DNA of 64,000 nt, from the NCBI RefSeq assembly GCF_028368995.1, contig NZ_JAQNDL010000001.1, forward strand, positions 608,001 to 672,000. Direction: 5' to 3'. Positions 1 to 64,000 of the stretch are shown piece after piece; the stretch's first letter is position 1, and every line of letters starts with the position of its first letter. The notes below the pieces were generated by a model that was given only the letters and a program-made list of their open reading frames with translations, ran no database searches and was not told where the DNA came from. The translations under genes were made by a program, and so were the position numbers. Origin of the DNA: Nannocystis bainbridge. GTDB lineage: Bacteria > Myxococcota_A > Polyangia > Nannocystales > Nannocystaceae.

Positions 1-267
1 CCCGCCCCTGTAATTGGAACGAGGCGCCGGCAAATCAACACAGTCGCGCGCTGCAGCCGACGCGGCGCACGCCCACGCCCGATCGTGCGACGCAGCACGC
101 CCATGTGGCGCGCGGGCGTATTCGCGCAGTCAGCGCGCTCGGGCCCTGCGAGACGAAGGCGGTCGTGGGGCCACGAACGCCATTCATGCCGGTTGCGAAT
201 GGCATGAGGCCGGACGGCCCCTCCCGTCGATCGGCGGGCTCGCCCCGGTCCTCTCGCAGAGCCGCGC

Positions 268-1431
268 TTGACAGCCGCGCGGCGGGCTCGCTACCAGAGG
301 AGCATGCGTCCTGTCCGTCCCGCTCGCAGCCCTCGCCCCGGGAGCTCGCGCGAGCGAGCGACGCCCTGCCCCCGTCTCGTCGCGCTCTCGCTGGGCCTCG
401 TCGCCGCGCTGCCAGCCTGCTCGACCGCCCAGGACCGGAGCCCGGAGGCCCGGCCGGTGCCGGTCGCCGAGGCGCCGAAGCAGCCGGTCGCCGAGGCGCC
501 GAAGCAGCCGCCGATGGCAAGCTTCGCGCGCATGCTGCCCGGCTCTTGGCGCGTGACCAACCCGAACGGCACGAGTCAGACCGACACCTGGTACCCGGGC
601 CCCGGCGACCTCTCGCTGCGCGTCGAGACCGACGGCACCGACGGGTCCGGCTCTCCGTGGCGCGAGCTGGTGGTGCTGTTCTGGCACCCGGGACGCGCGC
701 AGGTCCGACTGCTGGGATTCAACCCCTACGCGCGCAGCGTGGCCGAGGGCCATATCACGTTCGCGGGCGACAGCGCGGAGGCCGAAATCGTCATGCATCA
801 GACCCCGGGTCGCCGCGATCTGGTCCAGCGCTGGAGCTTCGCCGGCCCCGACAATTACCGCGAGGCGCTGCTCGAGCGCAGAGGCGCGGGTGGGCTCGGC
901 CTGCTCGCCGAGTGGGACTACTTCCGCGTCCCCACACCCGCCGCGATCGTGCGCACCGATCCGCCGCCGACCGCGTCGGAGCGCCTGCAGGACCTTGTCG
1001 CCCTCGTGGGCCCGACCTGGCAGGCCAGGGGCGAATGGGCCGGCGGCGGGGCCTTCGACCTGCAGACGAGCTTCACGTGGATCCCCTACGCCGACGTGAT
1101 CCACGCCCGCACGACCGCAAGGACCGAAAGCGGTGAATCGAAGCACCTGCTCGACGCCTATCTCTATCATCACACCGGCGCCGATCAGCTGCGCTGCCTC
1201 GCGCTGTCGGACCGTGGCGGCGTGTACGAGGGCGACGTGACGGTGCACGCGGGCGGCGCCCTGCAGCTCGACCTGAAGGGCCACGAGGACGACCGCGCCA
1301 CCCTGCACGCCGTGCGCCTCGAGTTCGAGCCGGACGGGGCGCTGCGCCAGCGCGTGTGGTCGCTCGCCGGCGACGACCGCACGCTCGTGCTCGACGCGCG
1401 CCACGAGCGGCGCGAACGCCAAGCGGAATGA
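268..1431 (+). CDS. Hypothetical lipoprotein with two related beta-rich domains (start uncertain, may be downstream)
   Basis: Hydrophobic segment and lipobox LVAALPAC; PVAEAPKQ x2; G/C third-position codon bias. Confidence 0.75.
   Translation: MTAARRARYQRSMRPVRPARSPRPGSSRERATPCPRLVALSLGLVAALPACSTAQDRSPEARPVPVAEAPKQPVAEAPKQPPMASFARMLPGSWRVTNPNGTSQTDTWYPGPGDLSLRVETDGTDGSGSPWRELVVLFWHPGRAQVRLLGFNPYARSVAEGHITFAGDSAEAEIVMHQTPGRRDLVQRWSFAGPDNYREALLERRGAGGLGLLAEWDYFRVPTPAAIVRTDPPPTASERLQDLVALVGPTWQARGEWAGGGAFDLQTSFTWIPYADVIHARTTARTESGESKHLLDAYLYHHTGADQLRCLALSDRGGVYEGDVTVHAGGALQLDLKGHEDDRATLHAVRLEFEPDGALRQRVWSLAGDDRTLVLDARHERRERQAE
460..507 (+). repeat. 24-bp perfect tandem repeat x2 in linker
   Basis: CCGGTCGCCGAGGCGCCGAAGCAG twice, encoding PVAEAPKQ. 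Confidence 0.9.
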
Positions 1432-1600
1432 CGGTCACGCCCGGCTTCGCCCGTCGCGCGCATCACGAGCGCCCGGCGCACATTCACCGCTCGCCTCTTG
1501 TGCTCGACGCGCACCGCGAGCGGCGCGAACGCAAAGCAGAGTGACCTGCCCGCTCGGCGTCACCCGCCCGCGCGCATCACCGGCGATCGGCGCCGGCGCG
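1384..1600 (+). repeat. Degenerate 113-bp tandem duplication of the gene 3' end and downstream sequence
   Basis: 1384-1431 encodes LVLDARHERRERQAE*; 1497-1544 encodes LVLDAHRERRERKAE*; CGCGCGCATCAC also recurs at a 113-bp offset. Confidence 0.8.
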
Positions 1601-1605
1601 CGGCC

Positions 1606-3972
1606 TCAGAAGCGGCCCTCGAGCGACACCAGGAACCGGTTCTCGGGCGACGGGATGCGGGCGAGCGTGCTCGGGCGCTTGTCGAGCCAGAAGTACAGGT
1701 CGTAGCGGACCTGGACCATGAACCGCTTCTTGATCAGGTACGAGACGTCGACGTAGTTCCACAGCGACTGCTCGAGCAGCGTGTTGCTCGAGGTGTCCAT
1801 CGACAGCCAGCGGATGCGAGCGCGGATCCGCAGCGCATCGATCGGCCGGGTGTTGATCGTCAGCCACGCCTGCGAGTCGCGGCGGTACTTGGCGCGCTCG
1901 GCCGGCGCGACGTTCTCGTAGGTGTCGGGGATGAAGCCGGGGACGTCGGGGTCGACCTTGAGCGGGTCGCCGACGTAGCGCTGCTGAAAGCGGGGCACGA
2001 TCTTGACCCGCTTGTGCGGCATGAACGCCATCTGCAGGTTGAACTTGAGCTGCTCGCCGGCGCAACGGACCGGCTCGCCGTTGACGTTGGTGTAGACCAG
2101 CCCCTCGTCGCTGTAGACATCGCCGTCGAGGTCGTCGCCCGCGACCAGGTCGGACACCCCGACGTCGCCGCCGTAGCAGTATTGATGGCCGGTCTTGCGC
2201 ATGTCCTTGTCGCGGTACTCGACCCACACGGCCGGCAAGAACCACCGGGTGATCAGGTAGTCGCCGCGCAGGTAGGCGTGCATGCCCGGCGCCTTGGTCG
2301 AGGGCGACACCCACGCGTTGACGTAGGTGCGGATGTTCGAGGCCTTGTTCGGCCTGCCGGTGTAGCGGATGCGGGCGCCGGCCTCGTCGCGCGCGCGCTG
2401 GCCCTCGTACACGTCGGGCGACGCCAGCGGGCGCGCGTACGGGTTGGCGAAGTCCCGGTCGTAGTAGCGGACGATGGTCTCGATCTCGTGCCGGCCGAAG
2501 GTCGCGGTGTGGCGGAGGATCGCCGCCCAGCCGCCGCCGCCCTTGCTGTCGCCGACGCCGACCGCGTCGGCGCGCTTCATCGAGTCGAAGCTGCGGCTGA
2601 CCTCGATGCCGAGGTCGCTCCAGCGGTGGCCCCACGCGCCGTTGAGGCCGATGGCCCCGAACGGCCCGCCGAACGGGGTGCGGGCCCACTCCTGGAAGTC
2701 GTAGTCCTTGCCGCCGGTCAGCCACTTGATCGCGGTGCCGTAGCCGGTGGCGCCGACCCATGAGCGGCGGTTGAAGAAGTAGCTGACGTTGCCGCCGCTG
2801 GTGACCTCGCGGAACATCCGCGGCAAGGTCTGGTAGCCGAACTCCGAGGTCGGCGCGAACGGGTCGGGCTGGCGCTTGTAGAGCGCCGGGGCGTCGCAGC
2901 GCGGATCGTCGCTGCGCGGGTCGGAGCACTTGTCCGGGTCGTACAGCTTGTATTGATAGACGCTGCGCGCCTGCACCGAGGTCCACGCGTAGGCCTGCAT
3001 CCACCCGTTGCCGAGCTTGAGCTTCTTGATGCCGGCGGCGATGCCCTGCAGCGTCTCCTGCCAGCGGAAATCGGGGGTGACGTAGGTGCTGCCGAGGTCG
3101 CCGTCGCACGGCGAGTCGGGCAGCTCGCCGGCCGACTCCTTGCAAAGCCGGGTCAGGCGGACCGGCCGCGGGTAGATCGTGTTGTCGCGGTAGATGCCGT
3201 TCGGCGTGTAGTTGCGGGTGTTGTCGAAGGTCAGGCGCTGGCCGAAGCCGATGCGGTAGGTGCCGAGCAGGACGTTGTAATTGTCGTCCTCCCACTGCAC
3301 GTAGACCTTGGGCAGGTAGCCGCGCGGGCGCGGCTGCTCGGCCGACAGGGCGTCGCGGTTGGGGTCGTAGCGCACGTCGTCGACGCGGCTGCGGGTCAGC
3401 ACGCCGGCGACGCCGAGCCGCAGGTGGCGCAGGGTCTGGACCTGGCCGTCGAGCACCATCGCCGGCAGGCGGCGGTCGGGCGGCGACCAGGCGCTGCGCA
3501 GGCGGACCTTGCCCGAGGTCGCGGAGTAGCGGCGGTTGGGCTCGACGATGTAGATGAACGCGGCGATCGCCTCGAGCTGATCGCGGTCGAGCACGCCGGC
3601 CAGCACCAGCGCGGCCGGATCGTAGATGAAGCCGGCCTCGGTGCGGTAGCGGATGATGCCGTCGACCTGCTTGTAGGTCAGGTTCGGCAGCGTGAACAGC
3701 TCCTCGCGCGAGGCGGTGTTGAGGTTGACGCCGCGGCGCAGCAGCTCGATCAGGGTGTCGAAGGTCTCGCCGGAGATGTCGCCGGCGGTGTTGAGCTCGA
3801 GCAGGTCGTCCTCGTCGTCGACGTCGACGAAGGCCTCGTAGGGGGCCGCGGCGGCCCCGGCGGGCGCGAGCGCGGCGCACAGGCCGAGCGCGAGCGCGGG
3901 GGCGATCGCGGCGCACGGGCGGGGGCGCCGGGGTGCGCATGAAGCTGGCCGCAAGGACATGTGAGGAGTCAT
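1606..3972 (-). CDS. Helix-hairpin-helix (ComEA-like) domain outer-membrane beta-barrel protein
   Basis: Signal peptide; VNLNTASREELFTLPNLTYKQVDGIIRYR matches the ComEA HhH module; aromatic alternating strands; C-terminal beta-signal FLVSLEGRF. Confidence 0.8.
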   Translation of the reverse strand: MTPHMSLRPASCAPRRPRPCAAIAPALALGLCAALAPAGAAAAPYEAFVDVDDEDDLLELNTAGDISGETFDTLIELLRRGVNLNTASREELFTLPNLTYKQVDGIIRYRTEAGFIYDPAALVLAGVLDRDQLEAIAAFIYIVEPNRRYSATSGKVRLRSAWSPPDRRLPAMVLDGQVQTLRHLRLGVAGVLTRSRVDDVRYDPNRDALSAEQPRPRGYLPKVYVQWEDDNYNVLLGTYRIGFGQRLTFDNTRNYTPNGIYRDNTIYPRPVRLTRLCKESAGELPDSPCDGDLGSTYVTPDFRWQETLQGIAAGIKKLKLGNGWMQAYAWTSVQARSVYQYKLYDPDKCSDPRSDDPRCDAPALYKRQPDPFAPTSEFGYQTLPRMFREVTSGGNVSYFFNRRSWVGATGYGTAIKWLTGGKDYDFQEWARTPFGGPFGAIGLNGAWGHRWSDLGIEVSRSFDSMKRADAVGVGDSKGGGGWAAILRHTATFGRHEIETIVRYYDRDFANPYARPLASPDVYEGQRARDEAGARIRYTGRPNKASNIRTYVNAWVSPSTKAPGMHAYLRGDYLITRWFLPAVWVEYRDKDMRKTGHQYCYGGDVGVSDLVAGDDLDGDVYSDEGLVYTNVNGEPVRCAGEQLKFNLQMAFMPHKRVKIVPRFQQRYVGDPLKVDPDVPGFIPDTYENVAPAERAKYRRDSQAWLTINTRPIDALRIRARIRWLSMDTSSNTLLEQSLWNYVDVSYLIKKRFMVQVRYDLYFWLDKRPSTLARIPSPENRFLVSLEGRF

Positions 3973-4010
3973 CTACCGGAAGCTGGGAGTCTCGATCGCA
4001 GAAGCGCGGG

Positions 4011-4544
4011 TCACGGGCCGCAGACGTCGCTGCACATGCCCCACAGCCCGGCCTTTTGGTCCCTGGCCACGCGCTGCATGTCGCGGAATTCGCCGGCCCG
4101 GTCGGCGCCGTTGGGCGGGATGTCGAGCACGCAGCCGTAGCCGCGGGCGACCAGCAGGGCGTTGATCTCGCCGTCGGGGACCTCGACGTAGGCCAGCAGG
4201 CGGCCGTAGGCGTCGGTGCACTCGACGTCGTAGGTCAGCGCGACTTCCTGGCCGAGCACGTAGCCGGCGTTGAAGTCGCGGGCCTCGACGCCGAAGCACT
4301 CGCGCTTGCCGTTGGTGATCTCCGGGGTGTCGACCAGCAAGTAGCGGACCTTCTCGCCGCTCTCGAGCACGACGGTGTCGCCGTCGACGACCTTGGCGAC
4401 CCGGCCGACGGTCGGCCCGCACTTCGAGGTCTCGGGGTCGCCGTCGCTGGCGGTGGCCGCCGGCTCTTCGCCGTCGCAGCCACCTGTCCCGAAGGCCAGC
4501 AGCAGGACGGACGCGAGAAGGAATCCGAGCCGGATCAGGGACAT
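4011..4544 (-). CDS. Thermonuclease (SNase family) lipoprotein
   Basis: Signal ending FGTGGC; catalytic motifs VVDGDT, VRYLLVDTPE, DAYGRLLAYV, KAGLW; ATG at 4544. Confidence 0.92.
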   Translation of the reverse strand: MSLIRLGFLLASVLLLAFGTGGCDGEEPAATASDGDPETSKCGPTVGRVAKVVDGDTVVLESGEKVRYLLVDTPEITNGKRECFGVEARDFNAGYVLGQEVALTYDVECTDAYGRLLAYVEVPDGEINALLVARGYGCVLDIPPNGADRAGEFRDMQRVARDQKAGLWGMCSDVCGP

Positions 4545-7405
4545 GCCGGGTTCTCCTGCTTCGGGGTGCCGGGGCCGACGGCGTCGCACCACGGGTCGGC
4601 GTCGGTGTTGTCGTTGAGCGCGGGGTTGGAGACGCCGGGGTCGAGCTGGGTGGCGATGTCCTCGCCCTGGCTGGTGGCCCACTGCACGGCGTCGAGCACC
4701 AGCTCGCCGACCGCCAGCGAGATGGCGCCGGCCGAGTTGGCGAGCGAGAACCCGAACGCGGCGTCGACCGCCGGCAGGCCGCCGTTGATCGCGGGGTCGA
4801 GCTTGCGGGCCAGCAGCGCCCGGCTGCCGGCGGTGACGGCGATGCAGTTGGCGCCGCCGAGGGTCTTGGCGGCCGTCAGCTCGGCGGGCGTCGGCGCGAA
4901 CTTCGACAGCGCCTTGACGTTGTTGAGGTCGACGTCGGCGTTGGCCAGCACCTCGAACCACTCGCGGTCGGTCTCGGTGCCCGAGGGGTTGGCGAGGAAC
5001 TCGGTGATGACGAGGTCGCCGACGCCGGGCGAGTGCTTCTCGCGCATGGCGTTCAGCTCGGCGTCGAAGCAGGGGTCGACGAAGCCGCCGCCGCAGGCCG
5101 CGTTCATCGCGCCCGGGCTGCCCTTGTCGGTCGCGTTGTAGAGCGCCGCGGCGAAGCAGAGGTTGTCGGGGACGTCGTTGACGGCCACGTCGAGCGCGCC
5201 GGGGGTGATGAACTCGAGCGAGAGCTGGGTCGACGCGCCGTCGCTGGTGCTGGCGTAGGCGACGTGGTCGAGCTCGACCCCGCCGTGGCCGACGAACAGG
5301 CCGCCGTTCGAGTTGCCGAGGCTGATCTTGGTGACGAACCGCGGCGCCGGCAGGCCGCCGTTGACGGCGGGGTCGCCCGAGCGGGCGAGCAGGACCGATT
5401 CACCGGGCTTCACCTCGAGGCAGTCGCCGGCGACCGGCACGAAATCGCCGACGGTGTACGGGTCCCACACCTTGCCGATCTCGAGGCCGTTGAGGTCGAA
5501 CTCGCCGTCGGCGAACAGCTCGAACCACTCGCCCGCGGTGTCGCCGACGGACTTGGGGTTGGCCATCCACTCGCTGATCAGCAGCTCGCCGGCCTGCGGC
5601 GGGTCGATCGGGCGCGGCTGCTGGGTGTCGGGGTCGGTGCACTGGCCGGTCGGCGGCGGGCCGTTGCACACGCTGTTGTCGGCGCCGGGCGTGCCGAGGT
5701 CGGTGTTGAACGGGGCGTACGGGACGGCCGCGTCGCAGCGGGCCTCGGCCGGGTCGTTGAGCGCCGGGTCGAGCGACATCGTGAACGCGTCGATGACCGC
5801 GGGGTCGACCTGGCGGGCCACGCCGTCCTTGGGCGAGTCGTACGGCATGCTGTCGAGCTCGACCCCGCCGGCGCCGATCCACAGGTTGCCGCTGGTGTTG
5901 CTGAGCTGCAGGCTGGCGTAGCTGGCCGCCGGGGCCAGCATGTCGCCGGTGGCGCCGCTGCGGGCCAGCAGGACCAGGCCGGGGCCGACCGACTGGCACG
6001 CGCCGCCGGGGAAGGTGAAGCTGATCGACTCGGCCGACTTGCCGAGCTGGAGGCCGTTGAGGTCGAAGCTCACCGGGGTGAAGAACTCGATCCACTCGCC
6101 GGCCGGCTCGCCGATGGCGGCCGAGGTGTTGGCGTGGACCTCGGTGATGAAGATGTCCCCGGGGACAGGTGCGACCGCCTCGCGGACGGCGCCGCCGTCG
6201 TCGCACGGGTTCTTCAGGCAGATCGGGTTGGGCGCGCCGGGGGTGCCGAGGTCGCCCTCGGCGAACGACTCGTAGGCGAGGCAGAAGTTGGCCGGGTCGT
6301 CGTTGCCGGCGACGGTGGTGGCGCCGGGGTCGAGGCTCCAGGCGATGCCGTCTTTGGGGCTCGGGTAGTGGATCTCGTCGAGGATCTGGTCGCCGTAGGC
6401 GATGAACACCCCGGGGCTCGGGTTCGAGTCGCTGGCGCTGTCGTTGAGCGTCAGCTTCATGACCACGTCGGTCGCTTCCCACGCCTTTTGCGAGAACAGC
6501 ACGGTGTCGCCGGCGCCGACCTTGAAGCACTCGGGCTGCTGCAGCACCTGCGCGTTCTTCTTGTCGGCGGCGAACTTGGTGGTGTTGCTGCCGTACTGCA
6601 GGCAGTTGAGGTCGAACGCGCCGTCGGTGACCTGCAGCTCGAACCACTCGCCGACGGTCATGGTGGTGAGGCCGGCGTTGGCCATGACCTCGGTGATCAC
6701 CAGCTGGCCGGCCTGCGGGGCGATCGCGTCGCGCAGGGCGCCGCCGTCGTAGCACTGGCCGCACGACTCGGGGGCCGCCAGCGGGCAGGCGGCGTTGGGC
6801 TGGCGCGGCGAGCCGAACTCGCTGGTGAAGTAGGGCTCGCCGTCGGTCGGCGCGGTGCACCACTGCGCGAAGTCGTCGTTGGCGGTCGCGTCGGGCGTGA
6901 CCTGGCCGTCGAGGGTCGTGCTGACGCCGTCCTTGATGCGGGTCGCGTCGTAGATGACCTCGTCGACGACGACGTTGCCGCAGCGGACCGTCAGCATGCC
7001 CGAGGTGTTGGACATCGAGCCGAGGTCGGTGCCGTAGCCGTAGTCGATGTACTCGGGGCGGGTCTCGTCGGTGACGGCGCCGAAGGTCATGTAGGCGCCC
7101 GGCGGGACCTCGACGTTGCCCTGGATCAGGTGGCCCTTGGCGTCGGTGCCGTCGGCCCGGCTGTAGACCAGGCCGACGCCGCTCAGGCTGACCGCCGTGC
7201 TGCTCGGGTTGTGGACCTCGAGCCACTCGATGCCGTCGGCGTCGCTGCCCTTGGGGTCGGGCATGTACTCGGTGATCACCAGCTCGCCGCCGCGCAGGGC
7301 GGCCACGCAGCTGCCGGCGTCGGTGTCGCTGGTGGCGTTGCTGTCGCCGCAGCCGGGGGCGACGGAGACGACGAGGGCGAGGCGGGCGAGCGTGCGGCGG
7401 TTCAT
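4535..7405 (-). CDS. Lipoprotein with five lamin-tail-domain (LTD)-like repeats
   Basis: MNRRTLARLALVVSVAPGC; five units starting GELVITEYM/GQLVITEVM/GDIFITEVH/GELLISEWM/GDLVITEFL, each with EW(L/F/I)E and ending G(S/T)PxxxN. Confidence 0.88.
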   Translation of the reverse strand: MNRRTLARLALVVSVAPGCGDSNATSDTDAGSCVAALRGGELVITEYMPDPKGSDADGIEWLEVHNPSSTAVSLSGVGLVYSRADGTDAKGHLIQGNVEVPPGAYMTFGAVTDETRPEYIDYGYGTDLGSMSNTSGMLTVRCGNVVVDEVIYDATRIKDGVSTTLDGQVTPDATANDDFAQWCTAPTDGEPYFTSEFGSPRQPNAACPLAAPESCGQCYDGGALRDAIAPQAGQLVITEVMANAGLTTMTVGEWFELQVTDGAFDLNCLQYGSNTTKFAADKKNAQVLQQPECFKVGAGDTVLFSQKAWEATDVVMKLTLNDSASDSNPSPGVFIAYGDQILDEIHYPSPKDGIAWSLDPGATTVAGNDDPANFCLAYESFAEGDLGTPGAPNPICLKNPCDDGGAVREAVAPVPGDIFITEVHANTSAAIGEPAGEWIEFFTPVSFDLNGLQLGKSAESISFTFPGGACQSVGPGLVLLARSGATGDMLAPAASYASLQLSNTSGNLWIGAGGVELDSMPYDSPKDGVARQVDPAVIDAFTMSLDPALNDPAEARCDAAVPYAPFNTDLGTPGADNSVCNGPPPTGQCTDPDTQQPRPIDPPQAGELLISEWMANPKSVGDTAGEWFELFADGEFDLNGLEIGKVWDPYTVGDFVPVAGDCLEVKPGESVLLARSGDPAVNGGLPAPRFVTKISLGNSNGGLFVGHGGVELDHVAYASTSDGASTQLSLEFITPGALDVAVNDVPDNLCFAAALYNATDKGSPGAMNAACGGGFVDPCFDAELNAMREKHSPGVGDLVITEFLANPSGTETDREWFEVLANADVDLNNVKALSKFAPTPAELTAAKTLGGANCIAVTAGSRALLARKLDPAINGGLPAVDAAFGFSLANSAGAISLAVGELVLDAVQWATSQGEDIATQLDPGVSNPALNDNTDADPWCDAVGPGTPKQENPACP

Positions 7406-7437
7406 GGTCGGATCTCGGTCTCGCCCGGGCGGGCGGT

Positions 7438-8706
7438 TCAGCGGGGCGTCCTGCCCTCGCGGTCGGCGGAGCGCTCGATGATGGCGTCGGCGCGAGCGTC
7501 GGCCGCGTCCTGCTTGGCGGTGTTCGGGGAGTTCTCGGCCGGCGCTTCCGGCTCGGCCACGTCGGCGGCGCCCTCGGGCGCGGGCGAGTCTTGCGGCGCC
7601 GGCTCCGGCGCGGGCTCGGCGTCGGCCTTGGTCTCGGTCTCGTCGACCGGCGCCAGCACCTCGCGCTGGATCTGCCCCGGCATCGTCACCACGATCTGCA
7701 GCTCGTCCTGCTTCTTGTACTTGTTGAAGTACTTGGTGATGACGCCGCGGGCGACCACGAACTCGCCGCGGGCCTCGACCGCGCCGGAGCGGGCCAGGAC
7801 ATCCTTGTCGAAGAAGATCAGCGGCAGGCTGCCGGTGCGGCGGCGGCTGAGCAGGACCTTGGTCGGGCCGGCGGTCTCGCGGACGTCGCCGATGGCGCCG
7901 AGGATCACGACCTCGCGGCCGACCTTGCCCTGCAGGCGGTCGAGCGCGTCCCAGTGGGTCAGGACGATCCAGTTGGGGTGGTCGGCGGCTTGCAGCTCGA
8001 ACGCCTGGATGAAGTCGCCGCGGCGGTTCCACCACTCGAGGCGGCGGTCGTAGTCGGTGTAGTGCTGCTTGCTCGGGTCCCAGATGCCGCGCTTGGCCGC
8101 GCGGGCCTCCTCCTGGGCGGCCACGAACTCCTTGTGGAACCGGCGCGAATAGCCGTACTTGCTGAAGTACGGGCTCATGCCGGCGCGCACGCACTCGACG
8201 TTGTAGTTGTAGGTCTTGCCGTCCTTCTCGACGAACACGTACGCGAGGTAGCGGTTGTAGAAGTCGCGGATCTCCTTGGGGTGATCGCGCTCGAGCCGGA
8301 CGGTGCGCACGCCGTGGAAGAAGGCCTCGGCGTACTTCTTGGCCTCCTCGCCCATCGGCGTCGGGATCTTGACCGGGCTCTTCGTCTTGGCCTGGGCCTC
8401 GGCGAGGTAGCGCTCCCAGCCCTTGTCGAACTCCATGTACTCGGACTTGCGCTTGAAGGTCTCCTCGGTGTCGAGGCCCAGCAGGCGCATGCTGGCGTCG
8501 AGGCCGGCGACGCGGATGGTGTCGCCGTCGGTGACCTTCATCAGCGGGAACTCGCCGATCACCAGCGCGGCGTCGTTGCCCTTGGACAGGCTGGCGGCGA
8601 CGGTGGTGCGGTCGAACCGGTGGACCACCGGGTTGCAGGCCAGCGCCGCCGCGGCCGCGACGACGAGCAGCAACATATGTCCGAACGACCATGTCTTCAG
8701 GGACAT
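7438..8706 (-). CDS. Thermonuclease (SNase family) lipoprotein with probable C-terminal OB-fold and acidic tail
   Basis: Lipobox AALAC; VTDGDTI, MRLLGLDTEE, DFYNRYLAYV, AKRGIW; downstream VVILGAIGDV...VARGVITKY...ELQIVV resembles an OB-fold. Confidence 0.88.
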   Translation of the reverse strand: MSLKTWSFGHMLLLVVAAAAALACNPVVHRFDRTTVAASLSKGNDAALVIGEFPLMKVTDGDTIRVAGLDASMRLLGLDTEETFKRKSEYMEFDKGWERYLAEAQAKTKSPVKIPTPMGEEAKKYAEAFFHGVRTVRLERDHPKEIRDFYNRYLAYVFVEKDGKTYNYNVECVRAGMSPYFSKYGYSRRFHKEFVAAQEEARAAKRGIWDPSKQHYTDYDRRLEWWNRRGDFIQAFELQAADHPNWIVLTHWDALDRLQGKVGREVVILGAIGDVRETAGPTKVLLSRRRTGSLPLIFFDKDVLARSGAVEARGEFVVARGVITKYFNKYKKQDELQIVVTMPGQIQREVLAPVDETETKADAEPAPEPAPQDSPAPEGAADVAEPEAPAENSPNTAKQDAADARADAIIERSADREGRTPR

Positions 8707-8710
8707 GTGG
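8673..8710. repeat. 14-bp-phased GGACATGTCC-like array (3 units)
   Basis: ACATATGTCC 8673, GACCATGTCT 8687, GGACATGTGG 8701. Confidence 0.7.
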
Positions 8711-9341
8711 GATTGGCCTCCCCCGGGGTGCCGAAGAGGCCGATCCCGGACGACGTGGTGAAGTCGTCGACGCACCACTTGGCGCCCTCGTCGTTGTCGG
8801 CGGCGCTCGGGTCGCCGGGCCAGAAGGTGGTGCCCTGCGGCGGCTTCTTCGGGTCCTTCTGGGTCAGGTTGCGCAGGATGACGCGGTCGATCAGCTTGCC
8901 GCAGGCGTACACGTCGACGAGGCCGCCCTTCGGCAGGTCGCGCGGGTTCTCGGGGTTCGACGGGCTGTACCAGTCGACCAGGTAGCTGTAGTCGAGGTAG
9001 GCCGCGCGCTCGGGGTCGTCGCTGCCGAGCACCACGTAGGCCCCGGGCTCGACCACGAGGGCCTCGTCGCGGACCAGGAAGGCGCCGTGGGGCTTGCCGT
9101 CGTTGCGGGTGAACGCGACCCGCAGCCCGGCCAGGTCGATCGGCTCCTCGGAGGCGTTGTAGAGCTCGATCCACTGCCGGTACGAGCCCGGCTGGTTCTC
9201 GCGGAACTCGGTCAGGGCCAGGTCGCCAGCCTGTATCTTGGGACAGGTGGTCTCCAGCGGCGGTCGCACGCACGCCAGCGATGCTCCCAACATCGACGGC
9301 GCGGCGAGGCGCAACAGACGGTGCGTACGGCCCGAGAACAC
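8697..9341 (-). CDS. Single lamin-tail-domain lipoprotein
   Basis: Lipobox ASLAC; GDLALTEF...QWIELYNASEEPIDLAGL...GTPGEAN. Confidence 0.85.
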   Translation of the reverse strand: MFSGRTHRLLRLAAPSMLGASLACVRPPLETTCPKIQAGDLALTEFRENQPGSYRQWIELYNASEEPIDLAGLRVAFTRNDGKPHGAFLVRDEALVVEPGAYVVLGSDDPERAAYLDYSYLVDWYSPSNPENPRDLPKGGLVDVYACGKLIDRVILRNLTQKDPKKPPQGTTFWPGDPSAADNDEGAKWCVDDFTTSSGIGLFGTPGEANPTCP

Positions 9342-9785
9342 GGCTCTCGGGAAGTCATGCTACACGCGCCCCGCGGGCGCCGGGGCCGGTGCTCCAGGAG
9401 AAAATCGGCGACGTCACGGCGACATTCTCTCGCCACGCGGGTGACGCCGGCCTGATTTCACAGTCGCCACGAACTGGGGACTGCGTTGAAATTTCACATA
9501 CAAATTTGTGAGTGCAGGACCTGCGCGGGGCCGCTTTGAACGTTCGTTCAGTGCAGCCGCGAAGGCCGCAGGGGGGCGGAGATCGGCCCCGGAAGCCAAC
9601 TTACGCGATCCGCGGCGGTGTGCTGCGATTGTTGGGGGCTGTCCCGAGGACCAGGTGGTCCCCGAACGACGTCACGCGCAGTGCAATGCGTGTGATCGCC
9701 GTTACGCACGCCCTCACGCGCGCGACGAGGTCCGGGGGCCGCGCCGTGCGGGCCACCGTCACCACGCCGGGGAGCTCCGCTGGCG

Positions 9786-10379
9786 CTATGCCCCGGACCG
9801 CGACGGCAGCGGCGGGAACAGCGAGGTGCGGGCCTGATAGCAGTGGAAGCAGGCCGGCGCGTAGCTCTCGGCCCCGCCGAGCTGGATCTGCTCGCCCTCG
9901 GTGACCGCCTCGCCGCCGCCGTGGCGGAGGTTGAAGATCGCCTTGCGGTTGCAGAACTGGCAGGTGACCTTGACCTCCTCGATGCTGTCGGCCAGCTCGA
10001 GCAGGCGCCGCGAGCCCTCGAACAGCTCGGTGCGGAAATCGGTGCGCAGGCCGTAGCAGATGACCGGCGGGCCGCCGTGGGTCAGCACCCGCAGCTGCTC
10101 GATGAGCCGCGCGCTCAGGAACTGGGCCTCGTCGACGAGCACGCAGTCGACGCCCACGAATTGGGCGGGGTCGAGGACGCTGTCGCGGTCGAGGAGGATG
10201 TCGGCCGCGGCGTGCAGGCCGGCGCGGGAGGCGATCGCGCCGGCGCCGAAGCGGTCGTCGATCCGCGGCTTCAGCAGCAGCACCCGCTTGCCCTGGCTGC
10301 GGTAATTGTGGGCCACCGCCAGCAAGTTCAGGGTCTTGGCGCTGTCCATGGTGCCGTGACGGAAGTAGAGCTTGGCCAT
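9786..10379 (-). CDS. tdk: Thymidine kinase
   Basis: MAKLYFRHGTMDSAKT P-loop, KPRIDDR, VLVDEAQF, CYGLRTDF, Zn ligands CQFC and CFHC. Confidence 0.95.
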   Translation of the reverse strand: MAKLYFRHGTMDSAKTLNLLAVAHNYRSQGKRVLLLKPRIDDRFGAGAIASRAGLHAAADILLDRDSVLDPAQFVGVDCVLVDEAQFLSARLIEQLRVLTHGGPPVICYGLRTDFRTELFEGSRRLLELADSIEEVKVTCQFCNRKAIFNLRHGGGEAVTEGEQIQLGGAESYAPACFHCYQARTSLFPPLPSRSGA

Positions 10380-10502
10380 GCGGGCGCGTGGATGGTGCCT
10401 CGCCGGGCGCCGCGCTGTAAAGCCGCCGCAAGTCGCGGCGCGCCGCGAAATGTGGCCACCACCCTCCACGGGCCTCGGGCGGGCTGCTAAAGTCGGCGGC
10501 GA

Positions 10503-11726
10503 ATGCCCCTTCAGCTCATGAGCGTCGTCGGCTTCGTCGTCCTGCTCGGCGTCGGCTACGCCCTCAGCCGCGATCGCAAGGCGGTGTCGCTGCGGGTGGT
10601 GCTGTGGGGCGTGGCGCTGCAGTGGATCATCGGCCTGCTGCTGCTCAAGCTGCCGCAGGGCGGCGAGGGCCTGGCCCACGCGGCCAGGGCGGTGCAGGCG
10701 GTGCTCGACCACGCGTTCGTCGGCTCGGGCTTCCTGTTCGGCCCGCTCGGTATGCCCAATGGCGGCGCCACCGGCATCGGCATGATCTTCGCGTTCCAGG
10801 TGCTGCCGACGATCGTGTTCGTCGCGGCGCTGTTCGCGGTGCTCTACTACCTCGGGGTCATGCAGCTGATCGTGCGCGTGCTGGCGCGGGCGATGGTCCA
10901 CGTGTTCGGCGCCAGCGGGGCCGAGTCGCTGTGCATCGCCGCCAGCATCTTCATGGGCCAGACCGAGGCGCCGCTGACGATCCGGCCGTTCCTCAGCAAG
11001 CTGACCGAGTCGGAGCTGTTCACGGTGATCGTCGCCGGCATGGCGTCGGTGTCGGGGGCGATCCTCGGCGCCTACGTGCTGTTCGGCGGGGTGCGGATCG
11101 AGCACCTGCTGACGGCGATGGCGATGACGGCCCCGATCTCGCTGGTGTACGCCAAGCTGGTGGTGCCCGAGACCGGCATCCCCGAGACGGCCGGGATGGT
11201 CCGCGACGCGCCGGTCGAGAACAACCGCAACATCCTCGAGGCGGCCGCCAGCGGCACCAGCGACGGCCTGCGCCTGGCCGCCAACGTCGGCGCGATGCTG
11301 ATCTCGTTCGTCGCCCTGGTGTCGCTGCTGAACGCGGTCGTCGGCCTGATCCCGGCGTTCGGGGCCCCGCTGTCGATCGAGCGCGTGCTCGGCTGGGGCT
11401 TCGCGCCGATCGCCGCGCTGATGGGCATCCCGTGGTCCGAGGCGACCACCGTCGGCGGGGTGCTCGGCACGCGCATGGCGGTCAACGAGATCGTGGCGTT
11501 CCAGCAGCTGCACGCGGCCGCCGGGCTCGACCCGCGCACCGTGGCGATCGCGACCTTCGCGGTGTGCGGGTTCGCCAACCTGTCGAGCATCGGCATCCAG
11601 ATCGGCGGGCTCGGGGCGCTGGTGCCCGAGCGCAAGCCCGACATCGCCCGCCTCGGCCTGCTGGCCCTGGTCACCGCCACGCTCGCCAACTTCTCCACCG
11701 CCTGCGTCGCGGGCGCGCTGCTCTGA
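10503..11726 (+). CDS. nupC: NupC/CNT-family nucleoside transporter
   Basis: FAFQVLPTIVF, IFMGQTEAPL, VGAMLISF, NEIVAF, CGFANLSSIGIQIGG. Confidence 0.95.
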   Translation: MPLQLMSVVGFVVLLGVGYALSRDRKAVSLRVVLWGVALQWIIGLLLLKLPQGGEGLAHAARAVQAVLDHAFVGSGFLFGPLGMPNGGATGIGMIFAFQVLPTIVFVAALFAVLYYLGVMQLIVRVLARAMVHVFGASGAESLCIAASIFMGQTEAPLTIRPFLSKLTESELFTVIVAGMASVSGAILGAYVLFGGVRIEHLLTAMAMTAPISLVYAKLVVPETGIPETAGMVRDAPVENNRNILEAAASGTSDGLRLAANVGAMLISFVALVSLLNAVVGLIPAFGAPLSIERVLGWGFAPIAALMGIPWSEATTVGGVLGTRMAVNEIVAFQQLHAAAGLDPRTVAIATFAVCGFANLSSIGIQIGGLGALVPERKPDIARLGLLALVTATLANFSTACVAGALL

Positions 11727-11769
11727 GCCCCGCGCCTCGATCGGGCGAGCAAGCCAGGAACCACAAGAC

Positions 11770-12741
11770 ATGTCCACCGAACTGGTACCGATCCTCGACA
11801 TCCGCCGCTTCGACCGCTCGGACGACCCGCGCGAGCGAGAAGGGTTCGTCCGCGCGCTCAACCACGCCTACCGCGAGATCGGCTTCGTGGCGGTGTCGAA
11901 CCACGGCATCCCCGACGCGGTCATCGCCGACGCCTACCGCGTGATCAAGGAGTTCTTCGAGCTGCCGATCGAGCAGAAGCTGGCCTACCGGGTCGGCAAG
12001 GGCGGCGCCCGCGGCTACACGCCGTTCGGGGTCGAGCACGCCAAGGACAGCCCGGCGGTCGACCTCAAGGAGTTCTGGCACGTCGGCCGCGAGCACGTGG
12101 CGGGCGCGGCGTGGACCAGCCACTACCCTCCCAACATCTGGCCGACCGAGGTCGCCGGGTTCCGCGAGGCGACGTGGGCGCTGTACCAGCAGCTCGAGGC
12201 GCTCGGCGACCGGGTCCTGCGCGCGGTCGCCCTCGGCCTCGGCCTCGACGAGCGCTACTTCGAGGACAAGACCGACCACGGCAACTCGATCCTGCGCCCG
12301 ATCCACTACCCGCCGCTCGCGCCCGGCCGCGGCGACCCCGGCAGCGTCCGCTCCGGCCAGCACGAGGACATCAACCTCATCACCCTGCTCATCGGCTCCG
12401 GCGAGCCCGGGCTCGAGGTGCTGAGCCGCGCCGGCCAGTGGGTGCCGGTGACGACCATCCCCGAGGCGATCGTGGTCAACGTCGGCGACATGCTGCAGCG
12501 CCTCACCAACGACGTGCTGCGCTCGACCACCCACCGCGTGGTCAACCCGCCCTCGCCCTACGCCGAGGTGCCGCGCTACTCGATCCCGTTCTTCCTCCAC
12601 CCCAACTCGGAGTTCTCGATCGAGTCGCTGTCGACCTGCGTCACGCCCGACAACCCGAACCACTACCCGGAGCCGATCACGGCCGACCAGTACCTGACGC
12701 AGCGGCTGATCGAGATCGGGCTGCTCAAGCCGCAGGCGTGA
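11770..12741 (+). CDS. 2-oxoglutarate/Fe(II)-dependent oxygenase (IPNS/DIOX family)
   Basis: GFVAVSNHGI, RGY, HED (HxD), NVGDMLQRLTN, THRV, RYSIPFF. Confidence 0.93.
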   Translation: MSTELVPILDIRRFDRSDDPREREGFVRALNHAYREIGFVAVSNHGIPDAVIADAYRVIKEFFELPIEQKLAYRVGKGGARGYTPFGVEHAKDSPAVDLKEFWHVGREHVAGAAWTSHYPPNIWPTEVAGFREATWALYQQLEALGDRVLRAVALGLGLDERYFEDKTDHGNSILRPIHYPPLAPGRGDPGSVRSGQHEDINLITLLIGSGEPGLEVLSRAGQWVPVTTIPEAIVVNVGDMLQRLTNDVLRSTTHRVVNPPSPYAEVPRYSIPFFLHPNSEFSIESLSTCVTPDNPNHYPEPITADQYLTQRLIEIGLLKPQA

Positions 12742-12762
12742 GCGCTTCGGCGGCGCGCACAG

Positions 12763-12842
12763 TGACCTGGCGCCCGGGACATGTCTGAAGCGACAGGCTC
12801 TTCGGGACCTGCCGCATCGGACATGTCCGCCGGGACAGCCCG
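12763..12842. repeat. 14-bp-phased motif array between convergent genes (6 units, partly degenerate)
   Basis: Units at 12763, 12777 (GGACATGTCT), 12791, 12805, 12819 (GGACATGTCC), 12833, all containing GAC at the same phase. Confidence 0.75.
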
Positions 12843-12844
12843 AC

Positions 12845-13696
12845 TCAGCCGTCCTGCTGGGCGAGGTGTTTGGCCAGGGTCCTCATCACGACCGAGACGC
12901 GGGCGTCCTTGCGCAGGTCGGGGTGGGTCAAGATCCACGCCGGGCGGGTCAGCGGGGCCGTGCTGGCGCGGAACTGCTTGAGCTCGACGAGCTCGGGGTG
13001 CTCGGCGGCCAGGCGCGCGGGCATGAGGTTGAGGCCGACGCCGGCGGCGGTCAGGTCGACGAGCAGGCGCCGCGACGGGGTGGCGAAGGCGATGCGGTCC
13101 TTCGGCACGTGCTCGCGCTCCCACTGGCCGAGCCAGGTGGTGTGGAGCGGGGCGCCGAGCACCAGCCAGCGCGCGTGCTCGGGCTCGGCGGCCAGCGCCC
13201 GCGCGCCGTAGACGCCGAAATGGACCGGGAACAGCTTGCGCCCGACCAGGGTGTTCGGCGGGTCGGCGAGCAGGCCGAGGCCGATCTCGGCCTGGCCCTT
13301 GCGCAGGCTCAGGCCGGCGTCGGAGATGTGCACGTCGACCCGCAGCAGCGGGAAGGCGGCCGCGAGCGCGGCGATCGGCGCGACCAGCAGCGGGCCGAAG
13401 CCGTCGATGGTGGTGACCGTGATGGTGCCGCGCACCTCCTCGCGGCGGTCGCGGGCGCGGCGGGTGATGCCGGCGAGCGTGGCGCTGGTGCTGCGAGCCA
13501 GCGCCGCGAGCTCGCGCCCGGCCGGGGTGATGCCGCGGGTGCGCTCGAGGCAGGCGAACCCGACGGCCTGCTCGAGCGCGGCGATCCGGCGGTAGACGGT
13601 CGAGGCGGCGACGCCGAGGTCGCGGCCGGCCGCCGTCGCCGAGCCGAGGCGCTCGAACGCCTCGAGGAACCGCAGGTCGTCGAGCGAGGTGAGCAT
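12845..13696 (-). CDS. LysR-family transcriptional regulator
   Basis: HTH GSATAAGRDLGVAASTVYRRIAALE, ITPAG, LRKGQAEIGL, WILTHPDLR. Confidence 0.92.
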   Translation of the reverse strand: MLTSLDDLRFLEAFERLGSATAAGRDLGVAASTVYRRIAALEQAVGFACLERTRGITPAGRELAALARSTSATLAGITRRARDRREEVRGTITVTTIDGFGPLLVAPIAALAAAFPLLRVDVHISDAGLSLRKGQAEIGLGLLADPPNTLVGRKLFPVHFGVYGARALAAEPEHARWLVLGAPLHTTWLGQWEREHVPKDRIAFATPSRRLLVDLTAAGVGLNLMPARLAAEHPELVELKQFRASTAPLTRPAWILTHPDLRKDARVSVVMRTLAKHLAQQDG

Positions 13697-13709
13697 CCGA
13701 CGCGGCGGC

Positions 13710-14009
13710 TCAGCTCTTGAAGAAGCGCAGCATGCTCTCGATCCAGCCTGGCTTTCCGGTCAGCTGCTCGAGCTCGCCGTCGTCGAGGAACACGCCGTTG
13801 CAGGCGAAGCACTTGTCGACCTTGACGTTGCGGAACTGGACCTCGGCGAGCTCGCTGCCGCACTTGGGGCAGCGCATCCAGTGCAGCCGCTTCTGGCTCT
13901 CGCGCTCGTCCGTCGAGATCTGGGACTGACGGATCTGGACCGCCTCGCGCCGGCGCACCAGGTCCTCGCGCTGCTGCTTCTCCTGCTCGCTCAGAGTTCC
14001 GCTGCTCAT
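13710..14009 (-). CDS. zf-TFIIB-type zinc-ribbon protein
   Basis: MRCPKC...VDKCFACNGVFLDDGELEQL. Confidence 0.85.
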   Translation of the reverse strand: MSSGTLSEQEKQQREDLVRRREAVQIRQSQISTDERESQKRLHWMRCPKCGSELAEVQFRNVKVDKCFACNGVFLDDGELEQLTGKPGWIESMLRFFKS

Positions 14010-14043
14010 CGCGCCCTCCCCGGGCCCCAGCGGCGGCGACCGC

Positions 14044-16455
14044 TCAGGGCGACTTCTTCCCGACCGGCAACAGGTCCCCCGGATCTTCGGGCGGGGGGGT
14101 GTTCTTGCCGGTGTTGTCGTGCTTGGCGAGGTAGTTGCGGGCGGTCTGGTTGCCCGGCTCGACCTCGACGAGCTTGCGGTAGTACTCGACGGCGACGCCG
14201 TGCTTGCCCGCCAGCTCGGCCGCGCGCGCGGCCCCGGCGATCGCCTCGCGGTTGGCGGGCGCCTGGCTGACGGCGCGCTTGAACCACGAGAGCGCGGAGT
14301 CGTGGGTGTTCTTGGCCAGGAAGCCGGTGCCGAGGCACAGGCACAGGTCGAGGTTGCGCGAGCCGCCGAGCTTGTCGTGGGCCTGCAGCAGCAGCTTGAT
14401 GCCGCCGTCGGGGTCGCCGCCGCGGACCTTGTCGCAGCCGGTGGTGATGAGCGTGCTGGTGGCCTCGCCCTCGGGCGACGGCGTGGGGCGCACGATCGGG
14501 CGCGAGCCGGGCTCGCCCGCGGGCTGGATCGGGTCCTCGGGCGGGGCGCCGGCGCCGGCCGGATCGCCGGGCGTCGGCTCCGGCGGCGGCTCGGGCGGCG
14601 GCGGCAAGGTCTCGCCCTTCTCGGCGGCGCTGCGGTCGAGCGCGGCCCGCAGGGCGACCGCGGCCTGCATGTCGCCGACGCGGCCGAGCACGCCGTCGAG
14701 CACCTTGCGGGCGCCCTCGTCGTCGCCGCCGCGCCACAGCGCCAGCGCCAGCAGCGACTGGTGGAGCGCGCTCGGGTTGGGCACGCCCTGCAGCGAGGTG
14801 ATGAGGCCGCTCGGGATCGGGGCCGTGGGGTCGCGCCACAGCGAGGCGCCGACGACCAGCACGCGCAGCTCCGGCGCGGCGCCCTCGGGCGGGGCGTCGA
14901 GCTTGCCCTGGGCCAGGGCCAGCAGCGCCTGCACGCGCGCGGCCTGGGCCGGGTCGGCGCTGGCGCTGGCGGCCTCGACGAGCGCGCCGGCGTCGGCCAG
15001 GTCGGCGTCGACGGCCTGCGGCAGGGCGCGGTCGGCCGGCTCGAGCATGATGGCGATCTGGGCCGACAGCACGCGCAGCAGCATGACCTCGGCCTGCGTC
15101 AGCTTGGCCGCGGCGACGATCGCCGGGTCGCGCTCGGGGTCGTCGACGACGCGCTCGAGGTCGGTGATGGCCTGCCGCGTCTTGGCCAGGCCGAGCGTGC
15201 GGATGGCGTTGCGGGCCGCCGCGAACTCGCTCGGCTCCTGCGCCGGCGGCCGGCCCTCGCCCTTGACGGCCACCACCGGATCGCCGCCGAGGTTGAGCAG
15301 GCGCTCGCGGATGCCGGGCACGCCGAACACGAGGCCGAGCGCGACCAGCACGCCGCAGAGCGCGTAGACGCCGGCCGAGCCCTTGTTCGGGCTCTCGACC
15401 TTGACGATGACGACGTCGGGCGCGCGCGGGCCGTCGGCGATCATCGAGGGACCCTGCGAGTCGAGGATCGGGTTGGAGCTCAGCGTCGAGGTCGGCGGGA
15501 CCGAGATGGCGGCGCCGGCGACGGCGGCGCTGACGGCCGCCGAGGTGGCCGAGCGCTCCTCGCCGACCGGGCGCCGCTCGGACGCCTCGAGCTCCGACGA
15601 GCGCTCGCCGAGCCTGGCTGAAAGTTCAGGTGCGGGCCGCGACGACTCCGAGCCGGACCGCGGCGACTTCTCGCGCGCGGCGCGTTCGCTGGCCCGCTGG
15701 CCCTCGACCCGCTGGACCGCCGCGGCCACGCTCTGGGCCGCGCGCCGGGCCAGGTCGGACACCAGGATCGGCTGGCTGCGCTCGCGGGTGTCGACGTCGC
15801 GCGGGCTGTCCTCGTCCTCGACGCGCGGCATGCTGTCGCTGCTGACCGCCTTGGTGACGGCGTCGAGCATCGACGACACGTTGCCGGTGCGCCGCTGCGA
15901 GCGGGTGGCCCGCGGCGGCGGCGACGGGGTGTCGAACTGCGGCGGCGCCGGCAGCGGGCCGTCGTCGTCGAGCAGCTGCAGCGCCGGCTCGGGCATCTCG
16001 CCGCCGAGGTCGAAGCGGTGGGTCTCTTCGCGGCGCACCGGCGCGGGCTCGTCGACGCCGGTGCCGAAGGTCGGCGGCGGGCCGAGCTCCATCGCCGAGG
16101 GCGCCTCGATCGCGCGGAACATCCGCGACAGGCCCTCTTTGCCGATGAACAGCGGCGAGAACTCCGGGATCTCGCCCAGCTTGAGCCAGAACTGGCCGGT
16201 GTGGGAGATCTGGTCGTCGGGGCGCAGGCGGCCGTCTTCGACCTGCTCGACGATCTCGCGCAGCGTGGGCAGCTCGAACAGGTGCTTCTCGACCGTCGCC
16301 ATGCGCCACGGGCCGCCGCCGGCCTCGGGCTCCGGCTCGGGCTCGGCGTGGAACATGTGACTGCACACCGAGCACCGCAGCGTCACGCCCTCGGGACCGA
16401 CCTGGCTCGGGTCCAGGTCGAACTCGGTGCTGCATTTCGTGCAACGGATAATCAA
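14044..16455 (-). CDS. MJ0042-type zinc-ribbon, transmembrane and TPR protein
   Basis: IRCTKCSTEF...LRCSVCSHMF; one TM helix (YALCGVLVALGLVFGV); C-terminal TPR-like helices; TTG start. Confidence 0.8.
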   Translation of the reverse strand: MIIRCTKCSTEFDLDPSQVGPEGVTLRCSVCSHMFHAEPEPEPEAGGGPWRMATVEKHLFELPTLREIVEQVEDGRLRPDDQISHTGQFWLKLGEIPEFSPLFIGKEGLSRMFRAIEAPSAMELGPPPTFGTGVDEPAPVRREETHRFDLGGEMPEPALQLLDDDGPLPAPPQFDTPSPPPRATRSQRRTGNVSSMLDAVTKAVSSDSMPRVEDEDSPRDVDTRERSQPILVSDLARRAAQSVAAAVQRVEGQRASERAAREKSPRSGSESSRPAPELSARLGERSSELEASERRPVGEERSATSAAVSAAVAGAAISVPPTSTLSSNPILDSQGPSMIADGPRAPDVVIVKVESPNKGSAGVYALCGVLVALGLVFGVPGIRERLLNLGGDPVVAVKGEGRPPAQEPSEFAAARNAIRTLGLAKTRQAITDLERVVDDPERDPAIVAAAKLTQAEVMLLRVLSAQIAIMLEPADRALPQAVDADLADAGALVEAASASADPAQAARVQALLALAQGKLDAPPEGAAPELRVLVVGASLWRDPTAPIPSGLITSLQGVPNPSALHQSLLALALWRGGDDEGARKVLDGVLGRVGDMQAAVALRAALDRSAAEKGETLPPPPEPPPEPTPGDPAGAGAPPEDPIQPAGEPGSRPIVRPTPSPEGEATSTLITTGCDKVRGGDPDGGIKLLLQAHDKLGGSRNLDLCLCLGTGFLAKNTHDSALSWFKRAVSQAPANREAIAGAARAAELAGKHGVAVEYYRKLVEVEPGNQTARNYLAKHDNTGKNTPPPEDPGDLLPVGKKSP

Positions 16456-16508
16456 GGGCTAGCTCGCTGGCGGCACCATAGCACAAAGCAGAAGGGGGCG
16501 GACAGCTG

Positions 16509-16736
16509 TCAGCCGGCGCCCGAACCCGGCGCCACCGACATCACCAGCGAGGCCACCACCGCCACGAGGGACAGCCCGAGGAACGCGGCGAACAGCTTCA
16601 TCGGCAGCGGCGGACGGTACTGCGGCTCGAGCCCGGCTTCGGCCTTGCAACGCGGGCACTGGAGCTCGCCGCCGTCGCCGTCCGTCCCGGCAGGCGCCGT
16701 GATCACGTAGTGGCAGCGGGAGCAGTGGTACTGCAT
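16509..16736 (-). CDS. Small zinc-ribbon membrane protein
   Basis: CSRC...CPRC plus a C-terminal hydrophobic helix. Confidence 0.65.
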   Translation of the reverse strand: MQYHCSRCHYVITAPAGTDGDGGELQCPRCKAEAGLEPQYRPPLPMKLFAAFLGLSLVAVVASLVMSVAPGSGAG

Positions 16737-16904
16737 GGCTCATGGGGTACTCTGGGCCCGCTGTCGTGTCAACCACGGCACGCCTCCCCTGCAGCCCCGA
16801 GCCGCCGGCGGCACGCCGTTCCCGACCGGCTGGCGCTCCCCCGCTCCCCTCCCCGCTCCCCACCCCCACGCTCCCGACCCACGCTCCCCCCACGAACGGG
16901 AACC

Positions 16905-17636
16905 ATGCAAACCCCGGCGAAGGTGCTCCTGATCGAAGACGATGTCCGCCTGGCCGAGCGCACGGCGGAATACCTCCAGGGCCACGAGCTCGCCGTCGAG
17001 GTCGCCGGCGACGGCGAGACCGGGCTCGCTCGCGCCCTCAGCGGCGAGCACGACGTGATCCTGCTCGATCTCATGCTCCCGCGCCTCGACGGCCTCGAGG
17101 TCTGCCGGCGCCTGCGACAGCGATCGGCGCTGCCGGTCATCATGCTGTCGGCGCGCAGCGAGGAGATCGACCGCATCCTCGGCCTCGAGCTCGGCGCCGA
17201 CGACTACCTGCCCAAGCCGTACAGCCCGCGCGAGCTGGTGGCCCGGATCCGGGCGGTGCTGCGGCGGGCGGTGCCGTCGCCGGAGGGGCCGGCCAGCACG
17301 CTGCGCTGCGGCCCGCTGGTGGTCGACCGCGCCCGCCGCCGGGTCGAGGTCGCCGGCGGCGCGTGCGACCTGACGGCCCATCAGTTCGACCTCCTGTGGC
17401 TGCTGCTCGAGGCCCGCGGCCAGGTGCTCTCGCGCGAGCAGCTGTACCAACGTCTGCGCGCGCTGAGGGGCCAGCCGCCCGGCACCTACGACCCCTCCGT
17501 CGACCGCAGCATCGACGTCCAGCTCAGCAAGATCCGCGGCACCCTGGCCGCCGCCGACCCTCACGCCGCGGGCCTCATCCGCACCGTGCGCGGCGTCGGC
17601 TACGTGCTCGACGACTCGCCCGAGGGCCCCGCGTGA
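16905..17636 (+). CDS. OmpR-family response regulator
   Basis: VLLIEDD, LLDLMLP, GADDYLPKP, RSIDVQLSKIR, TVRGVGY. Confidence 0.95.
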   Translation: MQTPAKVLLIEDDVRLAERTAEYLQGHELAVEVAGDGETGLARALSGEHDVILLDLMLPRLDGLEVCRRLRQRSALPVIMLSARSEEIDRILGLELGADDYLPKPYSPRELVARIRAVLRRAVPSPEGPASTLRCGPLVVDRARRRVEVAGGACDLTAHQFDLLWLLLEARGQVLSREQLYQRLRALRGQPPGTYDPSVDRSIDVQLSKIRGTLAAADPHAAGLIRTVRGVGYVLDDSPEGPA

Positions 17637-19045
17637 GCGAGCCGGCCCTGCGGCCCCGCCTGGCCGGCCTGTCCCGCTGGCGCCGCGGCCTGTTCGGCCG
17701 CGTGTTCTTGACCTTCTTCGCCGCCGTACTGGCGTTCGTGGCGCTGGCCTCGATCGTCCAGTTCGCCACCCGCGAGCGCCACGACGCCGGGTGGGTCGAG
17801 ACCACCGACGCCGCGGTCGAGGCCCACAAGCCGGCGCTGCTGGCCGCGCTGGCCGGCGACGGCGACCTCGAGGCCACGGTCGCGACCCTGGCCCGCGCGC
17901 TCGAGCTGCGCCTGGCCCTGCGCGACCTGGACGGCGCCCACCTCGCCGGCGACCGAAGCACGCCGCCGCTGCGCCCGCTGCGGCCGCGCCAGCGCAGTCG
18001 GCTCGAGCGCGGCGCGCCGGTGATGCTGCGCGAGAAGTCGGGCGAGCCGCAGCTGGCGTTCGCTATCGGCGACCGGGCGGTGCTGATCGCCGACACCGGC
18101 GATCACGCCAGCCGGCGCAACCGCAACCTCGCGCTCGGCGTGCTCGGCCTGGTCGGGCTGCTCGGCGCCTCGGCGTGGCTGCTGGCGCGCTCGCTGACGC
18201 GGCGGCTGGCGCTGCTCGAGGACGGCGCGGGCCGCATCGCTCGCGGCGAGCTCGGGCACCGCGTGAAGGTCGACCCACGCGGCGACGAGATCGATCGCCT
18301 GGGCCAGGAGATGAACGACATGGCCTATCAGCTCGGCGAGCTGCTCCGCGGCCAGCGCTCGCTGCTGACCAATGTCTCGCACGAGCTCAAGACCCCGATC
18401 GCCCGCCTGCGCGTGCTCGCCGAGCTGCTGACGGAGCGCGCCGAGACGCTGCCCGAGCACCCGGCGAGCGTGCGGATCCGCCAGGGCGCGCTCGAGCTCG
18501 AGCAGGACCTGAGCGAGCTGGCCACGCTCGTGCAAGACCTGCTGACCTCGGGCCGGCTCGAGCTGTCGGGCCCGCACGCCTCGCCGGTGCAGCGCACGCC
18601 GATCGACCTGGCGCCGTTCCTGGCCCGCCTCGGCGCGCCGGTCGCCGCCGAGGTCGAGGTGACGCCGCCCGAGCTGACGCTGGTCGGCGACCCGCTGCTG
18701 CTCGACCGCCTGATCACCAACCTGCTGAGCAACGCCCGCCGCGCCTGTCCGCAAGGACATGTGTGGCTCACGGCCAACAGCGGCGGCGAAGGCGTCACGA
18801 TCGCGGTCGAGGACGAGGGTTCGGGGATCCCGCCGGCCGAGCGGGCGCGCGTGTTCGAGGCGTTCTACCGCCTCGACGACGCCCGCGCGCGCGACCACGG
18901 CGGCGCCGGCCTCGGACTCTACTTGTGCGCGCAGATCGCTCGCGCCCACGGCGGCACGATCGCCGCCGAGGGCCGCGCGCACGGCTCCGGCGCCCGCCTG
19001 GTGGTCCGCTTGCCGCTCGCTGGCCCGCCCGCGGCCGTGCTATAG
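17633..19045 (+). CDS. HAMP sensor histidine kinase
   Basis: GTGA overlap with the regulator; two TM helices; SHELKTP H-box, NLLSNA, DEGSGI, GAGLGL. Confidence 0.93.
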   Translation: MSEPALRPRLAGLSRWRRGLFGRVFLTFFAAVLAFVALASIVQFATRERHDAGWVETTDAAVEAHKPALLAALAGDGDLEATVATLARALELRLALRDLDGAHLAGDRSTPPLRPLRPRQRSRLERGAPVMLREKSGEPQLAFAIGDRAVLIADTGDHASRRNRNLALGVLGLVGLLGASAWLLARSLTRRLALLEDGAGRIARGELGHRVKVDPRGDEIDRLGQEMNDMAYQLGELLRGQRSLLTNVSHELKTPIARLRVLAELLTERAETLPEHPASVRIRQGALELEQDLSELATLVQDLLTSGRLELSGPHASPVQRTPIDLAPFLARLGAPVAAEVEVTPPELTLVGDPLLLDRLITNLLSNARRACPQGHVWLTANSGGEGVTIAVEDEGSGIPPAERARVFEAFYRLDDARARDHGGAGLGLYLCAQIARAHGGTIAAEGRAHGSGARLVVRLPLAGPPAAVL

Positions 19046-19052
19046 GCGCCGC

Positions 19053-19700
19053 GTGGACAGCTACAAGCAGCGCTTCATCGACCTCCTCGTGCGCCACGAG
19101 GTGCTCCGCTTCGGCGACTTCACGCTGAAGTCGGGGCGCCGCTCGCCCTACTTCATCAACGCCGGCCAGCTGCGCACCGGGGCCGCGATCGCCGGCCTCG
19201 GCGAGGCCTACGCCGAGTGCCTGCAGCGCGAGGGCCTGCAGTGCGACCTGCTGTTCGGGCCGTCGTACAAGGGCGTGCCGCTGGCGGTGGCGACCGCGAT
19301 CGCGCAGGCGCGGGCCGGCAGCGACGTCGCGTTCTGCTTCGACCGCAAGGAGGCCAAGGACCACGGCGAGGGCGGCGTGTTCGTCGGCACCGCCCCGTGG
19401 GACGGCGCCCGCGTGGTCGTCGTCGACGACGTGATCACCTCCGGCAAGTCGATCCACGAGGCCGCCGAGCTGCTGCGCAAGGCCGCGGCGGTGACCGTGG
19501 CCGGGGTCGTGGTCGCCGTCGATCGCATGGAGCGCGGCCGCGGCTCCGTCAGCACCCTGCAGGAGCTGCAGGCCGAGCTCGGCGCGCCCGTGCGGGCGAT
19601 CGTCACCATTCGCGAGATCGCCGCTTACCTCCACCCGCGGGTGATCGACGACGCGCGCCTGCGCGCCATCGAGGGCTACCTCGCCGAGCACGGCGCGTAG
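19053..19700 (+). CDS. pyrE: Orotate phosphoribosyltransferase
   Basis: FGDFTLKSGRRSPYFIN, LFGPSYKGVP, RKEAKDHGEGG, VVVDDVITSG. Confidence 0.96.
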   Translation: MDSYKQRFIDLLVRHEVLRFGDFTLKSGRRSPYFINAGQLRTGAAIAGLGEAYAECLQREGLQCDLLFGPSYKGVPLAVATAIAQARAGSDVAFCFDRKEAKDHGEGGVFVGTAPWDGARVVVVDDVITSGKSIHEAAELLRKAAAVTVAGVVVAVDRMERGRGSVSTLQELQAELGAPVRAIVTIREIAAYLHPRVIDDARLRAIEGYLAEHGA

Positions 19701-19715
19701 TGCTACGGTGAGGCC

Positions 19716-20261
19716 GTGCGTCGCTGCGGGATCCAGGCTGTCCTTTGCGCCCTGTCCCTCGGCGCATGTCCTGAAGACCAGGCCCAGGACCCGCTCGACC
19801 CGGAGCTGCTGATCGCGCTGAGCGAGGCCGGCGGCGACGGCCGCGGCGAGGCGCACAGCGGCCGCTACGTCACCACCGGCGAGGTGCTCGAGTGCGACTG
19901 CCCGACGCGCATGGGCGTCGACCTGTGCGGCGGCGGCTCGGCCCAGCTGATCGGCATCGACGGCCCGGCCAAGGTCGTGCAGATCGATGGGTGGCTGACC
20001 TTCCAGCCCGAGGTCGCGGCGCTGCCGTGGGCGCTGTCCGGCGCGATCGACCGCGACCGCGGCTTCGCCCTCGGCGGCATCTCGGGGCTGGCCATCGGCC
20101 TGTTCACGGTCGGCCTCTACGCCCGCTTCGACGGCGAGTTCACGGCCGAGGGCGGCCTGCGCGGGGAACTCGCCCATCGCCTGCTCGGCGAGCTCCCCGA
20201 CGGCCGCATCGACTGCCGCACCACCTACGCAGTGACGGGCGCGCGCACACCCGACGCCTGA
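19716..20261 (+). CDS. Hypothetical lipoprotein
   Basis: Lipobox LSLGAC; coding-type codon bias. Confidence 0.7.
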   Translation: MRRCGIQAVLCALSLGACPEDQAQDPLDPELLIALSEAGGDGRGEAHSGRYVTTGEVLECDCPTRMGVDLCGGGSAQLIGIDGPAKVVQIDGWLTFQPEVAALPWALSGAIDRDRGFALGGISGLAIGLFTVGLYARFDGEFTAEGGLRGELAHRLLGELPDGRIDCRTTYAVTGARTPDA

Positions 20262-20416
20262 GCGCCGCAGTCGCGCAGGCATCGGAGCGCCGTCACGCAG
20301 ACGCTGCGTCGCCGCCGTGCCTCGAGGCGCCGACTCGTGAAGCGGGCCACCGCGATCCGGCAGAAGCCGGTGCGGTTGCCCGAGGGCCGGCCGTCCTGCG
20401 GCCGCCCGATCGCGGC

Positions 20417-20914
20417 TCACACCCGCGGGCCCTTGCGCTCGCCCCGGTCGCCCCGGCCGTCGCGGCCGCCGTCACGCCCGCCGCGGAAGTGGCCCTTGCC
20501 CTTGCCTTCCTTGTGCTTGGCCTTGAACTCCGCCATCTTGGCCCGCTGCGCCGGGGTCAGGACCGCGTCGATCTTGGCCTTCATCGCCTCGCGCTCGCTC
20601 TTGGCGACGGTCTCGTGGGCCGCCAGCTGCTCGCGCAGCGTCTTGACCTTGGCCGCGTCGAACGAGGGCTTGGCGTACTCGGCGGCGATCTGCTGATTCA
20701 GGTCGCGCATGGCCGAGCGCTCGGCCTTGATGGTCGGCTTGTGGCTGTCGCGGATCTGCGTCAGCTGCGTCTGCTGGGCCGCCGAGCATTCGAGCTTCTC
20801 GCACATCTTCGCGCCGCGGTCGCCGTGGTGCTTGCCCGCCTCGGCGTCGCCCGCCGCGAACATGGTCAGGCCAAACACAGTCGTCATCACCAGCTTCGAA
20901 ATCGTGGTCAGCAT
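20417..20914 (-). CDS. Spy/CpxP-family periplasmic chaperone (LTXXQ)
   Basis: Signal peptide; helical body; VLTPAQRAK motif. Confidence 0.85.
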   Translation of the reverse strand: MLTTISKLVMTTVFGLTMFAAGDAEAGKHHGDRGAKMCEKLECSAAQQTQLTQIRDSHKPTIKAERSAMRDLNQQIAAEYAKPSFDAAKVKTLREQLAAHETVAKSEREAMKAKIDAVLTPAQRAKMAEFKAKHKEGKGKGHFRGGRDGGRDGRGDRGERKGPRV

Positions 20915-20997
20915 CGTGGTTCCTTTCGTCTCGGCTGGTTCGACGCGGCCCCGGCTTCGCTATGCGCCCCGTCGCGCAAAGCGGGGGCCACGGGGAC

Positions 20998-21013
20998 GTA
21001 AAGCGAGCGTAAC
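20998..21013. promoter_or_regulatory. Possible CpxR/OmpR-type direct-repeat box upstream of the spy-like gene
   Basis: GTAAA-N6-GTAAC, about 84 bp upstream of the 20914 start; the CpxR consensus is GTAAA-N5-GTAAA. Confidence 0.35.
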
Positions 21014-21241
21014 CGGAGGGCATCGGCGCTCTCCGCGGCGCTGCGGACCGCGCCGGAGCGTACGGCTCATCCATAAAAGACCCGGCGGTAACCCGAGCCG
21101 GGGTCATGGCGCTGGAGGCGTGACGACATCGGCGCGCTCGCCGTCCCATCGCACACCTGCCCTTTCAGACAGGCGCCCACGCCGCCGCCTGCGCTTTCGG
21201 GCAGGCCGCGCGTCGGCCCGCCTGCCCGTTCGGGCCGGCGC

Positions 21242-23260
21242 CTACTCCGCCTCGCCCGGCGGGTGGAACACGTAGTTGTGCTGGGCCTGGCGGGCCGCGC
21301 GGGGGAACTCGAGCCGCAGCACCACCTTGCGCAGGCAGTCCGACAGCGGGCTCGGTGCCATGCGCAGCTTCAGCACCTTGCCGCCGCGGCCGACCAGCGC
21401 GACGACTTCGACGTCGCCCGGCCCGTGCTCGTCGTAGCACTGGCGGACCCGCGGCGAGCGGTTGGTCCGCAGCAGGACCTTGCGGAAATCGCCTGCGCTC
21501 AGCTGATCGGCGCCGCCGTTGCCGGGCGCCGCGTCGTCGATCGCCTCGCCGGCCGAATCGACCGCCACCAGATCCTCCTCGGGGGCCGGCGTCGGCGTCG
21601 GCGCGGCCGGCTCGGGCTGGGCCACCCGCGCCAGCGTGGATGCCTCTTGGGACATGTCCGAACGGCCAGCCGTCGGCGTCGCCGGCGACTCTGGTTTCGG
21701 CGGGTGGTTGATCGCCGGCGGCGTGCCCGGCTTGTCGGCGGTGGCCCAGGCCTGCAGGCGCCAGCCGATCAGCGCGCACAGCCCCGCGATCACCAGCAAC
21801 CCGAGGGCCAGCTGGGTGTTGTTGCGGCTGGCGGGCGCCGGGCCGGCCCAGGTCGGCTCGACGCGGGTCGCCGGCGTCGTCATCGACGCGGTCACCGGGG
21901 CGCTGGGGGCCGTCGTCGAGGCGCTGAACGACAGCGACGGCCGCTCGCTCGCGTTCGGCGGCGGGATGATGAACGCCCGCGGGTCGCTCAACGAGGCCTG
22001 GGGCTCGCTGGCGGGCTCGGGCGCGGGCGCGGGCGGCGACGCGGCCGCGGCCGCGGCCGACAGCGGCGATGCGGCCACCGGCGGCGCCGTCGGCGGGCGC
22101 AGCGGCGGCTTGGTCGCCGGCCGGCTCGCCGACCTGGCGGGCCGACTGTCGGGCTTGCTGGCCGGCTTCGCCTCGGCGCGGCTCTCTTGCTTGCTCGCCG
22201 GCTTGCTGGCCCGCACCGGCGTCGCGGCCGCCTCGGGCTCGAGCTCCTCGACCAGCGCCGAGAGCGACGTGAGCGACGAGGCCGACAGCCCCTCGGGCTC
22301 GTCGTCCCTGACGTCGGGCAGCTCGGGCTCGACCTCGTACGACAGCACCGCCAGGTTCGGCGGCGGCTCGATGCGATGCAGGCCGGTGTCGATCGTGACC
22401 TGCCCCTTCGACGGTCGGTACGGCAGGTCGGCGCTCTCGAACACCTGGTCCCACGCCGAATCGATGGCGCCCTCGGCGTGCTGCGCCGCGTCGGCGACCC
22501 CTGGCCGTAGCGCATCGATCTCGGCGGCGCGCAGCTGCTGCGCCCACTCGGCCGCGCTCGGCCGCGAATGCCCGCGGACAACCTGCGCGATCGGGGCCAG
22601 CCACGGCGCCTCGGCCTCGCCCTTGCCGACCACCTCGAGCAGCACCGCCGCCAGCATCGACACGTCGGCCGACACGGCCGGCTCGGCGCCGGACAGGTGC
22701 GACGGCGCCTGCACGTCGAGGTCGACCAGCTTGACCCCGGCGTGGCTCCACACCAGGTTGCCCGGCGAAATCGCCCCGTGCGGGGCCCCGAGCGCGTGCA
22801 GCGTGGCCAGGCCCTCGGCCAGCTCGGCCGCCAGCTTGAGCAGGCCGGCGCCCTCGAAGCGTGGGTCGTTCTCGGCGTGGTAGAGGTTCTTGCCCTCCGC
22901 GTGCTCCATCACGGCGTACCACAGGCCGCCCATGGTGCCCTCGGCGAGAACCGCGGCGACGCACGGGTGGCGCACGCCGAGGCGCCTGCGGGCCCGCTCG
23001 GCGATCCGTCCGACCACCTCGCGCTGCTCCGGCGCCGCCAACACCTTGACCACCACCTGCTGGTTGCTGGCCTGGTCGCGGCCCGAGTAGACGCAGCCGA
23101 GGTCGCCGGAGCCGAGCAGCTCGGTCAGCACGTAGCGGCCGCCCAGCACGTGGCCGCGCAGGTCGCCGAGCACCTCGACCTCGGACGGCTTGCCGCCCTG
23201 CCCGACCGGCCCGCCGAGCATCTCCGGCAGCGGATCCTCGTCGAGCGGGATCGAGTGCAT
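21242..23260 (-). CDS. Membrane Ser/Thr pseudokinase with AgmX/TonB-C-like C-terminal domain (start uncertain)
   Basis: LGSGDLGCVY and VVKVL present, but HRD is HGA and DFG is DLD; TM helix; VRQCY...SDCLRKVVLRLEFP. Confidence 0.75.
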   Translation of the reverse strand: MHSIPLDEDPLPEMLGGPVGQGGKPSEVEVLGDLRGHVLGGRYVLTELLGSGDLGCVYSGRDQASNQQVVVKVLAAPEQREVVGRIAERARRRLGVRHPCVAAVLAEGTMGGLWYAVMEHAEGKNLYHAENDPRFEGAGLLKLAAELAEGLATLHALGAPHGAISPGNLVWSHAGVKLVDLDVQAPSHLSGAEPAVSADVSMLAAVLLEVVGKGEAEAPWLAPIAQVVRGHSRPSAAEWAQQLRAAEIDALRPGVADAAQHAEGAIDSAWDQVFESADLPYRPSKGQVTIDTGLHRIEPPPNLAVLSYEVEPELPDVRDDEPEGLSASSLTSLSALVEELEPEAAATPVRASKPASKQESRAEAKPASKPDSRPARSASRPATKPPLRPPTAPPVAASPLSAAAAAASPPAPAPEPASEPQASLSDPRAFIIPPPNASERPSLSFSASTTAPSAPVTASMTTPATRVEPTWAGPAPASRNNTQLALGLLVIAGLCALIGWRLQAWATADKPGTPPAINHPPKPESPATPTAGRSDMSQEASTLARVAQPEPAAPTPTPAPEEDLVAVDSAGEAIDDAAPGNGGADQLSAGDFRKVLLRTNRSPRVRQCYDEHGPGDVEVVALVGRGGKVLKLRMAPSPLSDCLRKVVLRLEFPRAARQAQHNYVFHPPGEAE

Positions 23261-23426
23261 CGTCCAGCTGCGTGGCCGACGCGGCTTGGGCCTGGAGTCG
23301 GGAGGACTTGCCGGTACAACCATGAGCGGGGGTGGCGAAAGCGTGCAACGGTTGGCGCCCGCGGTCAACGGCCTGCCCGCGGGCCGGGGTCCGCTCTTGC
23401 GCTCGCGCGGCCGCCCGCCGCCCCCA

Positions 23427-24713
<1,287 letters not shown>

Positions 24714-24798
24714 GTGCAGTCCTTTCGTTCGCCGCTCACGATCGCAGGCGCGCGATCAATCGGGCGTCAGGACAGCAGGAGCCGCGATCAAGAGCCGA

Positions 24799-25551
24799 TC
24801 AAGGCCGTGCCTGCGCCTGTGACCCGGATTCGTGCGCCTGCACCGCCGCCTCGACTTCGACGTGTCCGCGCAGGTACGCGACGTAGACGATCACGGGCAC
24901 CGTGTAGCGGAACGCCGGACCGGCCAGCTCCCACAGGCGAATCGCCTGATAGATCGGCCCTCCGGCGCGGCGCAGCACCAGCTTGAGGCCCGCGCGCAGC
25001 AAACTTTGCCGCACCTGCACCACCGCCGCCTCGCGCAGCTTGTCGGTCGCCACGTGCGCCGCGCGGCCCGGCAGCAGCGCCTTGCGCTCCGGCTGCGTGT
25101 GGGTCTGGAAGTCGTGAAGCACCGAGAGGTCCGGGACCCCCTCGGCGTAGGTCTCGCCGGCGTGGAACCCGTCGATCAGCACCTGCTGAATGTCGGTCGG
25201 CAGGGCGTCGAAGTTGGCGTCGAGGGCGTAGTGGACCACGCGGTGCTCGAGCGCCGGGAGCCCGCCCTCGGCTGGCTCTTCGGACAGGCGCAGCTCGGCC
25301 AGCGCGTCGCACACGATCTGCAAGTACGACTGTTTACCGGGCCCGGTGCGCCCGAGAACGCTGTGCGAGCCGAGCCGCGAGATCCGCTCGATCACCGCCG
25401 CGACCCGGTCGTCGCGCGTCGATCGGGGGTCGCGGAGCCGGCGGTCGACCCACAACAGGCCGGACGGCGGCCGGCCCAGGAACTCGATCAGCACGGCCAG
25501 CTCCGCTTCGCTGCAGGCCATCAGCACGGGCGTCAGATGTTCGTCGACCAT
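24799..25551 (-). CDS. YaaW/UPF0174-like protein
   Basis: SYLQIVCD and AGPAFRYTVPVIVYVAYLR resemble the YaaW GPAYRVTIPAV..IAYLR motif. Confidence 0.65.
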   Translation of the reverse strand: MVDEHLTPVLMACSEAELAVLIEFLGRPPSGLLWVDRRLRDPRSTRDDRVAAVIERISRLGSHSVLGRTGPGKQSYLQIVCDALAELRLSEEPAEGGLPALEHRVVHYALDANFDALPTDIQQVLIDGFHAGETYAEGVPDLSVLHDFQTHTQPERKALLPGRAAHVATDKLREAAVVQVRQSLLRAGLKLVLRRAGGPIYQAIRLWELAGPAFRYTVPVIVYVAYLRGHVEVEAAVQAHESGSQAQARP

Positions 25552-25681
25552 GGTCGCCCGCAGGGTACTCCTCGCGCGGCCCGCCGGCCATCGCCTGCGC
25601 ACCACGGGCCCTGGCCCCCCCGGCGCGAGCACGCGCTCTCAGCCATTGAGACGGCCGGGCCGGTCGGGCAAGATCGGCGCG

Positions 25682-28627
25682 GTGGAGGTCGAGCCGACGC
25701 CCTCGCAGGACACCTCGGTGACCGGCGAGATCACCGGGGAGGGTGAGCTCCCGCAGGCCCCTGGCGCGTCGGTCGACGACCTGTCCCCAGGGACATGTGT
25801 CGGCCGCTACATCATCCTCGGTCGCCTCGGCGCCGGCGCCATGGGCGTCGTCTACGCCGCCTTCGACCCCGAGCTCGACCGCAAGATCGCCCTCAAGCTG
25901 CTGAACTCCGGCGGCAGCGCCCGGCTCGACGCCCGCGCCCGCCTGCTGCGCGAGGCCAAGTCGCTGGCCCGCCTGTCGCACCCGAACGTGGTCGGCGTCC
26001 ACGACGTCGGCACCTACGGCGACCACATCTTCCTCGCCATGGAGTTCGTCCCCGGGCGCACGCTCACCGCCTGGCTCAAAGAACAGCCGCGGCGCTGGCC
26101 CCAGGTGCTGGAGGTCATGCGCTGCGCCGGCGAGGGCCTGGCCGCCGCCCACGCCGCCGGCCTGGTCCACCGCGACTTCAAGCCCGACAACATCCTCATC
26201 GGCGACGACGGCCGCGCTCGCGTCCTCGACTTCGGCCTCGCGCGCGCCTCCGGCGAGGCGCCCGAGAACCTCTCGAACGACAGCGAGGCGCTCGCCGCCA
26301 TCGCCTCCGCCTCGACCTCCGGCGCCCACCGCTCGCGCGCCCACGCAGCCGAGCTCGCCCTCGTCACCCGCACCGGCGCGCTGATCGGCACGCCCGCGTA
26401 CATGTCCCCCGAGCAGCACCTCGGCCGCCCCGCCGACGCGCTCAGCGATCAGTTCTCGTTCTCGATCGCCCTCTACCAGGCGCTCTACGGCGTGCGCCCG
26501 TTCAGCGGCGCGCGCCTGTCGTCCCTCGCCTATCAGATCATGAAGGGCAAGGTCGAGGCCCCGCCCGCCGGCTCGCAGGTCCCGGGCTGGCTGCGCAAGG
26601 TGGTCGTCCGCGGCCTCGCGCTCGACGCCGAGGACCGCTGGCCGTCGATGCGCGCCATGCTGACCGCCCTCGCCCGCGAGCGCGGCCTCGGTAGGCCCGG
26701 CGCCTGGCTGCTCGGCGGCCTCGCCGGCCTCGGCTTCGGCCTGGCGCTGTGGCTCACCCGCGACCCCGCCGTCAGCCCGTGCCAGGGCAGCGCGCAGCGG
26801 CTCGCGGGGATCTGGGACGCGGCCCGCGTCGCCGAGATCCAGCAGGCCTTCCTCGCCTCGGGGGCGCCCTACGCCGCCGACGCCTGGCAGAGCGTCGACA
26901 AGGCGCTCTCGGCCTACGCCCAGCGATGGGTCGCGGCCCACCACGACGCCTGCGCCGCGACGCACATCTACGGCGAGCAGTCGGAGCGCATCCTCGACCT
27001 CCGCACCCGCTGCCTGAACCGCCACCTCGGCCGCTTCAAGGCCCTCAGCGACGGCCTCGCCCGCGCCGGCGCCGGCACCATCGAGCACGCCCCCGAGGCC
27101 GCCTCGCTGCTCGGCGACCTCTCGACCTGCGCCGACGCCGAGGCGCTCGACAGCGTGGTCCCGGCCCCCGAAGATCCCGCCAAGGTCGCCGACGTCGAGG
27201 CCCGCCTGGCCGACGCCGGGGCCCAGGAGCTGGCCGGCGACTACACGCGAGCCTTCGAGCTGGCGCTGCTGGCCGTCAACGAGGCGACCGCCCTCGCCTA
27301 TGCGCCGCTCGAGGCCGAGGCGCTGCGGGTGCGCGCGCGGATCCAGCGGCGCCTGGCTCGCCACGACATGAGCGCCGAGTCGCTCACCGCCGCCATCGCC
27401 GCCGCCGCCCGCGGCCGCGACGATCACACCGCCGCGACCGCCTGGACCGACCTCGTCTACCACGTCGGCACCCACAAGCCCGACGCCGTCCGCCTCGACG
27501 CCCACCGCCTCGCCGCCGAGGCCGCGATCGTGCGCGCCGGCGACGACGCCTCGCTGCGGGCCCGCCTCGACCTCGGCGTCGCCAACGGCCTGCGCCTGCT
27601 CGGCCGCTACGACGAGGCCCTCGCCCCGGCCCAGCGCGCGCTCGCGCTGTACGAGCGCGACGACCCCGGCAACGCCCACAACCTCGCCGACGCGCTGCAC
27701 AGCCTCGCGCTGATCCACCAGCGCCGAAACCACGTGGCCGACGCCCAGCGGGCCTTCGACCGCGCCATCGCGGCCCACGAGCGCGCCTACGGCCGGGCCC
27801 ACCCGGTCACCGCCAGCGTCCTCAGTCACGCCGCCGTGCTCGCGCTCGAGCAGGGCGACCTCGATCGCGCCGACGCGCTCGCGCGCGAGGCCCACGACGT
27901 GCGCCAGCGGAGCTTGCCCCGAGGCAACGTCGCCCTCGCCGAGTCGGCCCGGATCCTCGCCGAGATCGCGGCCCTGCGCGGCGACCTGGATGGCGCCCAG
28001 GCCCGCTACGACGAGGCGCTGGCGATCTACCGCGACCAGCCCGACGTCGACGCCATGCACCGGGCCACCCTGCACAACGACCTCGCCATCCTGGCCGACC
28101 AGCGCGGCGACCTGCCCGGCGCGCGCCAGCACTACCGGGACGCGCTCGAGCTGTACCGCCAGCGCTTCGGCTTCGAGCACGTGTACGCGCGGATCGTCGA
28201 GCGCAACCTCGTCGAGGTCGCGCTGTGGCTCGGCGATCCGGCGGCCGCGTTGACGCTGGCCGATCGGCTGATCGCCAGCGCCCCGCGCGAGCCGCCGATC
28301 GAGCCGCCGGTGCCCTACGTGCTGGCCTTGCGGGCCCAGGCCCTGCTCGCGCTCGGCCGCGACGCCGAGGCGCGCGAGGCCGCCGAGCGCGCCGTCGCCG
28401 ACCTCGACGCGCACCTCGGCGGCGCCCCGGACGCCGAAGAGGCGGCGATCGTGCGCGCCACCCTGGCCCGCGTGCTCCCGACCGGCGGCGACGACGGCAA
28501 GCGGCGGCTGGCGCTGATGCTGCTCGCCGAGCCCGAGCTGCGCCGCGCCGCCGAGGCCAAGAAGACCGCCGCCGCGCGAGCGCTGGCCGCCGTGCACGAC
28601 CTGGCCTCGCCGCCCTCGCGACCTTGA
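25682..28627 (+). CDS. Ser/Thr protein kinase with TM helix and TPR repeats (start approximate)
   Basis: LGAGAMGVVY, IALK, HRDFKPDN, DFGLA, GTPAYMSPE; TPR-like helical repeats. Confidence 0.92.
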   Translation: MEVEPTPSQDTSVTGEITGEGELPQAPGASVDDLSPGTCVGRYIILGRLGAGAMGVVYAAFDPELDRKIALKLLNSGGSARLDARARLLREAKSLARLSHPNVVGVHDVGTYGDHIFLAMEFVPGRTLTAWLKEQPRRWPQVLEVMRCAGEGLAAAHAAGLVHRDFKPDNILIGDDGRARVLDFGLARASGEAPENLSNDSEALAAIASASTSGAHRSRAHAAELALVTRTGALIGTPAYMSPEQHLGRPADALSDQFSFSIALYQALYGVRPFSGARLSSLAYQIMKGKVEAPPAGSQVPGWLRKVVVRGLALDAEDRWPSMRAMLTALARERGLGRPGAWLLGGLAGLGFGLALWLTRDPAVSPCQGSAQRLAGIWDAARVAEIQQAFLASGAPYAADAWQSVDKALSAYAQRWVAAHHDACAATHIYGEQSERILDLRTRCLNRHLGRFKALSDGLARAGAGTIEHAPEAASLLGDLSTCADAEALDSVVPAPEDPAKVADVEARLADAGAQELAGDYTRAFELALLAVNEATALAYAPLEAEALRVRARIQRRLARHDMSAESLTAAIAAAARGRDDHTAATAWTDLVYHVGTHKPDAVRLDAHRLAAEAAIVRAGDDASLRARLDLGVANGLRLLGRYDEALAPAQRALALYERDDPGNAHNLADALHSLALIHQRRNHVADAQRAFDRAIAAHERAYGRAHPVTASVLSHAAVLALEQGDLDRADALAREAHDVRQRSLPRGNVALAESARILAEIAALRGDLDGAQARYDEALAIYRDQPDVDAMHRATLHNDLAILADQRGDLPGARQHYRDALELYRQRFGFEHVYARIVERNLVEVALWLGDPAAALTLADRLIASAPREPPIEPPVPYVLALRAQALLALGRDAEAREAAERAVADLDAHLGGAPDAEEAAIVRATLARVLPTGGDDGKRRLALMLLAEPELRRAAEAKKTAAARALAAVHDLASPPSRP

Positions 28628-28849
28628 CCTGTCCCGAGCGACCTCCCCGAAAGGACAGGTCGGATCGGCCAGTCGATGACGTCGGCGAGTGCGGTTCGCG
28701 GCCCCTCGCCCCCAAAACACGCGCATGGAGGCAATGACGGATCGGTCGTTCGCTTCTCACGCGTCGCCCGCGGGGGTAAGTTCGACCGACCTACGAACCG
28801 GCTTGCTTACGGACTCCCGGCCGTCTTTCCCGGCCTGATCGGCACCGCC

Positions 28850-30550
28850 ATGCACAAATTCGACCTCCGCTCCTCCCTCGCGCTCGTCGGCGGCTTCGGC
28901 CTCCTCGTCGCCTGCCCCCCCGGCGGCGGCACCACCACCGAGACCGACACCGACACGTCCAGCAGCGAGACGAGCACGACCGAGCTGCCCGGCACCAGCG
29001 TGGCGCCGACCACCGATCCGACCACGACCACCGGGACCACCGTCCCGACCACGACCGAGACCACCACCGCGGCGACGACGACCACGACCACCACGACCAC
29101 CACCGGCGAGCCCGACGGGGCCCTGTGCGTCGCGCTGGGCGGCCAGGACGGGATCGCCGCGCTGGTCGCCGCCGCGGTCCAGGGCGTGCTGCTCGACGAC
29201 AAGATCAACGCCTATTTCCTCAACAGCGACGTCGACGGCGGCAACCTCGGAACCTGCCTCGAGAAGCAGCTCGGCGCGCTCGCCGGGTGCGACGGCGTCG
29301 AATACGACTGCCAGGACATGCAGGCCGCCCACGCCGGCCTCGGCATCTCGGCCCTCGATTTCGCCGACTTCGCCGCCGACTTCGCCGTCGCCCTCGACAC
29401 CCACCAGGCCAGCCACCCCGAGCTCGGCGACGACGACAAGGACACCATCCTGTCCGCGCTGGCGGCGATGGAGGCCGACATCGTCGAGGACCCCGACGGC
29501 GACCAGACCCTCTACCAGCGGCTCGGCCGCAAGCCGGCGCTGCGGGCCCTCGTCGGCGTCTCGGGCGAGGCCGGCTCGTTCCTCGACAACGTCGCCCTCG
29601 ACCCGGCGATCAACGGCTTCTTCGGCGCCGCCGACCACGCCCGCCTCAACACCTGCCTCACGCGCCAGCTCGGCGGCATCGACGGCCCGAGCAAGTACGG
29701 CCTCGAGGTCGACGCCCCCGCGCCCGCCGACCCGGGCGTCGCCGCCGCCAACCCCTGCAAATCGATGGCCGAGGCGCACGAGGGCCTGACCGACGCCAAG
29801 GACATGGGCGGCATCGACATCATGGACTTCGGCGCCCTGCTGGGCGACCTCGTCGCCGCCATGAACACCTTCATGGTCCCCCAGCCCGACCAGGACGTGC
29901 TGCTCGGCGTGCTCGGCTCGATGTGCGAGGACATCGTCATGCTGTCGGCCAAGAACGACTGCCCGACGGCGCAGAAGCTCGAGGTCGTCGAGGCGACCGC
30001 GATCGGCGGCATGGTGATCGACGAGATCTACGACGGGTCGTTCGCCACCATGTGGTGCCACGAGATCGAGGTCCCCGACGACCCGATCAACTTCGTGCGC
30101 GGCGTCGAGCTCAAGCTCGGCATCAACCACAACTGGGTCGGCGACCTCACCGTCAAGCTGATCAGCCCCGAGGACAAGGTCCTCACCCTGGTCAGCCGCC
30201 CCGGCCTGCTCGAGATGAACGACGACGGCGGCGGCTGCTGCGGCGACAGCGCCAACCTCTCGAAGGACTTCCCGCTCACGTTCAAGGACGGGGCCCTCCA
30301 CGCCGCCGAGGACCTCGGCAAGGCGCTCGCCAACACCAACCAGGTGGTCTGCAAGGACGACGGCATCAACCCGTGCGAGTGGGCGCCCAGCCCCGGCTCG
30401 GGCCCGGGCATGAGCTTCGCCGACTTCTTCGGCGACACCGCGACCGGCACCTGGCGCCTGTGCGTCGCCGACTCCAACATCAACGACGCCGGCCTGGTCG
30501 ACTCGATCGCGCTCGCCGTCCAGCGCGTCAAGTACGACCCGATGCCCTGA
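28850..30550 (+). CDS. Lipoprotein with two group-I truncated-globin domains and a proprotein-convertase P-domain
   Basis: Lipobox LLVAC; Thr linker; LGGQDGI..DDKINAYF..MQAAHAGLGI and LYQRLG..DPAINGFF..MAEAHEGL; HNWVGDLTVKLISP..GTWRLCVAD. Confidence 0.8.
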   Translation: MHKFDLRSSLALVGGFGLLVACPPGGGTTTETDTDTSSSETSTTELPGTSVAPTTDPTTTTGTTVPTTTETTTAATTTTTTTTTTGEPDGALCVALGGQDGIAALVAAAVQGVLLDDKINAYFLNSDVDGGNLGTCLEKQLGALAGCDGVEYDCQDMQAAHAGLGISALDFADFAADFAVALDTHQASHPELGDDDKDTILSALAAMEADIVEDPDGDQTLYQRLGRKPALRALVGVSGEAGSFLDNVALDPAINGFFGAADHARLNTCLTRQLGGIDGPSKYGLEVDAPAPADPGVAAANPCKSMAEAHEGLTDAKDMGGIDIMDFGALLGDLVAAMNTFMVPQPDQDVLLGVLGSMCEDIVMLSAKNDCPTAQKLEVVEATAIGGMVIDEIYDGSFATMWCHEIEVPDDPINFVRGVELKLGINHNWVGDLTVKLISPEDKVLTLVSRPGLLEMNDDGGGCCGDSANLSKDFPLTFKDGALHAAEDLGKALANTNQVVCKDDGINPCEWAPSPGSGPGMSFADFFGDTATGTWRLCVADSNINDAGLVDSIALAVQRVKYDPMP

Positions 30551-30595
30551 GCTCCGGGCCGGCGCCCGCTGGGCGCGCCGTCACGATCGCGCGAG

Positions 30596-30731
30596 GGACA
30601 TGTCCCCATGGACATGTCCCTCGTTCTCGCTCGCTATGGACATGTCCCGATGGACATGTCCCTCACGACCGGGCTGCCTGGACATGTCGCAGAGGACATG
30701 TCCCTCGCGACCGGGCCGTCAGGACATGTCC
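30596..30731. repeat. GGACATGTCC palindrome array: 7 copies on a 14-bp lattice (42-bp higher-order unit)
   Basis: Starts 30596, 30610, 30638, 30652, 30680 (GGACATGTCG), 30694, 30722; spacings 14/28. Confidence 0.95.
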
Positions 30732-30747
30732 CGACGGCCCGACGCGG

Positions 30748-32298
30748 TCACTCGCCCGCCAGCACCTCGCGCGCCCGCTCGCCGGCCGAGGAGAACGGCC
30801 CGCGGGCGATCTCCTGCAGCAGCGCCTGGGCCTCGCGCGCCGGCATGTGGCCCTCGACGGCGTTCAGCGCGGCCCAGTAGGCGCTCTCGTTGCGGTCGAC
30901 GGCCAGGCGCTGGCGCAGGAATCCGACCGCCTCGGGCAGCGCCATGAACCGGGTCGCCCCGCGCAGCGCGTCGGCCCGGACGGCGTCGTCAGGGTCGTTG
31001 ACGGCGGCGTGCAGGAACAGCGGCGCGAGCTCCGGGTGGTCCTCCATGTTGCAGCCCTGCCACGCCATCGAGCGCCGCACCGCGGAGGAACGGTCCGACA
31101 GCAGCGTGGTCACAAGCTGGGTCAGGCGCGGGTCCTCGGGCAGCCAGTGCAGGCGCTCGGTCAGCTCCTTGCGCACGTCGGCGCTCGGGTTGCCCTGCGC
31201 GTGCTGCAGGTAAGTGCCGAACACGAGGTCGACGCCGCCGTAGTTGTGAGACAGGGCGATCGCCGACAGGCACTGCGCCTGGACCTCGGGCGACGGGTCC
31301 TGCGCGGCCCAGTTGGCCACGAACTGCATGACGTCGAGCTGCTCGACGAGGCTCGCGGTGGCCCCGAACGCGGCCGCCCGCACCGAGACGTCGTCGTCCT
31401 GGCACAGCTGCAAGATCAGCTCGCGCCGCCCCTCGAGGTCGGCGTCGGCGTCGAGGTACAGCGAGGTAGCGAGCCGCGCCCGCACCTCCGGCGCCGGGTG
31501 CCGCGCGAGCTTCTGCACCAGCGGCAGCCCGCCCTCCTCGGCGAACTTGGCCGCCACCACCACGACCTCCTCCATCAGATGCGAGGGCAGGTCGCGCCCG
31601 GCCAGCCCCTCGAGCGCCCGGATGTGCTCCGGCTTGGCCCGGTCGTCGAGCACCGTGCCCCACGCCGCCAGCGCGGCCCGCCGCACCGAGTCCTCGCGGT
31701 GGTTCTCGACCAGCTTGAGCAGGAAGGCGTGGATCCCGGTGAAGTTGTTGTCGCGGTCGTACGCCTCGCCCTGCAGGTCGCTCAGCGCGTTCTCCAGCTC
31801 GTCGGTGTCGCGCGAGGTGAGCCCGGGGAACCGCTCGAGCACCACGTTCTCGCCGTCACCCATGCCGAGCAGCGACTTGACGGTGCCGAGCACGCCGCGG
31901 CCGCCGCCGAGCACGGTGAGCGGGGCCTCGGCCGAAGGGTCCTTGACGCTGGGGATGTCGGCGGAGGCGACGACCTTGTAGGTGGCCTCGGGCTTGGCAT
32001 CCTCGGGGATCTTGCAACGAAACTCGAACTTGTTGTGGCTGCCCGGGGCGAGGTCACGATCCTGGGCGATCACGTTGCTCACCAGCACCTTGACGTCGAT
32101 CGAGGGCAGCGAGCTGCCCTCCTTCGACTGCACCAACACCGAGACGATGTCGACCTTGAGCGCCGTCAGCTTGAGCGGCTTCTTGCCGCCGGTCAGCGTC
32201 AGCGAGCCGGCCACGGTGCCGCCAGGCGGGACCTTGTCGAGGTCGAGCTTGAGGTCGAGCTGTGTGCCGCCACCGAAGAGTTTGTTGAGCAGTCCCAT
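30748..32298 (-). CDS. SpoOM/arrestin-like N-terminal domain plus HEAT repeats
   Basis: MGLLNKLFGGG...PGGTVAGSLTLTGG; repeated VRxxA HEAT motifs. Confidence 0.75.
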   Translation of the reverse strand: MGLLNKLFGGGTQLDLKLDLDKVPPGGTVAGSLTLTGGKKPLKLTALKVDIVSVLVQSKEGSSLPSIDVKVLVSNVIAQDRDLAPGSHNKFEFRCKIPEDAKPEATYKVVASADIPSVKDPSAEAPLTVLGGGRGVLGTVKSLLGMGDGENVVLERFPGLTSRDTDELENALSDLQGEAYDRDNNFTGIHAFLLKLVENHREDSVRRAALAAWGTVLDDRAKPEHIRALEGLAGRDLPSHLMEEVVVVAAKFAEEGGLPLVQKLARHPAPEVRARLATSLYLDADADLEGRRELILQLCQDDDVSVRAAAFGATASLVEQLDVMQFVANWAAQDPSPEVQAQCLSAIALSHNYGGVDLVFGTYLQHAQGNPSADVRKELTERLHWLPEDPRLTQLVTTLLSDRSSAVRRSMAWQGCNMEDHPELAPLFLHAAVNDPDDAVRADALRGATRFMALPEAVGFLRQRLAVDRNESAYWAALNAVEGHMPAREAQALLQEIARGPFSSAGERAREVLAGE

Positions 32299-32470
32299 GC
32301 GTGGCCGGATGGTATCACCGGGTCAAGCAGCCACGAGGGCAGCGCGACGGCGGGGCACGCCCTCGCAAGGCCCCGTCGTTCGCGAAGCCCGCGACGGGCC
32401 GCCAGCGAGACGCTGTTTCGCCGCGGCACGGTGAACCCCCGACCCCCACGTTCGCGGGGATCCACCGCCC

Positions 32471-32857
32471 TCACCGGCCATCGGGCGGCAGATCGGTCCG
32501 TTCGCTCAAGCACGCCGCGTGGCCGAGGATCACGTCGCCGTCGCGGGTGGCCGTCGGCGTCGGCCGCCAACCCGCGGCCACCCGGGCCGCCAGCAGCTCG
32601 TCGGCCGTCGGCGCGTGGTCCCAGACGGCGACCGCCGTCACGCCCCCGAGTCACGTGGTGTCGTACACGAGGTGCAGCGCGCCCTCGTAATGCACCACGA
32701 TGTCGTGGGTGTACTCGTCCTGGGTGATGACCTCGAGCAGCCGCGCCCGGCCGCCGCCGCACCAGCGAGCGACCACCGCCAGCGTGTGCTGCGACGCGAC
32801 GATCGCGGCGATCTCGGCGAGCCGGGCAGGATCGAGGCCGACGCGATCGACGAGCAT
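32471..32857 (-). CDS. Putative selenoprotein (128 aa; in-frame TGA at codon 69, 32651-32653)
   Basis: ...QDEYTHDIVV...LVYDTT-TGA-LGGVTAVAVWDHAPTADELLAARVAAGWRPTPT...GHAAC; frame open with strong GC3 bias after TGA; SECIS-like hairpin at +12. Confidence 0.75.
32624..32639 (-). promoter_or_regulatory. Bacterial SECIS-like hairpin
   Basis: GACGGC-GGUC-GCCGUC begins 11 nt after the UGA; same spacer and GGUC apical sequence as I recall for the E. coli fdhF SECIS. Confidence 0.7.
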
Positions 32858-32879
32858 CGACAATACGGTAGCACCGCCG

Positions 32880-33482
32880 TCAAGACCGCGAGCCGAAGTA
32901 GAACCCGACCAGCGCCGCCAGCCCCTGCTCGAGCCCGAGCCGGCCCACGCCCACGGTCGCCGCGTCCGGCAGGACATGGAAGAAAGCGTGGAGCGCCAGC
33001 GCGCCGACGGCCGCGATGCCGACGATCGCCCGCATGTCCTCGAGGACACGTGACGTGCCGCCGATGCGCCGCTGCAGCCAGCCCGTCACCCGCGTGAGCA
33101 GCAGCCCGAGCACGAACGCGAACGCCAGCACGAGCGTCACCACCCCGCGCTGCGACGCCGCGCCCTCCTGCCGCATCACGATCACGCCGACGCCGACGAG
33201 CCCGGCGATCAGCAGCAGGCGCACCGAGCCGCGCGGCAGCCACAGCGGCGGCGGGCCAGCGGACGCGTCCGCGGGCGCCTGGGCCCGGGCCGCGAAGTAA
33301 TGCCCGAGCACCACGAACAGCAGGCTCTCGAGCGCCTCCGGCGGCGCCTCGTCGGGCGCGCGCACCAGCAGCCCGCAGACCGTGCCGACCACCCCGAGCG
33401 CCAGCAGCGCCCGCACGCTGCCCGCCGGCAGCCCGAGCGCGTGCCGCCGCCGCCAATCCGCCGTCGCCGCCGTGTCGCTCAC
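32880..33482 (-). CDS. Multi-pass membrane protein with internal duplication
   Basis: LGLPAGSVRALL / LWLPRGSVRLLL and VLGHYFAAR / LVGFYFGSR; ends 22 bp upstream of the selenoprotein start. Confidence 0.8.
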   Translation of the reverse strand: MSDTAATADWRRRHALGLPAGSVRALLALGVVGTVCGLLVRAPDEAPPEALESLLFVVLGHYFAARAQAPADASAGPPPLWLPRGSVRLLLIAGLVGVGVIVMRQEGAASQRGVVTLVLAFAFVLGLLLTRVTGWLQRRIGGTSRVLEDMRAIVGIAAVGALALHAFFHVLPDAATVGVGRLGLEQGLAALVGFYFGSRS

Positions 33483-33676
33483 GCCCGGATTGTAGGCCGC
33501 GCGCCGGTCCGCGCGGCCCGACGATTTTCGCCCCTCGCCCGCGCGCGATCGCCAGTCGCCGACCGGATCGCCGCCGCAGCGGCGCGGCCCCGCCCTCGCC
33601 CTGCATCGCCGGCGCCGCGCCGGCGAATGTCATCACATGTCCGCAGAGACAGCTCGCCGCGATCCGGCGAATGACG

Positions 33677-34147
33677 TCACTCGAGCCGCACCGGCACCGC
33701 CTCGGGGCTGTCGATCTCGCGCGGGAGGACCCCGATCCACGAGATGCGCGCCCCCTGCGGCAGCACCGGCGGCCGGCCTTCCTCGACCTCCGCGACCGCC
33801 TCGCGCTCCTCGTCGGTCGAGAAGCACAGCCCCTCGACGCCCTCGAGCAGCAGCACCTCGTTGACCGGATCCAGCAGCAACACGCCGTCGATCTCGCCGA
33901 GCGTCACGCCGAGCCCCAGGCCCTCGGCCGTGCGCCCCGGGTGCTCGTCGTGGATCCCCACCTGCGTGACCACCTCGTCCTCGATGAACAGGGTGACGTC
34001 CCGCGAGTGGACCAGGCGCATGTCGCCGCGCTGCTCGAGCACGACCGCCCCCGCGCCCTCGAGCAGCGCCTCTTGCGGCCCCGCCGGCTCGCCCACGCGG
34101 AACGGGCCGATGCATTGTCCCGGGATGATTCGCAGCTGTTCTTCCAC
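33677..34147 (-). CDS. Hypothetical acidic protein
   Basis: GTG start at 34147; IIPGQCIGPFRVG...TAEGLGLG; codon bias. Confidence 0.6.
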   Translation of the reverse strand: MEEQLRIIPGQCIGPFRVGEPAGPQEALLEGAGAVVLEQRGDMRLVHSRDVTLFIEDEVVTQVGIHDEHPGRTAEGLGLGVTLGEIDGVLLLDPVNEVLLLEGVEGLCFSTDEEREAVAEVEEGRPPVLPQGARISWIGVLPREIDSPEAVPVRLE

Positions 34148-34407
34148 GCGCCGGCTCCTCGTCGGCGCGCACCCTAACAGCTCGCCGGGGCCGCGAGAAG
34201 CCGCGCACAGCCATCCCCCGGCGGCCAGCACTGGCCATTCGCTCGCCCATCGCCAATGTCCAGGGTCGCCGCGTCCCCAGCGCCGGCACCCCCTCATCCG
34301 GGAAATCCCGAAATCCGCCGCAGGCGGCCTCGACGGCGGCCTCCGGCGGCGAATTCGCTGCTTGCGCGGACCCGGGACCGCGATCATGCCGCCCGGACAG
34401 GAGTCGT

Positions 34408-35472
34408 ATGATGACGTCGTCCCGCGGGTTTTGGATGTGGGTGGTGGGGCTGTGTACTGTGGGCGCGTGTGACGGGCCGGCGCCCGAAGCGGACGCCGCC
34501 GTCGAGCTCCGCGAGCAGGTCGCCAACGGCCTCGAGCTGAACTCTGCCGTGCTGAACGGCATGCGCATGAACGGCATGCGCATGAACGGCGCCACGTTCA
34601 ACGGCATGCGCATGAACGGCATGCGCATGAACGGCATCAACCTCAACGGCCTCGGCTTGACCGGCAGCAGCCTGTCGGCCACGGGGATCGTGAACGGCGC
34701 GCCCAAGGTGTTCACCGGCACGCAGCTCGAGACCGCCGAGATCGACCTCGACATCGACGGCGCCGCCTGGAAGCTGCGCTTCGACGACATCTACAAGAAC
34801 CCCGCCGCCCCCCAGGGCGACGTGTGGTTCTACGAGATCTCGGTCCAGGCCCCGGGCGACACCGGTTGGGACAGCCTCTGCTACGACCACCTCGGCCAGC
34901 CGACTCAGGCGATCCCGCTCGCCAATTACTGGGACCTCACCACCGGCGCGCGGATCGTCGACCCCACCGTCGTCACCTTCGCCTGCCGCGACGCCGTGCT
35001 CGCCAAGTGCGTGGAGTGGGGCTACCGGCCGTGGGCCAAGGTCGGCTCGACCTCGCTGGCCAACCACCACCAGGCCTGCACCCGCATGACGCGCGCCGAC
35101 TACTGCGGCGACGGCACCAGCCACACCTTCACCGGCACGCCGATCGACATCTTCGACAAGCTGACCCCGCGGATCCAGAGCTCGACCACCCAGACTCGCC
35201 AGAGCTGGGGCCCCGAGGCCGAGTGGGGCCCCAACGGCGCCGTCTGCGTGGGCGACATGATGCGCCTCAAGCTGTTCGACGACGCCGGCGTCCCCTACAC
35301 CTACCCGTCCTGCCTCGACGCCATCGACGACTTCAGCTCCTGCGGCACCCTCTCGCCCAGCCGCAACGGGCTGATCGCCAACCGCTTCTGCGACAAGTGG
35401 GGCGACCAGCCGCAGCAGTGCAACAGCAAGGACAACAACGGCGACGACGACGAGGACGACGGCGACGATTGA
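34408..35472 (+). CDS. ADYC-domain lipoprotein with NGMRM pentapeptide repeats
   Basis: Lipobox TVGAC; NGMRMNGMRM repeats; AKCVEWGYRPW, ACTRMTRADYCGDG. Confidence 0.88.
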   Translation: MMTSSRGFWMWVVGLCTVGACDGPAPEADAAVELREQVANGLELNSAVLNGMRMNGMRMNGATFNGMRMNGMRMNGINLNGLGLTGSSLSATGIVNGAPKVFTGTQLETAEIDLDIDGAAWKLRFDDIYKNPAAPQGDVWFYEISVQAPGDTGWDSLCYDHLGQPTQAIPLANYWDLTTGARIVDPTVVTFACRDAVLAKCVEWGYRPWAKVGSTSLANHHQACTRMTRADYCGDGTSHTFTGTPIDIFDKLTPRIQSSTTQTRQSWGPEAEWGPNGAVCVGDMMRLKLFDDAGVPYTYPSCLDAIDDFSSCGTLSPSRNGLIANRFCDKWGDQPQQCNSKDNNGDDDEDDGDD

Positions 35473-35525
35473 CCCGAAGGCCAGGTCCGCAATGCTCGGA
35501 CCTGTCCCCGGGGACACCTCGCGAA

Positions 35526-35556
35526 AGAGGCCGCCAGCGCGACGCTGGCGGCCTCT
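35526..35556. terminator. Hairpin between convergent genes
   Basis: AGAGGCCGCCAGCG-CGA-CGCTGGCGGCCTCT, perfect 14-bp stem. Confidence 0.7.
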
Positions 35557-35585
35557 GCCGTTTTATCGACCGCCCGCGGGCGGCC

Positions 35586-36704
35586 TCAGCGCGCCTCGGC
35601 CAGCTTGCCCGAGGTCGTCGCCAGGTACTCTTCCCACTTGCGGATCGTCAGCGCCTGGAACGCGTGCACCGCCGGGTTGAGCTCGGCGATGGGCGCCTGC
35701 CAGTGGCGGTTGTAGCCGTCCTGCTCGGCCTCGACCGCGACCCCGTCCTCCTCGAGCAGCGGCTTGAACACCACCTGCTTGGCGATCCCGAGCACCGGCT
35801 CCATCACCTGGCGCGGGATCTGCAGCGGCAGCCCCGGGACCTTGAAGCTGTCGAAGTAGAACAGGAAGAACGAGCGGGTGGTCTGCTCGTCGATCGGCAG
35901 GCAGAAGCACCAGTCCTTGATCTTCCCGTCGGTGTCCGACCACTGATACGGGTATTGATAGCAGAGCGTCATCGCATTGACGTTGGTGCGCTTGCGATCG
36001 ACGAAGTGCTTCATCAGCGGCCCGTCGGCCACCTTGGTGTCGTACGACACGTAGACGCGGTCGCCGTCGACCCGCAGGTCGGTCAGCGTCGAGTCCGTGA
36101 ACGGGCGGAACCGCCGGTGCAGGTACGCGTGGGTGAAGTCGCTGACGTTGTCGATGATCATCGAGTGGTGGGCCTTCCACGTGAAGTCCACCAGCAGCTT
36201 GGCCCACGGCTTCGGCCCGTCGAGCTCCGGGATCTCCGGCATCGGCGTCGCGTCGGCGCGCGCCGGGTCGCCGAAGAACACCCACACCAGGCCATAGCGC
36301 TCGCGCACCGGGTAGTGGCGCAGCTCGATCTTCGGCAGCGGCTTGCCGAACAGCTCGTGCGGCACCTTGCACAGCTTGCCGTCGCCGCCGTACGCCCAGC
36401 CGTGGTACGGGCACACCACGTTGCAGCCCTCGACCCGCCCGCCCGACAGCTTGAGCTGGCGGTGCGCGCAGCGGTTGTCGATCGCGCGCAGGGCCCCGTC
36501 CTCGCCGCGGAACACCGCGACCGAACGGCGCCAGAACGTCACCTCGACCACCTTGCCGACCGGCACCGCGCGCGCGTACTCGACGGCGTACCAGTGATTG
36601 GGGTCGAGCCCGGCCGCGCGGACCTTCTGCCGCTTGTTGCGCGCCTCCTCGAAGCTCGGCGGCGGCGCGCGCCCGATCGTGTGCAGCATCTCCGTCATCG
36701 TCAT
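35586..36704 (-). CDS. Rieske non-heme iron oxygenase alpha subunit
   Basis: CAHR...CPYHGW Rieske motif; DNVSDFTHAYLH mononuclear Fe motif; ATGA overlap with the upstream gene. Confidence 0.9.
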   Translation of the reverse strand: MTMTEMLHTIGRAPPPSFEEARNKRQKVRAAGLDPNHWYAVEYARAVPVGKVVEVTFWRRSVAVFRGEDGALRAIDNRCAHRQLKLSGGRVEGCNVVCPYHGWAYGGDGKLCKVPHELFGKPLPKIELRHYPVRERYGLVWVFFGDPARADATPMPEIPELDGPKPWAKLLVDFTWKAHHSMIIDNVSDFTHAYLHRRFRPFTDSTLTDLRVDGDRVYVSYDTKVADGPLMKHFVDRKRTNVNAMTLCYQYPYQWSDTDGKIKDWCFCLPIDEQTTRSFFLFYFDSFKVPGLPLQIPRQVMEPVLGIAKQVVFKPLLEEDGVAVEAEQDGYNRHWQAPIAELNPAVHAFQALTIRKWEEYLATTSGKLAEAR

Positions 36705-37228
36705 CCTCGTCCTGTCTCGAACAGCGGGCGGACCTCGCCCGCGGGCCCGCGCCGCGGCAGCATTCGCCGCAGCAGCGCCAGCGGAAAGAGCACGTACGGC
36801 GCATACAACAGCGCCACCAGCCACGGCACCGTCGGCCGCGGCTCGCCGAAGGTGTGCACCCCGAGGAAGATCACCATCGAGTAGAGCATCACCGACGCGT
36901 AGATGATCGCGGGCCAGCGGATCCACTCGCGCCGGCGCACCAGCGCGACCGCCAGCACCGCGTAGAACGGCCCGAACACGAAGGCCGACACGCACGACGC
37001 GATCTGCAGCCACAGCGGGTTCAGCACGATCAGCGGATCGTAGGTGCTGCCCCACCAGTAGAAGAAGCCGCGCAGCCCCTCCGTCGCCGGCGCCATCGGC
37101 CCCGGCTCGAGCGCGGCCATGCGGTCGAACAGCAGCGACGTGCTGCAGAAGCTGAGCGCGAACACCAGCAGGACGCGGTCGATCCAGCGCACCTGGACAT
37201 GTCCCTCGTGACCTGTCACGTCCGCCAT
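36701..37228 (-). CDS. EXPERA/EBP-like (sterol isomerase/TMEM97 family) membrane protein
   Basis: Four TM helices; YDPLIVLNPLWLQ...FVFGPFY; YAPYVLFPL. Confidence 0.7.
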   Translation of the reverse strand: MADVTGHEGHVQVRWIDRVLLVFALSFCSTSLLFDRMAALEPGPMAPATEGLRGFFYWWGSTYDPLIVLNPLWLQIASCVSAFVFGPFYAVLAVALVRRREWIRWPAIIYASVMLYSMVIFLGVHTFGEPRPTVPWLVALLYAPYVLFPLALLRRMLPRRGPAGEVRPLFETGRG

Positions 37229-37246
37229 GTCCTCTCGCTCATGTCC
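37195..37246. repeat. 14-bp-phased motif array spanning a stop/start junction (4 units)
   Basis: GGACATGTCC 37195, TGACCTGTCA 37209, CGCCATGTCC 37223, GCTCATGTCC 37237. Confidence 0.8.
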
Positions 37247-38666
37247 CTGCGGACTGCTGGCCGACCCGCCGGTAGCGGACCCGGCACGGCGGGCGCGGGC
37301 CGACGATCAGGTTGGTGTAGTCGACCGGGTAGCTCGGGTCGAGCAGGTCGAACTCGAAGTTGCGCAGCAGGTGGCTCCACAGCGCGCGCAGCTGCAGCTG
37401 GGCGAACACGATGCCCATGCAGCGGTGGCGCCCGGCCCCGAACGCGATGTGGCCGTAGGGCCAGCGCTTGTCCTCCTCGCGGCCCGGCATGAAGCGGTCG
37501 GGGTCGAACCGGTGCGGCTCGGGGAACACCTCCGGCACCCGCTGACCGACCGCCGGCGAGGCGATGATCATGCTGCCCTCGGGCACCTGCTTGCCCTGGA
37601 ACTCGAACGCCTTGAGCACGCGACGCATCACCAGGATGATCGGCGGGTACAGGCGGAGGGCCTCCTTGATGGTGGCCTCGAGCAGCTTCATCTTCTGCAG
37701 GTCGTCGTAGGTGATGCGCTCGCGGTCGCCGAGGATCTCGCGCTGCTCGGCGACGAGGCGGCGGAAGATGTGCGGGTGCTGGGCCAGCAGCACCGCGATC
37801 CACGAGAACGTCACGCCGCTGGTGTGGTGGCCGGCGAACATGATCGTCAGGATGAGCCCCGTGATCTCGTCGACCGTCAGCTTGCGCCCGTCGGCGTAGC
37901 TCGACTCGACCAGCGTCTGCAGGATGTCCTCGTGGGTGTGCGCGTCGGAGCGGCGCTCGGCGACGATCTTCTCGATCAGCTCGACCATCTTGACCCGCGC
38001 CTTGTCGCGCCGGCGCATGGCCGGCAGCGGCAGGTACGGGGCGAAGAACGAGATGACGTTGATCCCGCCCTCGAGGTCGGCGTACAGCTCGGAGAACTCC
38101 TTGCTGAGCTTGAACCGCATCTTGTCGCCGAGCAGGCAGCGGGTCGACGTGTAGAGCGTCACCTCGTTGCCGACCTCGAGCATGTTGACCTCGCCGGTCT
38201 GGCCCCACTTGCCGAAGAAATGCTCCGACTCGGCGATGAAGCCGTCGGTGTAGGTCCGCAGCCGGCTCTCGCGCAGCGCCCCGTGGAAGAAGCCGAGCTG
38301 CTCCTTCATGATCTGCGGCTCGGCGTCGTAGGCGATGCCCTTGCCGAACACCGGCGTCATCAGCTGGTACGCCTCGCGCTGGCTGACCTCGTCGTCGCGG
38401 AAGCGGAAGTACTTCTCCTGCGCCGCGTGGCCGGTCATCACCACGCCGAGGGTGCCCGGCAGGCGCACGCAGAAGATGTCGCCGAACATGTCGCGCCCGC
38501 GCTGGACCATCGCCACCGGGTTCGAGCGCAGCTCGCCCGCGTGGCCGACGAACGGCAGGCCGCCCGGCAACATGGGCGGCAAGTTGGGGAGGTCGAGCGG
38601 GAGCGGGCGCAGCGTCGACAGCAACGTCGTCGCCGTCTGACGCACGTGTTCGGGGACCGTGAGCAT
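37239..38666 (-). CDS. cyp51: Cytochrome P450, CYP51 sterol 14-alpha-demethylase-like
   Basis: CYP51 signatures AYQLMTPVFGKGIAYDA and FAGHHTS; EALRLYPP; heme motif FGAGRHRCMG. Confidence 0.88.
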   Translation of the reverse strand: MLTVPEHVRQTATTLLSTLRPLPLDLPNLPPMLPGGLPFVGHAGELRSNPVAMVQRGRDMFGDIFCVRLPGTLGVVMTGHAAQEKYFRFRDDEVSQREAYQLMTPVFGKGIAYDAEPQIMKEQLGFFHGALRESRLRTYTDGFIAESEHFFGKWGQTGEVNMLEVGNEVTLYTSTRCLLGDKMRFKLSKEFSELYADLEGGINVISFFAPYLPLPAMRRRDKARVKMVELIEKIVAERRSDAHTHEDILQTLVESSYADGRKLTVDEITGLILTIMFAGHHTSGVTFSWIAVLLAQHPHIFRRLVAEQREILGDRERITYDDLQKMKLLEATIKEALRLYPPIILVMRRVLKAFEFQGKQVPEGSMIIASPAVGQRVPEVFPEPHRFDPDRFMPGREEDKRWPYGHIAFGAGRHRCMGIVFAQLQLRALWSHLLRNFEFDLLDPSYPVDYTNLIVGPRPPCRVRYRRVGQQSAGT

Positions 38667-39100
38667 CGAGGGGCACGCTACCGCAAGCCCCCGCGCCGAC
38701 GCCCGCGCGGCGGCTGTGAGAGAACTTCACGCGTCGACGCCGCGGACGCAGGCGGTCCACAGGTCCAGATCGCCCGCTTCGGCGTCCGCGACCGCGGCCG
38801 TGTGCGCGGCGCCAGGTGACTTCGCTTCGACGCGCGTCGCCCGGGCCACGGCCGCCTACGCCCGCGTTTGTCCTGGCCCTGCGAACCGCCGCGCACACGC
38901 CCCCGGCCGCGCCCGTTCGGGGCTTTCCCCAGCCGGAAGCTCGCGGTCTGGCCCGGGCGCTGCCACGCCCCCGACAGTGATCGGCGCCACACTGCTGCGC
39001 GCCGCCCCGATCGCGTCGAGCGGCAGCAAAAATCGCGGCCTACGCGTCGGCGCCAATTTGTCCCCGGTCCGCGAGGCCGCGCCTCCACGGCGAAGGACCT

Positions 39101-39472
39101 TCAATCGCGCGTGTACCACCACGCCCACGCCAGCAGCACCAGCTGCAGCGGCACCCGCACCCACAGCGCCGTCTGCGACGCCGGCAGCCCCTCGACCTGC
39201 ACGCCCGCCACCGCGTGGTGGATGTTGGCCGGCCACATCGCCAGCAACAGCGCGAACACCCCCCAGGCCGCCGCCTTGCGCGTGCGCGGGACCAGCAGCC
39301 CGAGCCCGCCGGCGATCTCGAGCACGCCGGTGATCAGCACCAGCTCGTAGTGCCACGGCAACTGCGGCGGCATGATCGCCATGAACCGGTCCGGGATCAC
39401 GAAATGCCCGACCCCCGCCGCGATCAGCAGCGCCGCCAGCACCCCCAGGAGCACCCGCTTCGGGATCGACAT
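39101..39472 (-). CDS. DoxX-like membrane protein
   Basis: AGVGHF, MPPQLP, GVLEIAGGLGLL, WPANI, LWVRVPLQ. Confidence 0.85.
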   Translation of the reverse strand: MSIPKRVLLGVLAALLIAAGVGHFVIPDRFMAIMPPQLPWHYELVLITGVLEIAGGLGLLVPRTRKAAAWGVFALLLAMWPANIHHAVAGVQVEGLPASQTALWVRVPLQLVLLAWAWWYTRD

Positions 39473-39531
39473 CCGGCCAGTGTGACAGATCGCCGCGCGC
39501 CTCACAGCGCCCGCGCGCTACCCTCCCGCGC

Positions 39532-40332
39532 ATGGAGCTCACCGACGTCCGCTACGACCGCGAGGGTGCGACCGCCCTCGTCACCCTCGATCGCCCCGCC
39601 GCGCGCAACGCCTACAGCGAGGCGATGGTCGAGAGCCTGGTGCACGCGATCGACCTCGCCGAGCGCGACGAGGCCGTGCGCGTCGTCATCCTCACCGGCG
39701 CCGGCCCGGCCTTCTCCGCCGGCGGCGACCTCAAGCGCATGCTCAACAAGGAGGGCATGTTCGCCGGCGGGCCAGCCGAGCTGCGCCGCCAGTACGTCGA
39801 CGGGATCCAGCGGATCTCGCGGCGCCTGGCGCTGACCGACAAGCCGATCGTGGCCGCCCTCAACGGCCCGGCGATCGGCGCGGGGCTCGACCTGGCGTGC
39901 ATGTGCGACCTGCGACTGGCCGCCCGCGGGGCCCAGTTCGGCTCGACCTTCGTCAAGGTCGGCCTGGTCCCCGGCGACGGCGGGGCCTACTTCCTGGCCC
40001 GCACGATCGGCTTCTCGCGCGCGCTCGAGCTCATGCTGACCGCCCGCGTGATCGACTGCGACGAGGCGCTGCGGATCGGCCTGGTCCACCGCGTGGTCGA
40101 GCCCGACGAGCTGCTGCCCGCCGCCCGCGCCCTGGCCTCCGAGCTGGCCGCCCTGCCCCCGGTGGCCCTGCGCCTGACCAAGCGCGCCGCCTACCGCAGC
40201 CACGAGGTCGGCCTCGACGCCGCGCTCGAGCTGGCCGCGACCTACCAGGGCGTGGCCCAGACCACCGCCGACCACCGCGAGGCCGTCGCCGCGATGCTCG
40301 AGCGCCGCCCGCCCCGCTTCACCGGCGAGTGA
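39532..40332 (+). CDS. Enoyl-CoA hydratase/isomerase (crotonase family)
   Basis: LDRPAARNA, FSAGGDL, KPIVAALNGPAIGAG, GLVPGDGG. Confidence 0.93.
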   Translation: MELTDVRYDREGATALVTLDRPAARNAYSEAMVESLVHAIDLAERDEAVRVVILTGAGPAFSAGGDLKRMLNKEGMFAGGPAELRRQYVDGIQRISRRLALTDKPIVAALNGPAIGAGLDLACMCDLRLAARGAQFGSTFVKVGLVPGDGGAYFLARTIGFSRALELMLTARVIDCDEALRIGLVHRVVEPDELLPAARALASELAALPPVALRLTKRAAYRSHEVGLDAALELAATYQGVAQTTADHREAVAAMLERRPPRFTGE

Positions 40333-40344
40333 GCTGTTTCCAAG

Positions 40345-40396
40345 GGACATGTCCTCCAGGGCATGGCCTCAAGGACATGCCCCATCGAGCATGTCC
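40345..40396. repeat. 14-bp-phased motif array between convergent genes (4 units)
   Basis: GGACATGTCC 40345, GGGCATGGCC 40359, GGACATGCCC 40373, GAGCATGTCC 40387. Confidence 0.9.
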
Positions 40397-40412
40397 CTGC
40401 GGTCCGCCGGGC

Positions 40413-40871
40413 TCACGAACCGAAGCAGTGCACCGCGCCCTCGATCTCGCCCGGGCAGTCGCTGTTGTTGCACGCGTCGACGTGATCGCCGCCGCAGAAC
40501 GGCTGGCACGCCGCGGCGCACGGATAGCCCGGCACGCACCCGTCGGGGTTGGGCAGGCACGCCGGCAGAGCGACCCCGCACTGGCCGTCGAAGCTCTGCA
40601 CGCACACCTCATCGTCGGCGCAGCCGCACGGGTTCGCGTCCTCGGTGGTCGCCTGGCCCGTCGTCGACGGCGCCCCGGTCGTGCTCGTGCTCGTGCTCGT
40701 GGTCGGCGCGTCGGCGGTGCTGCTGCTCGTGGTGCTGCTGCCCGTCGTCGTCGTCCCGGCGGCCGTCGTGCTCGTATCGGATGTCGAGGCGCTGGTGGTG
40801 TCGCTCTGCGGACCGCAGGCGGCCGTCAGCGCGAAGGCGAGGCCGATGATTGGATGTGTCGATACAGACAT
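40413..40871 (-). CDS. Small Cys-rich lipoprotein with Thr/Ser linker
   Basis: Lipobox LTAAC; Thr/Ser tract; many C-terminal Cys. Confidence 0.75.
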   Translation of the reverse strand: MSVSTHPIIGLAFALTAACGPQSDTTSASTSDTSTTAAGTTTTGSSTTSSSTADAPTTSTSTSTTGAPSTTGQATTEDANPCGCADDEVCVQSFDGQCGVALPACLPNPDGCVPGYPCAAACQPFCGGDHVDACNNSDCPGEIEGAVHCFGS

Positions 40872-40875
40872 GGCG

Positions 40876-41181
40876 TCACGGCTCGACGGCCACCAGCCGG
40901 CCGAAGATCGCGTGCCCGCCGATCCAGCCGTTGATCTTGCCGTGGTTGTTGCCGATCTGATATCGGCCGTCGCTGGCGATGGCCTTGACGATGTGGAGAT
41001 AGTCGGCGCCGCGGATCTGGCACAGCACGACGTCGCCGGTCTCGAGCTTTTCGAGGTCGATCGGCTCGACGGTGCACAGCTGACCCGACTTGATCCGCGG
41101 CGTCATCGAGTTCCCGTGGGGTCGGAACTTGACCGTCGTACCGGCGCGCAGCTTTTCGATGTGATAACGGGCCCAGCCCAT
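40876..41181 (-). CDS. S24/S26 peptidase-fold small protein
   Basis: GNSMTPRIKSG, GDVVL, YLHIVK, IGNN. Confidence 0.7.
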   Translation of the reverse strand: MGWARYHIEKLRAGTTVKFRPHGNSMTPRIKSGQLCTVEPIDLEKLETGDVVLCQIRGADYLHIVKAIASDGRYQIGNNHGKINGWIGGHAIFGRLVAVEP

Positions 41182-41237
41182 GATGCGGCGAGGATGCCCG
41201 CTTTCGCCGCCAGGCGCATCTGCGTATCCTTCGCGGC

Positions 41238-43256
41238 GTGCCGGTCCCCCCCGACCTCCGCGCCCTGCTCGACGCTTTCTTCGCGCCTGCCCCCGGAGCC
41301 GGGCCGCTCGCGCTCCTGCACGCCGCGGCCGAGCTGCGCGCGCGCTCGAGCGGCGCGCTCACGAGCGGCGCGATGTTCGAGCTCCAGCGCCCGCTCGTGG
41401 GCGGCCCCTGGTGCCCGCGGCTGTTCGGCCCCATCGAGTCGCTGCGCTGCGGCTGCGGCCGGCTCGTCGGCCCCGAGCACCGCGGCGAGACCTGCGAGGG
41501 CTGCCACGTGCTCTGCACCGACGAGCCCCTGCGCGACCGACGAGTCGCCCACCTCGAGGTCTCGTTCGGCCTGGTCCACCCGGCGCTCGCGCCCCGCATC
41601 GCCGACCTGCTCGGCCTCGACTTCGATGAGCTGCGCGCCGTGCTGCTCGGCGAGGCCGTGTTCCTCGCCGACGGCCAGTTGGTCGCGCACGAGCACCACG
41701 GCATCGACTGGGACGACGAGATGTCCTACGAGACAGGTGTGGCCGCGATCCGCCGGCGCCTGGCGACCGCCGTCGATCCCGAGCTCGCGGCCGCCGGCCT
41801 GTCCGCCACGGCCCTCGTGCTCACCAGCGTGCCGATCCCGCCGCCCGGCGAGCGCCCGCTGGTTCACTCGCCGCACCTCGACGAGGACCGGTGGTTCCGC
41901 GAGCTGTGGTCGGTGCAGGTCGGCCGCGACAACGAGGCGATCGCCGCGCTGGCCGCCCGCGCGCTCCGCAGCGAGCGCCTGCTCGAGCTCGGGGCCCCGA
42001 AGATCCTGCTGGACCGCGACTGCGCCGAGGCCCAGCAGGACTTCGAGGCCATGCTCGAGCTGCTGGCGCGCCCGTCCGACGACCCCGGCCGCGCCCCCGA
42101 TCCGCGGCTGTCCGGCTGGCGCCCCGCCCCGCACCTCGGCGACGACGCGGACCACGTCCCCGGCGCTCCCTATCGGTTCCGCCTCGCCGGCGCCCCGCCG
42201 GTCAGCGAAGCGGACGACCGCGACACCCACCACCGCGCCCCGCTGCGCCCCGAGGTCCCGCGCGCCTGCGTGCTCGCCGACGGCGACCGCGCCCTGATCC
42301 AGCTCGGCTACGCGCTGCTGCTCGTGCACTGGCCCACGGGACATGTCCTTTGGGTCATGCCGGCGGCCGAGGCCCGGCTGCTCGGCGCGCGCGGCGACTG
42401 GGCCCTGTTCGGCGCCAAGTACGGGCGCCAGCTCGACGCCGAGGATCCGACGCTGCTGCACGGCCTTTACGCCCTCGACCTGTCCTCCGGGACATGGCTC
42501 GAAGGCCCTTATCCGGACCACCTGCCGGCGATCTTCGTCGAGAAGGGCGAGCCCGAGGACGCGTGGCTGTCCGACTGGCGCGGCCAGCGAGGGGCCCCGG
42601 GCGCCGAGGACCTCTCGGGCGACCGCCCCGACGAGTGGGCCCGCAGCCCCGATCACCGCTTCGTGTGGATGTCGTCGAGCCCCGACGACGGCGCCGTCCT
42701 CGACAGCGAGCGCGGCGTCGCAGTGCTCATGATCAGCCAGATGCGCGAGCCGGCCGCGGACGATGTGCCGACGGTCGCGCTGACCGGCCCCGAGCGCGAC
42801 GAGAACGGGGAGATCGAGCATCAAGTCGCCCCGGGCATCGCCCTCGCCCGGGTCGGCGAGGAGTGGCGGATCCTCGTGCCGGGCGGCCTGCTGCGCCGCG
42901 ACGGCCAGGTCGCGCTCGAGTTCACCGAGGCCGCGATCGAGGGCGCCAGCTTCGACAGCGCCGGCGCGCGCCTGCTGCTGGTCAACCGCGAGGCGCTGCA
43001 CGTCGTCGAAGTCGAACGGGGGCAGCTGCTCGGGCAGCTCGACCTGCGCCCGCTGGGGCCCGCGCTGGCGCTGCCCGAGTGCGTGCCGGAGGCGCTCGCC
43101 GACCTCGTCCTGGCCCACCACGGCACCCTGGCCGCCGCCCTCACGCAGCCCGACGACGCCCTGCGCGCGCTCGGCCTCGACGACGAACAGCTGGCCGCTC
43201 TGCGCGCCGAGCGACCGCCGCCGCTGCCGGGCCAGCTCGATTCGACATGCCCTTGA
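41238..43256 (+). CDS. Protein with N-terminal RNA polymerase beta-prime clamp-like domain and unrelated C-terminus
   Basis: CPRLFGP..CGC-x12-CEGC, RRVAHLE, LVLTSVPIPPPGERPLV and RLLELGAPKIL align with RpoC N-terminal motifs; no NADFDGD. Confidence 0.8.
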   Translation: MPVPPDLRALLDAFFAPAPGAGPLALLHAAAELRARSSGALTSGAMFELQRPLVGGPWCPRLFGPIESLRCGCGRLVGPEHRGETCEGCHVLCTDEPLRDRRVAHLEVSFGLVHPALAPRIADLLGLDFDELRAVLLGEAVFLADGQLVAHEHHGIDWDDEMSYETGVAAIRRRLATAVDPELAAAGLSATALVLTSVPIPPPGERPLVHSPHLDEDRWFRELWSVQVGRDNEAIAALAARALRSERLLELGAPKILLDRDCAEAQQDFEAMLELLARPSDDPGRAPDPRLSGWRPAPHLGDDADHVPGAPYRFRLAGAPPVSEADDRDTHHRAPLRPEVPRACVLADGDRALIQLGYALLLVHWPTGHVLWVMPAAEARLLGARGDWALFGAKYGRQLDAEDPTLLHGLYALDLSSGTWLEGPYPDHLPAIFVEKGEPEDAWLSDWRGQRGAPGAEDLSGDRPDEWARSPDHRFVWMSSSPDDGAVLDSERGVAVLMISQMREPAADDVPTVALTGPERDENGEIEHQVAPGIALARVGEEWRILVPGGLLRRDGQVALEFTEAAIEGASFDSAGARLLLVNREALHVVEVERGQLLGQLDLRPLGPALALPECVPEALADLVLAHHGTLAAALTQPDDALRALGLDDEQLAALRAERPPPLPGQLDSTCP

Positions 43257-43294
43257 GGCCATGTACAATTCTTCATGTCCTAAGAGACATGCCC
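43243..43294. repeat. 14-bp-phased motif array at a gene 3' end (4 units)
   Basis: CGACATGCCC 43243, GGCCATGTAC 43257, CTTCATGTCC 43271, AGACATGCCC 43285. Confidence 0.85.
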
Positions 43295-43668
43295 GAAGCG
43301 ACAGCTTCGCCCGCCGCTCGGTGATGGCGCCCGCAGGATCGCCGGCGGACGCGTGAAGGCGAACTGCGCCGCGCGAACCCGACCGCTCGACCGCTACGAA
43401 ATGGATCGAGACACCGCCATGCGCGCCGCGGTTTCTCTGTCGTCGCTCGTATCGACCCCTTGCTCGCGGGAGGACCTCACCACCGCGGCGACCCCCGGCG
43501 CGGCGCGGTTCGGCCTGAAACTTCGGGTCGACGGCAAGGGTCGTCATCGCCGTCGAGGGCCGCCATCGCGGCTGTTTTCGCGGGAGCGCCGCGCGGCCTC
43601 GATGCAGCGAATTCCCCATCGCGTTCGACTTGCTCGCCGGGCCACGATCGATCATTCTCCATCCCCGT

Positions 43669-44472
43669 ATGCATCGAATTACTTGTTGTCTTACCGTGAC
43701 CCTGATCGCCGCCTGCACCCCTGACAAAAACGACACCGACTCCTCGACTTCGTCGAGCACCTCGAGCTCGTCGACCGACGCCACCGGGCCAACCGACGCC
43801 ACCGTATCGACCGACGCGACTGACGCCACCGCCTCGACCGACGCCACCGACGCCACCGACGCCACCGACGCCACCGCGTCGGCCTCCAGCGCCGACCCCT
43901 CCGACACGATGCCGGGCACCACCGGCACCACCGGCGGCGAGGAGGACGAGTTCGGCTTCATCTGCGTGGAGTTGGTCAGGGCCGAGAGCGAGGAGAGCGA
44001 CCCGTTCGTGGGCACGGCCTCGATCTCCCTCACCCTCGAGCTCGATCCCTGCTTGCGCGACTTCTACACCGAGGCGCACCCCGAGTACGTGAGCGGGCCC
44101 GAGGGGCTCGCGGTGCTGGAGGAGTGGCGGGACCGGTTGTGCAGCGAGCCCGTCGTGGGTGGGCTGGTGTCCTGCGAGATCGATCAAATCGAGTTCGGTC
44201 TCGCCGATGACGCCCCGGCCACCCTGACCGTGGTCTACAAGGTGCTGGACGCGGCCCAGGTCGACGGGCGCATGCTGCTGTGGGGGCCGGCCCCGCTGGC
44301 GGAGCTCGCCGGCTGCGAGCCCAAAGCGCGGCTCACGACGCCGCTCAACCTGGTCGGCTTCCCCGAGAACGGCGGGCCGCTGTGGTCGGCGCAGAGCTGG
44401 GATAATCCGGTCGGGCTCGTCAAATCCGAGGCCAGCGGGTGCATCAAGGTCCAGGTGGCGAAGGCCCTGTGA
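43669..44472 (+). CDS. Hypothetical lipoprotein with TDA-repeat linker
   Basis: Lipobox LIAAC; (TDA)n linker; Cys-containing globular domain. Confidence 0.78.
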   Translation: MHRITCCLTVTLIAACTPDKNDTDSSTSSSTSSSSTDATGPTDATVSTDATDATASTDATDATDATDATASASSADPSDTMPGTTGTTGGEEDEFGFICVELVRAESEESDPFVGTASISLTLELDPCLRDFYTEAHPEYVSGPEGLAVLEEWRDRLCSEPVVGGLVSCEIDQIEFGLADDAPATLTVVYKVLDAAQVDGRMLLWGPAPLAELAGCEPKARLTTPLNLVGFPENGGPLWSAQSWDNPVGLVKSEASGCIKVQVAKAL

Positions 44473-44612
44473 GGAGTCCATCCCCTGGCTGATGCTCGAC
44501 GGCGGCCCCCGGGTGCGCACGGCCGCGTCGGCTTCGACGCGGTCGCGCCCCGGCCCGCCAGCCCGGCCTTGACGACGCGCGGCGCGACGAGTCGGCGCCG
44601 ACCTTGCCGATC

Positions 44613-44663
44613 GAACATGCCCGGGAGGACATGCTCTTCCAAGATGTCCTGTCAAACATGTCC
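44613..44663. repeat. Motif array between convergent genes (4 units; spacings 14, 13, 14)
   Basis: GAACATGCCC 44613, GGACATGCTC 44627, CAAGATGTCC 44640, AAACATGTCC 44654. Confidence 0.75.
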
Positions 44664-44679
44664 GATGTGACAGCCGACG

Positions 44680-46437
44680 TCACTCGCCGCTCGGCGGCAG
44701 CACGCGCAGGTCCAACGGCTGGTGCGCCGGGTCCGTCACCGGCACGGCGCCCCCGGGCGTTGCCAGATCGACCTGGAAACCCGGATACACATAATTGTCC
44801 TCGGACACCGCCTGCACCGAGTAGAACACCCGCTGTCCGTCGGCGCTGAAGGTCCGCGTGCCTGTCCCGAGCTTCTGGCCAGCCGCCGGCGGCGCGTTCA
44901 CCTGGGTCCGCGCGCCCGGGTTCGCCAGGTCGACGAGCCACAACTGCGAGGCCGGCGTCGCCTCGTCCGGGCCGATGTAGAGCAGCTTCGAGCCCTCGCC
45001 ATCGAACCCGAGGAAGCCCGGGATCGTGCCACCTTCGGGCAGCGGCGGGTTGACGCGCACCGGCGCCGGCGCCTGATCGAGGCGCACCATCCACAGGTCG
45101 TCGCCGCCGTCGGCCGTCGCCTGCGAGAGGTAGAAGAGCAGCGCCGGATCGGGCCCGAAATAGGCCCCACGGAGCTGGCCCCCCGCCGTCGCCGAGGCCA
45201 GCTTCACCGGCGAAGACGGCATCGGCCCGCCGAGGTCGACCGCGAACAGCTCGCGCACCTCCGCCTCGGTATCGGCGTAGTACACGGCGAAGCGGCCGTC
45301 GGGCGAGAACCTGTCGTCCTTCGAGCTCACCCGACCGGGCGCGTCGTGCAGCGGCACCAGTGGCCCCGCGCTCGTGCCGTCGATGGTGAAGAACGAGAGG
45401 TCGCCCAGGCCGTCGGCGCCCTTCCACGCCAGGCCGCCGGTCATGTCGTCGCGGTAATAACCATCCGTCAGCTCCACCGGCGGCCCGGGCGGATTCATCG
45501 TCATGTCGATCGCGCGCGTGCCCGCGTGGGAGGTGAGATCGGCGCCGTAATCGTAGTAGAGCGTGGCGCCGTCCGGCGAGAACCATGCCTCGTGAATGAA
45601 CGCCTCGTCCGCCGGCACCTCGCTGGTCAGCGCAATCGCCTCGCCGGCGTCGCCGGGCCCCGCCCCGGCCAGGAACAATTGCGCGACCTCGTCGCCGTCC
45701 GGATCGCCGGAATAGACGATGCGCGAGTCGTCCGGCGACCACGCGAAGCCCCAGCCGCTGATGCCGCCGCCCGCCGCCAGCGGTGGGTTCCACACCTCGG
45801 GCACACACGATCCGTCGGCCCCCACGTCGCACAGGTAGACCTCGGCCCCGACCCCGTCCTGGGAGGTGCGGCGCAGCGCCAGCCGGCTCTCGTCCCCGCT
45901 CCACCACGTCCCCAGGACCTGAAAACCGGGCTCTCCCGCCAGCTCGACCCGCACCGGGGTGCCGGGCGCCGGCCCGGACATGTCGACCAGCCAGGCCTCC
46001 TCCCCGAGCCGCGGATGCGCCGCGACCAGCAGCATCCACCGCTGCGACGGCGACAGCGCACCGGGGAACGGCAGGTGCCAGCCGGTCGGCAGGTTGTGGT
46101 TGATGAGCACCGCCGGCCCCGGCTGCGGCCCCGTGCAATCGACGAAGTACATGTCGACCCCGACCTCGTTGTCGTCGGCATAGACCACCCGCGCGGCCCC
46201 GCCGTCCGGCGTCTCCCCGGTCGTGCCGGTCGTGGTCGGCGCCTCGCCCGTCGTGCTCGCTTCGTCCGTCGTGCTCGACTCCGCCCCCGTGGTCGGGCTC
46301 GTGCCCGGCTCCTCCGTGGTGCTCGCCGTCGCCTCCGTGGTCGCGTCCGTCGCCGGAGCCTCGCTGGTATTCGCCGTATCGCCCGGACAGCCCGCCGCAG
46401 CGGCCAGGATGCCCAGCATGGTCAAGGTTCGCGTCAT
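44680..46437 (-). CDS. TolB-like beta-propeller lipoprotein
   Basis: Lipobox AAAGC; Thr linker; repeated WSPD/FSPDG/FSADG blades. Confidence 0.82.
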   Translation of the reverse strand: MTRTLTMLGILAAAAGCPGDTANTSEAPATDATTEATASTTEEPGTSPTTGAESSTTDEASTTGEAPTTTGTTGETPDGGAARVVYADDNEVGVDMYFVDCTGPQPGPAVLINHNLPTGWHLPFPGALSPSQRWMLLVAAHPRLGEEAWLVDMSGPAPGTPVRVELAGEPGFQVLGTWWSGDESRLALRRTSQDGVGAEVYLCDVGADGSCVPEVWNPPLAAGGGISGWGFAWSPDDSRIVYSGDPDGDEVAQLFLAGAGPGDAGEAIALTSEVPADEAFIHEAWFSPDGATLYYDYGADLTSHAGTRAIDMTMNPPGPPVELTDGYYRDDMTGGLAWKGADGLGDLSFFTIDGTSAGPLVPLHDAPGRVSSKDDRFSPDGRFAVYYADTEAEVRELFAVDLGGPMPSSPVKLASATAGGQLRGAYFGPDPALLFYLSQATADGGDDLWMVRLDQAPAPVRVNPPLPEGGTIPGFLGFDGEGSKLLYIGPDEATPASQLWLVDLANPGARTQVNAPPAAGQKLGTGTRTFSADGQRVFYSVQAVSEDNYVYPGFQVDLATPGGAVPVTDPAHQPLDLRVLPPSGE

Positions 46438-46606
46438 CGTGTGCTCTCCGTCCGCACCTGGAGTACCCGCGCCGGTGCGGCGAATTGCGAGATGACGAAA
46501 CCCGGCCGTGCGCCGGGTCGGGGGCGCTCGGCCCTGGGCGCGCCCTCGTCCCCATACGCACATGTCCCGGGGGACAGGTCGCTCGCGCGCTCGGGACCAA
46601 CGAGAA

Positions 46607-46635
46607 TGCGCCGCTGGACCCGGTCCAGCGGCGCA
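46607..46635 (-). terminator. Perfect inverted repeat downstream of aguB
   Basis: TGCGCCGCTGGACC-C-GGTCCAGCGGCGCA, followed on the minus strand by TTCTCGTT. Confidence 0.6.
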
Positions 46636-46654
46636 CCCTCGACCAGCGCGGCCG

Positions 46655-47548
46655 TCAGTCGCGATAGCGCTTGGTGAGGTCGCCGTAGGCCTCGATCCGC
46701 CGGTCGCGCAGGAACGGCCAGATCCGTCGCACCTGCTCGCTGCGGCCGCGGTCGACCTCGACCACCAGGACCTCGGGCGACTCGCCGGCCTTGGCCAGGA
46801 ATTCGCCCTGCGGGCCGGCGACGAAGCTGTGCCCCCAGAAATTCAGGCCGGGGTTGACGCCGCTCGGGTCGGGCTCGTGGCCGACGCGGTTGGCCACGAT
46901 CACCGGCAGCCCGTTGGCGACCGCGTGGCCGCGCTGCACGGTGATCCACGCCTCGCGCTGGCGCATGCGCTCGTCCTCGGCGTCGCGCATGTCCCAGCCG
47001 ATCGCCGTCGGGTACAGCAGCAGCTCGGCCCCGGCGAGCGCCATCATGCGCGCGGCTTCGGGGTACCACTGGTCCCAGCACACCAGCACGCCGAGCTTGC
47101 CGACCGACGTCTCGATCGGGTTGAAGCCGAGGTCGCCGGGCGTGAAGTAGAACTTCTCGTAGTAGGCCGGGTCGTCGGGGATGTGCATCTTGCGGTACTT
47201 GCCGGCGATGCTGCCGTCCTTCTCGAGCACGACCGCGGTGTTGTGATAGAGGCCGGCCGCGCGGCGCTCGAACAGCGACGCGACGATGACGATCCCGAGC
47301 TCCTTGGCGAGCGCGCCGAGCTCGTTCGACGTGGGCCCCGGGATCGACTCGGCCTGGTCGAACACCGCCGTGTCCTCGGTCTGGCAGAAGTAGAGGCCCG
47401 CGTGCAGCTCCTGCAGCAGCACCAGCTCGGCCCCGCGGCGCGCGGCCTCGCGGACGCCGGCCACCGTCGTGCGGAGGTTGTGGTCGCGGTCACCGGTGTT
47501 CTGCTGCTGCACCAGCCCGATCGTCCAGGTCGCCTTGCGCGTGGTCAT
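46655..47548 (-). CDS. aguB: Carbon-nitrogen hydrolase, N-carbamoylputrescine amidase-like
   Basis: LQELH..YFCQ, YRKMHIPDDPAYYEKFYFTPGD, VCWDQWYPE, YPTAIGW. Confidence 0.88.
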   Translation of the reverse strand: MTTRKATWTIGLVQQQNTGDRDHNLRTTVAGVREAARRGAELVLLQELHAGLYFCQTEDTAVFDQAESIPGPTSNELGALAKELGIVIVASLFERRAAGLYHNTAVVLEKDGSIAGKYRKMHIPDDPAYYEKFYFTPGDLGFNPIETSVGKLGVLVCWDQWYPEAARMMALAGAELLLYPTAIGWDMRDAEDERMRQREAWITVQRGHAVANGLPVIVANRVGHEPDPSGVNPGLNFWGHSFVAGPQGEFLAKAGESPEVLVVEVDRGRSEQVRRIWPFLRDRRIEAYGDLTKRYRD

Positions 47549-47631
47549 CAGGCCGCCTCTATACGGCTTCCGGCGGCCCCGCGCCAGCACTTCGTGCGCG
47601 AGCGCGCGCCGGCTTGTGGCATGCTCGGGCC

Positions 47632-48882
47632 ATGTCTTCGCACCGCCCTGGCCCCCTCGCCCGCGCCTCCGTGGTCATCCTCACCGCGCTGGTCGCGACC
47701 CTCGCCCCCAGCGCGCCCGCGAACGCCTGCGGCGGCATGGTCTTCCCCGGCCACGAGGCCCGCGTCGGCGGCATGAGCGACCAGGAGCTCGCCGTCGTGT
47801 TCGCCGCCGACGAGACGGTGCTGGTCGCCTCGGCCCGCTACGAGGGCGTCGAAGCGGCCGAGTTCGCGTTCGTGCTGCCCCTCGCCAGCGCGCCGGCCGA
47901 CGTCCGCGACGGCGACCCGGCCCTGTTCCTGGCCCTCGACGAGCTCAGCGCCCCGCGCGTCGCGGTGTTCGAGAACCAGGACGAATCGATGGGCCTGTGC
48001 GGCAGCAGCGACAAGGCCGGCGGTGGCAACAGCCTCGGCGACCCCATGGGCGACCGCGGCGACGTCATGGTCCTCGATCGCGGCGAGACTGCCACCTACG
48101 AGTACGTCGTGATCGGCGGCGACACCGGCGTGGCGATCGCCGACTGGCTGGCCGACGCCGGCTACCCGCTGCCCGCCGACTACGCGGCCGCGCTCGAGCC
48201 GTACGTCGCGGGCGAGTGGTCGTTCTTCGCCGCCAAGGTCAAGCCCGGGGCCGACAGCGGGGTGTTGGCGCCGATCGAGCTGCACCTGCCGCCGGCCCAG
48301 CCCGCGACCTTCGAGGTCCCGCTGGCGATCGCCACCCACTCGATGAAGCCCGGCGCCGAGCTGCGGCTCACCACCTACTTCCTCGCCGGCGGCCCGGTGC
48401 TGCCCGCCAACTACGCGGCCCAGGCGGTCGACGACGACGAGCTGGTCGCGCTGTCGGAGAGCGAGACCAACTACGACGCGCTCGAGGCCGCGGTGCTCGC
48501 CAGCGACCCCGAGGGCGCGTGGGTGATCGACTTCTCCAACCCGCTCTACGCCGGCGCGCTCGGCGAGGCCTTCGACGAGGGCACCTGGGCCGGCCGCATC
48601 GACCCCGAGACCGCCAGCCGCGCGTGGCTCGACGAGTTCGCGACCCGCGCGAAGCTCGACGGCCTCCACCTCACCCGCCTGCGCACCGCCCTGAAGCCGA
48701 CGCAGGTCCGCGACCTCACCCTGCGCGCCGCCTCCGGCCCGCCGGTCGACAACGTGCACGCCGCCACCTACGACCCCGACGCCGGCGAGGGCTGCCAGAT
48801 CGACCGCACCGGCCGCCTGCCCCAGCTGCTGCTGCTGCTGCCGGTGCTGGCGTGGATCCGCCGCCGCCCCCGCCGCGCCTGA
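47632..48882 (+). CDS. DUF2330-like exported protein with MYXO-CTERM-like anchor
   Basis: ANACGG, FAFVLP, WLADAGY, FFAAK; C-terminal GC..LLLLLPVLAWIRRR. Confidence 0.78.
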   Translation: MSSHRPGPLARASVVILTALVATLAPSAPANACGGMVFPGHEARVGGMSDQELAVVFAADETVLVASARYEGVEAAEFAFVLPLASAPADVRDGDPALFLALDELSAPRVAVFENQDESMGLCGSSDKAGGGNSLGDPMGDRGDVMVLDRGETATYEYVVIGGDTGVAIADWLADAGYPLPADYAAALEPYVAGEWSFFAAKVKPGADSGVLAPIELHLPPAQPATFEVPLAIATHSMKPGAELRLTTYFLAGGPVLPANYAAQAVDDDELVALSESETNYDALEAAVLASDPEGAWVIDFSNPLYAGALGEAFDEGTWAGRIDPETASRAWLDEFATRAKLDGLHLTRLRTALKPTQVRDLTLRAASGPPVDNVHAATYDPDAGEGCQIDRTGRLPQLLLLLPVLAWIRRRPRRA

Positions 48883-48904
48883 CCTGTAAGGGCAGCCGGT
48901 CGCC

Positions 48905-49100
48905 GCGCATGCCCGAAGGAGCATGTCCTTTCGGGCACGTCCCGTGCTGGCGTGGCTCCGCCAGCTCCCGGCTCCGCCCCCGACCGACGACGCCCGTTCG
49001 TGGATCCGCGCCGCGGCTCCTCGACTGGCCGAATGCGCATGTCCCTACGGACATGCCCCTTTGCGCATGCCCGATCGGGCATGCCCTCTCAGACATGCCC
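48905..49100. repeat. Two 14-bp-phased motif arrays between convergent genes (3 + 5 units)
   Basis: Units at 48905, 48919, 48933; then GCGCATGTCC 49035, GGACATGCCC 49049, GCGCATGCCC 49063, GGGCATGCCC 49077, AGACATGCCC 49091. Confidence 0.92.
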
Positions 49101-49111
49101 CTTGAGACACC

Positions 49112-52100
49112 TCACCCGAGCTGCCCCAGCAGCGCCCGGGCCTCGCGCAGGTCGGCCGTCTCCAGCCCTTCTTTAAACCACTCGTAGGCCCCGGCCACCA
49201 GCTCGCGGGCCTCGCCCGGGCTGCCGCGCAGGACCAGCAGGCGGGCCTGGCTCAGCGCCAGGCGCAGCTCCCACGCGCGCGCTTGCTGGCGGCGGGCCAC
49301 CTCGAGGCCGCGGCGGAAGCAGTCCTCGGCCGTGCGCGTGCCCGACGTCATCCCGGTCGACAGCAGCAGCTCGCCGCGCAGGCGCAGCACCTCGGCCTCG
49401 AAGAAGCGCTCGCCCGAGCGGCGCATGAACTCCTCGACCTCGTCGACCTTGCGCATCGCCTCGTCGTGGCGACCCGCGCGCCACAGGCCCCAGATCGCGG
49501 CCGCCTGGAAGAACGAGATGCCCGCCTTGGCGCCCGTGCGCGTCCACCCGGCCACGCCCTCGGCCAGCTCGCTCGCCCCGGCCTCGCGCTCGCCGCTCCC
49601 GAGCTGCGACCAGCCGCGCTGGATCTGGCACATCGCCAGCCATAGCTGCAGCTTGTGTTCGGTCGCCACCTTCTCGGCCCGGTCGGCCAGGTCGCGGGCC
49701 GTGGCGAACTCGCCGCGGTAGTTGTGGAGCGTCGCCAGGTAGTTCATCGCGAACGCGATGCTCAGCGGGTGCTCGATCTCCTGCGCCAGCCGCAGCGCCT
49801 CGCGGGCGCGTGCCACCGCCTGATCGGGATGACCGAGGAACCACAGCACCCACGCCAGGTACAGCCCATTGGTCACCCCGGGGTCCTGGCCGTAGCGCAG
49901 CGCCAGCTTGCCGTGCTCGCGGATGTCGTACAGCGCCAGGCCCTTCTCGGTCAGCTCGCGGCAGCCGGCGATCTCGCCGAGCAGCATCTGGCTGGTCCCG
50001 AGCGCGCGGTAGGCCAGCATCAGCATCGTGCGGTTGTCGGTCGTCTCGGCCTGCGCGACCAATTGCCGCCCGAGGTTGGCCGAGATCTCGGCCGCGCCGC
50101 CGACCATGTAGAACTGCCACAGGCCCAGCACCGACGGGAACAGCTGGGCGTCGTCGCCGGCGCGGCGGCACAGCTCGCGCGCGCGCGCGTAGGTGTCGTG
50201 GACCTCGGGCGCCGCGTAGCCGCGGGTCGCCATCAGCGGCGCGCCGAGGGCCAATTGCAGCGCCAGCTCCTTGCGGTCGCGCGGGTCGCCCTCGGGCCGC
50301 GCCCGCAGCAGCGCGATCGCCTGTGCGTAATGGGACACCGCGTCGGTGTTGGCCGAGCGCTGCACCGCCTTTTGTCCGGCCTTCTCGAGCCACTCGATCG
50401 CGCGCTCGTGATCGCCGGCCTCGACGAAGTGGTGCGCCAGCAGCTCGGGCTGCAGCTCGGCGAGTTCGGGGAACTGGCCGAGGATCGCCCGCGTCGCCTG
50501 CCCGTGCAGGTACTGCCGGCGCGGCCGCAGCAGCGAGCTGAGCGCCGCCTCCTGCACCAGCGCGTGGCGGAACACGTAGCGGGCCGCCTGCTCGCTGCCC
50601 TCGACGCGCACGATGCCGGCCTCCACCAATTGCATGAGCCCGGTGCGCAGCGTCTCCTCGTCGCGGTCCGACGCGTGGCGCAGCAGCGCGTACGGGAAAT
50701 CGCGCCCGAGCACCGCGCCGAGCTGCGCCACCTCGCGGCCGGCCTCCTGCAGGCGATCGAGGCGGGCCAGCAGCAGCTCCTGCAGCGTCGCCGGGATGGC
50801 CGCCAGCGCCGAGCTGGCCCGCCGCACCGCCGAAGCCTGGCCCTCGCGCTGCCACACCTCCGCCGCCGTCTGCGTGACCTCCTCGACGAACAGCGGGATG
50901 CCGTCGGCGCGGGCCACCAATTGCGCGACCAGCTCTTCTGGCAGCGCCTGGCCGCGGGCCGCCAGCGCCACCATCGCCGCCGTCTGATGCGGCGACAGCC
51001 GGCGCAGCGCGAGGCGGTGCAGGTGCGGCCGCGCCGGCCAGTTGGGCGCGAACTCCGGCCGCGAAGTCGCCACCACCATCAACGGCGCCTCGGTCATGCG
51101 CGCGACCAGCAGCTCGAGCAGCTCGAGCGTGCTCTGGTCGCTCCAGTGCAGGTCCTCGACCACCAGCAGCGTCGGTCGCTGCGCGGCCAATGCCAGCACC
51201 GTGCGGATCAGCGCCTCCTGCACCCGGTTCTTCAGCAGGTCGGGCGACAGCTGCGGCGCCGCGTAGCGCCCGTCCAGCGGGATCGCCAGGACCGCCGCGA
51301 ACAGCGGCACATGCTCGGCCAGCGGCACGCGCAGGTCGGCCAGCGCCGCCTCCACCCGCGCCAGCCGATCGCTCGCCGTCGCCTCCGGCTCGATGTCCAT
51401 CGCCCGCATCGTCGCCTCGAGCAGCGGGTGCAGGGCGCTGTTGCGGAAGTGCGGCCAGCACTGGCACACCAGCCGCTGGTGGGCCTCGCCGGCCGTGTAC
51501 GCGCGCAGCGTCTGCACCAGCCGCGACTTGCCGAGCCCCGCCTCGCCCGACAGCAACACGAACTGCCCGCGGCCCTCGCGGACCTGGGCCCACAGCCCGC
51601 GCAGCGCGTCGACCTCGGCCTCGCGCCCGACCAGCGGCGTCAGCTCGCCGCCCGCGCGGTCGAACCGGCTGACCGTGCGACTCGGCCGCAGCGCCCGCAG
51701 CACCTCGATCGTGCGGCCCCCGCCCGGCGGCCGGCGCTCGCCGCGGGCCTCGACCTCGATGGTCCCGCGGACCAGCGCGCGGGCCCGGCCGCTCAGCAGG
51801 ATCTCGTGCGGCGCGGCCTGTCCTTCGAGCCAGGTTGCGACGTGCGGCAGCTCGCCGAGCAGCCGCGGCGCCGCCTCGTGCTCGCGCTTGTCGGCGACCA
51901 CCGAGCCGCTGCAGATGCCGATGCGCGCCGCCAGGGTCGCCCCGCCGGCGCTGGCCAGCCCGCGCACCGAATCGACGACCAGGAACCCGGCCCGCAGCGC
52001 CCGCTCGGCGTCGTCCTCGTGGGCCGCCGGCCAGCCGAAGCACACCAGCGCGTGCCCGCCGTGGGCCGCCACCATCGTGCCCTCGAGCTGGCGGGCCACC

Positions 52101-53263
52101 GTCGCGCAGATGTCCAAGAAGCCATCCAGCAGGTCGGCGTAGGCGTCGGGGTCCATCACCTCGGCCAGCGCCAGCGCCTCGACCAGCGAGCACGAAAGCA
52201 GCGTCACCTGGCGCCGCTCGCTGGCGCGGCGCGGGCGTTCGACCGGCTCCTCGCCCGCGCGCCCCGGCCGCGCCAGCGCCAGCTCGAGCCCGACCAGCGC
52301 GTCGAGCAGCTCCTCCGCCGTGCCGAACCGGCGCGCCACGTCCTTGGCCAGCGCGCGCGCGGCCACCGTCTCGGCCAGCGCCGGCAGCTCGGGCCGAAAC
52401 GCCCGCAGCGCCGGCGCGGCCGCCTCGGACAGCACGTTCGCGCGCACCTCCGACAGGTGGTCGCGCCAGAACGGCGAGTGCCCGCACAGCATCTCGAACA
52501 GCATCACGCCGACCGACCACAGGTCCGTGCGCCCGTCCTGGTCCTCGCCGCGCCACTGCTCGGGCGACATGTAGCGCGGCGTGCCCGACAGCGGCGAGGT
52601 CTGCGTATCGGCGCGCCCGGCCGCGACCGACGCCAGCCCGAAATCGACGATCTTGGCCCGCCCGTCGCGGGTCACGAACACGTTGGCCGGCTTGAGGTCG
52701 CGGTGCACGATGTCGGCCCGGTGCGCGTGCGACAGCCCGCGCACGATGTCGATCACCAGCTGGACCACGCGACGGGCCTCGAGCGGGCCCTCGGCCAGCA
52801 CCGCGTCGAGCGGCCGACCCTCGAGGTACTCCATCACCAAAAACGGCACCCCGACGGCGCTGCCGAGGTCGAACACGCGGACGATGTTCTCGTGGCTGAG
52901 GCGGGCGCTGGCCCTGGCCTCGGTGCGGAAGCGATCGACGATCTCGCGGCTCGAATCGTCGGTCGGCGCCTGCAGGATGAACTTGATCGCCACCGCGCGG
53001 TCGAGCAGCGTGTCGCGGGCCAGATACACCACACCCATCCCGCCGGCCCCGAGCCGCTCGAGCAATTCGAAGCGCTGCCCGTCCTCGCCGCCGATCCGGT
53101 CGCCCTTCTTCGCCAGCGGCATGAACCCCGGCCGCTCGCCGGCGCCGTGCAGGACCGTCGTCTCCTCCGCGTCCGACAGCAGCGCCGCCCGATCGCTCCA
53201 CCGCGTCACCGTCTGCCCGAGCAGCGTCCCTTCCAGACCCGACGGCGCGAGGGTGTCTTTCAC
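49112..53263 (-). CDS. Ser/Thr kinase - degenerate class III cyclase - AAA/STAND ATPase - TPR fusion (start approximate)
   Basis: HRDLKPAN, DFGLA; ERRQVTLL..AHEDDAERA; Walker A GEAGLGKS, Walker B LVVEDLHW; GIPLFVEE; TPR tail. Confidence 0.9.
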   Translation of the reverse strand: MKDTLAPSGLEGTLLGQTVTRWSDRAALLSDAEETTVLHGAGERPGFMPLAKKGDRIGGEDGQRFELLERLGAGGMGVVYLARDTLLDRAVAIKFILQAPTDDSSREIVDRFRTEARASARLSHENIVRVFDLGSAVGVPFLVMEYLEGRPLDAVLAEGPLEARRVVQLVIDIVRGLSHAHRADIVHRDLKPANVFVTRDGRAKIVDFGLASVAAGRADTQTSPLSGTPRYMSPEQWRGEDQDGRTDLWSVGVMLFEMLCGHSPFWRDHLSEVRANVLSEAAAPALRAFRPELPALAETVAARALAKDVARRFGTAEELLDALVGLELALARPGRAGEEPVERPRRASERRQVTLLSCSLVEALALAEVMDPDAYADLLDGFLDICATVARQLEGTMVAAHGGHALVCFGWPAAHEDDAERALRAGFLVVDSVRGLASAGGATLAARIGICSGSVVADKREHEAAPRLLGELPHVATWLEGQAAPHEILLSGRARALVRGTIEVEARGERRPPGGGRTIEVLRALRPSRTVSRFDRAGGELTPLVGREAEVDALRGLWAQVREGRGQFVLLSGEAGLGKSRLVQTLRAYTAGEAHQRLVCQCWPHFRNSALHPLLEATMRAMDIEPEATASDRLARVEAALADLRVPLAEHVPLFAAVLAIPLDGRYAAPQLSPDLLKNRVQEALIRTVLALAAQRPTLLVVEDLHWSDQSTLELLELLVARMTEAPLMVVATSRPEFAPNWPARPHLHRLALRRLSPHQTAAMVALAARGQALPEELVAQLVARADGIPLFVEEVTQTAAEVWQREGQASAVRRASSALAAIPATLQELLLARLDRLQEAGREVAQLGAVLGRDFPYALLRHASDRDEETLRTGLMQLVEAGIVRVEGSEQAARYVFRHALVQEAALSSLLRPRRQYLHGQATRAILGQFPELAELQPELLAHHFVEAGDHERAIEWLEKAGQKAVQRSANTDAVSHYAQAIALLRARPEGDPRDRKELALQLALGAPLMATRGYAAPEVHDTYARARELCRRAGDDAQLFPSVLGLWQFYMVGGAAEISANLGRQLVAQAETTDNRTMLMLAYRALGTSQMLLGEIAGCRELTEKGLALYDIREHGKLALRYGQDPGVTNGLYLAWVLWFLGHPDQAVARAREALRLAQEIEHPLSIAFAMNYLATLHNYRGEFATARDLADRAEKVATEHKLQLWLAMCQIQRGWSQLGSGEREAGASELAEGVAGWTRTGAKAGISFFQAAAIWGLWRAGRHDEAMRKVDEVEEFMRRSGERFFEAEVLRLRGELLLSTGMTSGTRTAEDCFRRGLEVARRQQARAWELRLALSQARLLVLRGSPGEARELVAGAYEWFKEGLETADLREARALLGQLG

Positions 53264-53601
53264 AGCTCCGCTTCTAACACGAGGGTGCAGCCTCGCGGCC
53301 CGCACGTTCGGCGTGGGGGTCCAGGGCCGCACGGCGCGGCGGGGCGGAACCGCCCCCGGTGGCCGCTTGCGGCCGCTATCGACGATTGCCGCGGCGCTTG
53401 TCCTATCAATCACCCGCGATTCCAGGAATGCGCGGATCGCCCGGACGAATCGTCGTTCCCGGTCGCGGATCGCCCGGTCGAGTTCGCCCGGCCCGGGCCC
53501 GCGCCGCCCGACGGGCGGTCTGCGAGCGGCCTCTGCAGCCTCACGGCGCCGATGCGGGCCCCGGGTTGCCGCCGAGGCGCCTCGCGCTATCAGGACCGGT
53601 C

Positions 53602-54258
53602 ATGTCTGCACCCGTCGTCACCCCGCAGCTCACCCAGCAGTCGCCGATCAAGCTGCTCACCACGAAGAGCTATTACGCGCCGGAGCTCCGGCCGCTCGAG
53701 TTCAAATACACCGAGGTCCCCGGCACGCTGGCGGGCGAGGAGTTCGTGCTCGACCACGGCGGCCCCGCCTGTCACGTCGTGTTCGACGGCATGAAGTGCC
53801 CGCTGCGCAAGCTCCACTTCCACGCGCCGAGCGAGCACCGCATCGACGGCGTCATCTCCGAGCTCGAGCTGCACCTCGTGCACGAGATCCTCGAGTACCC
53901 CGACGCCTATCCGTCGGCGTACCTGATCGTCGGCGTGATGCTGTCGCTCGCGCCCGCCAAGGCCGGCCCGGCCCAGCCGCTCGGGCCGTGGCTGCGCGGT
54001 CACTTCGACGCCCGCGCCGGCGGTCGCCAGGAGCACCGCGTCGACCCGACGATCTACCTGCCGCAGGACCGCGCCTACTTCCGCTACGAGGGCTCGCGGA
54101 CCACCGGCGAGCACGAGGAGGTGGTGACGTGGACCCTGCTGCGCGACCCCATGCAGGTGAAGGGGCCGGCGCCGCTGCTGCTCGACCCCGAGACCGATCG
54201 CCTGGTCCAGCCGCTGATGCGCCGCTACGTGCTCCGCAACTTCGCCCTCATCGCCTGA
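53602..54258 (+). CDS. Alpha-class carbonic anhydrase
   Basis: QSPI, LHFHAPSEH, ELHLVH (three Zn His), YFRYEGSRTT, VTW. Confidence 0.85.
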   Translation: MSAPVVTPQLTQQSPIKLLTTKSYYAPELRPLEFKYTEVPGTLAGEEFVLDHGGPACHVVFDGMKCPLRKLHFHAPSEHRIDGVISELELHLVHEILEYPDAYPSAYLIVGVMLSLAPAKAGPAQPLGPWLRGHFDARAGGRQEHRVDPTIYLPQDRAYFRYEGSRTTGEHEEVVTWTLLRDPMQVKGPAPLLLDPETDRLVQPLMRRYVLRNFALIA

Positions 54259-54286
54259 GCCGGCTTTCTGCTACACGGGGGCGGAC

Positions 54287-55444
54287 ATGAACGCCTATCC
54301 CTGGCTCCCGACCCTCGACGCCCTGGTCCTCCGCAAGGAGGACGCCACCGGCGGGTTGGTCGCGTCGGCCAAGGCGGACGGCACGCCGACGATCACCGTC
54401 AGCGTCACGCCGACGCGCGGGCGCCCGCGCAAGAAGGCCTACCCGACCCTCGACAAGGCCCTCTGCGCCGCCCTGGCCGACGGCTTCGTCGCCACCGTCG
54501 CCGCCACCGGCGCCCTGTTGCTGCACACCGAGGTCGGCGCGACCATGGGCTCGCGCTTCGTCGTCGACGAATCGCATCACTGCGCCTGGCTCGGCGACTG
54601 GGGTCAATTGCGGCGGGTCGACCTGCGCGACGGTCGGGTGATTTCGTTCGCGCTCGGCGATCACCCGGCGGTGCGCGGGCTCGTCGGCGACGGCGCCGGC
54701 GGGGTGTGGGCACTTGTCGACGAGGACACCGCGCCGCCGAGCGAGGGCTTTCGCGCGCCGGCGCCCGAGCTGCTGCGCTTCGCCGTCCTCCACTGCGACG
54801 GCGCAAACGTCGAAAGGCGCCACCGCATCGAGACCTCGCGCAGCGAACCACGGCCGCTGTGCCTGAGCCTCGGGCGCGCCGACGACGGGTCGCTTCTGAT
54901 CCCCCACCCCGGCGGCTTCGCCCTCGTCGACCCGGCCGGCGCCCTCGTGCGCGCCTGGGCCGTCGGCGCGACCAAATACTGGGGCCCGCGCGCGGCCCTG
55001 TCGCCCAGCGGCCGGCGCCTCGCCTACACCGCCGGCAGCGGCCGCCTCGCCCTCGTCGACCTCGACGCTGACGACGAGGTCGTGCTCGACGTCGAGATGG
55101 AAGACGCCATGGCCCTGGTCGCGTACGACGACGGCGTCGTCGACGTCTCGACCGGCACCCCGAACTGGGACTTCCAGCGCTTCGATCGCCGCGGCCGCAT
55201 CGCCCACGTCGGCCTCCGCGCCGCCAGCTACGCCGTCAGCCCCGATCGCCAGTGGGCCTACTCGGGCGAAGGCCTGTGGACGGCCACGCATGTCCTCACC
55301 GGCGAGCAGCGCAGCGGCCAGGTCCTCGGCGCCACCCGGGCGCCAGGCCTGGCCGTCACCGCCGACCATCTCTACGTCCGCACCTCGCGGGGCGTGTTTC
55401 AGCGGTACCCCCGCGCGCTCGAGCGTGCCGACGAGCCGGCCTGA
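54287..55444 (+). CDS. Hypothetical beta-propeller-like protein
   Basis: ALSPSGRRLAY and AVSPDRQWAY blades; codon bias. Confidence 0.65.
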   Translation: MNAYPWLPTLDALVLRKEDATGGLVASAKADGTPTITVSVTPTRGRPRKKAYPTLDKALCAALADGFVATVAATGALLLHTEVGATMGSRFVVDESHHCAWLGDWGQLRRVDLRDGRVISFALGDHPAVRGLVGDGAGGVWALVDEDTAPPSEGFRAPAPELLRFAVLHCDGANVERRHRIETSRSEPRPLCLSLGRADDGSLLIPHPGGFALVDPAGALVRAWAVGATKYWGPRAALSPSGRRLAYTAGSGRLALVDLDADDEVVLDVEMEDAMALVAYDDGVVDVSTGTPNWDFQRFDRRGRIAHVGLRAASYAVSPDRQWAYSGEGLWTATHVLTGEQRSGQVLGATRAPGLAVTADHLYVRTSRGVFQRYPRALERADEPA

Positions 55445-55551
55445 TCTCGCAAGCCCGCAGCGCGCCCGGTGTCCCCAAGGACGACACCGGCCCGCGCGCG
55501 TCGCTCCGCGACTCCCGCGGATTCACGCGAATCTCATGGAACTCGCGGCCA

Positions 55552-56502
55552 TCAGTCGCGGCTCGCCTTGACCCCGCGACGACGACGGACCGCGTGCCAG
55601 CCGACGAGCACGGCCAGCAGCGCCGCACCGAACGCGTCCGGTTCGCCGTCCAGCGCGCAGTCGCAGCCTTTGCCGCGGCAGATCGACCGCGACCAATTCG
55701 AGTCCACCGCGTCGAGGTGCGCCTCGCAGTCGCTCGCCAGCAGCGCCGCGATCGCGTCCTCCCTGGCGAGGTCCGGCACGTCGTCGCCGCAAGTCAGCTC
55801 GACCGTCCCGTCGTCGCGCAGGCCGAGCGGTCGATCGAGCCCGAACTCCTCCCCGCGCACCGCGATCAGCAGCTTCCCCTCGCCCGGCGCGGCGATATAG
55901 AGCGAGACCTCGTCCCCGACCGCCAGGCCCGTCTCGCCGTGCACCGCGTCGACCCGGACGGTGCTCTCGTCGCCGGGCCCGGCGCGGACGAACGTCGCCT
56001 CGATCACGCCGCTCGCGTCCTCGATCCCGTTGCAAAGGCAGTCCTGGGCCTTGGTCACGAAGCAGTATTCGGGCTGGATCCGCCCGGCCTCCGCCACCGA
56101 GAGGCCGTAATCGTCGAGCCAGCGCCGCAGCTCGGCGTCGCCCGCGAGCTCGTGGATCCGCGCCAGGTTGTGGCTCGCGGCCACCCGCGCGACCAGGGCC
56201 GCGTGGCCCGTCGACTCGATCAGGTGGGCCATCGCGCAGCGCGTGGCGTGGCGATCGACGAACACCGGCACGCGCCGGCCGGGCACGACATGGTTGTGCG
56301 GGAACCGCCCCGCCGCGGCGTAGCGCTCGAGCTCGGCGACGAGGCGCGCCCGCGCCGACCGCTGCGCGTCGCTGAGGCGCGAGACATCGCGCGCGCGCAG
56401 CTCGGCCGTCACCGCGCGGAAGTGGGCCCGCAGCCGCTTGCGCTCGCTCGCATGAGCGACGACGGCGCGAGGCGGACGGACAGACGGACGGGACGACGAC
56501 AT
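55552..56502 (-). CDS. Hypothetical protein with MYXO-CTERM-like C-terminal anchor
   Basis: FPHNH..PVFVDRHATRCAMAHLI; C-terminal KGCDCA..hydrophobic..RRRR. Confidence 0.72.
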   Translation of the reverse strand: MSSSRPSVRPPRAVVAHASERKRLRAHFRAVTAELRARDVSRLSDAQRSARARLVAELERYAAAGRFPHNHVVPGRRVPVFVDRHATRCAMAHLIESTGHAALVARVAASHNLARIHELAGDAELRRWLDDYGLSVAEAGRIQPEYCFVTKAQDCLCNGIEDASGVIEATFVRAGPGDESTVRVDAVHGETGLAVGDEVSLYIAAPGEGKLLIAVRGEEFGLDRPLGLRDDGTVELTCGDDVPDLAREDAIAALLASDCEAHLDAVDSNWSRSICRGKGCDCALDGEPDAFGAALLAVLVGWHAVRRRRGVKASRD

Positions 56503-56982
56503 CGGTAATGTAAGCATGGGAGAAGCTCCTCCTCGCATCCTATACGATCCCCGGCCCGCGCGCGCGGAGACCTGCCTGTCCGCCGGCCCACTCGACGCCG
56601 TATGCGCGCCGCCCCGAGCCTGCAATACGGTGTTCCTGGCGCGCGTATGGCGAACATTACGATCCATGAACCCGCGACGCCGGCTGTATCCGGGGCCCCG
56701 TAACATTTCTGTCGCTCACGGCCCACGCCGCGAGCGCCATGGCACCAGGGCGCTGGTGTCGTGGAAGAGGTCACCGGCTCGGCGAATCGCCGAGCGACGG
56801 CGCAGCGGTTCGCATGGCCGCTGGAGCGCCTGGAGGCCGGTGCGAGGAATGCCGCGACTCTGATGATGGCGCAGAGGTTCGCCGAACGACGGCGCTGTAG
56901 TTCGCATGGCCCCTGATGGCGCGGAGGCCCGCAGGCTCCGCGCTTCGCGGCATTGCTGCACAGCGAGGCGCGACTGGGGGGG

Positions 56983-58473
56983 TTACTTCTTCTTGGCGGG
57001 CGCCTTCTTGGCCGCGGGTTTCCTGGTCGAGCCGGCCACCGCCGCCTGTTTCGCTGCCGCCTTCTTCGCCGGAGCGGTGCTGGCCGCCTTCTTCGCCGGA
57101 GCGGCGCTCGCTGCCTTCTTCGCCACACTCTTCTTCGCGGACGCGCTGGTCTTTCTCGCCGCGGCGCTCGCCGCGATGTTCTTCGTCGATTTCTTCACCG
57201 AATCAGCGCTCACCGCATTGTTCTTCTTCGTCGATTTCTTCACCGAACCCGCACTCACCGCATTGGTCGTCTTCGCCGAATCCGCACTCGCCTTCGCCGC
57301 CTTCGCCCCCGAATCAACGCTCGCCCCCGAATCAGCTCTCTTCTTCGCCGCCGCCTTCTTCGCCGAACCAGCGCTTCCATCTCGCGTCTCCCCCACGGCC
57401 GCGCCAGCCTCCTCCGTCCCCCCGTGCGACGGCCTTTCCGCGCGCCCAGGTGACGCCTTCGCCGTGCTCGCTGCCGGCACGCGGATCACCTGCAACACCG
57501 TCCCGCCGGCCTGCCCGAGCACGCACACCTCGCCTGCCACCAGCCCCTCGCCCATGTGCAGCCCGTGGCGATTCGGCAGCTCGGCGCGGAGCGACCCGTC
57601 GGCCAGCGCGAAGGCGGCCAGCGCTCCCCCGGACTTGTTCGGCGTCAGCGTCACCACCGCGTCGGTCGTCACCAGCGGCGGCGCGAACGACTGCGACGCC
57701 ACCCGTCGGGCACGCCAGCGCAGCGCCCCGGTCGCCAGGTCGAGCAGCGCCAGGTCGCCGAGCCGCGGCTCGAGCACCGCCACCGCGTCCGCGCTCGCGT
57801 GGACCTGCACCAGGCTCCGCGCCTCCGCCCCCTTGAACGTGAACTGCCACAGGGGCGCCCCGTCCTCCGGCCGCAGCCGCGCCAGCTTGCCGCCGAGATG
57901 GGTCGCCAGCAGCGCGGACCTCGACGCCGTCACCACATGGTCGGTCGTCCACATCAACCTGCCCTTTCGGTCATGCGCTCGCGTCCGGAAATCGAGCGAG
58001 CACAAAAACCCGCCGGCGATCGCCGTCAGCCCCGTGGCGAGCCCGCCCTCCGCCACGGTCTCGAACCTCCCGCTCGCCGCGTCGGCCAGCACCAGCCGAT
58101 TGGTCGCCCCGAGCCGCTCCGAGGCCGTCAAGAACCCGAACACCCCGTCGCAATACGCCGCCTCCGCCGCATCCTCGGGCGCGGCCACCCGGCGGACCTC
58201 GCGGCCGCTGGCCGGGTCGAGGAACACCAGCGCGAGCGCGTACGGCGGGTCGAGCCGGCTGGTCAGGACGACCGGGTGCCCCTCGAAGACGCCGACCAGC
58301 CGGCTCCCGTCCTCGACCTCGACGTCCCACAGTCGATCGCCCGCCAGCGACGCCGCCGCGAACCGAAAATCATCGCTCGACCAGTAGATCGCGCCGGCGT
58401 CGAGGTAGCGCGGGGTATGCAGCGCCGAGGTCAGTTTGGCGACGGATTGGAGGCCCGACGATTGCTTCGACAT
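56983..58473 (-). CDS. PQQ-like beta-propeller protein with histone H1-like Lys/Ala tail
   Basis: LDPASGREV, DGAPLWQF, DLATGALRW blades; KKAA/PAKK-rich C-terminus. Confidence 0.75.
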   Translation of the reverse strand: MSKQSSGLQSVAKLTSALHTPRYLDAGAIYWSSDDFRFAAASLAGDRLWDVEVEDGSRLVGVFEGHPVVLTSRLDPPYALALVFLDPASGREVRRVAAPEDAAEAAYCDGVFGFLTASERLGATNRLVLADAASGRFETVAEGGLATGLTAIAGGFLCSLDFRTRAHDRKGRLMWTTDHVVTASRSALLATHLGGKLARLRPEDGAPLWQFTFKGAEARSLVQVHASADAVAVLEPRLGDLALLDLATGALRWRARRVASQSFAPPLVTTDAVVTLTPNKSGGALAAFALADGSLRAELPNRHGLHMGEGLVAGEVCVLGQAGGTVLQVIRVPAASTAKASPGRAERPSHGGTEEAGAAVGETRDGSAGSAKKAAAKKRADSGASVDSGAKAAKASADSAKTTNAVSAGSVKKSTKKNNAVSADSVKKSTKNIAASAAARKTSASAKKSVAKKAASAAPAKKAASTAPAKKAAAKQAAVAGSTRKPAAKKAPAKKK

Positions 58474-58638
58474 CGAGCCTCCAACATATCACGCGCCCCT
58501 CGTGCGAATCGAACCGAGGGCGCCGTGACGTTCCGCGTCGGGCCGAACCTCAGGAGGCCCCGCGCGCTTGCATCCGACGATCGCTCCCGGGAGCGCAGTA
58601 GCGCCGACCTGCACCCGATCGCGTGATAGATTCCGCCG

Positions 58639-60018
58639 ATGCAACGGCACCTCGCACCTCTGCTCCGGCTCGGACTCGTCGCCGCTCTCGGCGGCTGCAA
58701 CTCAGGCACGGAGACCACCGCGAACAGCGGCACCCTGACCGAAGGCGCCGCGACCGACGGCGCGAGCGACGGTTCGACGCAGGGGTCCCCGACCAACGGC
58801 AGCACCGACGCGCCGGCGACCGAGAGCGCGACGGCCAGCGAGACCGACACCACCGCCTCGGCGACCACCAGCACCGGCGAGGTCCCCACCTCCGGCGAGC
58901 TCACCACCGACGGCACCACCACGACCGACGGCACCACGACCACCGACGGCACCACCACCGACGGCACCACCACCGACGCGAGCACCACCTCCGCCGTCAG
59001 CGACAGCGACAGCACCACCACCGCCGGCACCACGACCGACGGCACCACCACGACCGGCGACGACACCACGACCGGCACCACCGGCGACGACCCGGGCGAC
59101 GTCCCCGCGTTCGTCGCCGAGTGCGACGACGACCCGGCCAACCCCGTGATCGTGACCGTCTCGGCCAACGTCTCCGCGCGCTTCCCGACGATCGTCGCCG
59201 GCCTCGCCGCTGCCAGCGACGGCTCGGTGATCGAGGTCTGCCCGGGCACCTACAGCGACAAGATCGAGGTGACCCTCGAAGTCACCCTGCGCGGCGCCGG
59301 CGCGAACAAGACGATCATCGACGGCGGCGGGTTCCACTTCAACCTCGGCGCCGGCGATGCGATCGTGGAGGGCTTCGGCTTCACCAACTGCAACGCCAAG
59401 GTCCCGAACGGCTGGAACATCCCCACCAGCGGCGCGATCAGCATGAGCGACACCTACGGCGCGCAGGAGAGCCTGACCGTCCGCGGCTGCCGCTTCTTCG
59501 ACAACAACGCCGCCTACGGCGCCGCGATGCACATCTCGGGCTCGAACAACGGCGGCAAGAACCCGGACGTCTACATCGAGGACTCGCTGTTCGAGCACAA
59601 CACCGCCACCGGCGAGGGCGGCGCGATCGCCAGCTACGGGCGCGTCCACATCACCGATTCGACCTTCGTCGAGAACACGGCCGCGACCGGCGGGGCGCTC
59701 GCGCTGTCGTACGGCTGCACCAGCGCCGGCGCCTGCGACATCACGGGCACGGTGATCAAGAAGAACCACGCCACGGGCGCCAGCCAGTACGAGGGCGGCG
59801 GCGGGATCTTCCTCGACGACTGCGGCCTGAACTGCCTCAGCGGCCTGACCGTGGTCGACTCCGACCTCGGCTTCGGCGCCGCCGAGGAGAACACCAACTA
59901 TCAAGACCTGCCGGAGGACGTGCTGATCAACGACGGCGCCGCCCCGTGGAACCGCTACGGCTGGTACTACAACGCCGTCTCGTTCGTGTGCGCGAACGGT
60001 AGCTGCGCGATGCCGTGA
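58639..60018 (+). CDS. Lipoprotein with Thr-rich stalk and right-handed beta-helix
   Basis: Lipobox ALGGC; TTTDG repeats; IEVCPGTY; FxxNxA..GGA(I/L) repeats. Confidence 0.82.
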   Translation: MQRHLAPLLRLGLVAALGGCNSGTETTANSGTLTEGAATDGASDGSTQGSPTNGSTDAPATESATASETDTTASATTSTGEVPTSGELTTDGTTTTDGTTTTDGTTTDGTTTDASTTSAVSDSDSTTTAGTTTDGTTTTGDDTTTGTTGDDPGDVPAFVAECDDDPANPVIVTVSANVSARFPTIVAGLAAASDGSVIEVCPGTYSDKIEVTLEVTLRGAGANKTIIDGGGFHFNLGAGDAIVEGFGFTNCNAKVPNGWNIPTSGAISMSDTYGAQESLTVRGCRFFDNNAAYGAAMHISGSNNGGKNPDVYIEDSLFEHNTATGEGGAIASYGRVHITDSTFVENTAATGGALALSYGCTSAGACDITGTVIKKNHATGASQYEGGGGIFLDDCGLNCLSGLTVVDSDLGFGAAEENTNYQDLPEDVLINDGAAPWNRYGWYYNAVSFVCANGSCAMP

Positions 60019-60110
60019 ACCCGGCGGCGCGCCCCCGCTGCAGCGCCTCTGCGGCCGCGGGCGCGCGGCTTCGACTTGACAGCGCTCGCGGCTGCCACAA
60101 ACAACCGGGC

Positions 60111-61295
60111 GTGACCGTCCGGTTCCCGTTTCAGCAGTGGATCACGCCGCGCCAACCGCCGGAGGTCGAGCGGCTGTTGAAGTCGGCGGCGGCGCAAGAC
60201 CACGTCGTCTCGCTGGCCGGCGGTTTGCCGGCCGACGACCTGTTCCCGCGGGCCGCTCTGGCCGAGGCGCTCGAGTCGGTCATGCGCGAGCACGGCCGCG
60301 AAGCGCTGCAGTACCAGTGGAGCGAGGGCTACGGGCCGCTGCGCGAGCAGGTCGTGGCGCTGCTGCGCGGCCGCGGCGTCGAGGTCGGCCAGGACGAGCT
60401 CCTGATCACCAGCGGCGCCCAGCAGGCGCTCGACCTGCTGGCGCGGCTTCTGCTGCGCCCGGGCGACCTGCTCGGCATCGAGTCCCCGACCTACGTCGCC
60501 GCCATCGAGGTGTTCGGGCTGCAGCGGCCGCGCATGGTCCCGCTCGCGCGCGGCGAGCACGGGCTCGACCTCGAGGCCGTGCGCGCCCTGGTGCGCGGCG
60601 AGAACCAGAGCCTGCTGTACCTCGCGCCCGCCGGCCACAACCCGAGCGGCTCGTCGCTGAGCGCCGGGGCCTGCGAAGAGCTCGTCGAGCTCAGCCGTGC
60701 GCACGACGCCTTCATCATCGAGGACGACGCCTACGGACGGATCCAGTTCGACGGCCCGCGCCCGCCGCTGCGCAGCTTCCCCGGCGCCGAGGAGCGCGTG
60801 ATCCTCGTCGGCACCTTCTCCAAGATGCTCACGCCCGGGCTGCGGGTCGGCTGGCTCGTCGCGCCGGCGGCCGTCACCGCCCAGCTCATGCTGCTCAAGG
60901 GCATCGCCGATCTGCAGACCAACACCCTCGGGCAGATGGCGCTGGCGAGCTACCTCGACCGCCATGACCTGGACGCCCACGTCGACCGTTGCCTGCCCCG
61001 CTACCGCGAGCGGCGCGACGCCCTGCTGCAGTCGCTCGCGGCCCACATGCCCGCCGGCGTGCAGTGGACCCGGCCGACCTGCGGCTTCTCGGTGTGGGTG
61101 ACCCTGCCCGCCGAGCTGGCCGCCGATTCGCTGCTGGCCCGCGCCGTCGACGATGGCGTGGCGTTCGAGCCCGGCGCCGCGTTCTTCCCGGTCGAAGCGC
61201 CGCGCAACCACCTGCGCCTGTCGTTCTCGAATCAGACCCCCGAGCGCATCGCCGAGGCCGTGGCCCGGCTCGGCGCCTCGCTGCGCGCCTCGTAG
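60111..61295 (+). CDS. PLP-dependent aminotransferase class I (MocR/LysN-like, no HTH)
   Basis: SLAGGLP, SGAQQAL, HNPSG, EDDAY, GTFSKMLTPGLRVGW, LRLSFS. Confidence 0.92.
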   Translation: MTVRFPFQQWITPRQPPEVERLLKSAAAQDHVVSLAGGLPADDLFPRAALAEALESVMREHGREALQYQWSEGYGPLREQVVALLRGRGVEVGQDELLITSGAQQALDLLARLLLRPGDLLGIESPTYVAAIEVFGLQRPRMVPLARGEHGLDLEAVRALVRGENQSLLYLAPAGHNPSGSSLSAGACEELVELSRAHDAFIIEDDAYGRIQFDGPRPPLRSFPGAEERVILVGTFSKMLTPGLRVGWLVAPAAVTAQLMLLKGIADLQTNTLGQMALASYLDRHDLDAHVDRCLPRYRERRDALLQSLAAHMPAGVQWTRPTCGFSVWVTLPAELAADSLLARAVDDGVAFEPGAAFFPVEAPRNHLRLSFSNQTPERIAEAVARLGASLRAS

Positions 61296-62064
61296 CGGCC
61301 CTCGAAACGACGTCGCTACGCCCATGAGAGAGCTGCTGTTCGGCGCGCCACCGGACGCAGGCTCCTTCTCCGTCGACGACGACGCCCGCTCCATCACGCG
61401 GCCTCGTGGACCCTCGCCGGTGAGGGTCGTTTCGACCGTTACGGCGCCGACATGAGCTGACCGGCCGCCGCCCCATGAATGCGCGCATCGTTCATTCACG
61501 GCCTCGTGTATGCCGCGACATGCGTCAGAAATGTGCTGACGTGGATCTACGGTTCGCGCCACCCAGGGGGGACGCGGCCCCGCGACGGACCCTTTTGCCC
61601 CCACCCGCCGCTGCGACACGCCATCCTTATAGAAGGATGACGCCCATCCGTCTCCGATCGCGCGCCGGTGATCGCACGCCGGGCGACCGGCCCGCGGTCC
61701 GCCCGCGGTGAAAACCCAACAGCACCCTCGCACACGGCGATTCGCGCTATTTAAGCGAATCCCGACGCCGCCGCTATGACCAATCGTTCATGCCCCGAAT
61801 GACATGTCCTTCCCGCCACGAATGGCCTGTCGGCGCGGAACGGCGCCGCCGCGGAACGGCGAGAGATCTCCGGCGCGCGGATCCGCGGTGTGCACAATCA
61901 TCCGCGAATCGGGCCTTGGCCTGCGGGCCGGTCGGTTAATGTTCGAATCGGCGATCGTTATCGACCTGCGGACCCGCGATTCGCTCGCCAGCGAGCCGAT
62001 CGTCGCCCATGCAGTACGCGGATTCCCTATTACGCCTCGAATCGACGTCCACTAATCTCGTTCC

Positions 62065-64000
62065 ATGGCCGTCCGTCGTGGGATCAGCATCCTCGATCTG
62101 TTGCCGCAAACCACCGGGGTCGCGTTGCAGATCCCCGATGGCATCGTCGAGCAGATCGGCATCCTCACGATCTTGGACCATCGGTCCACCACCAGCGACG
62201 ACTACTTCCTCCACGAGGGCACGCTGCAGTCGATCGCCGACGCGCTCGACCTCGACACCTCCGACTGGGCGCTGCGGATCCCCGGCCTGACGCACGGGCT
62301 CCCGTTCCGGCTGGCGATTCGCCGGCCTGGGGCCCCGCCGGCGGGCCAGCAGGAGGGCGAGCCGTCGCTGTGGACCATCGACATCCAGGTGTGGGACGTC
62401 GAGGTCTTGCTCCCGGGCGTACGGCCGGCGCGGCCGGTCGGTGGCACGGGCGTCACCCCGCTCACGCTCGAGCCGCTGGTCCGGCCCCCGCCGGCGGACC
62501 GCGTCTATTTGGTCGCGCGCGGCGTCGTACGGATCAGCGGCGGCGGGGCGGGCGGCACCCAGGTCCAGGTCGTCGATTCACCGGACCCGCTCGATCCGAC
62601 CGCCCCGACCGGCGCCGTCATTCGCCTCACCGCGCGGCCGCCGAGCTTCCTGTTCGGCAGCTCGCAATACGGCATGACGCTCGATCAATTCGTCATCGAT
62701 TTGAGCAGCACCTATACCCCCGCCGAGATCATGGCGCGCGGCCACGACGAGGCCTGGCAGGGCCTCGCCTTCAAAGAGACCACCTTTTACTTTCCGCCCG
62801 AGACCCCGCTCGTCCACAGCCTCTCGGTCAGCGCCCGCGACGTGATCCTCGGCGATCCGGGCGGCCTCCAGGGCGAGCTGCGGATCGAGTTCGGCCAGGA
62901 CTTCGCCGACGTTTACAACAGCCGGCTGGCGATCAAGCAGCAGCAGGGCACCGGCGAGGTCGAAGTCCCCGAGACCACGATCCCGCCGAAGGGCACCGCG
63001 CTCGAGTACGCGATCGCCGTCGGCCCCGGCGGCGAATCGCAGCGGCTGCGCGCCGTGTTCGAAGTCGGCGCCGGCGAGCTCATCCCCGGTCACACCGACC
63101 TCGCCGTCGTCGGCGTGTGGTGGAAGCTGCCGGACGACACCGAGGGCACCACCCCCACCACCCCATGGTTCGAGGGGCCCGCCTCCGGCCGCTTGCGCTA
63201 CCGCCTGCGGGTCGGCCATCCCAGCACCGCCGACAACACCGCGACCCCGCCGACCGCCATCCCGGCCGATCAGCGTGAGCTCGTCGAGGTGAGCGTCAGC
63301 TTCCCGCGCCAGGCCGGCGGGCCGACCGGCACCGGCCCGCTCGTCGACGCCACGATCGGCGCCGACACCCTCAACAACGTGCTGCACCTGCGCGGCCCGC
63401 GAGAGCTGCTGGCGACCGTCAACTTGCAGCTGCGCAGCGGCACCGGTGACTGGACCCTCGGCACCGGCGGCGCGCCGACCAGCCGCACCGGCGTCGCCTC
63501 GTTCGCCCTGCCGCTCTTGCCCGTCGGCACCACCACCGTCGACCTCGTCGTCAGCAACAGCGACGGCAGCCGGCGCGTGCGCATCGACGTCGTGCCGACC
63601 GGCCCGATCGCCGTCGGTCACCAGAGCACCGCCGTCAACGCCTCGCCGTCGCGGGTCACCGTGGTGGGCACCGGCCCCGCCACCCCGACCGCGGTCATCG
63701 ACACCTTCCTCGCCACCCCCTTCCACAAGCGCGCCGAGCGGCCCGCCGCGCCGAACTCGGCCACGATCGCCGCCGCCGACATCACAGTCCCGCAGGGCGC
63801 CGACGCCGAGGTCGAGGTCCCGGTCCCGACCGGCGCCACCGATCCGCCGCCGCAGCCGGTGCTGCCCAACGAGACCCCGCGGGTCGTGCAGGTCCAGTAC
63901 GCCTGGGATCAGAACACCCCGATCCGCGTGCTCTACCCCTACGCCGGCAGCTCGACCGCGGGCGCCGGACTGCACGAGCCCGACGCCCACCCGCTCGCGC
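62065..64000 (+). CDS. N-terminus of a large hypothetical protein running off the window (absent from ORF track)
   Basis: ATG 62065 MAVRRGISILDLLPQ...FVIDLSSTYTPAEIMARGHDEAWQGLAF...; I saw no in-frame stop before the window end; strong GC3 bias. Confidence 0.75.
   Translation, partial: MAVRRGISILDLLPQTTGVALQIPDGIVEQIGILTILDHRSTTSDDYFLHEGTLQSIADALDLDTSDWALRIPGLTHGLPFRLAIRRPGAPPAGQQEGEPSLWTIDIQVWDVEVLLPGVRPARPVGGTGVTPLTLEPLVRPPPADRVYLVARGVVRISGGGAGGTQVQVVDSPDPLDPTAPTGAVIRLTARPPSFLFGSSQYGMTLDQFVIDLSSTYTPAEIMARGHDEAWQGLAFKETTFYFPPETPLVHSLSVSARDVILGDPGGLQGELRIEFGQDFADVYNSRLAIKQQQGTGEVEVPETTIPPKGTALEYAIAVGPGGESQRLRAVFEVGAGELIPGHTDLAVVGVWWKLPDDTEGTTPTTPWFEGPASGRLRYRLRVGHPSTADNTATPPTAIPADQRELVEVSVSFPRQAGGPTGTGPLVDATIGADTLNNVLHLRGPRELLATVNLQLRSGTGDWTLGTGGAPTSRTGVASFALPLLPVGTTTVDLVVSNSDGSRRVRIDVVPTGPIAVGHQSTAVNASPSRVTVVGTGPATPTAVIDTFLATPFHKRAERPAAPNSATIAAADITVPQGADAEVEVPVPTGATDPPPQPVLPNETPRVVQVQYAWDQNTPIRVLYPYAGSSTAGAGLHEPDAHPLA

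What the first reader, a model, noticed from the sequence alone, without database searches (positions are those of the whole stretch)
6149..61809. Window-wide palindromic motif laid out on a 14-bp lattice
Seen: GGACATGTCC-like decamers recur in arrays at 14-bp spacing (one 13-bp step at 44627-44640) at 8673, 12763, 19734, 28625, 30596, 37195, 40345, 43243, 44613, 48905 and 49035. Pairs 14 bp apart occur at 6149, 18741, 25777, 33030, 35498, 42339, 42476, 46558 and 61786. The 4-nt linkers vary freely while phase is held. In most pairs the inner halves are best conserved, giving TGTCC-N4-GGACA, so the arrays read as concatemers of a 14-bp dyad. The longest arrays lie at convergent 3' ends, and short ones are embedded in coding sequence. 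Inference: binding sites for an abundant, cooperatively polymerising DNA-binding protein (nucleoid organiser, termination roadblock or self-DNA mark), not simple slippage repeats. I know of no description of it.
Basis: partly seen in the sequence, partly recalled or inferred. Interest (0 to 1): 0.87.

Follow-up and report, generated by a model that had tools for sequence, protein, structure and literature searches.

The report
Clade-specific 14-bp dyad repeat arrays
This myxobacterial genome carries thousands of copies of one strictly spaced 14-base inverted-repeat word, strung head to tail just after gene ends, which looks like an undescribed genome-wide protein-binding and gene-end signal.

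Summary
In the 11.05-Mb genome, TGTCC-N4-GGACA occurs 1987 times, against 0-16 at each other spacer from 0 to 10. Abutting dyads give GGACATGTCC (956 copies) and autocorrelation peaks at 14, 28, 42, 56, 70 and 84 bp.

- **Range:** the lattice is confined to Nannocystis and close relatives.
- **Placement:** arrays sit about 30 nt after stop codons. They occur in 639 of 1432 convergent, 631 of 4354 tandem and 88 of 1454 divergent intergenic regions.
- **Coding copies:** 790 exact dyads lie in called genes, in all three frames. Their arms are conserved above background.
- **Islands:** non-syntenic DNA almost lacks the dyad.
- **Recognition:** fixed spacer length, near-invariant G2/C13, tolerated mid-arm mismatches and strand symmetry point to duplex-DNA recognition by a dimeric protein.
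- **Hairpins:** intergenic arrays also carry extra complementarity between units.

No binding protein was found, and no RAYT or PadR gene. My searches found no description in print. Best reading: protein-bound dyad arrays that double as bidirectional gene-end elements (confidence 0.45).

The parts
30596..30731 (.). Longest array in the window: 7 GGACATGTCC-type units on the 14-bp lattice, with a 42-bp super-period (two units plus 14 bp of filler). It lies between convergent genes 28850-30550(+) and 30748-32298(-).
   Evidence: RNA fold -84.4 kcal/mol, z -7.3. The orthologous intergenic regions in G005 and G003 also hold lattice units, but in different number and sequence.
49035..49100 (.). Array of 5 units (GCGCATGTCC, GGACATGCCC, GCGCATGCCC, GGGCATGCCC, AGACATGCCC) between convergent genes 47671-48882(+) and 49112-53263(-).
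   Evidence: RNA fold z -4.8. Flanking genes carry DUF2330 and Ser/Thr kinase domains.
48905..48942 (.). Array of 3 units in the same convergent intergenic region, starting 23 nt after the stop of gene 47671-48882.
   Evidence: RNA fold z -2.41.
40345..40396 (.). Array of 4 units starting 13 nt after the stop of the enoyl-CoA hydratase gene 39532-40332(+). The next gene, 40876-41181(-), is convergent.
   Evidence: Nested hairpin, z -4.05.
12763..12842 (.). Array of 6 lattice units, several degenerate or of the CAGG/CCTG type, between convergent genes 11770-12741(+) and 12845-13696(-, LysR family).
   Evidence: RNA fold z -3.83.
44613..44672 (.). Array of 4 units with the one 13-bp step (44627 to 44640), between convergent genes 43696-44472(+) and 44680-46425(-).
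   Evidence: RNA fold z -1.86.
43243..43303 (.). Array of 4-5 units that begins 13 nt before the stop of gene 41238-43256(+). The next gene, 43696-44472, is on the same strand.
   Evidence: RNA fold z -1.65.
37195..37255 (.). Array of 4 units filling the 46-nt gap between same-strand genes 37239-38666(-) and 36701-37192(-).
   Evidence: RNA fold z -2.64.
28625..28662 (.). Short array of 3 units. The first, TGACCTGTCC, contains the TGA stop of kinase gene 25682-28627(+).
19734..19785 (.). Degenerate array of 3-4 units, 34 nt after the stop of gene 19053-19700(+). It falls inside the first 70 nt of a weakly supported ORF call, 19716-20261, which has no Pfam match.
8673..8710 (.). Three units spanning the 20-nt gap between same-strand genes 8697-9269(-) and 7438-8676(-).
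18746..18759 (.). Single exact dyad TGTCC-GCAA-GGACA inside the HATPase_c domain coding region of histidine-kinase gene 17633-19045(+).
   Evidence: The Pfam HATPase_c match covers residues 352-463, and the dyad falls at about residue 371.
6154..6167 (.). Single exact dyad inside gene 4535-7405(-).
25782..25795 (.). Single exact dyad near the 5' end of Ser/Thr kinase gene 25682-28627(+), at about residue 34.
33035..33048 (.). Single exact dyad inside ORF 32880-33482(-), which has no Pfam match.
35503..35516 (.). Single exact dyad in the convergent intergenic region 35472-35586, 31 nt after a stop codon.
   Evidence: The orthologous G010 region also holds one.
42330..42357 (.). Two abutting one-mismatch dyads sharing an exact GGACATGTCC, inside gene 41238-43256(+).
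42481..42494 (.). Single exact dyad inside gene 41238-43256(+).
46563..46576 (.). Single exact dyad in the intergenic region 46425-46655 between same-strand genes.
   Evidence: It is conserved in G010.
61786..61809 (.). Degenerate pair of units (GTTCATGCCC cgaa TGACATGTCC) in the intergenic region 61295-62065.
21650..21668 (.).

Best explanation
The basic element is a 14-bp dyad, TGTCC-N4-GGACA, confined to Nannocystis and two sister genera. I propose that a dimeric protein, not yet identified, reads it as duplex DNA. The two near-invariant bases, G2 and C13, lie 11 bp apart, about one helical turn.

Dyads are scattered over the resident genome, coding sequence included. Downstream of genes they are joined head to tail with no gap, which produces the GGACATGTCC decamers and the 14-bp lattice. 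These arrays sit about 30 nt after stop codons, mostly between convergent genes. I propose they mark or insulate the ends of transcription units in both directions, by bound protein acting as a roadblock, by the strong nested hairpins their transcripts can form, or by both.

**Shown here:** existence, geometry, lattice, distribution, taxonomic range, conservation and hairpin potential.

**Inferred:** the binding protein, any cooperative polymerisation and the effect on transcription.
For: **Geometry is as strict as protein binding would require**
- Spacer N4 gives 1987 copies, N3 gives 16 and N5 gives 5. Abutment at N0 gives 956, against 4-19 for gaps of 1-10.
- Spacer sequences are diverse, and adjacent linkers are identical in only 5.8% of 654 pairs. 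The phase is therefore held by constraint, not by recent copying.

**Information lies in the sequence, not the stem**
- Among 1211 one-mismatch dyads in tandem intergenic regions, G2 and C13 are changed 9 and 8 times. The mid-arm positions 3 and 12 are changed 220 and 274 times, to any base.
- When dyads are oriented by transcription, there is no consistent excess of changes that would leave G-U rather than A-C pairs. Spacer composition also stays symmetric.

**Coding copies are real and maintained**
- 790 exact dyads lie in called genes. Of these, 443 are deep in well-supported coding sequence, in all three frames and with varied peptides. One lies inside a Pfam HATPase_c domain.
- Arms are fully conserved in relative G010 for 65 of 100 own dyads, against 44.2% of frame-matched controls. 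In the reverse direction 65 of 81 are conserved, against 47.1% of random coding controls that were not frame-matched (p about 2e-9).
- The spacer is less conserved than control positions.
- Coding dyads show no extended complementarity.

**Gene-end placement**
- Arrays of 2 or more units occur in 639 of 1432 convergent, 631 of 4354 tandem and 88 of 1454 divergent intergenic regions.
- They lie a median 29-34 nt from the stop codon. In tandem regions 549 of 743 are closer to the stop than to the next start.
- 1350 of 2468 convergent gene ends carry a dyad with up to 1 mismatch, whereas only about 7% carry a hairpin followed by a T-run.

**Hairpin layer, in intergenic arrays only**
- Complementarity between adjacent units averages 3.356 against 3.099 in shuffles (sd 0.016). 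Perfect 10-bp complementarity occurs 198 times, against 61 in one shuffle.
- Six of the eight window arrays folded have z of -2.4 or below.

**Heritable and clade-specific**
- Presence at orthologous intergenic regions agrees with G010: for convergent regions, 55 both, 28 neither, 15 own only and 6 G010 only.
- The dyad is enriched in genera g1, g2 and g4 only.
- It is depleted 7.4-fold in non-syntenic DNA.
Against: - No binding protein was found. The neighbours of dyad-rich promoter regions gave no recurrent DNA-binding family. The genome has no PadR domain although the dyad fits ATGT-N8-ACAT.
- The outer-arm complementarity between adjacent units in intergenic arrays is not predicted by a dimer bound to one dyad. 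It is better explained by intrastrand pairing.
- Copy number varies about tenfold within sister genus g4 (67-696 exact dyads), which resembles an expanding repeat more than a fixed set of sites.
- The first, smaller conservation sample showed no excess: 8 of 18 against 42%.
- Only 8 of 102 tRNA genes have a dyad downstream, and dyads are not mutually exclusive with canonical-like terminators.
- Gene positions come from my own codon-score caller (7999 genes, 83% coding), not a standard annotation.
Confidence: 0.45

Rival explanations
1. A REP/BIME-like repeat family that acts purely through structure. Pairs of units form 24-nt stem-loops in RNA or single-stranded DNA. These end transcripts or protect mRNA 3' ends. 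The family spreads by duplication or by hairpin-templated copying, with no dedicated duplex-DNA-binding protein.
For: - Placement matches REPs: just after stop codons, enriched between convergent genes, rare in divergent regions, and in longer intergenic regions.
- Arrays have strong fold energies.
- Intergenic unit pairs have excess complementarity, with perfect 10-bp stems 198 times against 61. In G005 the orthologous site holds GGACAGGTCC-ccaa-GGACCTGTCC, a compensated stem.
- A minority of arrays are recent expansions, such as the 19-unit array at C3:552675.
- Copy number varies among relatives.
Against: - 40% of exact dyads (790 of 1987) lie in called genes and are conserved above background.
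- Isolated dyads have only 5-bp arms, tolerate mid-stem mismatches and show no flank complementarity in coding sequence.
- Loop length is fixed while loop sequence is diverse.
- There is no strand asymmetry.
- The genome, estimated 90.5% complete, has no Y1 transposase (RAYT) match.
- No conserved flank or tag lies beyond the dyad.
Confidence: 0.25
2. A self-DNA word that accumulates by molecular drive, like the uptake sequences of Neisseria and Pasteurellaceae. A dimeric receptor of a DNA-uptake or recombination pathway prefers the dyad. Resident DNA therefore gains copies over time, and copies at gene ends are secondarily used as hairpins.
For: - The word is clade-specific, at 333-2090 copies in the Nannocystis genomes searched.
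- 40% of exact copies are in coding sequence (790 of 1987), in frames that suit codon usage. Passages of PMC2346458 report 47-70% for uptake sequences, and inverted-repeat forms proposed as terminators.
- Arms are conserved while spacers are freer.
- The dyad is depleted 7.4-fold in non-syntenic DNA despite more intergenic sequence there.
- ComEC and DprA homologues are present.
Against: - ComEC and DprA ring in 10-11 of 14 control genomes, so their presence says little.
- Known uptake sequences are oriented words rather than dyads, and are not arranged on a gapless lattice (recalled).
- The tight coupling to stop codons and the arrays of up to 8 units (one of 19) are not needed for uptake.
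- No call here produced evidence of natural transformation in Nannocystis.
Confidence: 0.12
3. A highly iterated palindrome tied to DNA modification or repair, in the manner of cyanobacterial HIP1. A methyltransferase or mismatch-repair bias acting at the CATG or TGTCC context would enrich the word.
For: - The palindromic word is over-represented in both coding and non-coding DNA.
- CATG is the most conserved core within arrays.
- The divergent intergenic region richest in dyads (5 exact) adjoins an Eco57I/N6-methylase-like gene of 1332 residues.
Against: - One-mismatch variants show no depletion of the transition neighbours that a very-short-patch type drive would remove.
- A modification site does not explain the N4 spacer rule, the gapless lattice or the placement near stop codons.
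- Enrichment exceeds 100-fold. I recall only modest effects from known repair biases.
Confidence: 0.05
4. A functionless microsatellite-like by-product: 14-bp units expand by slippage wherever sequence is least constrained, and then decay.
For: - Some arrays are clearly recent slippage products, with 12 identical units at C3:552675 and 7 near-identical units at C3:1085854.
- Convergent intergenic regions are the least constrained class.
Against: - At least 90% of adjacent linkers are no more alike than random pairs, yet lags 13 and 15 are about 1% of lag 14. Spacing is therefore under constraint.
- Isolated dyads arise by point change inside genes and are conserved above background.
- Position-specific constraint on G2 and C13.
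- Arrays lie closer to stop codons than to the next start.
Confidence: 0.05

Closest known systems
REP/BIME elements (repetitive extragenic palindromes) of Enterobacteria and Pseudomonas
   Same: - Both are clade-specific and present in hundreds to thousands of copies.
- Both sit after gene ends and between convergent genes, and are rare in promoter regions.
- Both cluster and can form stem-loops.
   Different: - The unit here is a 14-bp dyad on a gapless lattice, with a fixed spacer length but variable spacer sequence.
- 40% of exact copies lie in coding sequence.
- No RAYT gene was found.
- No GTAG/CGTC-type tag or other conserved flank was seen (the tags are known to me only from the title of PMC3733652 in the listing).
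- Mid-stem mismatches are tolerated.
DNA uptake sequences (Neisseria DUS, Pasteurellaceae USS)
   Same: - Both are clade-specific over-represented short words found in coding and non-coding DNA.
- The intergenic forms can make hairpins at gene ends (PMC2346458 passages).
- Here the dyad is depleted in non-syntenic DNA.
   Different: - The word here is a dyad with an unspecified 4-nt centre, not an oriented word.
- Copies abut on a strict 14-bp lattice.
- No link to competence has been shown.
Operator arrays of cooperatively binding dimers (MetJ metboxes, omega-repressor heptads, Fur hexamer arrays) - recalled, not checked in a paper here
   Same: A short symmetric unit is repeated head to tail in fixed register, which in those systems lets neighbouring dimers touch and bind cooperatively.
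   Different: Those are a few promoter-located operators per genome. This one has thousands of copies, is depleted in divergent (promoter) regions and is concentrated after stop codons.
PadR-type operators, ATGT-N8-ACAT
   Same: The extended dyad ACATGTCC-N4-GGACATGT contains ATGT-N8-ACAT. A passage of PMC5050560 gives an 8-nt linker between ATGT and ACAT as the conserved PadR-like motif. ATGTC-N6-GACAT occurs 1458 times here.
   Different: The genome has no PadR domain match at E of 0.001 or better, while 14 of 14 control genomes ring. Coding dyads often carry C rather than A before TGTCC.
HIP1, the highly iterated palindrome of cyanobacteria - recalled
   Same: A short palindrome hugely over-represented in both genes and spacers of one clade.
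   Different: I know of no lattice, spacer rule or gene-end arrays for HIP1. No cognate methylase was tested here.

Membership tests
REP/BIME (RAYT-associated extragenic palindromes) | Strictly extragenic | tested here: not met
   790 of 1987 exact dyads lie in called genes. 443 are deep in well-supported coding sequence, and one lies inside a Pfam HATPase_c domain.
REP/BIME (RAYT-associated extragenic palindromes) | Imperfect palindrome of 20-40 nt able to form a stem-loop | tested here: met
   Unit pairs make 24-nt hairpins. 198 of 3285 intergenic pairs are perfectly complementary over 10 bp, against 61 in one shuffle. Array folds give z from -1.65 to -7.3.
REP/BIME (RAYT-associated extragenic palindromes) | Cognate Y1 (RAYT) transposase gene in the genome | tested here: not met
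   PF01797 gives 0 matches in the own genome (90.5% complete). Controls ring in 6 of 14 genomes.
REP/BIME (RAYT-associated extragenic palindromes) | Conserved tetranucleotide tag or flank beside the palindrome | tested here: not met
   No position outside the dyad and its lattice neighbours exceeds about 55% conservation.
REP/BIME (RAYT-associated extragenic palindromes) | Enrichment after gene ends and between convergent genes | tested here: met
   Arrays occur in 44.6% of convergent, 14.5% of tandem and 6.1% of divergent intergenic regions. The median distance from the stop codon is 29-34 nt.
DNA uptake sequences (DUS/USS) | Clade-specific word at hundreds to thousands of copies, present in coding and non-coding DNA | tested here: met
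   Exact dyads number 333-2090 in g1, 87-169 in g2 and 67-696 in g4. In 13 other genera the count is 11 or fewer, in g32 it is 5-20, and the reversed control gives 0-10. 40% of own copies are coding.
DNA uptake sequences (DUS/USS) | Preferential uptake of DNA that bears the word | not testable with these tools
   This needs a transformation or uptake assay.
DNA uptake sequences (DUS/USS) | Competence machinery present | tested here: inconclusive
   ComEC (143 bits) and DprA (116 bits) are present, but they also ring in 10-11 of 14 control genomes.
Cooperative operator arrays (MetJ/omega/Fur type) | Short symmetric unit repeated in fixed register | tested here: met
   Lag 14 gives 2655 hits against 21 at lag 13 and 10 at lag 15. 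Abutment at N0 gives 956 against 4-19 for gaps of 1-10.
Cooperative operator arrays (MetJ/omega/Fur type) | Located in promoters of a regulon | tested here: not met
   Divergent intergenic regions have the lowest intergenic density, 0.17 arrays per kb against 2.06 in convergent regions.
Cooperative operator arrays (MetJ/omega/Fur type) | Identified cognate binding protein | tested here: inconclusive
   Ten neighbours of dyad-bearing divergent regions were scanned and gave no recurrent DNA-binding family.
PadR operators | ATGT-N8-ACAT inverted repeat | tested here: met
   The extended dyad contains it. ATGTC-N6-GACAT occurs 1458 times. The motif definition comes from a passage of PMC5050560.
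PadR operators | PadR-family protein encoded | tested here: not met
   PF03551 gives 0 matches in the own genome, while controls ring in 14 of 14.
Intrinsic (hairpin plus U-tract) terminators | GC-rich hairpin directly followed by a T-run | tested here: not met
   Only 7.1% (convergent) and 8.7% (tandem) of dyad-bearing gene ends have a hairpin plus T-run. The rates without dyads are 6.6% and 7.7%.
Known RNA families (Rfam 15) | Match at the gathering score | tested here: not met
   0 matches over the whole window.

The most novel reading that the evidence does not exclude
Nannocystis and its nearest relatives use a gene-end system of a kind not yet described. An abundant dimeric DNA-binding protein would load cooperatively on gapless 14-bp dyad lattices. 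Each dimer is turned about 120 degrees from the last, so three dimers span four helical turns. The loaded protein would act as a bidirectional roadblock or insulator between transcription units, in a 71.5% GC genome where only about 7% of gene ends have a canonical-like terminator. The same word, scattered through resident genes and nearly absent from acquired islands, would also serve as a self-DNA signature.
Probability: 0.3. Interest if true: 0.85.

Novelty: new variant of a known kind. Interest (0 to 1): 0.7.

Why it matters
How very GC-rich bacteria such as myxobacteria end transcription is poorly understood. In this genome only about 7% of gene ends show a hairpin plus T-run, while 55% of convergent gene ends carry this dyad.

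The rules of the element are very sharp: a fixed 4-nt spacer, two near-invariant bases, and gapless concatenation. That gives a direct handle for fishing out the factor that reads it. It also allows testing of protein-roadblock against hairpin termination, of insulation between convergent genes, and of self-DNA marking.

In practice, the dyad density separates resident from recently acquired DNA in Nannocystis genomes. It could also supply compact bidirectional terminator parts for engineering myxobacterial natural-product producers.

Tried and rejected
- **Known RNA family:** the Rfam gathering search of the window gave 0 matches.
- **RAYT-mobilised REP:** no PF01797 match in the genome.
no PF03551 match.
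- **Finding the binder from promoter-located dyads:**
  - 100 exact dyads lie in 90 divergent intergenic regions.
  - Ten neighbouring proteins were scanned. They gave an Eco57I/N6-methylase-like protein, a P-type ATPase, a GyrB-like fragment, FG-GAP, PARG and five proteins with no family.
  - The three neighbours of 296-297 residues are not paralogues.
  - No candidate emerged.
- **Protein-motif explanation of coding copies:** rejected, because they occur in all three frames with varied peptides.
- **RNA strand-specific selection:** not seen, neither as a tetraloop bias nor as a consistent excess of changes that would leave G-U pairs.
- **Very-short-patch-like repair drive:** transition neighbours of the dyad are not depleted.
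- **Mutual exclusion with canonical terminators:** not seen.
- **General terminator for tRNA genes:** only 8 of 102 have a dyad downstream.
- **'Dialect' dyads in other genera:**
  - I ran an unbiased scan for 5-Nn-5 inverted repeats on samples of G024 (400 kb), G052 (100 kb), G019 (100 kb) and G022 (42 kb).
  - None showed a comparably spacer-specific family. The G010 control gave 53 against 1. The samples are small.
- **First conservation test:** with 18 aligned coding dyads it showed no excess (8 of 18 against 42%). The larger samples did.
- **RNA evidence:** no RNA holder was listed for window 28800-32300.
- **Earlier findings of this scan:** three look-ups returned nothing.
- **Literature:** six searches found no description of this repeat. 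They used terms such as Sorangium or Nannocystis with palindromic or repeat, and myxobacteria with repetitive extragenic palindromic. Supplements were not open, and subscription papers are not in the library.
- **Viral contigs:** the exact 24-mer occurs in 1 stretch of the whole collection.

Full report

Yes. In the window, GGACATGTCC with up to one mismatch occurs 21 times against 2.0 expected; none of 100 dinucleotide-preserving shuffles reaches 21. TGTCC-N4-GGACA with up to one mismatch occurs 30 times against 1.78 expected; again no shuffle reaches that count.

The window is G000:C1:608001-672000 of an 11.05-Mb, 71.5% GC genome in five contigs.

Genome-wide counts:
- The exact decamer occurs 956 times. 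Nine other palindromic decamers counted the same way give 0-134, and eight control palindromes give at most 61 exact copies.
- Hits with up to two mismatches recur at lags 14, 28, 42, 56, 70 and 84 with 2655, 1235, 953, 461, 193 and 88 pairs. Lags 13 and 15 give 21 and 10. The general background is a few tens per lag.
- An unbiased seed, CATG-N10-CATG, gives 3736. Non-codon lags 10, 11, 13, 16 and 17 give 66-83, and codon-multiple lags 12, 15, 18 and 21 give 262-401.

**2. What is the unit?**

Half-site spacing spectra settle this.
- TGTCC followed by GGACA peaks only at a 4-nt spacer: 1987, against 16 at N3 and 5 at N5.
- GGACA followed by TGTCC peaks at zero spacing (956) and then at 14, 28 and 42.
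- A scan of all 5-mer inverted repeats with spacers 0-10 finds this to be the only spacer-specific family in the genome.
- 1145 of 1987 exact dyads stand alone, but only 196 of 956 exact decamers lack a lattice neighbour.

The element is therefore a 14-bp dyad.

Chaining hits with up to two mismatches gives 1293 two-unit, 401 three-unit, 266 four-unit, 92 five-unit, 27 six-unit, 6 seven-unit and 2 eight-unit arrays, plus one of 19 units.

The spacer is not free. Position 1 is rarely A and position 4 rarely T. CCGA, TTCG and CGAA each take 4-5% of spacers.

**3. Are the arrays slippage products?**

Mostly not. Adjacent linkers are identical in 5.8% of 654 pairs, against 1.2% for random pairs. 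The rest are no more alike than chance. A few arrays are obvious recent expansions, such as the 12 identical units at C3:552675. Because linker sequences are randomised while 13- and 15-bp steps stay near 1% of 14-bp steps, the spacing itself must be under constraint.

**4. Where does it sit?**

No gene finder was installed. I wrote a codon-log-odds caller, which gave 7999 genes and 83% coding. Pfam domains reaching the C-termini of the window's flanking genes support its calls. Those genes are functionally unrelated to one another.

| Intergenic class | Regions with an array of 2+ units | Arrays per kb | Arrays of 3+ units |
|---|---|---|---|
| Convergent | 639 of 1432 | 2.06 | 422 |
| Tandem | 631 of 4354 | 0.62 | 250 |
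| Divergent | 88 of 1454 | 0.17 | 13 |
| Called coding | not counted | not counted | 110 |

(All.)

- In tandem regions the array lies a median 34 nt from the upstream stop and 181 nt from the next start. 549 of 743 are closer to the stop.
- In convergent regions the median distance from a stop is 29 nt.
- 1350 of 2468 convergent gene ends and 806 of 3385 tandem gene ends carry a dyad with up to one mismatch. A hairpin plus T-run is found at only about 7% of gene ends, with or without dyads.
- Only 8 of 102 tRNA genes have a dyad within 120 nt downstream. Several tRNAs are followed by ordinary hairpin plus T-run terminators.

**5. Copies inside genes**

Of the 1987 exact dyads, 790 lie in called genes. 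That is 0.086 per kb, against 1.5 in convergent, 0.62 in tandem and 0.19 in divergent regions.

- 627 are at least 150 nt from either gene end. 443 of these have in-frame coding signal on both sides.
- They occur in all three frames (256, 141 and 46) and encode varied peptides, so they are not a protein motif.
- The window pair at 18741 lies inside a Pfam HATPase_c domain.

To test conservation I fetched 1.6 Mb of relative G010, about 88% identical.
- The arms of own coding dyads are fully conserved in 65 of 100 aligned cases, against 44.2% of 9987 frame-matched controls.
- The 4-nt spacer is less conserved than control positions: 3.26 against 3.65 of 4.
- In the reverse direction, 65 of 81 G010 dyads are conserved in the own genome, against 47.1% of 8000 random coding controls that were not frame-matched (binomial p about 2e-9).
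- A first, smaller sample showed no excess: 8 of 18 against 42%.
- In intergenic DNA, 51 of 162 dyads could be aligned. 21 of those 51 were conserved, against 27.5% of controls.

**6. Duplex recognition or hairpin?**

Evidence for sequence-specific duplex recognition:
- **Fixed spacer.** The length is fixed while the spacer sequence is diverse.
- **Position-specific tolerance.** Among 1211 one-mismatch dyads in tandem regions, G2 and C13 are changed 9 and 8 times. The mid-arm positions 3 and 12 are changed 220 and 274 times, to any base. A 5-bp stem would show the opposite pattern.
- **No strand bias.** When dyads are oriented by transcription, changes that would leave G-U pairs are not consistently favoured over those leaving A-C pairs: 116 against 75 at positions 12 and 3, but 154 against 156 at positions 5 and 10. 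Spacer composition also stays symmetric.
- **No extended pairing in genes.** In coding sequence the flanks are not complementary beyond the 5-bp arms (0.74-0.83 of expectation at offsets 2-4). Adjacent units are also not complementary: 3.024 against 3.037 in shuffles.

Evidence for a hairpin layer in intergenic arrays:
- Adjacent units are more complementary than shuffled partners: 3.356 against 3.099, sd 0.016. Perfect 10-bp complementarity occurs 198 times against 61, while direct identity between units is at expectation.
- Odds ratios for the A/G and T/C variant positions are about 1.8 between units and 0.55 within a unit.
- In G005 the orthologous site of the 30596 array holds GGACAGGTCC-ccaa-GGACCTGTCC, a compensated stem.
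- The eight window arrays folded give z of -7.3, -4.8, -4.05, -3.83, -2.64, -2.41, -1.86 and -1.65.
- Against this, same-type direct repeats of the CAGG or CCTG core variants are enriched more (2.2- and 1.8-fold) than the compensated combinations (1.6- and 1.2-fold).

I therefore read two layers. A sequence-specific dyad is present everywhere, and selection or a hairpin-templated copying process adds stem potential in the arrays at gene ends.

**7. Taxonomic range and dynamics**

- The 24-nt double decamer with up to two mismatches occurs 848 times here and 7-532 times in 10 of 10 genomes of the same genus. Among 30 genomes of other genera, only one has it, with 2 hits. The reversed control is 0 everywhere but one genome.
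- An exact scan of one genome per species across prokaryotes returned 78 stretches. 64 are in records titled Nannocystis, 9 in a Nannocystaceae MAG, 2 in a Myxococcales MAG and 3 are singletons elsewhere. The genus is therefore Nannocystis.
- The dyad alone is also enriched in two sister genera: g2 with 87-169 in 5 of 5 genomes, and g4 with 67-696 in 7 of 7. Genus g32 has 5-20, the 13 other genera have 11 or fewer, and the reversed control gives 0-10.
- Double-dyad lattices are frequent in one g4 genome (239) and rare or absent in the four other g2 and g4 genomes checked: 15, 2, 2 and 0.
- Presence at orthologous intergenic regions agrees strongly with G010. Convergent regions give 55 both, 28 neither, 15 own only and 6 G010 only. 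Tandem regions give 66, 324, 28 and 11. Copy number matches in only 22 of the 55 shared convergent regions.
- Along the first 1.5 Mb of contig 1, syntenic 25-kb bins hold 5.85 exact dyads (41 bins). Non-syntenic bins hold 0.79 (14 bins), although they contain more intergenic DNA. Cold regions elsewhere tend to have lower GC.

**8. What it is not**

| Candidate | Result |
|---|---|
| Rfam family | No match in the window |
| RAYT transposase | No match in the genome |
| PadR domain | No match, although the extended dyad fits the ATGT-N8-ACAT motif quoted in a passage of PMC5050560 |
| Conserved flank that would mark a longer mobile element | None seen |
| Binder among neighbours of dyad-rich promoter regions | None found |
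| Comparable dyad in other genera | None in small samples of four genomes |
| Competence genes ComEC and DprA | Present, but uninformative |

**9. Comparison with known systems**

- **REP/BIME elements.** Placement and hairpin potential resemble them. The defining tests fail: the element is not strictly extragenic, no RAYT gene was found and there is no tag.
- **Uptake sequences.** The coding copies, clade specificity, depletion in islands and hairpin-forming intergenic forms resemble them. Passages of PMC2346458 report 47-70% of copies in coding regions, and inverted-repeat forms proposed as terminators. Those words are oriented and do not sit on a lattice, and uptake could not be tested.
- **Cooperative operator arrays.** The gapless register recalls MetJ, omega and Fur operators (recalled). 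Those sit in promoters, where this element is rarest.

Six literature searches found no description of this repeat. I read only search listings and the passages cited. Supplements were closed, and subscription journals are not in the library.

**10. Verdict**

My best reading (confidence 0.45) is a clade-specific dyad read by an unidentified dimeric DNA-binding protein. It is concatenated after stop codons into arrays that act as bidirectional gene-end elements, with a superimposed hairpin layer.

| Rival reading | Confidence |
|---|---|
| Purely structural, REP-like | 0.25 |
| Uptake-signal-like molecular drive | 0.12 |
| Modification- or repair-linked iterated palindrome | 0.05 |
| Functionless slippage | 0.05 |

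**Limits**
- Gene positions come from a home-made caller.
- Conservation was measured against one relative, through megablast blocks of at least 80% identity.
- The genome is estimated 90.5% complete.
- No expression or binding data were available.

Noticed in passing
G000:C3:552675-552938: The largest array in the genome has 19 lattice units, including 12 identical GGAGCATGTCCTCG units. It is a recent slippage expansion, unlike most arrays.
   Followed up: partly
G000:C1 about 460900-595600 (just upstream of the window) and C1 1.10-1.30 Mb: Two large stretches have no synteny with relative G010. The 1.10-1.30 Mb stretch has lower GC (0.68-0.70); the other is at 0.70-0.71. Both almost lack the dyad, and are probably acquired islands or large accessory clusters.
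   Followed up: partly
G000:C2:1484073-1484727: This divergent intergenic region holds 5 exact dyads that are not on a lattice (spacings 46-98 bp). It lies next to a 1332-residue Eco57I/N6-methylase-like gene (Type IIG or BREX PglX-like) and a 297-residue protein with no Pfam family.
   Followed up: partly
window 34553-34666: A 15/45-bp tandem repeat (TGAACGGCATGCGCA) lies inside gene 34459-35472(+). It is a coding repeat unrelated to the dyad.
   Followed up: no
window 43774-43876 and 57052-57279: Two in-frame coding tandem repeats: a 9-bp unit ACCGACGCC repeated 11.4 times in gene 43696-44472, and 27- and 45-bp units in gene 56983-58473(-).
   Followed up: no
genome-wide; window 30596-30731: Among near-exact decamers, lag 42 is as strong as or stronger than lag 28 (18 against 12 exact; 280 against 259 with one mismatch). 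Some arrays also have a 42-bp super-period. 42 bp is four helical turns, so every third dyad faces the same side. This could equally reflect 42-bp duplications.
   Followed up: partly
G000:C1:20972-21050 and C1:4432153-4432224 (tRNA genes): Ordinary GC-hairpin plus T-run terminators follow some tRNA genes, so the organism does use canonical intrinsic terminators at some sites.
   Followed up: partly
L220:8916-8948 (viral contig): This is the only stretch of the viral collection with the exact 24-mer. It holds a short run of abutting dyads in a 65-67% GC contig, which may be a virus or prophage of a related host.
   Followed up: partly
divergent intergenic regions genome-wide (list): Many single promoter-region dyads share an asymmetric extension (CCTGTCC-N4-GGACATC[T/C]). 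This may mark a distinct subclass or a 5'-leader element.
   Followed up: no
window 62065-64000 and beyond: A very large gene (2506 residues by my caller, running to 69585 in window numbering) starts at 62065 and runs off the window end. I did not examine it.
   Followed up: no
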